Below are positions 1-46,076 of a stretch of 46,076 nucleotides of DNA, piece by piece. How positions within the stretch are numbered: the first letter of the stretch is position 1; each line of letters begins with the position of its first letter. The position numbers and the translations under genes are program-made. This stretch comes from an uncultured Spartobacteria bacterium. Lineage in GTDB: Bacteria > Verrucomicrobiota > Verrucomicrobiia > Chthoniobacterales > UBA6821. The notes under the pieces were generated by a model, which saw only the letters and a program-made list of their open reading frames with translations, made no database searches and was not told the origin of the DNA. Location: NCBI GenBank assembly GCA_903823215.1, contig CAIJRY010000204.1, forward strand, positions 1-46,076, given 5' to 3'.

Positions 1-2897
1 AGCTCTCCGCCTCGGGATGGAAGACCGATGCCGGCAATGTCTCGGTGACGCTGAACCTCCCTCCCGGTTGGAGGCTCTTTGCCCTCTTCGGTGCCGACTG
101 GGTCTCGGGGGATTGGTTGACAGCGTGGAATCTGCTCGATCTCTTCCTCCTTCTGATCTTCACGTTGGCAGTCTTCCGGCTCTGGGGATTTCTCCCCTCG
201 GTGGTCGCCTTCATCGCCTTGACCCTCTCCTATCATGAGCCGGGAGCCCCCCGTTACAGTTGGCTGATCCTGTTGATCCCTCTCGCTCTTGGCAGGATCC
301 TGACCCAAGGGTGGGGTGGCCGCGTCGTCACCGCCGCCAAGTGGATCTGCATCGCGGTGCTACTCATGAACCTGATCCCCTTCCTCTCCCAGCAACTCCA
401 GCAAGTGCTCTATCCTCAGTTGGAGCGTGTCTCCCACGCTCCCGGCAGACCTTCGACGCCGCTTGCGGTTGCTGCACCAATGCGAGCGGTAATGAATGAG
501 ACAGACTCTGAGCAAGCGGAGGTTGCGACATCCTCACTCGTTACCAGAGGTTTGGGTTTGAATGGTGATTCAGAAAAATCATTGGGAGACGCTCCTGTTG
601 ATGCAGTCGTTGCTGGTGCCGCAGGGAAAGTTGCAGGAAGAGGGGGTGGGGCCGGAGGTTCGTGGGGAGTCAGTTCAGTGGTTTCTAGCAAGGCTCAGAA
701 TGCCTCTCTCTACCAGAATCAGAATCTTCAGAATGATCTGGGTGCCAATATCCAGACAGGCCCAGCCCAGCCGACATGGAAATGGAGAAGCATCTCCTTC
801 GGATGGAACGGTCCTGTCACTGCCGCCCAGACGGTCCGACCCGTTCTGATTCCTCTCGGTGTCGAGCGAATGCTCACCATCTTGCGGATCATCACACTCA
901 TCCTTCTTGCCGCCCTCCTGCTTGAGGCACGCCGCTTCCGTAGTCTGCTCGGTGCCACGGGAGGTGGCGGTATGGCGGTCGCTCCGCTCCTGATTGCGGG
1001 TCTTCTTGCCATGGCGTTCTGCCCGTCGGTGAGCGCCCAGTCCCAGATTCCCGATCAGAAGATGATCGAGACGCTGCGCGACCGCCTGCTCGAACCCTCC
1101 ACCGCCTATCCCACTGCCGCCGACATTCCAACGGCGGCCCTCAAGATCGACGGACGCCACCTTCAACTCGATCTCGAGGTCCATGCCGTCCTGCGCACGG
1201 CGGTTCCCGTTCCCGGAGCTCTCCCCTCCTGGTCGCCTGTGACTCTTCTGCTCGACGGGAAGCCCGCCGAGGCGCTTCGACGCGCTGACAGTTTCCTCTG
1301 GGTGGTCGTTCCCGAGGGGGTTCACCACATCCAGGTCACCGGGCTCCTCGGAGAGGTGACTGACTGGGAGTGGTCTTTCCGGCTCAAGCCGCACCGGGTG
1401 ACCATTGAGGCGCCGGGATGGACCGTCACCGGGGTGAAGCCGAATGGTGTCCCCGAACAGCAGATTTTCCTCTCCCAGAAACAGAAGACGGTCGGGGGAG
1501 GTGTGGATTACGACAATCCCGATCTCAAGAGTATCGCGCTGGTGGAGCGCAATCTGGAACTCGGTCTTGTCTGGCAGATCCACACCACAGTCTCCAGAAA
1601 ATCCCCCGAGGGCAGGGCGATCTCGCTGCGTATTCCCCTGCTGCCGGGTGAGAATATCCTGACCTCCAACGCCGTGGTGAAGGATGGTGCCGTGGAGGTG
1701 CGTCTCGGGGCGCGGGAGGGGAGTTATTCATGGGATAGCGAGCTGCCCGTGACCACGGCACTCCGCATCGCATCACGCAAGGATGATTCCTGGACGGAAC
1801 TCTGGCGCATGGCAGCTTCGCCCATCTGGAATGTCTCCTTCAGTGGATTAAACCCCGTCTTCGAACAGCGCACCTCCGACCTGATACCTGTCTGGCATCC
1901 GTGGCCCGGCGAGTTGGTCGAACTTTCCATTAGTCGTCCGGTTCCTGTGGAAGGGGCCACCGTCACCGTGGATAAGGGGCGTCATGAGATCACCCTCGGT
2001 CGCCGTCAACGGGAGTCGATGCTCAGTCTCAGTCTTCGTTGCAGCGTCGGTCAGGATTTCCGGATCACGCTCCCCTCCGGGGCGCAGGTGACTTCCCTGA
2101 AGATAGCAGGTCAATCCTCTCCCGTGCGCATGGAGGGAGAGCAGTTGGTGCTATCCCTGAAGCCAGGCTCACAGAATCTCTCGGTGGCCTGGACCACACC
2201 GCAACTGCTGGAAAACAGTAGCAAGGCGGGAAGCATCAGGCTCCCTGTGGAAACCTCCAATATCACCACGGTTATCAGGGTTCCCCAGGATCGCTGGACA
2301 TTGCTGACTTTCGGGCCGCAGATTGGCCCGGCAGTCCGTTTCTGGGGCCTTCTGATCGCTTCACTCATCGCCGCGGTCATTCTGGCGCGACTGAGTCTCT
2401 CACCCCTCACTGCGGTGGCGTGGCTGCTTCTGCTGCTGGGACTCACCCAGGTGAGTCTTGTTCCTGCACTAGCTGTGGTTCTCTGGTTCTTTCTCTTCTC
2501 CTGGCGTGGAAGAATGGAGTGGGAGGGAAAAGAAGTCCTGAGAAATATTTTTCAACTCTTCCTGATCGGACTGACTCTTACCTTCTTTGGTGTCATGATC
2601 CTCCTGCTCAACGAAGGGCTGCTCGGATCACCACGCATGTTCATCATCGGCAACTATTCCAACGCATGGATGCTGCAATGGAGCGAACCACGATGTGGTA
2701 ATCTCCTGCCTCAACCCGGCTGTCTTACGATCTCGATCTGGTGGTACCGCCTGCTGATGCTCCTCTGGGCACTCTGGCTTGCCTCCTCCATGGTTCGCTG
2801 GCTCCCCTGGGCCTGGAAGCAGTTTTCCCACGGAGGGATCTTCTTCCGCAGAGTAAAAAAAACCGTAGTCCCACCCGTACCACCTCCACTGGGTTGA
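1..2897 (+). CDS. Large multi-pass membrane protein of unknown function, 5'-truncated (>960 aa)
   Basis: The frame is open from position 3 (LSASGWKTDAGNVSVTLNLPPGW...) to TGA at 2895-2897. Hydrophobic TM clusters lie near both ends and in the middle, around Trp/Pro-rich beta-like soluble regions. No catalytic motif recognised. Confidence 0.8.
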   Translation, partial: LSASGWKTDAGNVSVTLNLPPGWRLFALFGADWVSGDWLTAWNLLDLFLLLIFTLAVFRLWGFLPSVVAFIALTLSYHEPGAPRYSWLILLIPLALGRILTQGWGGRVVTAAKWICIAVLLMNLIPFLSQQLQQVLYPQLERVSHAPGRPSTPLAVAAPMRAVMNETDSEQAEVATSSLVTRGLGLNGDSEKSLGDAPVDAVVAGAAGKVAGRGGGAGGSWGVSSVVSSKAQNASLYQNQNLQNDLGANIQTGPAQPTWKWRSISFGWNGPVTAAQTVRPVLIPLGVERMLTILRIITLILLAALLLEARRFRSLLGATGGGGMAVAPLLIAGLLAMAFCPSVSAQSQIPDQKMIETLRDRLLEPSTAYPTAADIPTAALKIDGRHLQLDLEVHAVLRTAVPVPGALPSWSPVTLLLDGKPAEALRRADSFLWVVVPEGVHHIQVTGLLGEVTDWEWSFRLKPHRVTIEAPGWTVTGVKPNGVPEQQIFLSQKQKTVGGGVDYDNPDLKSIALVERNLELGLVWQIHTTVSRKSPEGRAISLRIPLLPGENILTSNAVVKDGAVEVRLGAREGSYSWDSELPVTTALRIASRKDDSWTELWRMAASPIWNVSFSGLNPVFEQRTSDLIPVWHPWPGELVELSISRPVPVEGATVTVDKGRHEITLGRRQRESMLSLSLRCSVGQDFRITLPSGAQVTSLKIAGQSSPVRMEGEQLVLSLKPGSQNLSVAWTTPQLLENSSKAGSIRLPVETSNITTVIRVPQDRWTLLTFGPQIGPAVRFWGLLIASLIAAVILARLSLSPLTAVAWLLLLLGLTQVSLVPALAVVLWFFLFSWRGRMEWEGKEVLRNIFQLFLIGLTLTFFGVMILLLNEGLLGSPRMFIIGNYSNAWMLQWSEPRCGNLLPQPGCLTISIWWYRLLMLLWALWLASSMVRWLPWAWKQFSHGGIFFRRVKKTVVPPVPPPLG

Positions 2898-2902
2898 TTG
2901 GG

Positions 2903-4219
2903 TTATTTCTGCCCGGAAAATTTGCTGGTGATCCAGTCGAGGGCTGACTCGCGTGTGGTGAGGCTGCCCTCCAGTTGGCGGTTTTGCACGGCCTCCAGAA
3001 TCTCCGCGAATTGTTTTCCCGGTTTCCAGCCAAGAGCGATTAGATCATGCCCCGTGACAAGGGGAGGGGGGATCAAAGGTTCGTGGCTGAATTCCTCTCG
3101 CTTTGCGATCAGCAGGGCATGGTTGTCCAGCAAGCCGTGACTGCCAAGGCAATCGACCCGGTGAAGTTCAAGTTCCTCGTCGAAGGTGGTCCGCGCCATC
3201 ATCCGCTTGAGGGTGGAAGTCTTCATCTGAGGAACATCCTTGAAACTCATGTGAAGTCGAACTGCAGGAATGACCGAATCGATCACTTCGTTCGGAAAAC
3301 GAAGTCGCTGCAGAAGCCGCAGGCCCATCTGGGCGCTCACTCCTTCGTGGCCGTTGAATCTCATCCGTCCGGTTTCATCGATCACCCGTGTTGCAGGTTT
3401 GCCGATGTCATGAAGCAGAACAGAGAGCACCAATGTCAGCGAGGCATCGGGTGCCAGCATGGAAAGCATCAGCCGTGTGTGGACAAAGACATCACCCTCG
3501 GGATGAAATTCGGGTGGCTGATCACACCCCTTGAGAGCCTCGACCTCTGGCAGAATCTCCCTAAGGAGTCCGCTTTGATCAAGGAGATCAAATCCCCTCA
3601 ACCTGTTTGATGAAATAAGGATTTTGATGAGTTCCTCGCGGATTCGTTCCGCACTGACGGCGTGGATTTCAGGAGCCCATTGTTGTACAGCGCTCCACGT
3701 GGGTGGATCGATGGAGAATCCAAGCGTCGTGGCAAAACGAACCGCCCGCAGCAGGCGCAATTTGTCCTCGGCAAAGCGTTCCGAGGGATCGCCGATGGCC
3801 CGAAGGAGATGACTTTTTAGATCTTCCTGACCGCCGACATAATCGAGGATTTCATTTTCGATGGGATTGAAGAAGAGCCCGTTGACGGTGAAGTCCCGCC
3901 GCAGCGCATCCCCTTCGGCATCGGTAAATCGAACGCTTTCCGGGTGACGCCCATCATGGTAGCTGCCATCTCCCCGGAAGGTCGCGACTTGGATTTCCTC
4001 GCCCTGCTCCAGCACGAGAATCACTCCAAACTGGGCCCCAATTGGAACAGTCCTCGGGAAAAGAGCCTCCACCCGCTCGGGACGGGCATCCGTCGCCACA
4101 TCGTAGTCGTGAGGCTCCAATCCCAGCAGCCTGTCCCGCACGCAACCTCCGGCATAGAGTGCCTCATAGCCATGGGCACGAAGCCGCTCCACGACTGATC
4201 TGGCGGCGGCTTCACTCAT
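2903..4219 (-). CDS. cca: CCA tRNA nucleotidyltransferase (class II) with HD domain
   Basis: Motifs GGCVRD..DYDVAT, RRDFTVN, EDKLR, ERIREEL and LLHDIGK. The flexible loop (YHDGRHP) is present and the poly(A) polymerase GRRF signature is absent (GAQF). Start moved to ATG 4219 (MSEAAA). Confidence 0.9.
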   Translation of the reverse strand: MSEAAARSVVERLRAHGYEALYAGGCVRDRLLGLEPHDYDVATDARPERVEALFPRTVPIGAQFGVILVLEQGEEIQVATFRGDGSYHDGRHPESVRFTDAEGDALRRDFTVNGLFFNPIENEILDYVGGQEDLKSHLLRAIGDPSERFAEDKLRLLRAVRFATTLGFSIDPPTWSAVQQWAPEIHAVSAERIREELIKILISSNRLRGFDLLDQSGLLREILPEVEALKGCDQPPEFHPEGDVFVHTRLMLSMLAPDASLTLVLSVLLHDIGKPATRVIDETGRMRFNGHEGVSAQMGLRLLQRLRFPNEVIDSVIPAVRLHMSFKDVPQMKTSTLKRMMARTTFDEELELHRVDCLGSHGLLDNHALLIAKREEFSHEPLIPPPLVTGHDLIALGWKPGKQFAEILEAVQNRQLEGSLTTRESALDWITSKFSGQK

Positions 4220-4277
4220 GGCCCTATCGTGCATGGGAGAGGAATGCCAGGGCAAGGAGGGAAGTGAAATCGCTCTC

Positions 4278-4342
4278 ACTGAAACCTGAAATGAGGGCGT
4301 AGTCCCTAAAATATCTTCAGGTTTCAAGTCTCAAGTTTCATC
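4278..4342. repeat. Inverted pair of heptamer arrays
   Basis: ACTGAAA CCTGAAA (4278-4291) faces CTTCAGG TTTCAAG TCTCAAG TTTCATC (4315-4342). TGAAACCTGAA/TTCAGGTTTCA is a perfect 11-bp inverted repeat. Confidence 0.75.
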
Positions 4343-4355
4343 CTTCTCTGCCGTC

Positions 4356-5231
4356 TCAGTTTCCCTTGGCTCCGATGCTTCGACGCAGTGCATCGCCAAG
4401 ATTATAGAGAGCAAGCAGTGTGGTGAGCAGGGCGAGTGAGGGAAAAAGAAGGAGCCACCAGGCACCGCGTAGTGGGTTGATCGAGGCGGCCCCCTCAGAG
4501 AGGAGTGACCCCCAGCTGGATTGGGGAGCCTGCACGCCGAGCCCAAGAAAGCTTAGAAAGGCCTCGTCAATGATGACCGATGGAATGGCAAGAGTAAGAT
4601 AGACGAGGACGATACCGGCCAGATTGGGAAGCAAGTGTCGCCAGAGAATCGTCCAGTATCCTTCACCCAAGACTCGTGCTGCCGCGACATAGGATCGCTC
4701 TCTCAGCGTCAGGGTCTGGCCGCGCACGATCCGCGCCATGGTCAGCCATTCGATGACTCCAAGCGAGAGGATGAGGATGACCAGGCGGGAAGATCCGACG
4801 AGCCAGTCCCATCCATGGGCACTTGCAGTCAGTTGAAGGCGTTCATTGAACGAATTGATAAAGATGAGAATGAAGATCAGTCGTGGCACGGAGTAGAGGA
4901 TATCGACTACTCTCATCATTCCCTGATCAATACCCATGCTCGCCGACCCGGCAACCAATCCGTACGAAGTGCCGATTAAGAGGCTGATCGCCGCACCGCA
5001 GATGCCGACAAGCAATGAGATGCGCCCCCCCTCAAGGATGCGAAAGAGGAGATCGCGACCATTCAGATCAGTGCCGCAGAGATGTGCCAGGCTGGGAGGC
5101 GCATAGGTCATTGATCCGGGAAGAGCATAGGAGGGCGGAAATAAGAAGGGGCCGATAATGACGGCAAGAACCATGACTGAAAGAGCCAGGAAAGGGATGC
5201 GGGACTTCTTTGGCAAAGAGAAGCTCATCAC
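4356..5231 (-). CDS. oppC: Oligopeptide/dipeptide ABC transporter permease (OppC-like)
   Basis: HLCGTDLNGRDLL, GRISLLVG, ARIVRGQTL, EAA-like loop (YVAAARVLG), LSFLGLG; overlaps oppB by 4 bp. Confidence 0.88.
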   Translation of the reverse strand: MMSFSLPKKSRIPFLALSVMVLAVIIGPFLFPPSYALPGSMTYAPPSLAHLCGTDLNGRDLLFRILEGGRISLLVGICGAAISLLIGTSYGLVAGSASMGIDQGMMRVVDILYSVPRLIFILIFINSFNERLQLTASAHGWDWLVGSSRLVILILSLGVIEWLTMARIVRGQTLTLRERSYVAAARVLGEGYWTILWRHLLPNLAGIVLVYLTLAIPSVIIDEAFLSFLGLGVQAPQSSWGSLLSEGAASINPLRGAWWLLLFPSLALLTTLLALYNLGDALRRSIGAKGN

Positions 5232-6133
5232 GACTTGATCCTCCGATCCAGCAAACGGTAGGAAAGATCAACGATGAGATTGAAAATCATCAGTAGCATG
5301 CAATAGACGATCACCACTCCCCCGAGCAGAAAGCCGTCGCGGTTGAGGATGGAGTTCACGAAAAATCCTCCGGCTCCGGGGATATGAAAGATTGTTTCGA
5401 CGACAATTGATCCTGTGAGGAGATTCGCAGCCAGCGGGCCAAGGTAGGAAACCACCGGCAGAATGGCGACTCGCAGTGCGTGACCGTAAATGACTCTCCC
5501 CTCTGAGAGACCCTTGGATCGGGCCGTCCTGATGAAATCCTCCACGAGAGTTTCCCTGAGGCTGTCGTGAAGCAAACGCGCGATCACCGCGGCAAATGGA
5601 ATGGCAAGTGTGATGGCAGGAAGAACAAGTTGCTGGAGAGTGCCCCAGCCACCCACCGGCAACCATGCCAGCTTGATGGAAAAAATCAGAATCAGCAGCG
5701 GTCCAAGGACAAACGAGGGGAGTGAAATCGAGACAAGGGTAAGGGCCAGCGCCATGCTCTCGGTGAGGCTTCCCGGGCGAGCCGCAGCAAAGGCTCCGAG
5801 CCAGAGGCCTGCTAAAACGGCCAGAAGGAAGGCTGCGGAACCCAAGGAGAGTGTGACTGGAAGCGTTTGGGCGAGGATTTCATTGACGGAACGATTGCGA
5901 TATTTGGTGGAAAGGCGCAGATCACCATGAAGGAGATCACCCAGATAGCCTGCGTACTGGGTGAGGATGGGACCATCAAGTTTGTATTTGGCCAGAAGCT
6001 GCTTCTCAATTGCGGCGGGAATCTTTCTCTCCGCATCAAACGGACCGCCTGGTGAGAGGCGGATCAGGAAGAAGGTGATGCTGACCACGCAGAACAACAC
6101 GATCAACATCGAGGCAAGGCGACGAAGCATCAT
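5228..6133 (-). CDS. oppB: Oligopeptide ABC transporter permease (OppB-like)
   Basis: PGGPF, DFIRTARSKGL, HALR, GSIVVETIFHIPG. Start moved to ATG 6133 because the upstream extension runs through a tandem repeat. Confidence 0.9.
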   Translation of the reverse strand: MMLRRLASMLIVLFCVVSITFFLIRLSPGGPFDAERKIPAAIEKQLLAKYKLDGPILTQYAGYLGDLLHGDLRLSTKYRNRSVNEILAQTLPVTLSLGSAAFLLAVLAGLWLGAFAAARPGSLTESMALALTLVSISLPSFVLGPLLILIFSIKLAWLPVGGWGTLQQLVLPAITLAIPFAAVIARLLHDSLRETLVEDFIRTARSKGLSEGRVIYGHALRVAILPVVSYLGPLAANLLTGSIVVETIFHIPGAGGFFVNSILNRDGFLLGGVVIVYCMLLMIFNLIVDLSYRLLDRRIKS

Positions 6134-6140
6134 GCCAAAG

Positions 6141-6168
6141 GATGAAGGATGAAGGATCAAGGATGAAA
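6141..6168. repeat. Heptamer tandem array (GATGAAG x4, degenerate)
   Basis: GATGAAG GATGAAG GATCAAG GATGAAA, directly upstream of the oppB start. Confidence 0.85.
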
Positions 6169-6207
6169 CAAAAATGCACCACTTTCGCTAAGAAAAGTGA
6201 TGCATTT
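6166..6207 (-). terminator. Rho-independent terminator after gap-pgk-tpiA
   Basis: Minus strand AAATGCATCACTTT-TCTTAGCG-AAAGTGGTGCATTT (one G.U pair), followed by TTGTTT. Confidence 0.7.
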
Positions 6208-6261
6208 GGAGAATCACACCAGAACTCCGAATTCGGGATCGTTTATCCCGAGCTAATCTTC

Positions 6262-7044
6262 TTATTCTTCTTCAACGGGCGAGCCTGCGGCCACGATCTT
6301 GGCAAAGCCGCGGGGATCAAGACTGGCCCCACCGACTAGAGCACCATCAATGTCGGGTTGAGACATCAATTCGGCAGCCGTGTCGGCTGTGACACTTCCT
6401 CCGTAGAGGATACGGGCTTTGTCAGCCACTTCGGTTCCGGCAAGTTTGGCGAGCTGTTCGCGGATAAATTGATGGGCCTCCTGAGCTTGGGCGGGAGTAG
6501 CTGTCAATCCGGTGCCGATCGCCCAGACCGGTTCGTAAGCGACGATCACTTCCTCCAGATCCTCCTTGGAGAGTCCGGCAAGGGCACCATGAAGCTGGGT
6601 TTCCAAAACGACCTTTTCCTGACCCGCCTGCCGCTCTTCGAGCGTCTCGCCGATGCAGAGGATGGGACGCAGTTCCGAGGCGATGGCGGCGACAAGCTTG
6701 CGGCGCACGACTTCATCTGTTTCTCCGTAGAGGCGTCGGCGCTCACTATGCCCCACGAGGACATAGCGGACGAAGAGATCGCGAAGCATGGACGCCGAGA
6801 TCTCGCCGGTAAAGGCACCCTTGGCTTCCGCCGAGAGATTCTGTGCGCCGAGTCGGATTTTCTGAGTGCCGCCCAGGATTTCAGAAGCCTTGGAGAGTCC
6901 CGTGAAGGGAGGGATCAAGGCGATGTCAACGCCGTCGATCTCTTCAATCTCCTTGCGAAATGTTTCCAGATAGGGAGCGACCTCCGAGGGGGTCGTGTTC
7001 ATTTTCCAGTTTCCTGCTACGAGTTTTTTGCGAGGTAGAGCCAT
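6262..7044 (-). CDS. tpiA: Triosephosphate isomerase
   Basis: GNWKMN, GHSERR, AYEPVWAIGTG, LYGGSV, LVGGASL. Confidence 0.98.
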   Translation of the reverse strand: MALPRKKLVAGNWKMNTTPSEVAPYLETFRKEIEEIDGVDIALIPPFTGLSKASEILGGTQKIRLGAQNLSAEAKGAFTGEISASMLRDLFVRYVLVGHSERRRLYGETDEVVRRKLVAAIASELRPILCIGETLEERQAGQEKVVLETQLHGALAGLSKEDLEEVIVAYEPVWAIGTGLTATPAQAQEAHQFIREQLAKLAGTEVADKARILYGGSVTADTAAELMSQPDIDGALVGGASLDPRGFAKIVAAGSPVEEE

Positions 7045-7058
7045 GATGAGTTGGTAAG

Positions 7059-8306
7059 TTAGATTTTTTCGTCGAGTGAAGCGACTCCGGGAAGTGTTTT
7101 TCCCTCGAGAAGTTCCAGGGAGGCACCGCCACCGGTGGAAGCATGGGTGACTTTGTCGATCACACCGAATTTTTTAGCTGCTGTTGCCGTATCACCACCA
7201 CCCACAACGGTCGTGGCTCCGCTTGCGGTCGCTGCGGCAATGGCGATGGCCATGGACTTGGTTCCCTCGGCAAACTTGTCGAATTCAAACACACCGGCCG
7301 GCCCGTTCCAGATGATGGTTTTTGATTTGGCGATAACTGCCGCAAAGAGTTCGTTGCTTTTCGGGCCGACATCGAGGCCCTGCCATCCGGAGGGGATCCC
7401 TTCGGCAACGGTGGCCGTACCGGTATTTGCATCGGGTGCGAATTTATCGGCTGTGATGAAATCGACGGGGAGATGGATTTTCACCCCTTTGGACTTCGCC
7501 TTCTCGATCAGTTCGGGAATGATTTCCGCGCCGGCGGGGTCGAAGAGGCTGTCTCCGATTTCCATTCCATCCATGACCTTGCAGAAAGTGTAAGCCATGC
7601 CGCCGCCCACGATGATGTCGTCGGCCTTGTCGAGCAGGTTGCGGATGAGTGGAATTTTATCGGCGATCTTAGCACCGCCAAGAATGGCAAGCAAAGGACG
7701 CTGCGGGTTCTCAATGACTGCGGCAAAAGCGGAGAGTTCCTTCTCGACAAGGAAACCGGCGACCTTATCAGGAAGATCGACACCGGTGACACTCGAGTGC
7801 GCGCGGTGGGATGTGCCGAAAGCATCGTTGACATAGACATCACCGAGATTGCTTAGGCTGGCACGGAAAGCCGCGACTTTCACCGGATCAGCTTTTATGC
7901 TATTTCCATCGGCATCCTTGGACTTGCCCTCTTCCTCGATATGGAAGCGGACATTCTCAAGGAGGACGACTTCACCCGGTTTAAGCGCGGCACAGGTGGC
8001 TTCAACCTCAGGACCGACGCAGTCGCTGAGGAACCTGACCGGCTTTCCGAGGAGTTCCTGAAGTTTTTCGGCAACAGGCTTGAGTGTGTATTTTGGGGTC
8101 ACCTGACCGTTGGGCCTGCCAAGATGGCTGGCCAGAACCACGGAGGCACCATGATCGAGGGCATATTGGATGGTGGGCAATGCGGCCGTAATGCGCTGGG
8201 TGTTGGTGATTGCACCCGTTTGTTTATCCTGGGGCACATTGAAGTCGACGCGGATGAAGACGCGCTTGCCGGCAAGATTGAGGTCTTTGATGGTTTTTTT
8301 GGCCAT
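7059..8306 (-). CDS. pgk: Phosphoglycerate kinase
   Basis: [40 protein letters not shown]. Confidence 0.98.
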
Positions 8307-8346
8307 GAGAATGAGTGATGGTTTCTTTGAAAATGGTTTAAACCGT

Positions 8347-8408
8347 AAAACAAGAAAGCAGGAAAATCAGGAAGTAGAGACTCCTGATTTCCTGATTTTC
8401 TAATTTTT
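8347..8408. repeat. Inverted arrays of an approximately 9-bp unit (AAATCAGGA) between gap and pgk
   Basis: AAAACAAGA AAGCAGGAA AATCAGGAA, then gtagagac, then TCCTGATT TCCTGATTT TCTAATTTT; the arms can pair as a hairpin. Confidence 0.7.
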
Positions 8409-8419
8409 GGATAATGGGA

Positions 8420-9508
<1,089 letters not shown>

Positions 9509-9536
9509 TTAATTTCACGGACACGCCCCGTCAATT

Positions 9537-10085
9537 CTAATCGCCCTGCTCGATGTTTTTTGGAGGCGATCCGTTCAGCAAAAGGGCTTCTTTAATGACT
9601 TTCTCAACGGTTTGCTCATGAGAGAGTCCCGTGGCATCGATTTTCAGATCCGCCGTGCCCGCATAAAGGGGGATGCGTGATTCCAGCAAGTTGAAGAAGG
9701 TGCTGCGTGGATTTTCCACTTCCAGTAGTGGACGTTTACGACTGCGGGATGCGCGTTCAAAGAGAGTTTCTGGTTCCGCGTGAAGCCAGATTACGAGTCC
9801 AAGTTGACGAAAAAGATCACGGTTCAAGGGGTTGAGAACCGCTCCTCCACCCGTGGCCAGGATAATCTTTGAAGAGCCTGCCAGCGACTGGAGTTCCTCA
9901 GTCTCCCTTTTGCGAAATCCATCTTCTCCTTCGGTAGCGAAGATGTCGGAAATACTGTGTTCGGCGCGGGCGGCGATCAACTCGTCGCTATCGAGGAACT
10001 TGTGCCCAAGTCGCAGGGCAATCCGCCTGCCAATGCTGCTTTTCCCGCATCCCATGAATCCGATGAGGATGATGTTGGAGATCAT
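9537..10085 (-). CDS. aroK: Shikimate kinase
   Basis: Walker A GFMGCGKS, DSD, FRKRE, ATGGG, RPLL. Confidence 0.93.
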   Translation of the reverse strand: MISNIILIGFMGCGKSSIGRRIALRLGHKFLDSDELIAARAEHSISDIFATEGEDGFRKRETEELQSLAGSSKIILATGGGAVLNPLNRDLFRQLGLVIWLHAEPETLFERASRSRKRPLLEVENPRSTFFNLLESRIPLYAGTADLKIDATGLSHEQTVEKVIKEALLLNGSPPKNIEQGD

Positions 10086-10100
10086 GGTGTGGAGGGTAAG

Positions 10101-10128
10101 ACTGAAAGCTAAAAGCTAAAAGGTGAAA
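10101..10128. repeat. Heptamer tandem array
   Basis: ACTGAAA GCTAAAA GCTAAAA GGTGAAA, 15 bp upstream of the aroK start. Confidence 0.8.
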
Positions 10129-10177
10129 AGGCGCATGGAGTGATTGGGGAGATAGGTCATACAAGCCATCGTATTGA

Positions 10178-10207
10178 TTGTCTTGCGTGTGATGATCTGA
10201 ATACGAT
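10178..10207 (+). promoter_or_regulatory. Putative sigma70 promoter giving a leaderless purE mRNA
   Basis: TTGTCT-N18-TACGAT-N6-ATG(10214). Confidence 0.5.
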
Positions 10208-10213
10208 GGCGCG

Positions 10214-10750
10214 ATGCCTGCCAAAAAAATGAAAATCACTGCTGTGCCTCTCGTTGGTGTCGTGATGGGGAGCAAAAGCGATTGGGAGACGATGGGTCAT
10301 GCGGTTGCGATTCTGGAAGAGTTTGGAGTTCCCTGCGAATATCGTGTTGTTTCCGCTCACAGGATGCCGGATGCAATGGCTGCCTATGCCAAGGAGGCCG
10401 AGGGGAGGGGATTGCGCGCCATCATTGCCGGAGCAGGTGGCGCCGCCCATCTACCAGGAATGATCGCCGCCCAGACCACCGTGCCCGTGCTTGGTGTACC
10501 GGTGAAAAGCCGGACCATGGAGGGATTTGACTCCTTGCTCTCGATTGTCCAGATGCCCGCCGGAATTCCCGTTGCCTCGTTTGCCATCGGTGAGGCAGGG
10601 GCAAAAAATGCCGCCCTTTTTGCCGTGGCACTTCTTGCCGCCCACGACGAACAGCTCTCCCGTAAGCTCGCCAAATTCCGCAAAACGCAGACAAAGATTG
10701 CTACGGAAAGTAAACTGGAAGCCCCTAAAAAGCTTACCCGTCGACTGTGA
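10214..10750 (+). CDS. purE: N5-CAIR mutase PurE
   Basis: [33 protein letters not shown]. Confidence 0.97.
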
Positions 10751-11757
10751 GTGCCCGGATCGTTTCAGGTGGGGAAGGTGTTGAGGAAGCCGTGGCGATT
10801 CTGCGTCGCGGGGAGGTGGTCGCCCTTCCGACAGAGACCGTCTATGGGCTTGCGGGAGATGCCTTCAATCATCTGGCTGTAGCACGCATTTTTGAGGCAA
10901 AGGGACGCCCCCTTACCGATCCACTGATTGTTCATCTGCCGGAATCCGGATGGCTCGATCGTGTGGCTCTCTTTGAGTCTGCTTCGCAACGCGCCCAAGT
11001 CGATCAAATAGCCGCCGCCTTCTGGCCGGGACCATTAACCCTGATTTTAAAAAAGCATCCCGATTTGCCTGATCTCGTCACAGCAGGGATGCAGGATGTT
11101 GCAGTACGAGTCACAGCACACCCTTTGTTTCGGGAAGTGCTGCGTCAGTTGAATTTTCCATTGGCCGCCCCCAGTGCCAACCGTTTTGGAAAAATCAGTC
11201 CCACGAGTGCTGAAGATGTCCAGAATGAACTTGGTAGTATGATCCCTTTGATACTAGAAGGAGGGCCTTGCGAGCATGGCATGGAATCAACCATTGTGGT
11301 TGTCAAGGGGGGGAATCTGGAGATCCTTCGTCCGGGTCCGATAACCAGGGAACAACTGACTGAATATGGACATGTTGCCCCTCCCTCTGAAGCTGTGAAG
11401 ACACCGGGAAGTCTTCCAAGTCACTATGCCCCCAAAAAAGAACTTCAAATCATAGAGTCAGACATCATGGATTGGATTTCCGCTTCTGGGAGAAAAAATG
11501 CCGCCCTTCTTGCTTTTAGATCCCCAACGCCAGTGGTCATTGAACAATGTACCGCCTTGGAAGTTTTAAGCTGTTCCGGTGATCTTCGTGAGGCAGCAGT
11601 TCATTTTTATGGAGCCTTGAGAAGACTTGATCAGTCTCAATCGGACATCATTTTTGCCGAAGCTCTCCCTGAAGTTGGTATTGGAGTAGCAATCATGGAT
11701 CGAATGCGACGTGCTTCCCATGGGTCAAGGCATGCGTCATTTTCTTCGCATGAGTGA
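10747..11757 (+). CDS. tsaC: L-threonylcarbamoyladenylate synthase (Sua5 type, with C-terminal Sua5 domain)
   Basis: [39 protein letters not shown]; GTGA overlap with purE. Confidence 0.95.
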
Positions 11758-13336
11758 CGATCGCCTCAATACCAAAGCTGCCGGAGTAGTCGCTGGGGCT
11801 GTCATGCTCAGCCGTGTTTTGGGCTTAGCCCGAGAGCTGATCTTTGCCGGACTTTTCGGGGCAGGACGGGGTATGGATGCATTTTTGACGGCCTTCAGGG
11901 CACCGAATCTGCTGCGCGATCTTTTTGCCGAGGGAGCACTCTCAACAGCTTTTGTTACCGTTTTTTCACAACGCATTGCCAAGGAAGGGGATCAATCAGC
12001 CTGGAAACTCGCTGCGAAGATGATGACGCTGACAACAATCTTCATGAGTCTAGTCTCTCTCTTGGGGGTAATTTTTGCAGCTCAGTTCATCGGATTTCTG
12101 GCACCCGGTTTCCCGGCGGAAAAGGCAGCCCTGACCATCGAACTGACGCGGATCATGTATCCTTTTATCCTGATGGTTTCGCTCGCGGCATTGGTCATGG
12201 GAATGCTCAATTCTAGGAATCTCTTCACAGCCCCGGCGTTGGCTTCCAGTTTCTTTAACATCGGATCGATCGCGGGCGGCGTCGCCTTTGGCTGGTGGAT
12301 CGACCCCCACTTCGGTGAAAAGTCCCTGATCGGACTCGCTCTGGGCACCCTTCTCGGAGGACTGCTTCAGTTGGGAGTTCAGATACCATCTCTTTATAAG
12401 GCTGGATTTCGGTTCATGCTGGACTTCAACTGGCGCGATCCCGGGGTGAGGCAGGTGTTGCTCCTGATGCTCCCGGCCGTGATTGCAGCGAGTGCCGTGC
12501 AGGTGAATGTGATGATCAACAGCATCTTTGCATCCTATCTTGGAGATGGTCCTGTAAGCTGGCTCTCCTATGCGTTCCGCCTGATGCAGTTGCCGCTTGG
12601 TGTCTTTGGGGTGGCTGTGGCGACGGTGACTCTGCCGGTAATTTCCCGCGCCTCGGCTCTCGGGGAGATAGGAAGATTCAGCGCGACGCTGGCTCGGGCA
12701 ATGAGGCTTGCAGTCTTTCTCACTTTTCCATCCGCCGTTGGGCTGATCATGCTTGCGCAACCCATTATCGCCCTGATCTATCAGCGGGGAAAATTTCATG
12801 ACGCGGACTCCCTCCACACTGCGGAGGCCCTCCAGTTCTATGCCATCGGGCTTGTGGGATACTCCTGTATCAAGGTGCTGGCTCCGGCCTTCTATGCCAT
12901 CAACCGCAAATGGACTCCGATGACGGTGAGCTTCATTTCCATCGGGCTCAACCTGCTGCTCAACTGGATCTTCATCTTTCAACTTCGGATGGGACATTGC
13001 GGACTGGCGCTATCCACCGCCATCTCGGCGACGGTGAACTTCTCCCTGCTCTATTTGTTTATGATACGGGTTGCAGGCTCGTTGGAATCCCGCGCCATGA
13101 TCAGTACCCTTGTGAAATGCTTCCTGGCCTCCCTCCCGATAGCGGCGGTCGGATGGCTGACTCATCCTTGGCTGGTTTCACTCGGTCACTCGTCGGTTGG
13201 GATGCGTGCCGGGGCCCTGTTTGCGGTGATCACGGCTGCCGTTACTCTTTTTTTGATTTCCAGCTGGTTTCTCAAAATCGAGGGGCTCTCTGAGTTCCTC
13301 GGAGTCATGGCCAGAAAGCTCCGGCTGAAATCCTAG
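11750..13336 (+). CDS. murJ: Lipid II flippase MurJ (MviN)
   Basis: SRVLGLARE, DAF..AFR.PNLLRDLFAEGA, RLMQLPLG; about 14 TMs. Start set at ATG 11750. Confidence 0.95.
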   Translation: MSDDRLNTKAAGVVAGAVMLSRVLGLARELIFAGLFGAGRGMDAFLTAFRAPNLLRDLFAEGALSTAFVTVFSQRIAKEGDQSAWKLAAKMMTLTTIFMSLVSLLGVIFAAQFIGFLAPGFPAEKAALTIELTRIMYPFILMVSLAALVMGMLNSRNLFTAPALASSFFNIGSIAGGVAFGWWIDPHFGEKSLIGLALGTLLGGLLQLGVQIPSLYKAGFRFMLDFNWRDPGVRQVLLLMLPAVIAASAVQVNVMINSIFASYLGDGPVSWLSYAFRLMQLPLGVFGVAVATVTLPVISRASALGEIGRFSATLARAMRLAVFLTFPSAVGLIMLAQPIIALIYQRGKFHDADSLHTAEALQFYAIGLVGYSCIKVLAPAFYAINRKWTPMTVSFISIGLNLLLNWIFIFQLRMGHCGLALSTAISATVNFSLLYLFMIRVAGSLESRAMISTLVKCFLASLPIAAVGWLTHPWLVSLGHSSVGMRAGALFAVITAAVTLFLISSWFLKIEGLSEFLGVMARKLRLKS

Positions 13337-13396
13337 GGAAGCTGACCTCTCAATGCTGAGAGCGCAGCTCGGTTGACTTAACTTACCATGGGTTGG

Positions 13397-13816
13397 CTAC
13401 TCGCCGTCGACGCTGAACTTTCCCGGGCCGATGAGCAGAAGGGAGAGGAAGAGTGAACCAAGTTCGGTGGCATGAGAGGCGACTTCCCATTTGTCCAGAA
13501 AACTTCCCGGGGTCGTGTGAAAGTGCATCGTGGTCGCCACCACCATGGTGGAGAATAGGAAAAGACATGCGGGACGGAAGGCGAAGCCGATGAGCATCAG
13601 AAATCCACCGACTGCTTCTGAAAGAGCCGCCATCAGGCCCCAGAAAATGGGGTAGGCACCGACTCCGACGAACTGCATCGATTTGCCCAGCTTGATCCAG
13701 AGATCGGGCCCCTCCATTAACTTTGGGAGTCCGTGGGCAAGGAATGAAAGCCCGATCAATATCCGCAGGAGAAGAAGTCCTGCGTCGCGGTATTTGCTTA
13801 AGCTTTTGAGAATCAT
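13397..13816 (-). CDS. DoxX family membrane protein
   Basis: GLLLLRILIG..F..HG..K, E..GG, C-terminal GPGKFSVD. Confidence 0.85.
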   Translation of the reverse strand: MILKSLSKYRDAGLLLLRILIGLSFLAHGLPKLMEGPDLWIKLGKSMQFVGVGAYPIFWGLMAALSEAVGGFLMLIGFAFRPACLFLFSTMVVATTMHFHTTPGSFLDKWEVASHATELGSLFLSLLLIGPGKFSVDGE

Positions 13817-13933
13817 CGGATGGGAATGCCAGCGGAGTGCCTATGGGGCAAGAAAAATACCGCGACGCAGGCATTTACATAAAATGGTCATTCCTGATTT
13901 CAATCCCGTGCGGGCTCGCAAGTTTTGCGTTCG

Positions 13934-15193
13934 CTACACTTTGACCCGTTCGATGTGGGCACCCAGTGCATTGAGTTTCTCATCGATGCGCTCGTAGCCA
14001 CGGTCGATGTGATAGACGCGGTTAATCTCAGTCACGCCATCGGCTCGGAGTGCTGCCAGCACGAGAGCCGCTGAGGCGCGCAGGTCGCTTGCCATCACCG
14101 GTGCACCACTGAGGCGATCGACTCCGTGGATCGTTGCATGATGGTCGTCCAGGATGATGTCGGCTCCCATGCGCTTGAGTTCGGCGATGTGCATGAACCG
14201 CTGAGGAAAGACGGTTTCGGTGACCACGCTGGTACCGTCCATCGTGGAGAGCAGGGCGCAGAACTGGGCCTGCATATCGGTCGGAAATCCAGGATAGGGA
14301 ATCGTTTCCAGATGAAGAGGGTGCCTTGCACCGTTGGGGGAGACGGTGACGCTATCCTGAGTATGGCTAAGATCGAATCCGGCGTTCCCCAGCGCCTCGA
14401 TCACGGCACCGAGATGATTGGGATTGGTGCGGCGGATAGTTACTTTTTTCCCTGCAATCGCACCAGCTACCAGGAAAGTGCCCGCTTCAATGCGGTCGGG
14501 AATGACGCTGTGACTCGCCCCATGGAGTTCCTTCACCCCTTCGATCTCGATATGCTGGGTGCCCGCTCCTGAGATATTCGCGCCCATGGCAATGAGGAAA
14601 TTTGCAAGGTCGACGACCTCGGGCTCCTCGGCTGCTCCCTCAATGACGGTTGTTCCTGTGGCGAGAACGGCGGCCATCATGATGTTTCCCGTGCCCAGAA
14701 CGGTGGGGCCGTGACGGCCTCGTAGATTGATCTTAGCCCCCTTGAGTTCAGTGGCCTGAAGCAAAATGTCGCCCCCTTTGACTGTGACTTTGGCTCCGAG
14801 TGCTTCAAATCCCTTGAGGTGCAGATCAATCGGACGATCTCCGATTACGCATCCTCCTGGCAGCGAAACCTTGGCGGCTTTTTCCCGCCCAAGCAGTGGA
14901 CCGAGCACGCAGACGGAGGCCCGCATTTTACGCACGATCTCATAGGGAGCCTCGGTGAGGATCTTTTCGGCCCGAACCTGAACGACACCGCTGGCGCGTT
15001 CCACTTCGCAGCCGAGTTGACTAAGGATGGTGAGCATGTAGTGGATGTCACTCAAATCGGGAACCCGTTCGATGACGCACCGTTCACGAGTCAGCAATGT
15101 GGCAGCCAGAATGGGAAGGGCGGAGTTCTTGGAGCCGCCGATGCGCACTTCTCCTTCAAGGCTGCGCCCTCCATGCACAAGAATTTTATCCAT
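13934..15193 (-). CDS. murA: UDP-N-acetylglucosamine 1-carboxyvinyltransferase
   Basis: [20 protein letters not shown] (catalytic Cys), [20 protein letters not shown]. Confidence 0.97.
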
Positions 15194-15197
15194 TGAA

Positions 15198-16055
15198 CTA
15201 CTTTATCCTTTCGCTGATTGAATGAGTCGCTTCCACAAACCTCAAGACACCTTGGTAATCGGGAAGGGCAATAATGTCCCGATAATTATGTCGCGCAAGA
15301 GACTCCATGACAGGTTGATGCTGCCCTTTGCCTATCTCCAAAAGAAGATGTCCGCCGTGAGAAAGGTGCTTCACAGCCATCGGAATCAGTCGTTCGATCA
15401 GATCGAGTCCTTCCGCTCCTCCATCGAGGGCGAGTAGGGGATCATGCTGGACTTCGCGGCTGAGTGAAGCGATCTCGGCTGAAGGGATGTAGGGCAGATT
15501 AGCCGTGATAAGATCAAATCGGATGGCTTCTCCGGGAGGCAGGAGATCGGCTTCGGAAAAAATCACGGAGGTCACTCCGAGAAGGATGGCATTTTCACGG
15601 GCCAGAGTGAGTGCTTCCGTCGAAATGTCTGTCGCTGTGATCGTGGCCACGGGTCGCTCCAGAGCGAGCGAGATGGGGATAACTCCGCTGCCGGTGGCCA
15701 CATCGAGGATGGAGTCCAATGACGAATAGGTAAGGGCCCGCTCCACGAGTTGCTCTGTCTCCGGGCGTGGGATCAGGGCCCTGCCATCGCTTTTGAAAAC
15801 TCGTCCGCAAAACTCCACCGTGCCCAGCAGGTGTTGCAGGGGAATGCCAGTTCCGCGTTTGCGGACAAGATCGCGCAGGGGTGCGCGCTCGATTTCTCCG
15901 AGCTGACGGTCAAACTGAAGATAGAGTTCGAGGCGCTTGATGCCCAGCACATGAGCTAGCAGATGCTCCGCATTGAGTCGTGGTGATTCGACTCCCTGCT
16001 TGCCCAGAAATGCTGCGGCTCCCTGCAAGACTTCAAGGAGAGACATCGCTTCCAT
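15198..16055 (-). CDS. prmC: Release factor glutamine methyltransferase
   Basis: LIPRPETE, DVATGSG, NLPY, LDGG; directly downstream of prfA. Confidence 0.95.
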   Translation of the reverse strand: MEAMSLLEVLQGAAAFLGKQGVESPRLNAEHLLAHVLGIKRLELYLQFDRQLGEIERAPLRDLVRKRGTGIPLQHLLGTVEFCGRVFKSDGRALIPRPETEQLVERALTYSSLDSILDVATGSGVIPISLALERPVATITATDISTEALTLARENAILLGVTSVIFSEADLLPPGEAIRFDLITANLPYIPSAEIASLSREVQHDPLLALDGGAEGLDLIERLIPMAVKHLSHGGHLLLEIGKGQHQPVMESLARHNYRDIIALPDYQGVLRFVEATHSISERIK

Positions 16056-16062
16056 CGCCGGA

Positions 16063-17151
16063 TTAAACTGATTCCGAGGTGGAAGCCTCCAGGCGTTCCT
16101 GGGTATCGGTAGCCTCCAGCGTGGCGATCAGATCGACGATTTCCCCCTCCATCACGCGGTCGAGATTATAGAGTGTCAGACCGATACGGTGATCGGTGAG
16201 GCGATTCTGTGGAAAATTGTAGGTTCGGATCTTCTCCTCCCGTCCCCCCGAGCCAATTTGACTCTTGCGATGAGCGGCATATTTCTGGGCCTCTTCCTCC
16301 CGCTTTTCCTCAAGCAGACGGGAGCGCAGGATGGTGAGGGCCTTTTCCTTGTTCTTTTGCTGACTGCGCCCATCCTGACAACGGACGATCTTACCGGTTG
16401 GCAGATGCATGACCTGCACGGCTGAATCGGTGGTATTGACCCCTTGACCTCCCGGGCCGCCGGCACGGCAGACTTCGATCCGCAGATCCTGCGGACGCAA
16501 CTCGATATCGACCTCTTCGGCCTCGGGTAATACGGCCACGGTAGCGGTCGAGGTATGGATGCGCCCCTGAGCCTCTGTGGCAGGAACCCGTTGCACCCGG
16601 TGGACACCGCTTTCGTAGCGCAGACGGCGAAAGACTTCACTGCCGCTGATTTGAAAAATCACTTCCTTGTATCCCCCTGCATCGCTGGGGCTAGCCTCGA
16701 TCAGTTCCTGACCCAGACCATTAGCCTCCGCATAACGGGCATACATCCGGTAGAGATCACCGGCAAAAATCGCCGCTTCGGAACCTCCTGCACCTGCCCG
16801 GATTTCGACGATCGCATCACGATCATCGTCAGGCTGAGGGGGGAGCAGGGTAAGCATCACGGCCTGTTCCAGCTTTGGAATCCGGGCGTTGATCTCTTCG
16901 ATCTCGGCCCTGGCCATTTCGGCCATTTCGGCATCGGAGCCGCTGGCAAACTCTTCATTCTCGATGAGTTGTATGCGTGCCTTTTCCAATGCGTCCCAGG
17001 TTGTGATAAGTTCCTTGACCCGCGCGTGCTCGCGCAGGATCTCACGGGCCTTCTTGGCATCGTCAAAGAGGGCGGGATCGGTGATGGCCTGTTCCAGCTC
17101 TTCAAAACGGACGCGGCGTTTTGCAATCAATGGGGCAAAATCAAGATTCAT
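16063..17151 (-). CDS. prfA: Peptide chain release factor 1
   Basis: HRVQRVPATE (PxT), GGPGGQ, IRTYNFPQNR.TDHR. Confidence 0.97.
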   Translation of the reverse strand: MNLDFAPLIAKRRVRFEELEQAITDPALFDDAKKAREILREHARVKELITTWDALEKARIQLIENEEFASGSDAEMAEMARAEIEEINARIPKLEQAVMLTLLPPQPDDDRDAIVEIRAGAGGSEAAIFAGDLYRMYARYAEANGLGQELIEASPSDAGGYKEVIFQISGSEVFRRLRYESGVHRVQRVPATEAQGRIHTSTATVAVLPEAEEVDIELRPQDLRIEVCRAGGPGGQGVNTTDSAVQVMHLPTGKIVRCQDGRSQQKNKEKALTILRSRLLEEKREEEAQKYAAHRKSQIGSGGREEKIRTYNFPQNRLTDHRIGLTLYNLDRVMEGEIVDLIATLEATDTQERLEASTSESV

Positions 17152-17240
17152 GGCGGTTCATTACGGGAGCCGCCGAGCAGCCTGAACCCAAGCCGGGATC
17201 AAGTGCCTGCTTCCTCCCGACAGAAGTCGGGAGTGGATCG

Positions 17241-17483
17241 CTAGGCTTTCTTTGTCAGCGATGGCTTGGTAGCGCGGGTGGCGCGCACATTACCATAGCG
17301 ACGGGTGAACTTCTCAATACGGCCTGCTGTATCAATGAACTTCTGCTCGCCAGTGAAGAAAGGATGGCAGGAGGAGCAGATACCGATCTTGATGTTGTCC
17401 CGGGTCGAACGCGTCTTGTAGGCAGCACCGCAGGCGCAGATGATGGTGGTTTCGTTATATTCGGGATGAAGACCGGCTTTCAT
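17241..17483 (-). CDS. rpmE: 50S ribosomal protein L31 (Zn-binding type)
   Basis: MKAGLHPEY, CAC...CSSCHPFFTG, GRIEKF; rpmE-prfA-prmC order. TTGCCT-N17-CATGTT lies 10 nt upstream of the start. Confidence 0.96.
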   Translation of the reverse strand: MKAGLHPEYNETTIICACGAAYKTRSTRDNIKIGICSSCHPFFTGEQKFIDTAGRIEKFTRRYGNVRATRATKPSLTKKA

Positions 17484-17569
17484 ATAGCCGATCAACATGG
17501 CCGAAGGAGTCCCCAAAGGCAACTAAAAAGCATTCATTTTCTGATCTCTCCCCGATGGGAAAAGAGGAG

Positions 17570-18730
17570 TCATCCCTTCTGGAACTCGGAGATGAAATCC
17601 ACCAGATGGTTGATTTCATCGGGGGTATTGTAGAAATGCGGACTGAAGCGGAGCCAGTTACCGTGATCACGGGTTTTGCGAAGCGAGGCGGCAATACCGG
17701 CTTTTTCAAGGGCGGAAAAGAGCAGGGCCGGATCGCTCCCCGGGTGACGGGCCGTGACGATGCCGGAGCGCAACGGTTCATGACTGCGCGGCGAGAGGAA
17801 TTCAAAACCGAAATAGGCCAGACTCTTTTCGAGCTGATCGCGGCGTTCCAGAATCAGTGCCGAGACATTATCGATGCCCTTTTCTAGGATCAAGTTAATG
17901 GAGGCTCTCATGCCGTAGATTCCGGCGATGTTCAGGGAGCCCGGTTCGTAGCGGCGTCCTCCTTCCTCAAAGGTGATGGTACGCTGTGCAAGAAAATCCG
18001 GTGATTTCACATTCCATGACCCGAGAAGCGTTGGGCGGCATTCCGAGAAGCGTTCCTTCGAGACATAGACAATGCCTGCGGCCAGTGGACCGAGTAGCCA
18101 CTTGTGGGCATCGGCGGAGAGAAAATCGACTTCCGTGGATGGAGTGGGGAATGCTCCGAGAGTCTGGATCGCATCGAGTGAAAAGAGAATATCCCGAGAG
18201 CGCAGGAGTGATCCGATGGCAGAAATATCAATCCGCCACCCCGTCTGGAAATGGCAGGAGGCAAGGGCCACGAGGCGGGTTGCCGGTGTCAATGCCGCCT
18301 CTACGACCTCAGGTGTGATCTTGCCCAGACTCTCCGGTTCCAGATACCTGATGACCACTCCGAGCCGTTGCAGATTCAGCCAAGGATAGACATTGGCAGG
18401 ATAGTCGTCACCATAGAGCACCACTTCGTCGCCAGCATTCCATTCAAGTCCGTTGGCGAAGAGACTCAGTCCCAACGCAGTCGGGCCAAGCAGTGCAATC
18501 TCACCGGCATCAGCACCGAGCAAAGCCGCCGCATCATGACGGGTCGCAGCGAGCGCGCGGAGGACTCCAGAGAATTCCTGCTGCTCCTCGCAGCTTGCCG
18601 TGATGTAGGACTTCATCGCCTCGGCGGCAACCGTTGGGAGGGCGGTCACGCCGGCATGGGCGAGGAAAATCTTTTTCCGTGCCACGGGAAATGCGGCGAC
18701 CCGATCCTCCTCGGAGAAGCTTGCTGACAT
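17570..18730 (-). CDS. PLP-dependent aminotransferase class V family protein
   Basis: DAIQ, SADAHKW (PLP lysine), RYEPGS, LRFSPHFYN. Confidence 0.88.
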   Translation of the reverse strand: MSASFSEEDRVAAFPVARKKIFLAHAGVTALPTVAAEAMKSYITASCEEQQEFSGVLRALAATRHDAAALLGADAGEIALLGPTALGLSLFANGLEWNAGDEVVLYGDDYPANVYPWLNLQRLGVVIRYLEPESLGKITPEVVEAALTPATRLVALASCHFQTGWRIDISAIGSLLRSRDILFSLDAIQTLGAFPTPSTEVDFLSADAHKWLLGPLAAGIVYVSKERFSECRPTLLGSWNVKSPDFLAQRTITFEEGGRRYEPGSLNIAGIYGMRASINLILEKGIDNVSALILERRDQLEKSLAYFGFEFLSPRSHEPLRSGIVTARHPGSDPALLFSALEKAGIAASLRKTRDHGNWLRFSPHFYNTPDEINHLVDFISEFQKG

Positions 18731-18732
18731 GA

Positions 18733-19110
18733 TCAGGAATTCTTTGCGGCGGTTGCCTTGGAATCCTGCGTCTCATTGATCAAATTCCAAAACTGATCGG
18801 TTTTCTCTGCCTGATCGTCGTCGGTCATCGGCAGCTTCGAGCGGAAGAGAAAATCACGGATTGTGTTCTTATGGAGAACCCGGTGAATCAGGATTCCGTC
18901 GGGATGCCGTTCAAAGTAAATCCGGTAATCGCTGCAACGATAACGGTGGAGGGTGCGACCATCGCGTTTGATCTGGCTGAACTGTTCGCCGATCAGGGAA
19001 CCCAGGTCATCCGGGAGAATCTGAAATTCAGAGAGCAGATCGAGTTGAAGATCCTTCGGAAGGGCACTCATTTCCGATGCGCTTATGGAGTTGAAAATGA
19101 CTTGAAACAC
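18733..19110 (-). CDS. RelE/ParE-like protein without adjacent antitoxin
   Basis: GTG start. FQVIFN first strand, HRYRCSDYRIYF resembling the RelE RxRvGdYRiiY core, then IHRVLH and an acidic tail. Confidence 0.6.
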   Translation of the reverse strand: MFQVIFNSISASEMSALPKDLQLDLLSEFQILPDDLGSLIGEQFSQIKRDGRTLHRYRCSDYRIYFERHPDGILIHRVLHKNTIRDFLFRSKLPMTDDDQAEKTDQFWNLINETQDSKATAAKNS

Positions 19111-19117
19111 GCCGGAG

Positions 19118-19147
19118 AGAGTAATCGGAATGAGCGGATTTGTGCAA
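19118..19147 (-). promoter_or_regulatory. Putative promoter of the RelE-like gene (leaderless-type spacing)
   Basis: Minus strand TTGCAC-N18-TACTCT-N7-GTG(19110). Confidence 0.5.
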
Positions 19148-19180
19148 TGTCTGCAAGAGAACCGATGTGTTTCTTGTTGT

Positions 19181-19780
19181 CTATCGTCTCGGATCGTTGC
19201 GGAAGCTGGAGGCATTGAGCGAGATCACAACCGGGGATTCGTGTTCATAGCTCAGGATGTTGAGCGTACCAGTCTGGATCACAAAATGCCTGCCTGATTG
19301 CGGCGAGAGCCTGAGCCAACGGGCTATCAGGACACGAAGCACATGGCCGTGGGCGAAAATCAGAGCGTCATCATGCAACGCCATCAGGCGGGCGATCACG
19401 CTATCGCAACGATTGGCAACCTGATCGGGAGTTTCCCCGCCGGGAGTGGGTGAGTCAAAGACCGTCCAACCGGGGGATTTTTGGCGAATCTCTTTCGTCG
19501 TGATCCCTTCATAATCGCCATAGTTCCACTCGGTGAGATCCTCGGATGTCTCGGCCCTGTCGGCAAAGCCGGCCAGCTCACAGGTGCGCCGGGCACGCTT
19601 CCGTGGACTGCAAAGAACAAGTTTGAAATCCCAATTTGCCAGCTCCGATTTGAGTTCCGATGCTTGGCGTTCCCCTTCCAGCGTCAGGGGAATCTCGCTG
19701 AAGGAGGTGTGTTTGCCGTTTTTGCTCCACTCGGTTTCACCGTGGCGGACGAGAACAATCTGGGGGCCTGAGGAACGCAT
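19181..19780 (-). CDS. Histidine phosphatase (phosphoglycerate mutase-like) family protein
   Basis: LVRHGETEWS, SP..RA, EWNYGDYEG, AHG. Confidence 0.9.
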   Translation of the reverse strand: MRSSGPQIVLVRHGETEWSKNGKHTSFSEIPLTLEGERQASELKSELANWDFKLVLCSPRKRARRTCELAGFADRAETSEDLTEWNYGDYEGITTKEIRQKSPGWTVFDSPTPGGETPDQVANRCDSVIARLMALHDDALIFAHGHVLRVLIARWLRLSPQSGRHFVIQTGTLNILSYEHESPVVISLNASSFRNDPRR

Positions 19781-19801
19781 GGGGTAATTACTGGTGAAAG
19801 G

Positions 19802-19829
19802 GATGAAACCTGAAACTTGAACCCTGAAG
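19802..19829. repeat. Heptamer tandem array
   Basis: GATGAAA CCTGAAA CTTGAAC CCTGAAG; its reverse complement matches 4315-4342 at 25 of 28 positions. Confidence 0.8.
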
Positions 19830-19855
19830 AAGTAATAAAATCTGGGAATCCCGCA

Positions 19856-20482
19856 TCATGCTACTGCCAGTTCGAGTTCCGATTGATTTGGATCGATTTC
19901 AAACAAAATCGGGATGCTGGTCAGCGAGGGAATAAGGCGGCGGTTTCCCTCCGCTGCGGGATCGTTGGCATCAGCAGGATGATTGTTCAGGATAATACCG
20001 CCACAGGTGAGGCCATGAGCGCGGATGGATTCCAGGGTCAGAAGTGCATGATTGAGGGCACCAAGGCGGTTGCGAACGACTAGCAGTACCGGCAATCCCA
20101 TGGCCTTTGCAAGATCCGCACCTGAATAGCCTATAGCAAGTGGGACGAGCCAGCCCCCGACTCCTTCTACCAACAGGGAACGGTGGGTGCGGTGCAATCG
20201 CTCGAAGGTTGGAAGAATTTCGTCTGGATCAAAAGACCTTCCTTCCAGTCTTGCCGCCTCGATGGGTGCAAGGGGGGCTTTGTAGCAAACGGGAGTGATC
20301 TCCTCCTGAGTCAGCTCAAAGTCGGCAGCGGCCTGAAGCACAAGTGTATCCTCAGGTTCACCGCAGGAGATCGGCTTCATTGCCACCGTGTCAAACCCGG
20401 CCCTTCTAAGGCTTCGTGTGAGAAGGGCGGTAACAAAAGTTTTCCCGGCATCCGTATCCGTAGCGGTGACGAAGAAATTCAT
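19856..20482 (-). CDS. bioD: Dethiobiotin synthase
   Basis: TATDTDAGKT, MKP, VEGVGG, LGALNH. Confidence 0.93.
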   Translation of the reverse strand: MNFFVTATDTDAGKTFVTALLTRSLRRAGFDTVAMKPISCGEPEDTLVLQAAADFELTQEEITPVCYKAPLAPIEAARLEGRSFDPDEILPTFERLHRTHRSLLVEGVGGWLVPLAIGYSGADLAKAMGLPVLLVVRNRLGALNHALLTLESIRAHGLTCGGIILNNHPADANDPAAEGNRRLIPSLTSIPILFEIDPNQSELELAVA

Positions 20483-20494
20483 GGGAGAGACAAA

Positions 20495-20572
20495 GCTGAA
20501 AGCTGAAACTTGAAAGCTGAAAGAAGGAGGATCAAAAACACTCAGAGATTTCTGTTTCTGATTTCCTGAGTT
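20495..20572. repeat. Heptamer array plus degenerate TCAGGAAA-type array
   Basis: GCTGAAA GCTGAAA CTTGAAA GCTGAAA (20495-20522) and ATTTCTGTTTCTGATTTCCTGAG (about 20548-20570). Confidence 0.75.
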
Positions 20573-20581
20573 ACAGATAAA

Positions 20582-21433
20582 TCATTCGGTCCTTTCGGTT
20601 GCCTTTAAGAAAAGTGTTTCCAGATCGAGTTGGGGTTGTTTGGTGGAGAGGAGTTTGGCTCCGTGGGCAGCGGCGAGCTTTGCGATCTCTGCCTGTAGTT
20701 CCGGTCTGGCATTTTCGATCAGGTATTCTGTTTGACCGGTAATCCCTGTCAGCAAATCGAGTGAACCTTCTCGTACCAGATGCCCCTTGGCCATGATGCC
20801 GACGCTGTCGCAAACTTCCTGTACTTGTTCGAGCAGATGAGAGGTGAGCAGAATCGTTTTGCCCCGGGCCTTGAGTTGGAGAATCAGATCCCTGATTTGT
20901 CGTGATCCCGCCGGATCGACCCCTGCCGTAGGTTCATCCAGAATCAACAGGCGAGGATCATGCACCAAGGCTTGTGCGAGGCCGATGCGTTGCAGCATCC
21001 CTTTGGAATATCCGCTGATGCGACGATCTCCTGCCTCGGTGAGGCCGACGATTTCGAGCAGTTCCTTGACCCGATCCTGGAGTTTGCGACCGCCAAGACC
21101 GCAGAGTTTGCCATAGAAGGCAATGGTCTCGGCTCCCGTGAGAAATTTATAAAAATAAGGATTTTCTGGGAGAAAGCCGACCTCGGTACGGCTGGCGACC
21201 TGTGAGCTGGGGATGCCGAAGATCTCAGAGGTGCCTGATGTTGGGGTGACGAGTCCGAGGATGATCTTGAGGGTCGTGCTCTTGCCTGCACCATTGGGGC
21301 CGAGGAGTCCGTAGACATGGCCGGCAGGGATGTCGAGTGAGAGACCGCGCAAGGCCACCACCTGGCGACGGCGCAACGGCACGGGGAAGACCTTTTCAAG
21401 ATCGCGGATGCGGACTGCTGGTGTGTCGTTCAT
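20582..21433 (-). CDS. ABC-2 type transporter ATP-binding protein
   Basis: GPNGAGKST, YSKGMLQR signature, ILDEPT, SH. Confidence 0.92.
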   Translation of the reverse strand: MNDTPAVRIRDLEKVFPVPLRRRQVVALRGLSLDIPAGHVYGLLGPNGAGKSTTLKIILGLVTPTSGTSEIFGIPSSQVASRTEVGFLPENPYFYKFLTGAETIAFYGKLCGLGGRKLQDRVKELLEIVGLTEAGDRRISGYSKGMLQRIGLAQALVHDPRLLILDEPTAGVDPAGSRQIRDLILQLKARGKTILLTSHLLEQVQEVCDSVGIMAKGHLVREGSLDLLTGITGQTEYLIENARPELQAEIAKLAAAHGAKLLSTKQPQLDLETLFLKATERTE

Positions 21434-21434
21434 A

Positions 21435-21707
21435 TCAATTGATCATACGGAATCCCTTGAGTCCCCCCTCGGGTTCCCCCGGGAGGGTGGAGAAGTTTTC
21501 TATATGTCCGGCAAGATGGCTTTCACTGATCTCCTTAAGAAAATCATCAATTTCCATTTCATCCCCCGTGCTAAAAACCTCTACCCGGCCATCAGGCAGA
21601 TTCTTTACCCAGCCGGTCACTTCATACCCTTTGGCAAGGGAGAGGATGGAAGCGCGAAACCCGACTCCCTGCACTTTCCCTTCGTAATAGGCATGAATGC
21701 TTTTCAT
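21435..21707 (-). CDS. acyP: Acylphosphatase
   Basis: GKVQGVGFR, GWVKNLPDGRVE. Confidence 0.93.
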   Translation of the reverse strand: MKSIHAYYEGKVQGVGFRASILSLAKGYEVTGWVKNLPDGRVEVFSTGDEMEIDDFLKEISESHLAGHIENFSTLPGEPEGGLKGFRMIN

Positions 21708-21721
21708 CTGGAAAATTCGTT

Positions 21722-23005
21722 TTAACCGCGAATCTGTCCTTTTCCGCGTATCAGGTATTTATAGCTGGTGAGCTCTTCGAGTGCCATCGGGCCGCGTGCA
21801 TGAAGCTTGTCGGTGCTGATTCCTATCTCACAGCCGAAGCCAAACTCTCCACCATCGGTGAAGCGGGTGGAGGCATTCCAATAGACCGTGGCACTATCCA
21901 CTCCATTGAGAAACTGCTCCGCTGCTGCGGCATCGCTGGTCACGATGGCATCACTGTGATGCGAACCGAGTGTCTCGATATGCAGGATAGCATCCTCAAT
22001 GGAATCCACAACCTTCACGGCTAGAATCAATGCGAGAAATTCTGTGCGGAAATCTTCTTCTGAGGCCTCTTTGATAAGAGAGTGTGTTTGTAACGATTCA
22101 GGGAGCAGTGAGCGGGTCGCCGCATCGCATCGCAGCTCGACTCCCGCATCCAGAAGGGCGCTGCCTGCGTGATGAAAAAACTCAGCCACGATTTCCCGGT
22201 GGAGCAGCAGTGTCTCGACGGCATTGCAGACACCTGGGCGCTGGCACTTGCCGTTGAGAATGATCTCCCGAGCCATCGCGAGATCGGCGGATTTGTCCAC
22301 ATAGACGGCGCAAATCCCGTCATAGTGCTTGATGACGGGCATCATGGCGTACTTTGTCACGGTCTCGATCAATCCCTTGCCACCCCGTGGGATGATGCAG
22401 TCAAGAGAGTCGTTCATCTCGCAGAGAATGCGCACGGCCTCACGGTCTGTCGTGGGGATCAGCTGGATGGCTGCTGCCGGAAGTCCCGCCTTTGCCAGAC
22501 CAGTCTGAAGCGCGGCGGCGATCGCACGATTGGAGTGAATGGCCTCGCTGCCTCCACGCAGGATGCAGGCATTGCCCGCCTTGAGACAGAGTACGGCGGC
22601 ATCACTGGTCACATTGGGCCGCGATTCATAGATGATGCCTATCACGCCGATAGGAACGCTGATCTTCTGAAACCGAAGACCATTTTCCTTTGTCCACTCC
22701 TTAAGAATCCGACCGACGGGATCGGGGAGGGACGCCGCCGTGCGGATGCCTTCAGCCATCGTGGAGAGTCGTTTCTCATCAAGTCGCAGGCGGTCGAGCA
22801 TTGACTCGGATAGGCCGTTTTTTTTGCCTGCATCAAGGTCAAGGGCATTTGCCGCCAAAAGGGTCGCTTTCTGTGCGATCAACTCTTCGGCCATCGCCAA
22901 GAGTGCTGCATTCTTTTTTTCGGCGGAGACCGTGGCAAGCAGGCGCGAGGCAGCACGGGCGTTGCGTCCAATCTCGTGTAGCTGAACTGTCAGATTATCT
23001 GCCAT
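21722..23005 (-). CDS. proA: Gamma-glutamyl phosphate reductase
   Basis: IYESRPNVT, LRGGSEA, IPRGG, CNA, NASTRFTDG, HARGP. Start is either ATG 23005 or 23014. Confidence 0.96.
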   Translation of the reverse strand: MADNLTVQLHEIGRNARAASRLLATVSAEKKNAALLAMAEELIAQKATLLAANALDLDAGKKNGLSESMLDRLRLDEKRLSTMAEGIRTAASLPDPVGRILKEWTKENGLRFQKISVPIGVIGIIYESRPNVTSDAAVLCLKAGNACILRGGSEAIHSNRAIAAALQTGLAKAGLPAAAIQLIPTTDREAVRILCEMNDSLDCIIPRGGKGLIETVTKYAMMPVIKHYDGICAVYVDKSADLAMAREIILNGKCQRPGVCNAVETLLLHREIVAEFFHHAGSALLDAGVELRCDAATRSLLPESLQTHSLIKEASEEDFRTEFLALILAVKVVDSIEDAILHIETLGSHHSDAIVTSDAAAAEQFLNGVDSATVYWNASTRFTDGGEFGFGCEIGISTDKLHARGPMALEELTSYKYLIRGKGQIRG

Positions 23006-23136
23006 AAGTAGCATCACTTTCTAAACCAACACCGGCAAAACGGCAACCATCGGCATGAATCAACAAAGGAAGCACTGATTAAATCAGCGGTTCCCTAATG
23101 CGCCCCATCATATTTTCTGATTTTCTTTCCCGTACC

Positions 23137-24771
23137 ATGGCTACAAAAAAAGATCCCTCCTTGTTACTCAAACAACTTGGCAAACGCTATATCGAGCGAA
23201 CCTGTGCCGATTTCCCGCAATGGGGCAGCAGTCTGGGTTTTGCAAAATTCGAGCCACTCCTTGCTGGAAGCGATGAGCGAACCCGTCGTGAGCGGATCAA
23301 ATTCCTAGAGGGACTGCTGGACCAGACGGAGACAATCCCTGCTCAAGTTTTGAAAGCCGATGATTGGCTTGACTGGCGCTGTTTTCTTTCCCTGATACGC
23401 ACGGAGTTGCTCAATGACCGCGATCTCGCGCGCTGGCGCAGCAATCCCCAGGAGTGCTGCGGTGCGGCGGTTGGATCTGTTTTTGAACTCGTGATCCGCC
23501 ATGCGGACGATCTGGGCAAGGCCCGCCTGTCCATCGAGGCGCGTCTGGCCGCCATCCCCAATTTTCTGAGAAAGGGGGCCGCGGCAATCCGCAACCCCGT
23601 TCCCCTCTGGACGAAACTGGCGATCCAATCATGCAAAGGCTCCAGGGAATTTTTGGAAACCCTTGGAGAGACACTGAGCGCACTCTCTCCCGAGCCCGAG
23701 AGAACCCGCACCCTTGCCCGTCAAGCGGGGAGGGCATTCGATGCCTATGCGTTGGCACTTAAAAAGAAAAAGCCCGGAAGACCTCGTGATTTTGCCATTG
23801 GCCGGGAGTGGTTTGAGTTGCTGGTGAGGGAACGATGCGGGCTGGATTGGAGCATGCAGGAGATCGAGACGGAGGGGTATCGACTCATTGCTGAAATCAG
23901 GGTCGAGCTTGAGCTGGAGGCAAAGAGGCTTGCTGGAAAATCACGGAAAACTGCTGCGCAGTTGCTCGTAGAAGCCCGTGATGCCTGGACACCCACGGCA
24001 CCGCTTCTGGAGCTTTACAGCCGCTCTTCGGCAGAGTGGCGCAAGCGCGTCATCGAAAGCGGGCTCTTCCCCCTGCCTCCGGGGGAGTCACTCAAGGTCA
24101 CACCGGTTTCGGATTTCATGCGCGATCACTTCCCCACGGCTGCTTACAGCTCACCCGGAGCTTTTGAAAAAAAGCAGCGTGGTATCTTTTGGGTGAATGA
24201 TCTTGGGCTGACAAAAAATAATTTTACCGAAGCCCTGAGGGAAGCCCGTCAGCATTTTGGTCTGGAACTCACCAGTGCCCACGAGGGGTATCCGGGACAT
24301 CATCTCCAGTTTGCGATTCAAAACCGACATCCAAGTCACATCCGCCGACTCTGCTCCCACGCTATCTTCTACGAGGGATGGACCATGTGGTGTGAGAAGC
24401 TTGCCATCGAACAAGGATGGGTTTCAGAACCCATAGCCCGCCTCCAGCAGCTGCATGATGCCCTCTGGCGTGCCTACCGCATCGTGATCGACTGCGGCCT
24501 CCACTCTGGCAAACTCACTCATGAAGCCGCTGCCCTGATGCTTGTCAAGGGTGTTGGTTTTACCCCCGCTCGTGCCCGTGCTGATGTGAACTGGTACACT
24601 GCGGCTCCGACGGTACCGATGAGCTACCTGCTGGGACGCTTGGAACTGGAACGCTTGAAAGATCACATGATGGCCAAGGAAGCATGGACGCTCAGACAGT
24701 TTCATGATTGGGCGCTTTCCCATGGGGCGATCCCTTGGGCGTGGATTGATCAGTCCCGTTTACGGGACTGA
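23137..24771 (+). CDS. DUF885 family protein (putative Zn-metallopeptidase fold)
   Basis: AHEGYPGHHLQ, YEGW, WRAYRIVIDCGLH, SYLLG, FHD. Start probably ATG 23137. Confidence 0.82.
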   Translation: MATKKDPSLLLKQLGKRYIERTCADFPQWGSSLGFAKFEPLLAGSDERTRRERIKFLEGLLDQTETIPAQVLKADDWLDWRCFLSLIRTELLNDRDLARWRSNPQECCGAAVGSVFELVIRHADDLGKARLSIEARLAAIPNFLRKGAAAIRNPVPLWTKLAIQSCKGSREFLETLGETLSALSPEPERTRTLARQAGRAFDAYALALKKKKPGRPRDFAIGREWFELLVRERCGLDWSMQEIETEGYRLIAEIRVELELEAKRLAGKSRKTAAQLLVEARDAWTPTAPLLELYSRSSAEWRKRVIESGLFPLPPGESLKVTPVSDFMRDHFPTAAYSSPGAFEKKQRGIFWVNDLGLTKNNFTEALREARQHFGLELTSAHEGYPGHHLQFAIQNRHPSHIRRLCSHAIFYEGWTMWCEKLAIEQGWVSEPIARLQQLHDALWRAYRIVIDCGLHSGKLTHEAAALMLVKGVGFTPARARADVNWYTAAPTVPMSYLLGRLELERLKDHMMAKEAWTLRQFHDWALSHGAIPWAWIDQSRLRD

Positions 24772-24799
24772 TCAATGGCTAGAGAGTTTAGACAGGCAC

Positions 24800-25198
24800 T
24801 TAAACTCCCTCATCATCCTTTTCTTTCTTCTTGGTCCGGCTCACCAGAAACTCTTGGAAATAGCGGGCTAGAAGGATGAAGCAGAAGAGGGCCGAGGCAC
24901 TTGCGGCGATGATCTCGCCCTGATTGATCATGCTGACCTTTTTAAGGATACGCAGGAGTTCGCTTAAAGATGAGACATAGGCTGCAAAACCGAACAGGGT
25001 AATCATGCTGGCGAACTTCATGGCTTGCCGATGAAGTTTTGGATCAGTCGAGACCACAGCGCAGGCGATCAGAAGGAGACCAAGGGCGCAGGGGAGCAGG
25101 GTCAGGGGATGTGTTGCCCTGGAGGAAAAGAATCCAAAAAGGCCGGCGAGGTTAAGCAAACCTCCAAAGACAAAAGTGATGATCGTTATTGCGGACAT
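24800..25198 (-). CDS. Small 4-TM membrane protein (TMEM14-like)
   Basis: Four hydrophobic segments, G..G and T.L.P pattern, charged tail. TAGGAT lies 7 nt before ATG 25198. Confidence 0.6.
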   Translation of the reverse strand: MSAITIITFVFGGLLNLAGLFGFFSSRATHPLTLLPCALGLLLIACAVVSTDPKLHRQAMKFASMITLFGFAAYVSSLSELLRILKKVSMINQGEIIAASASALFCFILLARYFQEFLVSRTKKKEKDDEGV

Positions 25199-25327
25199 GT
25201 TGATCATCCTACACTTATCCTGAGGCCATTGGCTTGTTCTTTTGGTATAGCGATGAATGGTTGACCATAAGAAGCGCAAAAATATAGGTGCCTATCCTAT
25301 CCCTGATTTGACGGAATTTGACCCCGA

Positions 25328-25377
25328 TTTCTGACCTCTGACTTTTACCTTTTACATTCCCGACATCTGACTTCTGA
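25328..25377. repeat. Heptamer tandem array
   Basis: TTTCTGA CCTCTGA CTTTTAC CTTTTAC ATTCCCGA CATCTGA CTTCTGA, 10 bp before the trmL start. Confidence 0.75.
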
Positions 25378-25387
25378 ATCCTACCCC

Positions 25388-25855
25388 ATGTTCCATATCG
25401 TTCTCATCGAGCCGGAGATTCCACAGAATACCGGAAACATCGCCCGGCTCTGCGTGGCTGCCGGAGCGAGGTTGCATCTGGTCGGGCCCCTCGGATTTTC
25501 AATTGATGAGAAGGCGGTGAGGAGAGCGGGGATGGATTATTGGGAGCGGGTTGATTTGCAGACTTGGAGCTCATGGGCAGAATTTCAGCAAGCCCACCCA
25601 GAGGCTCGTCTCTTTCTCCTGAGCAGCAAGGTGGATCGGTACTATTGGGATACCGAGTTCCGCGATGGAGATTTTCTAGTCTTTGGAAGGGAGACAAAGG
25701 GGCTGCCTTCGAGTCTGCTGGCTGCTCATCCCGAGACGACACTGACCATTCCGATGACCGCAGAGACGAGGAGTCTCAATCTGGCGACTTCCGCTGGGAT
25801 TGTCCTTTATGAGGCGATCCGTCAGATCTCGCTCGCTGGCGGTAAGTCCTTCTGA
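25388..25855 (+). CDS. trmL: tRNA (cytidine/uridine(34)-2'-O)-methyltransferase
   Basis: PEIPQNTGNIAR, RAGMDYW, FGRETKGLP, RSLNLA. Confidence 0.95.
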   Translation: MFHIVLIEPEIPQNTGNIARLCVAAGARLHLVGPLGFSIDEKAVRRAGMDYWERVDLQTWSSWAEFQQAHPEARLFLLSSKVDRYYWDTEFRDGDFLVFGRETKGLPSSLLAAHPETTLTIPMTAETRSLNLATSAGIVLYEAIRQISLAGGKSF

Positions 25856-25868
25856 TCTGATTTTTTCA

Positions 25869-26876
25869 ATGTCCACAGCCGTCATCGAAAGCCGTCATCT
25901 GACCAAGGTCTTTCGCACCTATCGCAAGGAGGAGGGATTGGCAGGAGCCGTACGCGGGTTGTTTCATCGTCAATACACCGAGAGCCGTGCTGCTGATGCT
26001 GTTTCCTTCACGGTGAATGAGGGGGAGTTTGTCGGATTTCTCGGTCCGAACGGCGCGGGTAAGACCACTGTGCTCAAGATGCTCTCTGGCCTGCTCCAAC
26101 CGACTTCGGGCAGCTCCTCGGTGCTCGGGTTCAATCCCGCCAAGCGACCTGCGGCACTCAAACGCCAGTTTGCCCTGCTCATGGGACAGAAAAATGCTCT
26201 CTGGTGGGATCTCCCCGCGCGTGAGTCGCTGGAACTGAATCGCGCCATTTATGGAATCGATCGAAAACAATTTGATGCCACGGTGGGGGAACTGACGGAG
26301 TTGCTTGATGTCGGCGACAAAATGAGTGTTATGGTGCGCGAGTTAAGCCTTGGGGAGCGGATGAAGATGGAGTTGATCGCCGCGCTATTGCATCGTCCCA
26401 AGGTGCTCTTTCTCGATGAGCCGACAATCGGACTGGATGTCATCAGCCAGAAAAAAGTCCGTGAGTTTCTCCGCGAATACAATGCCCGCTACAAGGTGGT
26501 CACCTTGCTAACCAGCCATTACATGCAGGACATTGAGGAGCTCTGTGAGCGGGTGATCCTGATCGACCACGGCAAACTTTTCTTTGATGGATCACTGGAA
26601 GAGGTGGTTTCACGCTTCACTTCCACCAAGATCATCGAGGCTGATTTCAGTGCGCCCCTGCCCGCTGATTTCCTGCCACCGGGCAAAGTGCTGGAGCGTC
26701 ATCCTTTGCAACTCAAGATCGAGGTCGCCCGTGTGGAAGTGCCGCGCGCCTGCACGGCATTGCTGGCTGGTGGGCTTGTTTCGGATCTCTCGGTGAAGGA
26801 AGTGCCGATTGAGGAGGTGATCCGGAGAGTTTTTGGCAAGCAACAGGACGCACATAAGCTAGAGTTCAACTCATGA
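25869..26876 (+). CDS. ABC-2 type transporter ATP-binding protein
   Basis: GPNGAGKTT, LWWDLP, LSLGERMK, FLDEPTIGLD, TSHYM. Start ATG 25869. Confidence 0.92.
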   Translation: MSTAVIESRHLTKVFRTYRKEEGLAGAVRGLFHRQYTESRAADAVSFTVNEGEFVGFLGPNGAGKTTVLKMLSGLLQPTSGSSSVLGFNPAKRPAALKRQFALLMGQKNALWWDLPARESLELNRAIYGIDRKQFDATVGELTELLDVGDKMSVMVRELSLGERMKMELIAALLHRPKVLFLDEPTIGLDVISQKKVREFLREYNARYKVVTLLTSHYMQDIEELCERVILIDHGKLFFDGSLEEVVSRFTSTKIIEADFSAPLPADFLPPGKVLERHPLQLKIEVARVEVPRACTALLAGGLVSDLSVKEVPIEEVIRRVFGKQQDAHKLEFNS

Positions 26877-28975
26877 AAGCTTACCGCCTGCTGATAGTAT
26901 TTCTGCTCTTGCCGCTCCTTACTCTGACGGTGAGAGCAGCGGAGGGGGTAAAAGCATCGCTCGTCACGGATGCTGCTGTGCCTCTCGTGGCAGGAAAGCC
27001 TTTCATGGCCACGGTAGTACTCAATCTTCAACCGGGCTGGCACACCTACTGGCAGTATTCCGGTGATTCCGGATTGCCTCCCAAAGTGGAGTGGAAATTG
27101 CCGGAGGGATGGAGTGCGGGGCCGCTGGAATTTTCTGTTCCGGAACAATATGCCGAGCCTGGTGACATGATCATCTATGGCTACGAGAAGCAGTCTTTGC
27201 TGAGATCAGTAATCACTCCGCCAAAAGATTTGCCAAATGACGAAACTTTTGAACTCAAGGCTAGAGTGTCCTGGCTGGCCTGCAAAGAACTCTGCGTGCC
27301 GGGATCGGCTGAAGTTTCCTCCAGGGTACTAGGCCCGACCGGTGGGCCGGTTGATTGGACTTCAGCCACTCTTCCCAAGGGATTCTGGCCTGAGTCAGTC
27401 GCTCCGCCATTCGAGGTGACGATCTCCGGCAAGGGAACGAACCGTATGATTTCTTTCACTGGAGCCATGGGAGCCTCGTATGAACTCTTCCCCGACCCCG
27501 AGCCTTCTGATGGCACGACGGTCGGACATGTCATCTCGATGGTTACTCCCACTGATCATGGGCCGGTGATGCTCTTCACGATTCCTTGGAATGGATCAGC
27601 TCCCTTCAAGGCCCTTCTTGTTGAACGCAAGGGTGATTCACAACTTGCGTGGTGGATTGGCGGAAAGACAAAAAAGGAGATTGCTTCCCCTACCACTCAA
27701 GGGATTGCCGTAGGTGTCCTGCTGGCCGCTCTCCTCTCAGGCTTCCTTGGCGGTCTGATCCTGAATCTGATGCCCTGTGTCCTCCCTGTGATCTCGCTGA
27801 AGATCTTCGGCTTTATTTCCCAAGCAGGGGAATCACCTTCCCGTATTCTTCGTCACGGTCTCGCCTTTGCCGCGGGGATCTTTCTCTGGTTCCTGGGACT
27901 TGCTGTGCTGGTGATTGTTCTGAAGGCCGGAGGATCTCAAGTGACCTGGGGTGCCTTCCAGTTTCAAAATCCGCTGTTTGTCATCGGACTGAGTGTGCTG
28001 GTCTTTCTCTTTGCCCTGAATCTCTTTGGTGTTTTTGAACTCACACTTCCCGGAAGTACCGCAAACTCACTGGATCGGGTGACGACGCATGATGGATATG
28101 CAGGGTCGTTTTTTCAGGGGCTCTTTGCCACGCTGCTGGCGACTCCCTGCACGGCTCCCTTCCTGGGAAGTGCGCTCGGATTTGCCTTTGGCCAGAGCCC
28201 GGTGGTGATTCTGACGATGTTTGCCTCGGTGGCTTTCGGGATGTCGCTACCCTATCTGCTTCTCTCAGCGCGTCCCGGTTGGCGGCGCTTTATTCCCAAG
28301 CCGGGAGTCTGGATGGAGCGTCTCAAACAATTGATGGGCTTTCCCTTGCTCGCAACCAATCTCTGGCTGCTCTGGGTCCTCCAGAATCAGCGGGGATCGA
28401 ATGCGGTGCTCATGCTGCTTGCGCTCTTTCTTGGGTTAGGTGTCTGCGCTTGGATTTACGGAGCGATTGCTCACGGCACACAGACCAGGGGGCGTGCGTC
28501 TATATTAATTGTGACGCTGCTGTTTGCAGTATATGCCGTTTATCAAATTTCGCGGATGATCGTTCGTGAGTCACCAATCTCGGGAATTTTCACGCCCGTT
28601 GGGATCGGTCAGCCGATTTTTAACACCAACACCATTTACTGGCAGCCTTACACACCGGAATCTCTCAAGTTGCTCCGTTCCTCTGGAACTCCGGTTCTGC
28701 TCGATTTCACTGCCTCGTGGTGCCTGACTTGCCAGTTCAATGAACGCACGGCCATCAATGTGCCTGCCGTCAGGCAGCTGCTGCGCGAGAAAGGGATCAC
28801 TGCAATGAAGGGGGATTGGACGAATTCCGATCCGGCAATCACTGCGGCACTCAAATCCTTTGGCCGCGTGGGAGTTCCACTTGTTGTTTTTTATCCCGCG
28901 GGGAAGGGGAGTGAGCCTGTCGTGCTTCCCGAACTGCTGACTGAGAGCATCGTCTTGAGCATTCTCGGCAAGTAA
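26873..28975 (+). CDS. dsbD: Protein-disulfide reductase, DsbD/ScsB-like
   Basis: Signal peptide; N-terminal domain WHTYW..GDSG and CKELC; TM domain LNLMPCVLP and ATPCTAP; thioredoxin domain FTASWCLTC, GVP. Confidence 0.88.
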   Translation: MKAYRLLIVFLLLPLLTLTVRAAEGVKASLVTDAAVPLVAGKPFMATVVLNLQPGWHTYWQYSGDSGLPPKVEWKLPEGWSAGPLEFSVPEQYAEPGDMIIYGYEKQSLLRSVITPPKDLPNDETFELKARVSWLACKELCVPGSAEVSSRVLGPTGGPVDWTSATLPKGFWPESVAPPFEVTISGKGTNRMISFTGAMGASYELFPDPEPSDGTTVGHVISMVTPTDHGPVMLFTIPWNGSAPFKALLVERKGDSQLAWWIGGKTKKEIASPTTQGIAVGVLLAALLSGFLGGLILNLMPCVLPVISLKIFGFISQAGESPSRILRHGLAFAAGIFLWFLGLAVLVIVLKAGGSQVTWGAFQFQNPLFVIGLSVLVFLFALNLFGVFELTLPGSTANSLDRVTTHDGYAGSFFQGLFATLLATPCTAPFLGSALGFAFGQSPVVILTMFASVAFGMSLPYLLLSARPGWRRFIPKPGVWMERLKQLMGFPLLATNLWLLWVLQNQRGSNAVLMLLALFLGLGVCAWIYGAIAHGTQTRGRASILIVTLLFAVYAVYQISRMIVRESPISGIFTPVGIGQPIFNTNTIYWQPYTPESLKLLRSSGTPVLLDFTASWCLTCQFNERTAINVPAVRQLLREKGITAMKGDWTNSDPAITAALKSFGRVGVPLVVFYPAGKGSEPVVLPELLTESIVLSILGK

Positions 28976-29064
28976 ATGGCAGATATTTCAAATCCCAGGA
29001 GCATGAGATTTGAGAATGTCTGGTATGGGAAGACCGCCAGATAAAATTGAAAAGTCTTCACTTC

Positions 29065-29146
29065 CTTCGTTTGATTCGCTCGTTCACACTCGTCTCACCC
29101 TTTGGGCTACCTTCGGTAGTCTATCCCAGCCTCTCCCGAGGCTCGG
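29065..29146. repeat. Cluster of short hairpins (candidate REP-like or structured element)
   Basis: CTCGTTCACACTCG, CCC-TTT-GGG, CTACC-TTC-GGTAG and GCCTC-TCCC-GAGGC in series. Confidence 0.45.
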
Positions 29147-29185
29147 TATTCTGAGTTCCATATTAAAAAATCTCCCTTTGTATTC

Positions 29186-29929
29186 ATGAATTTTAAAAAC
29201 TTTAGTCTCGACGCTCTCGACCAAAATACACCGATTTCCAAAGAGGAATACGGACGCGATCTCAAAAAATACCAACTCGGACTGCTGAGTCTTCAACTCC
29301 GACTCAAGGAGAGTAAACGCTCCGTCATCATCCTCATTGAAGGTCCTGATGCGGCGGGCAAAGGGGGTGCGATCAAAAGGACACTGGAACGGCTCGATCC
29401 TCGTCTGATCCGTGTCTATTCCACGCAGAAACCGACACCCGAGGAATACAAGCATCACTATCTCTGGCGTTTCTGGAACAAACTCCCCCCCTATGGTGAG
29501 ATTGCGGTCTTTGACCGTTCATGGTACGGGCGCGTGCTCGTGGAGCGCGTTGAAGGGTTTGCCACGGATGACGAGTGGAAGAGGGCTTACGATGAGATCA
29601 ACGAGCTGGAACGCACGCTGACTGACGATGGGGCGATCATTATCAAGCTCTTTCTCCAAGTCTCGAAGGCGGAACAACTCAGGCGTTTCAAACAACGGCA
29701 GGCCGACCCTTACAAGCATTGGAAGATCAATGATGAGGACTGGCGCAACCGCCGCAAGTGGAACCAACACCTCAAGGCTGCCGAGGAAATGTTTGTGAAA
29801 ACTTCCACCAGAATCGCTCCCTGGACAGTAATTCCCGGTGATTTCAAGTGGTTTGCACGCGTTCAGTTCGCGAAGACCGTTTATGATCGGATCGCCGCAG
29901 AATTCCCAGAGGTGATCAAAAAAGGATAA
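29186..29929 (+). CDS. ppk2: Polyphosphate kinase 2 family protein (single domain)
   Basis: EGPDAAGKGG, FDRSWYGRVLVERV, WKINDED, PW. Confidence 0.92.
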   Translation: MNFKNFSLDALDQNTPISKEEYGRDLKKYQLGLLSLQLRLKESKRSVIILIEGPDAAGKGGAIKRTLERLDPRLIRVYSTQKPTPEEYKHHYLWRFWNKLPPYGEIAVFDRSWYGRVLVERVEGFATDDEWKRAYDEINELERTLTDDGAIIIKLFLQVSKAEQLRRFKQRQADPYKHWKINDEDWRNRRKWNQHLKAAEEMFVKTSTRIAPWTVIPGDFKWFARVQFAKTVYDRIAAEFPEVIKKG

Positions 29930-29981
29930 GGGAGGAGGATTGGCCTCTCCTCCTGAAGCCTTAATGCTTCCACTTTTCGGC

Positions 29982-31703
29982 CTATAACCCGTCGTCCGTC
30001 ACGGCACCGTGGGAGGCATCGGTGACATGGGAGGCATACTTGGCCAGCACGCCGCGATGGTAGCGGGGTTTGGGTTGCTTCCACGCCTTCTTTCGCTTGG
30101 CAAGTTCCGAGGTGCTGACCACAAGCGAGAGGGTATGCTTCTTCGCATCAATCACGATCGTGTCCCCATTCTTCACGAGCGCAAGCGGGCCGCCGACAAA
30201 CGCTTCCGGCGTGATATGTCCCACCACAAAACCATGCGTGCCGCCGGAGAATCGCCCATCCGTGATGAGGGCGACATCTTTGCCGAGTCCCCGCCCCATA
30301 ACGGCGCTGGTGGGGGAAAGCATCTCGCGCATCCCAGGGCCACCCTTGGGGCCTTCATAACGGATGACGATGACATCACCCTTTTTGATTGTTCCCGAAA
30401 GGATGCTCTCAAGTGCTTTCTCTTCGGATTCAAATACGCGTGCCTTTCCTTCAAAACGAAGACCTTCCTTTCCAGAGATTTTGGCGACAGCTCCACCCGG
30501 AGCGAGATTGCCCTTCAGGATGACGAGGTGACTCTCGGATTTGATTGGATCGGAGAGGGGGCGTACGATCTGCTGATCCTTCGGATACGGCTTGAAGGCT
30601 GCAAGGTTCTGTCTGAGGGTCTTGCCGGTGACGGTCATGCAGTCGCCGTGCAGGAGTCCGGCGGCGAGCAGTTGCTTCATCAGCGGAACAATGCCGCCGA
30701 TTTCGACAAGCTGGGACATGAGATATTTTCCGCTTGGTTTCAGATCAGCTAGGACGGGAACGCGTTTTCCGATGCGGGTGAAGTCTTCCAGGGTCAGCTT
30801 CACGCCGGCGGAATGGGCGATGGCCAGCAGATGCAATACCGCATTGGTGGAACCGCCGAGGGCGATGACGACGGTGATGGCATTTTCAAAAGCCTCGCGT
30901 GTCATGATGTCGAGCGGGCGTATCCCCTTCTTCAGGAGGTTGAGAACAGCCGCCCCTGCATCGCGGCAATCCTGCACCTTGTGCGAGGAGATGGCGGCTT
31001 GAGCGGAGCTATTTGGAAGGCTCATTCCCATGGCCTCGATGGCGGAGGCCATGGAATTGGCAGTGTACATACCGCCGCAGGAGCCAGGGCCCGGGATGGC
31101 GCATGACTCCACGGCTTGGCGCTCTTTGGAGGAGATGCTGCCAGCGGCTTCCTGCCCGACGGCTTCAAAGACGGAGACAACATCAACCAGTTTTCCATTG
31201 AGACATCCCGGCAGGATGGTGCCGCCATAGACGAAGACGGATGGGCGATTCAGACGGGCGATGGCGATCATGCAGCCCGGCATATTCTTGTCGCACCCGC
31301 CGATAGCCACAAGCCCGTCAAATCCCTGACAACCCGCAACGGTTTCAACCGAATCGGCGATAACCTCGCGTGAGACAAGGGAGTATTTCATTCCTTCGGT
31401 GCCCATCGAGATGCCATCGGAGATGGTGATGGTGTTGAAAATGATCGCCTTGCCACCTGCTTTGTCGATGCCGAGCGCCGATTCGCGGGCCAGAGCGTCG
31501 ATGTGCATGTTGCATGGAGTGACCATGCTCCAAGTCGAGGCAACGCCGACGATCGATTTCTTGAAATCCTTGTCGCTGAATCCCACGGGGTAGAGCATGG
31601 CGCGGCTGGCGGCGCGGCTCGGGCCATCCAGCAGAAGTGAGGAGTGGGCGCGAGCCAGGGATTTCGACGAAGACTTGGAAGGGGATTTTTTACGGGAACT
31701 CAT
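29982..31703 (-). CDS. ilvD: Dihydroxy-acid dehydratase (PCN / CDK / CGG cysteines, [2Fe-2S]-type)
   Basis: [47 protein letters not shown] lies 6 nt upstream of the ATG. Confidence 0.96.
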
Positions 31704-31737
31704 CGGCTGATCCTATCAAAGTGGGGAGCTAAATCCA

Positions 31738-32865
31738 TCATGGATTGGTATCCAGTGGTTTTTTAAGCGTGGGAAGGGTGGATGATGAGGCGTTCCCTTC
31801 CATGATGTGATCCATCAATTCCCGAATCACCCCGTGTTGCTCATCGGAAAGTTCTGGTGCCAGCGCCGCCTCTTGGAATGCCCGCAGGGCGTTACCCCGT
31901 TCTCCCTGTTTGGCATAGGCCTGCCCAAGATAGGTGAGACTGGCCCCGAGTGGTTCCCTATGACGACGGGCAAGCGTGACAAGCCTTAACAGCGCATCGG
32001 TCTCTTCCTTTCCGGAGTTGGCGGCATTGGCCGCTCGTGCCAGCAGGAAGAGCGAATTTTCATTTTCTCCTTTGAGGGTGATCAATGAATGGGCGTTATC
32101 CAGTGCCTCATCGGCGCTTCCTGTCTCAATGAGTGCCCGGATGAGAATCTCCCGGGCGGCATGGTTGCCGGTATCAGCATCGAGGGATTTCTTCGCATAT
32201 CCCGCTGCATCTTGCCAATGACCCTGTGATGCTGACAGGGAGGCTCTGGTACTTGGCAGGAGGGAGGGGAGTTCCTTCATTGTCGCAGCCCTATCAAGCA
32301 ACTGTGTCGCTTCGGAGAGCCGGTTGATCTCAGCCAGATTGGACGCGGTCAGCATCATGTATCGGGCGCGATCTTTTGTATTCGGCCAAGTTTCCCTGAG
32401 CTTTTGATCGGATGGAAGCTGCCAGTCTGTGACATGGTCACCTTTTGGTCTGAATAGGTATCCCCAGGGAGAGACATCGGTGAGTGTCCAAAGGGAGGAG
32501 GCAAGCAGTGACTTGGTGAGTGATTGCCAAACTGGACTTGCCCCCAGGAAGAGCGCTCCGAAATGGCGTTCACGGTTCATTTTCCAGAAAGCCGATTTGT
32601 CCCTTGCTGCCGATTCAGAGTCGGCAATTGAGGGGAGGAGCGATACTTGAGGGCCTGAAAGTGAGGCAATAGATGGAAAAAACTCGGGTGTGATGAATAC
32701 TGGGGAGTCTGTTGATTTAAGAACCTCCTGAAGGAGCGGAATTGGAGATGTCAGTCGTGTATCGGTGGGTGGATGGAGTTGGCTCCTGATAAGCATCAGG
32801 GTAGCGAGCACAAGGAATACGATAGCCGAAATGATTAGCAGGGACTTTTTACCGATGAAACTCAT
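31738..32865 (-). CDS. Membrane-anchored protein with C-terminal TPR-like repeats
   Basis: N-terminal TM (KKSLLIISAIVFLVL); helical repeats such as YLGQAYAKQGERGNALRAFQEA. Start ATG 32865. Confidence 0.65.
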   Translation of the reverse strand: MSFIGKKSLLIISAIVFLVLATLMLIRSQLHPPTDTRLTSPIPLLQEVLKSTDSPVFITPEFFPSIASLSGPQVSLLPSIADSESAARDKSAFWKMNRERHFGALFLGASPVWQSLTKSLLASSLWTLTDVSPWGYLFRPKGDHVTDWQLPSDQKLRETWPNTKDRARYMMLTASNLAEINRLSEATQLLDRAATMKELPSLLPSTRASLSASQGHWQDAAGYAKKSLDADTGNHAAREILIRALIETGSADEALDNAHSLITLKGENENSLFLLARAANAANSGKEETDALLRLVTLARRHREPLGASLTYLGQAYAKQGERGNALRAFQEAALAPELSDEQHGVIRELMDHIMEGNASSSTLPTLKKPLDTNP

Positions 32866-32967
32866 GAGACAGGAGGGTGAGGAAATAGCTTTGTTTTCAG
32901 AAGAGAGACAACCGTCGAAACGCTTGTGATGCTTGTGATGCACAACGATGATGGTATCAGTAATCCA

Positions 32968-33492
32968 ATGAAACGCTTTCTGGCACTTCTTTTAACAATG
33001 AATCTTTTTACCCTCTTCGCTCATGCGGCCTCCGCCGATCCGCTCTCAGTTGGATCTCCGGCACCGCAAGTCACTGCCAAGGATCAGGAAGGCAAGGCGG
33101 TCAATTTTACCGATGTCTATGCCAGGGGAATCACGCTCGTCTATTTTTATCCTAAGGCCGAGACACCAGGATGCACTGCCGAAGCCTGTTCGCTGCGCGA
33201 TGCCTATGAGGGGCTTCATGCCAAGGGATTGCAGATTCTCGGGGTGAGCAAGGATTCCGTCGAAGCCCAGAAAAAATTTCATGAGAACCGGAAGCTTCCC
33301 TTCACCTTGATTGCCGACCCCGGTGGGAAGGTTGCCGAGGCATTTCATGTGCCGCTGATTCCCGTGATCGGCGTGACAAAAAGGCAGTCCTTCATCATCA
33401 AGAATGGCAAGATTGCTTGGGCCTCGCTTAGTGCTCAGACTGGTGGAGCGGCGCAGGAAATCCAAAAAGCCCTCGACATGCTGGCGAAGTAA
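32968..33492 (+). CDS. bcp: Peroxiredoxin, BCP/PrxQ family, with signal peptide
   Basis: YFYPKAETPGCTAEAC (PxxxTxxC plus resolving Cys); N-terminal MKRFLALLL...AHA. Confidence 0.88.
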   Translation: MKRFLALLLTMNLFTLFAHAASADPLSVGSPAPQVTAKDQEGKAVNFTDVYARGITLVYFYPKAETPGCTAEACSLRDAYEGLHAKGLQILGVSKDSVEAQKKFHENRKLPFTLIADPGGKVAEAFHVPLIPVIGVTKRQSFIIKNGKIAWASLSAQTGGAAQEIQKALDMLAK

Positions 33493-33546
33493 TAGCATTT
33501 TCTTTCCCCCACCACTCCCGTGAGTTAGCCTGCGGGGTGTTGCTAT

Positions 33547-33618
33547 GGGTTGATAGCTCAATGGTAGAGCAGTACCCTTTTAAGGTATTGGTTCTGGGTT
33601 CGAGTCCCAGTCAACCCA
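33547..33618 (+). tRNA. tRNA-Lys (anticodon UUU), CCA not encoded
   Basis: Acceptor GGGTTGA/TCAACCC, D arm GCTC/GAGC, anticodon arm GTACC-CTTTTAA-GGTAT, T arm CTGGG-TTCGAGT-CCCAG; discriminator A followed by CTT. Confidence 0.96.
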
Positions 33619-33656
33619 CTTGTAGAAGTCCTTCCTTATGGCTATCACTTGAAGCA

Positions 33657-34433
33657 ATGTTGCATTTGATAGGTACTCAGAGTCTTCAGATAATCTCCGG
33701 ATTCGGTGATTTTGCCGTGTTCACTGGTAGGTCGTTGTCATCGGTGGCGCATTCCAGAAGGCTGGGACATCGGGTGATCAGGGCCGTTTATGAACAGGGG
33801 ACTGTCTGTCTGCCCGTGATCCTGATCGTCGGTATTTTCACCGGATTGGTGCTGGGATTGCAGGGGTATCATGTACTAAGCCGCTTTGGTTCCCAAGGAT
33901 TGCTCGGGGCTTTGGTTTCGCTCAGTCTGGTGAGGGAGATGGCTCCCGTGCTGGCTGCCCTGATGCTGGTTGGGCAAGCCGGTTCGGCACTGGCTGCGGA
34001 ACTCGGGATGCAGCGCAGTACGGAACAAATCGTTGCGCTGGAGACCATGGGAGTGAGCAGTCACGGTTATCTGGTCTCTCCTCGGCTGATCGCCTCCCTG
34101 CTGACTTTTCCCGCCCAGACGGCGCTTTTTGTGGTGGTGGGACTCTGGGGGGGGGCTCTCTCAGGATCTCTTCTGCTGGGTGTCGATTCAGGCGTGTACT
34201 GGTCATCAGTGGAACATGCCGTCGAGTTCAGGGATCTGAGGGAGTGTTTTATGAAGGCACTCATCTTCGGGCTTTTATCCATGAGTATCTGTGCATGGCA
34301 GGGATTTCATGCCGATCGCTCCCGTACGGCTACCGGAGCGCGAGGAGTGAGTGCGGCCACGACACGGGCGGTTGTCTATTCCAGCATCATCGTGCTGATA
34401 GCTGATTACATCATCACCTCCTTTTTTGTCTGA
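33657..34433 (+). CDS. mlaE: MlaE family lipid ABC permease
   Basis: GLVLGLQG, REMAPVL, GSALAAELG.....EQI.ALE.MG, PRL, GARGV..ATT.AVV. Start ATG 33657, since the longer ORF overlaps the tRNA. Confidence 0.92.
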   Translation: MLHLIGTQSLQIISGFGDFAVFTGRSLSSVAHSRRLGHRVIRAVYEQGTVCLPVILIVGIFTGLVLGLQGYHVLSRFGSQGLLGALVSLSLVREMAPVLAALMLVGQAGSALAAELGMQRSTEQIVALETMGVSSHGYLVSPRLIASLLTFPAQTALFVVVGLWGGALSGSLLLGVDSGVYWSSVEHAVEFRDLRECFMKALIFGLLSMSICAWQGFHADRSRTATGARGVSAATTRAVVYSSIIVLIADYIITSFFV

Positions 34434-34435
34434 AG

Positions 34436-35233
34436 ATGAGAGTGGCTGACCGGGAGTTCATTATTCAAGTTGAAGGCTTGCGAAAGTCCTTCGACACGCG
34501 TTGCGTCCTTGACGGGATCGATCTGGGGGTGCCACGAGGCAGCCTTTTTACTGTTCTTGGCCCAAGCGGGGCCGGCAAATCCGTGTTTCTCAAGTGTCTT
34601 GCAAATATTCTCCATCCCGATGCCGGCAGGATTAGTTTCGATGGACGACTGCTTACCGCTGCGGACAGCGCCTTGCGCACGGAGTTTCGCAAACGATGCA
34701 GCTTTCTATTTCAAAGCAATGCCCTCTTTGATTCTCTGACTGCATTGGAGAATGTGGCTTTGCCTTTGGAGCAGACCACAAACCTCGGCCTCAGGGAGAT
34801 TCGTGAACGCAGTATGGAAGCCCTGCGTCAACTCGAAATGGATGATTTTCATGAGCGCTATCCCGGTCAACTTTCCGGCGGAATGCAAAAGCGACTTGCG
34901 CTTGCCCGCGCCATTGTGACGCAGCCCGAACTCGTCCTGTTTGATGAACCGACGGCTGGACTTGACCCCATTCGCAGGAATGCAGTGTTCACGATGATTG
35001 CCAAATATCAACGCCAGTTCCATTTTACAGCACTGGTCGTCACTCATGATGTTCCCGAGGCGTTGGTTGCCAGCGATCGGGTTGCCCTGTTGAATCAGGG
35101 AAAAATCTGCTTCGAGGGAACTCCAGCGGAATTTTCCGCATCAGTTCAGCCGGTTGTGTGTGGTTTTCGTGACAGCGCGGAGGCTCTCAGCAATTCTATT
35201 GACGCAATCCGCCAAACAAACTTCACCATGTGA
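34436..35233 (+). CDS. mlaF: MlaF family ABC ATP-binding protein
   Basis: GPSGAGKS, FQSNALFDSL, LSGGMQKR.ALARA, DEPTAGLDP. Confidence 0.92.
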   Translation: MRVADREFIIQVEGLRKSFDTRCVLDGIDLGVPRGSLFTVLGPSGAGKSVFLKCLANILHPDAGRISFDGRLLTAADSALRTEFRKRCSFLFQSNALFDSLTALENVALPLEQTTNLGLREIRERSMEALRQLEMDDFHERYPGQLSGGMQKRLALARAIVTQPELVLFDEPTAGLDPIRRNAVFTMIAKYQRQFHFTALVVTHDVPEALVASDRVALLNQGKICFEGTPAEFSASVQPVVCGFRDSAEALSNSIDAIRQTNFTM

Positions 35234-35240
35234 TTATTTT

Positions 35241-35732
35241 ATGAAAAATACCAAACTCGAACTTTCGGTAGGCGTCTTTGTGTTGCTTGGATTGGCTGCG
35301 CTTGCCTACCTGACGATCAAGCTGGGCACAGGTTCCATGGTCAGCGGCAATTCTTATCTGATCGAATCCCGATTTGCCAATGCGGGTGGTATTCATCCCG
35401 GATGCAGTGTGCTGCTCTCCGGCGTCTCGGTGGGAAGGGTCGAGAGTGTCAGGATGGATCCATCGGATTACAGCGCCATAGCAACCCTCCGTCTGACTTC
35501 AATCCTTCATCTGCCCACGGATTCCATGGCTTCCGTCAAGACTTCCGGGTTGATCGGTGACAAGTATATTGCTCTCTCTCCAGGAGCAGATAGCACCTTT
35601 ATTCAGCCCGGAGCAAGAATCACCATGACGGAATCCGCAGTCGATCTGGAGTCGCTAATTGGAAAAATGGCGTTCGGATCCATTGACAAAGACAAGGAAA
35701 CCAAGGAAAAGAAAAGCCTGCCTTCGCCATGA
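35241..35732 (+). CDS. mlaD: MlaD (MCE domain) protein
   Basis: ELSVGVFV TM, GVSVGRV, TSGLIGDKYI.LSPG, DLE.LIGK. Confidence 0.93.
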   Translation: MKNTKLELSVGVFVLLGLAALAYLTIKLGTGSMVSGNSYLIESRFANAGGIHPGCSVLLSGVSVGRVESVRMDPSDYSAIATLRLTSILHLPTDSMASVKTSGLIGDKYIALSPGADSTFIQPGARITMTESAVDLESLIGKMAFGSIDKDKETKEKKSLPSP

Positions 35733-36316
35733 TGAAACGACAGCTTCCTCTTCTAGTATTGGTTTTCTGCCTATTCTCACGGGGTGCTTTGATTGCCTCC
35801 ACCGATGAGGCTGAGAAGCGTCTTAAGACCGCCGTCAACCAAGTCACTGAAATCGCAGCGCACGCGCCGGATCGCAATGCCTTGGCAACAGGGGTAAAAC
35901 CGACACTGCAAAACATACTCAGTTTCGAAACCATGACCCGTCGTGCCGTCGGTCCGGGATGGCGTCAGTTCACACCGGAGCAGCAAAAGGAAGCCATCGG
36001 TCTTTTTACGACGCTGATCATCCGTACCTATACCGCAAAATTTACTCCCGGCGAACTTCCCTCGGTTACTTTCAAGGCAGCCTCATCTCCGGCACCTGGT
36101 CGCGTCGAGATCCCGACAACTAGTTCTTACAAGGGAAGTCACTACGATGTCGTTTACCGTCTTGATGAGTCTGACGGCTGGCGCATCACGGATGTCGTGA
36201 TCGAGGGGGTGAGCATGATCGCCAACTACAGGACGCAGTTTGATGCCGAGTTCAAGCAGGGCGGGGCGGAAGCTGTGATCAAGGCACTCAACCGTTCACT
36301 GGCTACCTCAAAATGA
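35729..36316 (+). CDS. mlaC: MlaC/Ttg2D periplasmic lipid-binding protein
   Basis: Signal peptide; W...T.EQ, YRL, WRITDVVIEGVSM..NYR.QF. Confidence 0.9.
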   Translation: MMKRQLPLLVLVFCLFSRGALIASTDEAEKRLKTAVNQVTEIAAHAPDRNALATGVKPTLQNILSFETMTRRAVGPGWRQFTPEQQKEAIGLFTTLIIRTYTAKFTPGELPSVTFKAASSPAPGRVEIPTTSSYKGSHYDVVYRLDESDGWRITDVVIEGVSMIANYRTQFDAEFKQGGAEAVIKALNRSLATSK

Positions 36317-37125
36317 AAATCAATCCTATTATCGTGGTATGCCTTTTCATGATGGCAGCCCAAAGTGCCATCCATGCATCCGATGCGGAGAAAACCGCTG
36401 CGGTCACAGTGGTGAAAAAAGCAAATTCACCCAGGGTCAAATCTCATGATGGCAAGTCGGTTCGCCTTCCCGATGACGATCTGAATGACGAGTATGGTCG
36501 CGCTGCTTCTGTTCCTGATCCGATCGAGCCGCTGAACAGGGGAACTTTCTGGGTGAATCATCAAATCTACAGATATATCTTCCGTCCTGTTTCCAGGGCC
36601 TATGATACCGTGGTCCCTTCCGTGGTGAGGAAGGGAGTCTTCAATGTTTTTGACAATCTGGAGTTCCCGAAGCGGTTCGTGAATGATCTCTTGCAGTGGA
36701 AGCTGAAGAGCGCGGGACAGGAGTCCGAAAAATTTATGGTCAATACCGTCGCGGGTGTGGGGGGGGTCATGAAAGTTTCGGATCGTATTCCCGCACTGGC
36801 CGATCTGCCCCGTCCCGATACGGGACAGACCTTTGCCAAATGGGGCATCGGTCATGGAGCCTATGTCGTACTCCCTATTTTTGGCCCAAGAAGCGCACGA
36901 GATACGGTTGGTTTGGCGGGAGACATCGCTCTGAGCCCGGTCTTTTGGGTGTCGATCTGGTTCCCTGCGGTTGTTTGGATGCCTGCCGTGACGACGCCTG
37001 ATTCGGTACGCACCTTGCACGACAGACTCGGTGCTTACGATGCTGTCACAGAGAACACACTCGATCGTTATCTGGCAGCCCGGAGTTCCTATATCCAGAA
37101 CCGCAGCAAGGCAGCGTCGAAGTAA
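36313..37125 (+). CDS. mlaA: MlaA/VacJ family protein
   Basis: DPIEPLNR, NL, NT..G.GG, DTGQTFAKWG.G.G.Y.VLP.FGP...RD, final Y...R..Y.Q.R. Confidence 0.88.
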   Translation: MKINPIIVVCLFMMAAQSAIHASDAEKTAAVTVVKKANSPRVKSHDGKSVRLPDDDLNDEYGRAASVPDPIEPLNRGTFWVNHQIYRYIFRPVSRAYDTVVPSVVRKGVFNVFDNLEFPKRFVNDLLQWKLKSAGQESEKFMVNTVAGVGGVMKVSDRIPALADLPRPDTGQTFAKWGIGHGAYVVLPIFGPRSARDTVGLAGDIALSPVFWVSIWFPAVVWMPAVTTPDSVRTLHDRLGAYDAVTENTLDRYLAARSSYIQNRSKAASK

Positions 37126-37230
37126 TTTTTCCGTGCGGGTAGGTAGTTGCCGCATAAGGTTGAGGAGAGTCGGTCTGAGAATTTCCAACGGTTGATAGTG
37201 TTATCCGGACTCTCGGAGAGATGCTATTAT

Positions 37231-37396
37231 TAGAGCGGTTTAAGCAATCCTATAGCCATTCGTTGACGGTGGCATAGGGCCGTTTGGCGGCGTCGCGTTC
37301 GGGCTAGCGCGACTACAGTCGCTTTCGCTTGCTCCTTGCCATCCGACCACATGGCACTCGCAAATTGATGGCCACACTATTACTTAAAACGCTCTA
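37231..37396. mobile_element. 166-bp imperfect palindromic element (MITE/REP-like)
   Basis: Ends TAGAGCGGTTTAAG...CTTAAAACGCTCTA; the outer 29 bp match 23/29. Central palindrome GCGACT-AC-AGTCGC; TA at both termini. Confidence 0.65.
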
Positions 37397-37807
37397 GTCC
37401 TGCTTGAACTTCCCGTGTCCTTCCTTCTTGAGTTGGCCAAGCTTGCCAAGAAGGGACTTTGCATTGTCATACTGACCTGCTTTCACAGCTTCCTCGATCT
37501 GGCCATAGGTGTCCGAGAGCTTCTGTATCTGGGCCTTATAAGCAGCCAGAAACGGTGCCTGATCAGCCTGCGGCACGGTGGCGGTCTTGCGTGGTTGGAG
37601 ATTCTGGGAATCGAGAGCAGCTTTTCTGAGGGACTCAATCAGTGTCACTGTCGACTGCTGCCTGCTCGGATCATTCACTTGCATGGAGAGCTGCTTAGTA
37701 CCTTTTGCAAGAATCTGCATCTGCTTTTCCAGCGGAGAGTCCTCAGCATGGAGAACAGATAAGAGAGGGATGATGACGGCAAGTGCGAGAATAGACTGTA
37801 ATTTCAT
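37394..37807 (-). CDS. Soluble periplasmic cytochrome b562-like four-helix protein
   Basis: Signal peptide (..VLHA). N-terminal LEKQM and C-terminal LKKEGHGKFK match the Met/His heme-ligand layout of cytochrome b562; no CxxCH. Confidence 0.65.
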   Translation of the reverse strand: MKLQSILALAVIIPLLSVLHAEDSPLEKQMQILAKGTKQLSMQVNDPSRQQSTVTLIESLRKAALDSQNLQPRKTATVPQADQAPFLAAYKAQIQKLSDTYGQIEEAVKAGQYDNAKSLLGKLGQLKKEGHGKFKQD

Positions 37808-37828
37808 GTAAGACGGGGTGGGTATAAA

Positions 37829-40381
37829 TTATCCGACGACCACGATATTTACGAGACGCCCCAGAACAACAACTACTTTTTTGATCTCTTTGCCTTCCAG
37901 ATGAGCGGCAACCGAGGGGTTGGAAAAAATTGCTTTTTCAACGGTCTCCTTATCGGCGGAAACGGAAACAGTAATGTGCTCACGAACCTTTCCATTGATC
38001 TGCACTGCATAGGAGATCTCGTCCACAGTGAGATATTCCTCATTCCACTGAGGCCATTGAGATTGGGAAGCGAGTCCATCGAAGCCAGAAAACTTCGTGC
38101 TCAAGCGAGACCAAAGTTCTTCTGTTAGGTGAGGGGCAAAGGGGCTGAGTAGAGGTAGAAAGAGTCGCAGCGCTTCGAGAGGGCGGGGCTTGGCAGTGGT
38201 GAATTCATTGGTGCAGATCATCATCTGGGAGATGGCGGTATTGAAGGAGAGTGACTCGATGTCGTGAGTGACTTTCTTGATCGTGGCATGAAGCATGCGC
38301 CGCTGAGCATTGGTAAGTTCCTGTTCGGCCAGATCCTCTGAGAGGATGTAGTTGCCCTCATGATTCTCTGTCATGGCGAGACGCCAGACACGGGCAAGAA
38401 AACGGTAAACGCCCTCGACGCCCGTGGTACTCCAAGGTTTGCCATGTTCCAGCGGTCCCATGAACATTTCGTAGAGCCGCAGGGAATCCGCCCCGTATTC
38501 GGCGATAACCTCATCGGGGTTGACCACATTCCCACGGCTTTTGGACATTTTCTGTCCATCGTCACCGAGGATCATTCCTTGGTTCACGAGTCTCTGGAAT
38601 GGCTCGGGTGTGGTCAGATGGCCGAGATCAAAAAGCACCTTATGCCAGAAGCGGGCATACAAAAGATGGAGCACGGCGTGTTCGGTTCCCCCGACATACA
38701 AATCAACACCTCCGGTAGTCCCCTGACTTCCCATCCAATATTGCTCGGCCTCGGCGCTGATGAAGCGATCCTTGTTCTTGGGATCGCAGAAGCGAAGGTA
38801 GTACCAGCAGGAACCAGCCCATTGGGGCATGGTATTGAGCTCGCGTTGTGCAGTCTCGGCATAGCGCACCCATTCGCTTGCCTTGGAAAGAGGTGGTTCC
38901 GCAGTACCCGTTGGTTTGAAATCTTCCATTTCTGGTGGCTCCACAGGGAGTTCCTCATGGGAAAGAGCCCGGTGGGAACCATTCTCCCAAACGATAGGGA
39001 AGGGTTCCCCCCAGTAACGCTGACGGGAGAAAAGCCAGTCACGCAGCTTGTACGAAATCGTACCTTGCCCGAGACCCTTTTCCTCAAGCCATGTGATGAT
39101 TTTTGCTTTGGCTTCTAGTGTTTGGAGGCCGTTGAGAAAACCGGAGTTGACCGCGATTCCTTCGCCGCAAAAACATCCCTCGAATGCATCAGCTGTCGTG
39201 ACAACGGGAATGATCGGCAGATCAAAGGCCACAGCAAATTCATGATCCCTCTCGTCGTGGGCTGGAACGGCCATGATGGCCCCGGTGCCGTAACCGGTGA
39301 GGACATAATCGGCGATCCAGATTGGGATCCTTTCATGATTCACCGGATTCATGGCGTAGGCACCGGTAAAGACACCGCTCTTTTCCTTCGCGAGATCAGT
39401 GCGCTCCAGATCGCTCTTGGAAGAGCAGGCTTTCTTGTAGCTGGTAACAGCCTTCAGTTGTCCGGTATTGGTGATGGCCTCCACAAGCGGATGTTCGGGA
39501 GCCAGAACCAAGTAAGTGGCACCGAAGAGTGTGTCAGGCCGTGTGGTGAAGACAGTGACAGAGGCATCTACCCCCTCGATCTCAAATCGAACCTCCGCCC
39601 CTTCGCTGCGGCCAATCCAGTTACGCTGGAGGAGTTTGATCGACTCCGGCCATTCGAGGCCATCGAGATCGGCGATCAACCGTTCTGCATAGGAGGTGAT
39701 ACGTAGCATCCATTGGCGCATCGGACGACGCTCCACGGGGAATCCTCCGACTTCACTTTTCCCATCAACGACTTCCTCATTTGCCAGCACGGTGCCGAGC
39801 TCCGGGCACCAGTTCACCGGTTTGTTAGAAACATAAGCGAGACGGACGCTGTCAGGATCCGATCCAGTGTAGGTCGAGATCGGCTCTGCCTTGTTTGTGA
39901 GCGGGTTCACCCAGGCATTGTAAAGCTGGAGAAAGATCCACTGCGTCCATTTGAAATACTCGGGATCGGTCGTGCTGATTTCGCGGGACCAGTCGTAGCT
40001 GAAGCCGAGCGACTGAAGCTGAGCGCGGAAGTTGTTGATATTGCGCTCGGTGGTGATGCGCGGATGCTGGCCGGTCTTGATCGCATACTGCTCGGCGGGA
40101 AGACCAAAGGCATCCCAGCCCATCGGATGCAGCACATTGTCACCCTTGAGGCGGTGATAACGGGCAAGGATATCGGTGGCGGTGTATCCCTCAACATGGC
40201 CGACATGCAGACCGTCACCACTCGGATAAGGAAACATATCGAGCACGAAATATTTCTTCGCCCCAGGCCGGAAATCAGGATCTCCGGGATTGGACGCACG
40301 GAAGACTTGTGTGCCGACCCAATGCTGCTGCCAGCGGGGTTCAAATTCAGGGAAAGGATAGTGCTTGCGGGTAAGGGACAT
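37829..40381 (-). CDS. leuS: Leucine--tRNA ligase
   Basis: [29 protein letters not shown] editing domain, SRQRYWG, KMSKS. Start ATG 40381. Confidence 0.97.
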
Positions 40382-40403
40382 CTGGTTCGAAGTGGAGTCC
40401 TCT

Positions 40404-41042
40404 ATGGAAAACGAAAACGACGATTTCGCCAAGTCGCTGACGACAATTCTTTTGGCCACCCGCAACAGGCACAAGACCCGCGAGATTCAGACCATGCTCA
40501 GTGATGGGGTAAAGGTAGTTGATCTCACTCAATATAACCATCTTCCTGAAATCGAGGAAACGGGGGTGACCTTTGAAGAAAACTCCAAGCTCAAGGCCGA
40601 GGGGATTTCCCTCCATGTTCCCGGGATCGTCCTAGCCGATGACTCTGGTCTGGAAGTGGATGCAATAGGCAAAGAACCGGGTGTCTACTCTGCTCGCTAC
40701 GCCGCCTCAAGTTTTTCAGGTATCGGCAGTATTGATGTAGCCAATACAGCACTTGTTCTGAAAAAAATGGTCGATGTTCCCTATGAGCAACGCACGGCAC
40801 GATTCCGCTGCGTTCTGGCTGTCGCCGAGAGGGGGAAAACGCTTGCCGTCTTCGATGGAACCGTAGAGGGAATTCTGGCCACGGAAGTCAAAGGCTCAGG
40901 CGGCTTCGGTTATGACCCGATCTTCATGCCAATCGGTTATACCGAAACCTTTGGTGAACTTTCCGCAGAGATCAAACATACCATGAGCCACCGCAGCAGA
41001 GCACTGGCTCAGTTCAAGATATGGTGGATGAGGAGGAAATAG
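40404..41042 (+). CDS. rdgB: dITP/XTP pyrophosphatase (RdgB/HAM1)
   Basis: [42 protein letters not shown]. Exact start uncertain. Confidence 0.93.
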
Positions 41043-41060
41043 AGGGGTGGCAGTGATAAT

Positions 41061-41088
41061 GCTGAGACTTGAAAGCTGAAATCTGAAA
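41061..41088. repeat. Heptamer tandem array
   Basis: GCTGAGA CTTGAAA GCTGAAA TCTGAAA; the first 21 nt match 20502-20522 at 20 of 21 positions. Confidence 0.8.
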
Positions 41089-41123
41089 AAGAAAAATTCT
41101 CACTCCTTCTAATCTGAAGACAC

Positions 41124-41423
41124 ATGAGCCTCAAAAAGTTCCTGTTGCTCTTTCTGATGATTGAGGGAATGAACTCTGCTTCAGCGCAATCCGCACATTT
41201 TCCGCCGTCTTATGGGCTTGTTGGAGGCCGAGGGATTTTTCCCTTTTTGCTCTATTTGGGTTTTCTGATTTTTCTCGGAGGATCATTTTATACGAAACAA
41301 ACCGAATTTTATGTTTGGACGGTAAGGAGAGGTGAAAGCCCTATCATCTACTGGCTCATCATGGGCATTTTTACCCTCCTTGCTGTTTGGTTTGGGTGGA
41401 TTTTCTGGAAAAATGCCACTTAG
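41124..41423 (+). CDS. Small hypothetical membrane protein
   Basis: 99 aa with a signal-like N terminus and two aromatic-rich TM segments; T-rich sequence. Confidence 0.55.
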   Translation: MSLKKFLLLFLMIEGMNSASAQSAHFPPSYGLVGGRGIFPFLLYLGFLIFLGGSFYTKQTEFYVWTVRRGESPIIYWLIMGIFTLLAVWFGWIFWKNAT

Positions 41424-41445
41424 AAAACCTTCAAGGGTAGTCCCT

Positions 41446-41546
41446 GGGCGCAGGGATTTTGGATGGAGTGCAAGGCGTGAGAGTGCAGCGGAACACCGCA
41501 AGCGAGCAACAACGCCGCTCTCCTTCAAAAGTTCAGGTCGCCCCTA
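41446..41546. repeat. About 100-bp palindromic element related to 37231-37396
   Basis: Nested arms GGGCG/CGCCC, TTTTGGA/TTCAAAA, GGAG/CTCC. Minus-strand core GCGGCGTTG...CCTTGC; it starts at the prfB TAG. Confidence 0.55.
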
Positions 41547-42690
41547 CAGATCGTCGTCTGCGTCGATGCTCCCCTTGGTCACTCCCCTGAGCTTCGCTTC
41601 AACGAAGGCATCGAGATCTCCATCCATGACTCCCTGCACATTGCCGGTCTGCACGCCGGTACGGTGATCCTTCACCATCTGGTAGGGTTGGAAGACATAG
41701 GAGCGAATTTGGCTTCCCCAAGCAATTTCACCCTTCTCGCTGTATTGGCGATCCAGTTCTGCTCGTTTGCGATCAACTTCCATCTGGTAGAGTTTCACCT
41801 TGAGCATCTTGAGGGCCATGACGCGGTTCTTGAGCTGACTGCGCTCGGCTTGGCACGCCACGACAAGTCCTGTCGGCTCATGGGTCATGCGAACCGCCGT
41901 TTCCACCTTGTTCACATTCTGTCCTCCCTTGCCGCCGGAGCGGTAGGTATCGACACGGATGTCCTTTTCATCAATCTCAACAGGTGCATCCTCAATGTCG
42001 GGATTGACATCAAGGCTGGCAAACGAGGTGTGGCGTCGTTTTGCGGAATCAAAAGGTGAGATACGCACGAGCCGATGAACTCCTCGCTCTGTTTGGAGAT
42101 AGCCGAAGGCATAGTCACCCTTGACTGCAAGTGTAACCGATTTAATTCCAGCCTCATCCCCCTCCTGAATATCAATAACGCTTGCCGTGAAGCCGCTGCG
42201 TTCGATCCAGCGCTTGTACATCCTCATGAGCATATCGGCCCAGTCACACGACTCGGTGCCGCCCGCTCCCGAATTGATCGTGATGAAGGCGTCGTTCTTG
42301 TCGAATTCGTTGGAGAGAAGCTGTCGAAGCTCGAATTTCTCGATTTCCGTCGTCAAGGTGTTGAACTCGGAGAGGACTTCACGCGATGCCTGTGCGCGGG
42401 AAGCGACATCGGATTCCTCTCCGGCCATTTCCTTGAGGATCTCCAGATCATTGACGCGCGATTCAAGTTGGGCGAGGGGGGTGAGCTTTGCTTTCAGAGC
42501 CGAGATGCGCTCCATATCTTTCTGCGCCGCCTCGCGATTGTCCCAGAAGCCCGGCAACGCCATCCGGGATTCAATGCTGCTCAGTTCTTCCGCTAATGTG
42601 GCTGAGTCAAAGAAACCTCCGCAGTGCCGCGAGACGGGCAGCGAGTGCGGAGGCATCCAGAGTGCTGAGATCGATTTGTTGTTCGGACAT
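41544..42690 (-). CDS. prfB: Peptide chain release factor 2, with programmed +1 frameshift
   Basis: ATG 42690 reads MSEQQ...LRRFL (27 codons) into CTT TGA C. The +1 frame continues DSATLAEE... with ISPFD (SPF) and GGKGGQ. Joined product 381 aa. Confidence 0.96.
42606..42620 (-). promoter_or_regulatory. prfB +1 ribosomal frameshift site
   Basis: GGAGG-TTT-CTT-TGA-C: internal SD-like sequence 3 nt before the slippery CUU UGA C. Confidence 0.95.
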
Positions 42691-42846
42691 GAGAAGGGAG
42701 TGGAGTCTATGCTGAGGCTATTAGGTTAGAGCCTAAAATTGATGGGGGTGATTAACGGGACAAGCCGCGATTTTTTGGTAATAGATCGATTCTCTAAATC
42801 GCCAATAGCCTTTCCATAATCTGCCCAAACGGATTTGCTGCTATGC

Positions 42847-43209
42847 TCAATGAGTGTGAGCATTACCGCTCAAACGGAAGATGGTTTCCCCTTCCTTCAT
42901 CATATCAAGACGATCCCGGGCGATGATTTCAAGATAGTCACGGTCTGTCTGGAGAAAGTGTACTTCCTGAGTGCGCTGCTGGGAAAGCTTCTGAAGCTCT
43001 TCCAATTGGGCCTTCTGTTTTGCCAGATGAAGCTTCATCTCATTGAGACGAAGCCACTCGGGATAAAAGGTGAATCCGGCTGTGATCAATGCTGAAAAGA
43101 CAATCAGCACCCAGACGACGCGCATCGCCGCAGGCAAAAAATATGACTGCGAACGCCTGTGTCTCCCCACTGCGGAGTGGGGAGTCTGTATGCTCAGACC
43201 TGATGTCAT
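42847..43209 (-). CDS. ftsB: Septum formation initiator family (FtsB/DivIC-like)
   Basis: Single TM, coiled coil, YLEIIARDRLDMMKEGETIF; lies after eno as in conserved eno-ftsB synteny. Confidence 0.75.
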   Translation of the reverse strand: MTSGLSIQTPHSAVGRHRRSQSYFLPAAMRVVWVLIVFSALITAGFTFYPEWLRLNEMKLHLAKQKAQLEELQKLSQQRTQEVHFLQTDRDYLEIIARDRLDMMKEGETIFRLSGNAHTH

Positions 43210-43219
43210 CGACGAGTAA

Positions 43220-46076
<2,857 letters not shown>

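Follow-up and report, generated by a model that had tools for sequence, protein, structure and literature searches.

In cyanobacteria, the STRR heptamers have a period of 7, lie between genes and are distributed patchily across lineages. Heptamer repeats beside bacterial start codons have been described repeatedly, and in the available accounts they are left unexplained or are read as translation signals (PMC4679880, PMC4692102, 10.1101/2022.06.06.494920). The TAACTGA repeats of marine Beggiatoaceae, some Cyanobacteria and Bacteroidetes consist of 7-nt units, two to six in unbroken succession; they are mostly intergenic and lie in the forward orientation, a few nt from starts that have no ribosome-binding site, and their taxonomic spread is likewise patchy (MacGregor 2015, PMC4679880). 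The GGGAATC repeats of Xanthomonas and the GGGGAYT repeats of Nostoc present a G-rich coding strand at most 50 bp after stop codons and a C-rich one at most 50 bp before start codons; 70-75 convergent pairs per genome are potential stem-loops, and repeat type is kept between species with variable length (Rehm 2015, PMC4692102). Heptanucleotide repeats are also reported to be the commonest long simple-sequence repeats (SSRs) in most prokaryote genomes, intergenic and patchy across lineages, and have been modelled as products of slippage (Mrazek 2007, via PMC4679880).

A different kind of element is the ORF-bearing intervening sequence of 23S rRNA, known from Coxiella burnetii and Leptospira, which is ~430-500 nt long and carries a PF05635 (S23p) ORF in the loop of a long inverted-repeat stem loop whose 28-bp terminal stem is cut by RNase III. 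Its sporadic distribution suggests horizontal spread, it has no transposase, and it is described as a selfish element with no known way of moving (PMC4990558). A literature search, within the portions of the sources that were accessible, found no published link between heptamer repeats and TIGR02436/PF05635/S23 or GxxExxY genes, and Rehm 2015 (PMC4692102) has 0 occurrences of S23p or intervening-sequence genes.

We studied heptamer arrays in the window (the whole stretch of 46,076 nucleotides analysed here) and conclude that they are probably the arms, some of them left over, of a family of hairpin cassettes in operon gaps. These cassettes are like the 23S intervening sequences in size, in enclosing an S23p-family ORF in a long inverted repeat and in their sporadic distribution with no transposase. 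Unlike them, they are situated not in helix 25 or 45 of 23S rRNA but between protein genes within operons, and tandem units of 7-9 nt make up their arms. The design recurs with a second cargo family (GxxExxY), and cargo-less copies outnumber full ones; here RNase III cutting is a prediction by analogy. The arrays have the Xanthomonas-type polarity (G-rich coding strand after stops, C-rich before starts, convergent pairs), but GGGAATC repeats form G-quadruplexes and TTTCAGN cannot. Like the TAACTGA repeats, they are runs of adjoining 7-nt units between genes, set in the forward orientation shortly before starts without a ribosome-binding site. They differ from the TAACTGA repeats in unit (TTTCAGN, CTTCATC, TCTGACY and others); for the latter MacGregor 2015 reports one inverted set vs 169 direct ones and no cargo-gene link, and proposes a translational regulator (PMC4679880). 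Slippage products are how heptanucleotide SSRs are read, whereas the present arrays end at defined points, have complementary partners and are related to arrays that bear cargo. REP/REPIN elements, with their RAYT transposases, and MITEs, whose terminal inverted repeats go together with target-site duplications and a related autonomous IS element, are similarly dispersed intergenic hairpins with many non-autonomous copies; in contrast, no Y1 transposase was found in the genome studied here, the arms are tandem-repeat arrays and the enclosed gene is not a transposase. Finally, an integron cassette has a single attC site 3′ of a promoterless ORF and goes with an IntI integrase and an attI site, whereas here the ORF lies between two half-arms.

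Heptamer arrays of the window

An earlier note, made from the letters of the window, had listed seven intergenic heptamer arrays. All seven are present where it placed them, and a scan for self-similarity at lag 7 recovered 7/7 (threshold of at least 15/21 self-matches; contig C204). Tandem Repeats Finder reported period 7 at 5/7 (6138-6167, 10105-10122, 19804-19828, 20492-20523 and 41070-41088). The gene names of the window were confirmed by NCBIfam, and an Rfam search of the window returned tRNA only, with no match at the arrays. The arrays, together with an eighth site that is absent from the earlier note, are as follows.

4278..4292, minus strand: site 1, shorter pyrimidine arm, read as TTTCAGGTTTCAG on the mRNA strand; the fold pairs it with 4316-4330, and it lies ~43 nt upstream of the predicted cca start at 4234
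4316..4346, minus strand (mRNA strand): site 1, purine (G-rich) arm of a cargo-less hairpin, with outer end GGATGAAAC; begins 13 nt after the oppC stop
6141..6168, minus strand: site 2, solo pyrimidine array of CTTCATC-type units; oppB ATG 7 nt on
8355..8407, minus strand: eighth site, in the gap-pgk spacer; 8-nt units, AATCAGGA and its complement TCCTGATT, make up a hairpin with no cargo
10101..10128, minus strand: site 3, solo pyrimidine array of TTTCACC, TTTTAGC twice and TTTCAGT; aroK ATG 15 nt on
19802..19829, minus strand: site 4, solo pyrimidine array ending TTTCATCC; phosphatase ATG 21 nt on
20495..20522, minus strand: site 5, solo pyrimidine array of TTTCAGC, TTTCAAG, TTTCAGC and TTTCAGC; bioD ATG 12 nt on
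25328..25377, plus strand: site 6, pyrimidine array of TCTGACY and TTTTACC units; trmL ATG 10 nt on
41061..41088, plus strand: site 7, solo purine array of GCTGAGA, CTTGAAA, GCTGAAA and TCTGAAA; follows the rdgB stop by 18 nt and precedes a 99-aa ORF by 35 nt

As these distances show, the pyrimidine form does lie 7-21 nt before the five start codons named in the note and the purine form does follow the two stop codons named there, as had been claimed. The two quoted similarities between distant sites are exact (25/28 for 4315-4342 against the reverse complement of 19802-19829, and 20/21 for 41061-41081 against 20502-20522). The consensus TTTCAGN needs correction for sites 2 and 6, whose units are of the other types listed above. 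The inverted repeat reported at 4278-4342 is borne out by the minimum-energy fold, in which arms at 4278-4346 pair; the overall stability of this 146-nt region is not unusual (z = -1.42). At 20555-20570 the spacer of site 5 has, in addition, a purine arm of CAGGAAAT type that stands alone. Units of the window arrays have 0-2 G each and no GGG.

Array census in the window's own genome

The genome to which the window belongs (G000) is a draft of 2.3 Mb in 260 contigs, 95.9% complete, and gene coordinates across it come from our own ORF and start model, so that beyond the window the distances to starts are approximate. A weight matrix of the units in TTTCA-phase runs proved too rigid and missed other unit families, and it was replaced by lag-7 self-similarity. 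By this measure (28-nt stretches with at least 16/21 self-matches) G000 has 52 lag-7 stretches, 42 of them in intergenic DNA, which makes up 12% of the genome, and local shuffles have ~2 in total and 0 intergenic. The real genome has ~25 times as many as its shuffles, and the enrichment that the earlier note proposed to look for is present. Other lags from 4 to 12 gave 1 to 25 stretches in total and 0 to 9 intergenic, and three successive TTTCA motifs occur 29 times at lag 7 and 0 times at lag 6 or lag 8.

Intergenic arrays number 64, among ~2,050 predicted genes. Their orientation, for which a genome-wide count had also been suggested, is far from random: the pyrimidine form precedes a start in 35/64 and the purine form in 3, and the median distance of pyrimidine arrays to predicted starts is 11 nt. 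G000 has no Shine-Dalgarno signal, and G is depleted upstream of its starts. The arrays have a non-repeat end in common, with TTCATC at the 3′ end in 8/30 runs and at the 5′ end in 0/30. Unit sequences that are unrelated to one another number over a dozen within the one genus. When other cargo was sought between paired arrays in G000, just short hairpins and the known cassette on contig C145 (below) were found, and ORFs near solitary purine arrays comprised one GxxExxY gene (C6:1574-1960) and one 84-aa ORF belonging to no family.

Cargo-bearing cassettes across the genus and their relation to the arrays

The earlier note had named two candidate cargo families, and both occur with such arms across the genus, namely the TIGR02436 four-helix-bundle proteins and the TIGR04256 GxxExxY proteins. 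In this comparison of draft assemblies from related, non-independent genomes with our own gene calls, TIGR02436 had 85 matches in 20/23 genomes. We examined 83 loci, comprising 80 of the 82 matches outside G000 and the 3 of G000 itself, and 81 of them have 100 nt or more to either side. The two flanks are complementary (ungapped score of at least 12) at 42/81 loci, vs 15/404 mismatched flank pairs and 0/81 in direct orientation. Lag-7 periodicity (at least 15/21) is found in one or both flanks of 38/81, with at most 3 per flank at lags 5, 6, 9 and 10. Among the 51 well-paired cassettes, G outnumbers C in the 5′ arm of 50 and C outnumbers G in that of 0, and 46 have a purine-rich 5′ arm. Each cassette occupies a stop-to-start gap and has arms made of 7-9-nt units; the cargo gene begins directly after the purine arm and sits between two half-arms, with no single complete hairpin 3′ of it. 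Folds of whole cassettes have a median of 28 flank-flank pairs, vs 13 when 3′ flanks are swapped, and 66/77 with true flanks and 44/77 with swapped flanks have at least 10 pairs; swapping is a weak control, since a purine arm also pairs with pyrimidine arms to which it is unrelated. This architecture and the complementarity of its arms are established directly.

The four-helix-bundle copies of G000 (C40:620-940, C45:9509-9820 and C145:2408-2728) all have such arms and all lie between protein genes. Their three proteins match PF05635 (E = 5.5e-25 to 2.7e-29), one also matches bAvd, and the closest solved structure is 2GSC (E = 1.2e-13). This structure, of the S23p family, comes from Xanthomonas campestris, and that genus also bears GGGAATC heptamer arrays, which may be coincidence.

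GxxExxY proteins (TIGR04256), which we take to have a PD-(D/E)XK nuclease fold, gave 68 matches in 23/23 genomes of the genus. Arm complementarity of at least 12 was found at 18/30 loci examined, vs 14/145 mismatched pairs, and score 12 was reached in direct orientation at 7/30.

The solo arrays share sequence with these cassette arms. A 12-mer in common with a congener's cassette arm, in matching polarity, is present in 46/64 intergenic arrays of G000, and 0 pyrimidine forms match a 5′ arm. In 200 trials with permuted units the number of matching arrays averaged 10.2 and never exceeded 18, and reversed arrays gave 19/64, a noisy background. Arm sequence common to arrays and cassettes is thus a direct observation. 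Only 2/64 arrays match GxxExxY arms, and therefore the window arrays are of the four-helix-bundle arm type; the exception is the period-8 hairpin at 8355-8407, whose units match the arms of GxxExxY cassettes L149-L152. Within the window, 6/7 sites match cassette arms by 12-mer, site 3 (aroK) being the sole site with no match to any. The purine arm of site 1 has 12-mers in common with arms of the four-helix-bundle cassettes L101 and L103, and the 3′ arm of L103 is almost identical in sequence to sites 1 and 4. Site 2 shares 12-mers with arms of the C28 and C171 four-helix-bundle clades, and site 6 shares one with the 3′ arm of cassette L063. Three successive TTTCANN units have ~29 matches in G000, yet it has no four-helix-bundle gene of the matching clade.

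Junction turnover, alternative readings and a proposed origin

Among congener four-helix-bundle cassettes, 55/80 lie between two genes that are adjacent protein-coding genes in G000, at 12 junctions. Different clades of the cargo tree share one junction and near-identical genes occupy different junctions, so junction re-use is observed directly; arm sequence tracks the cargo clade and not the genome. The earlier note had suggested a search among relatives for presence or absence of cargo at junctions of the window, and such variation is seen at ABC-bioD (site 5), a cassette hot spot, where 4/22 congeners carry a four-helix-bundle gene of 118-132 aa running from purine arm to pyrimidine arm, the unit family of these cassettes being another than that of the window array. 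At the other six window junctions no cargo gene was seen in the 22 congeners, and it is shared arm sequence that ties these sites to cassettes. Ten junctions have a cassette in a congener and none in G000, and only 2 of these have a lag-7 array in G000; seven of the remaining eight are short clean spacers (0-70 nt) and one is a 654-nt spacer. Either loss often leaves no footprint or these sites were never occupied in the G000 lineage.

Comparison with G002, which with G000 forms the closest pair of genomes, bears on movement. Over 424 nt that take in the arms, the cassette at the clpB junction of G000 has 94% identity with a G002 cassette located elsewhere, and at the clpB junction of G002 the gene is gone and a solo 5′ arm identical to that of the G000 cassette is left. 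One cassette has therefore moved with its arms and a solo arm remains at the orthologous site; this is a half site of the kind suggested in the earlier note. At clpB, the one occupied-vs-vacated junction compared, inverted arms are present and no target-site duplication is evident. Neither a transposase nor an integrase was identified for the cassettes. Between G000 and G002 the median identity of array-bearing spacers is 0.53 (n=6) and that of others 0.82 (n=19; one-sided Mann-Whitney p = 0.02), with flanking proteins 81-100% identical. Units at the same junction are wholly different between the closest genomes, and whole arrays are swapped for other unit families; site 4, for example, is taken up in G002 by two arms, one purine and one pyrimidine, whose units are of another family. 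The spacer of site 6 is not alignable with its G002 counterpart. The array of site 7 is retained with changed unit order, and its 99-aa ORF is truncated in G002; unit copy number and order differ both there, at rdgB, and at bioD (4 vs 3 units). The gap-pgk hairpin is retained.

An alternative is that the pyrimidine arrays are 5′-leader elements, either an unstructured landing pad or a binding array for S1, cold-shock protein or CsrA, that set downstream translation. Their closeness to predicted starts, their 35 vs 3 polarity and the missing Shine-Dalgarno signal in a genome G-depleted upstream of starts would fit such a role, as does oppB, which has a pyrimidine array directly upstream in 19/20 congener loci despite differing units (the twentieth locus begins inside oppB) and where selection for function could be at work. 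S1, Csp or CsrA binding has been proposed for the TAACTGA repeats (MacGregor 2015, PMC4679880), and a Nostoc preprint reports altered expression on deleting heptamer repeats near starts (10.1101/2022.06.06.494920). We nevertheless consider this unlikely: the geometry of a hairpin that begins with its G-rich arm is enough to produce the polarity, there are just 64 intergenic arrays for ~2,050 genes, the units can be wholly different at one junction in the closest genomes, cargo genes themselves begin directly after a purine arm, and 8/10 hot-spot junctions are array-free in G000. Our own initial reading had put 5′-leader function or translational coupling at about an even chance and cassettes as very improbable, and it was abandoned on the evidence from junction cargo, arms and 12-mers. 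The second suggestion of the earlier note, that the arrays are RNA elements tuning processing or SD-independent initiation, may describe a secondary, co-opted effect.

In-place polymerase slippage, with cassettes merely lying in repeat-rich spacers, would make the arrays ordinary SSRs, for which the abundance of heptanucleotide SSRs in prokaryotes and the changes at bioD and rdgB speak; it appears quite improbable given the common non-repeat end, the 12-mers shared with cassette arms in the correct polarity only, the exchange of whole arrays for other unit families between near-identical genomes, the orthologous site at which a solo arm and a cassette arm have identical sequence, and the arms that remain complementary while diverging. 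The omega repressor of plasmid pSM19035 reads contiguous heptads, and direct and inverted heptads beside genes do resemble omega-type operators. Action at the DNA level, as sites for such a ribbon-helix-helix regulator or as G-quadruplex or i-motif formers, could also draw on the GGGAATC repeats, which make quadruplexes in vitro and are oriented alike relative to genes (Rehm 2015, PMC4692102), but no single regulator would read more than 12 unrelated unit sequences in one genus, and TTTCAGN units have no G runs, so we regard this as very improbable. The same low standing goes to REP/REPIN-like or MITE-like hairpins moved in trans by a Y1 (RAYT) or IS transposase with the small genes as passengers: there are indeed intergenic hairpins with inverted arms, many of them cargo-less and few gene-bearing, and placed between convergent or co-directional genes in REPIN- and MITE-like fashion, but PF01797 (Y1 transposase) has 0 matches in the 95.9% complete G000 in a search that was positive in 6/14 control genomes, the clpB junction has no evident target-site duplication, and arm sequence follows cargo clade.

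We thus return to the hairpin cassette, which was the first alternative of the earlier note (empty or half sites of cassettes with inverted heptamer arrays) and is supported by the tests of enrichment, orientation and junction occupancy. A full cassette opens with a G-rich 5′ arm, in which three to six units of 7-9 nt stand in tandem, continues with a small cargo gene and closes with a C-rich 3′ arm complementary to the first; it fills the whole gap from the stop of one gene to the start of the next. Its cargo is a PF05635/TIGR02436 four-helix-bundle protein (the 23S intervening-sequence family, with kinship to bAvd from diversity-generating retroelements) or a TIGR04256 GxxExxY protein. In most G000 copies the cargo has presumably been lost or was never present, and these would survive as purine-then-pyrimidine hairpins or single arms. 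Since a G-rich-first hairpin is the same on both strands, its neighbours see a purine arm after a stop and a pyrimidine arm before a start. The cassette would be co-transcribed with its host operon, its arms probably pairing to a stem of ~20-45 bp around the cargo; by analogy with the 23S intervening sequences, RNase III would cut this stem and the host operon would therefore tolerate the insert. Candidate routes of movement are recombination between arms at different junctions and homing by the GxxExxY nuclease.

A wider proposal in three parts, jointly tentative and rather doubtful, is that the 7-9-nt arrays of cyanobacteria, Xanthomonas, Beggiatoaceae, candidate-phyla bacteria and Verrucomicrobia might derive, as arms or footprints, from one cross-phylum class of hairpin cassettes, that this class would be free-living relatives of the 23S rRNA intervening sequences, and that a pentameric bAvd-like four-helix bundle or the PD-(D/E)XK GxxExxY nuclease would recognise its own arm units and drive movement via hairpin DNA or RNA with no transposase or integrase.

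In this genus two puzzles meet, in that the repeats are most likely the arms of intervening-sequence-like cassettes in operon spacers, and these cassettes re-use few junctions, swap between junctions and decay, leaving hairpins and single arms. Should this be general, geometry alone would account for the odd gene-relative polarity of heptamer repeats, which would counsel caution against regulator readings of them. It would also define a mobile unit that is open to testing, with either a bAvd relative (bAvd being a retroelement protein) or a small nuclease as cargo, and would mark spacers whose turnover is far quicker than that of their neighbours, a point relevant to annotation and strain typing. 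The cassette reading thus offers a concrete origin for a long-noted, unexplained class of bacterial repeat.

Repeat arrays of the window and their genomic setting

The draft genome to which the window belongs (G000, in which the window is contig C204) comprises 2.31 Mb in 260 contigs with a G+C content of 53%, and outside the genus its bioD has its best named relative in a Chthoniobacter assembly (45% identity). A purpose-built ORF, codon and start model gave 2,053 genes (88% coding), and start positions outside the window are approximate because they derive from this model. Across the whole genome it found that predicted starts lack a Shine-Dalgarno signal; G is depleted in the 24 nt before them and C is favoured at -1 and -2. 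NCBIfam agrees with the names that the earlier note gave to the genes of the window, namely cca, oppC, oppB, tpiA, pgk, gap, aroK, a histidine-phosphatase-family gene, bioD, trmL, rdgB and prfB. We also note at 44596-46074 (minus strand) a GreA with a long N-terminal extension (>490 aa) that runs off the window end and matches the long GreA-fusion models PRK14720 and PRK06330.

The earlier note described seven arrays of degenerate heptamers, beginning at 4278, 6141, 10101, 19802, 20495, 25328 and 41061 (sites 1 to 7). All are present at its coordinates, and its two similarity figures are exact, 25/28 for 4315-4342 against the reverse complement of 19802-19829 and 20/21 for 41061-41081 against 20502-20522. 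The pyrimidine-rich form does precede ATG codons, by 7 nt at oppB, 15 at aroK, 21 at the phosphatase gene, 12 at bioD and 10 at trmL, and the purine-rich form starts 13 nt downstream of the oppC stop and 18 nt downstream of that of rdgB. The purine and pyrimidine arms of the inverted repeat proposed at site 1 (4278-4346) are paired in the predicted fold, and the overall fold stability of its 146-nt surroundings is not unusual (z = -1.42). The proposed consensus, NCTGAAA/TTTCAGN, does not hold at sites 2 and 6, with units of CTTCATC and of TCTGACY with TTTTACC, respectively, neither of which is TTTCAGN. Two other features of the window, the first of them missing from the earlier list, are:

8355-8407, minus strand, cargo-less hairpin of 8-nt units in the gap-pgk spacer
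20547-20570, minus strand, purine array of CAGGAAAT type (CTCAGGAAATCAGAAACAGAAATC) in the ABC-bioD spacer, directly after the upstream stop

The hairpin is of AATCAGGA type with period 8, and reads ATTAGAAA, ATCAGGAA, ATCAGGAG, a loop, then TTCCTGAT and TTTCCTGC. These units match the arms of four GxxExxY cassettes (L149-L152, see below), and the hairpin is retained in G002, the genome closest to G000, with a spacer identity of 0.81. The purine array at 20547-20570 and the TTTCAGC array upstream of bioD are not complementary, and thus the ABC-bioD spacer contains half sites of two different families. A 99-aa ORF with a signal-peptide-like start (41124-41423, plus strand) lies 35 nt after the purine array of site 7; it has zero matches in Pfam and NCBIfam, and its counterpart in G002 is reduced to a 132-nt spacer with only the first codons kept.

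Cassettes with small cargo genes

Small genes of this genus lie between operon genes in cassettes, with a G-rich 5′ arm, the cargo and a complementary C-rich 3′ arm, and the two arms diverge together. A first reading of the arrays as a 5′-leader element was dropped after two bioD junctions were compared in 22 congeners. Most of these have a pyrimidine array directly upstream of the bioD ATG, with species-specific units (TTTCAGC; CCTTCAG with CTAACAG; CTTTCGT; TTTCACT with TTTTAAC), and many also have a purine array right after the stop upstream of bioD. The small-gene presence/absence variation that the earlier note had envisaged is found here, since in four of the 22 (G005, G006, G017 and G018) the spacer measures 446-587 nt and a gene of 118-132 aa lies between the purine and pyrimidine arrays. 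As that note had also guessed, the gene is of a four-helix-bundle family, the 23S rRNA intervening-sequence proteins (TIGR02436/PF05635); among solved structures the closest is 2GSC of Xanthomonas campestris, which PMC4990558 describes as forming a toroidal homopentamer.

TIGR02436 matches 85 places in 20 of the 23 genomes of the genus. The three in G000 and 80 of the 82 others (two short fragments were omitted) were fetched, and an ungapped complementarity score was computed for the 81 loci with at least 100 nt on each side. Scores of at least 12 were reached by 42 of the 81 true flank pairs, 15 of 404 mismatched pairs and none of the 81 direct-orientation controls; at a score of at least 10 the corresponding values are 54/81, 36/404 and 4/81. 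Of the 81 loci, 38 have lag-7 periodicity of at least 15/21 in at least one flank; lag 8 is found in 12 of the upstream flanks and 7 of the downstream ones, and each of the lags 5, 6, 9 and 10 in no more than three. Folds of whole cassettes have a median of 28 flank pairs against 13 when the 3′ flank is swapped, a weak control in that 13 pairs still form. The best-paired arm segment has a median length of 23 nt (range 12 to 70), and among the 51 well-paired cassettes G outnumbers C in 50 of the 5′ arms and purines predominate in 46. The three G000 copies follow this design too, each with a unit family of its own. Contig C76 of the congener G008 carries three four-helix-bundle genes or fragments within 17 kb (L083, L105 and L108), one of them beside a long array of at least 10 GAGTGAG units.

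GxxExxY genes (TIGR04256), also named in the earlier note, are indeed a second cargo, with 68 matches in 23 of 23 genomes and with arms in this genus. The one copy in G000 (C6:1574-1960, E = 8e-33) is immediately preceded by a purine array. Of the 30 loci examined, 18 reach a complementarity score of at least 12 versus 14 of 145 mismatched pairs, and the direct-orientation control reaches that score in 7 of 30. Their arms have a period of 7 to 9, with GCGCAGAG, CACGAAA and CATGAAGAG among the units, and arms of GCGCAGAG type form cargo-less hairpins that fill the oppC-cca and tpiA-oppB spacers in several congeners.

Solo arrays, their polarity and their kinship to cassette arms

Arrays were defined as 28-nt stretches in which a lag of 7 gives 16 or more self-matches out of 21. 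G000 contains 52 such stretches where local shuffles contain about 2, and 42 of them fall in the intergenic 12% of the genome (none in shuffles), so the enrichment predicted by the earlier note is real. The other lags from 4 to 12 give 1-25 stretches in total, 0-9 of them intergenic, and with a segment-scoring variant the lag-7 count is 24 versus 0.7 in shuffles. TTTCA in three copies spaced 7 nt apart is found 29 times, and spacings of 6 or 8 nt do not occur. A looser threshold of 15/21 yields 64 intergenic arrays, and their orientation is not random, as was also predicted: within 40 nt before a predicted start the sense strand carries the pyrimidine form in 35 of the 64 (median gap 11 nt) and the purine form in three, all A-rich or G/T-rich oddities. 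The purine form lies within 40 nt after a stop in 14, and about 10 G000 spacers hold a purine array and then its complement 38 to 206 nt away. Three consecutive TTTCANN units match 13-75 times in 10 of 18 sampled congeners and 0-8 times in the other eight. In the order's other families 11 of 12 genomes have 0-3 matches, and the twelfth has long perfect TTTCAAC arrays that are caught by the reversed-pattern control too.

If the first arm of a hairpin is G-rich, both strands read G-rich and then C-rich, and the polarity rule is therefore a geometric consequence: for any cassette orientation, and with co-directional, divergent or convergent neighbours, a purine arm follows each stop and a pyrimidine arm precedes each start. 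The G-poor arm beside the start fits the genome-wide depletion of G at that position, and host selection may lie behind it.

The solo arrays and the cassette arms are one family. With orthologous junctions excluded, 46 of the 64 intergenic arrays have a 12-mer in common, in matching polarity, with a congener four-helix-bundle cassette arm; permuting the units gives 10.2 on average and at most 18 over 200 trials, reversed arrays give 19 of 64, and in this test no pyrimidine form matched a 5′ arm. GxxExxY arms are matched by only 2 of the 64. Six of the seven window sites have a 12-mer match, the exception being the aroK site at 10101. Arrays of TTTCAGS units match a single clade of cassettes (loci L101-L104, in G015, G013 and G001), the arms of which end in TTTCATCC as do many G000 arrays; TTCATC is the 3′ end of 8 of 30 runs and the 5′ end of none.

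Junction re-use, turnover and possible meaning

Junctions are re-used, and one cassette has moved and left a remnant behind. Between genes adjacent in G000 lie 55 of the 80 congener cassettes, at only 12 junctions. A cargo protein tree (78 rows, with 5 fragments left out) places at least two clades at each of the junctions on G000 contigs C85, C145, C45 and C78, in both orientations at the last, and also places near-identical cargo genes at different junctions; arms travel with the cargo clade. Over 424 nt that include the arms, the G000 cassette at the clpB junction shares 94% identity with a G002 cassette elsewhere, and the genes flanking the clpB junction are 90-94% identical in the two genomes. 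At its own clpB junction G002 keeps the 5′ arm, identical up to the cargo ATG, without the gene and the 3′ arm, a half site such as the earlier note postulated. A purine arm of CTGAAAS units, also solo, and a GTCGAGG hairpin come next. This 187-nt spacer (G002:C21; L166 620-930) stacks three arm families, as a solo GGTCAGA arm, the solo CTGAAAS arm and the hairpin, and the pile-up suggests that arms themselves may be insertion targets.

Array-bearing spacers of the window have a median identity to G002 of 0.53 (n = 6) versus 0.82 (n = 19) for other spacers of at least 25 nt (one-sided Mann-Whitney p = 0.02), and the flanking proteins are 81-100% identical. The array family differs between G000 and G002 at the oppC-cca, tpiA-oppB, bioD-phosphatase and trmL junctions. 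At the bioD-phosphatase junction two congener loci (L010 of G006 and L023 of G013) have an inserted pair, an 85-aa gene and a 105-110-aa gene, in a spacer of 721-1016 nt that closes with a pyrimidine array and then the phosphatase start; by arrangement alone the pair looks like a candidate antitoxin-toxin pair. G002 also has inserts of 1067 nt and 330 nt at the counterparts of window 19111-19180 (70 nt) and 32866-32928 (63 nt).

Other observations weigh against reading the solo arrays as footprints of departed cassettes. Two of the 12 cassette junctions are occupied in G000, and arrays are found at only two of the other 10 (bioD and C78), the remaining eight being seven clean spacers of 0-70 nt and one 654-nt spacer without arrays. 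Six of the seven window junctions have no cargo gene among the 22 congeners, and G000 itself has no four-helix-bundle gene of the TTTCAGS clade. A pyrimidine array precedes oppB at 19 of 20 congener loci (the twentieth begins inside oppB), and this near-constancy may reflect a retained function. Neither a transposase nor an integrase nor a target-site duplication was identified, and a search of G000 for a Y1 transposase was negative.

Heptamer repeats before starts have been described (MacGregor 2015, PMC4679880), as have the same polarity and inverted heptamer pairs (Rehm 2015, PMC4692102, which does not mention S23 or intervening-sequence genes). Heptamers are reported as the commonest long simple-sequence repeats in most prokaryote genomes (Mrazek 2007, as cited in PMC4679880), and a preprint on Nostoc reports that heptamer repeats near starts affect expression (10.1101/2022.06.06.494920). 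In the literature outside subscription journals we found no published link of heptamer repeats to PF05635 or GxxExxY genes.

ORF-bearing intervening sequences are 428-444 nt long, with a 28-bp terminal stem that is cut by RNase III and an S23p ORF in the loop (PMC4990558). The cassettes resemble them in having an S23p-family ORF enclosed by a terminal stem, and cutting has been seen in the intervening sequences. By analogy, a cassette would be co-transcribed with its operon, the arms would form a stem around the cargo, and RNase III may cut that stem, in which case the operon would tolerate the insert.
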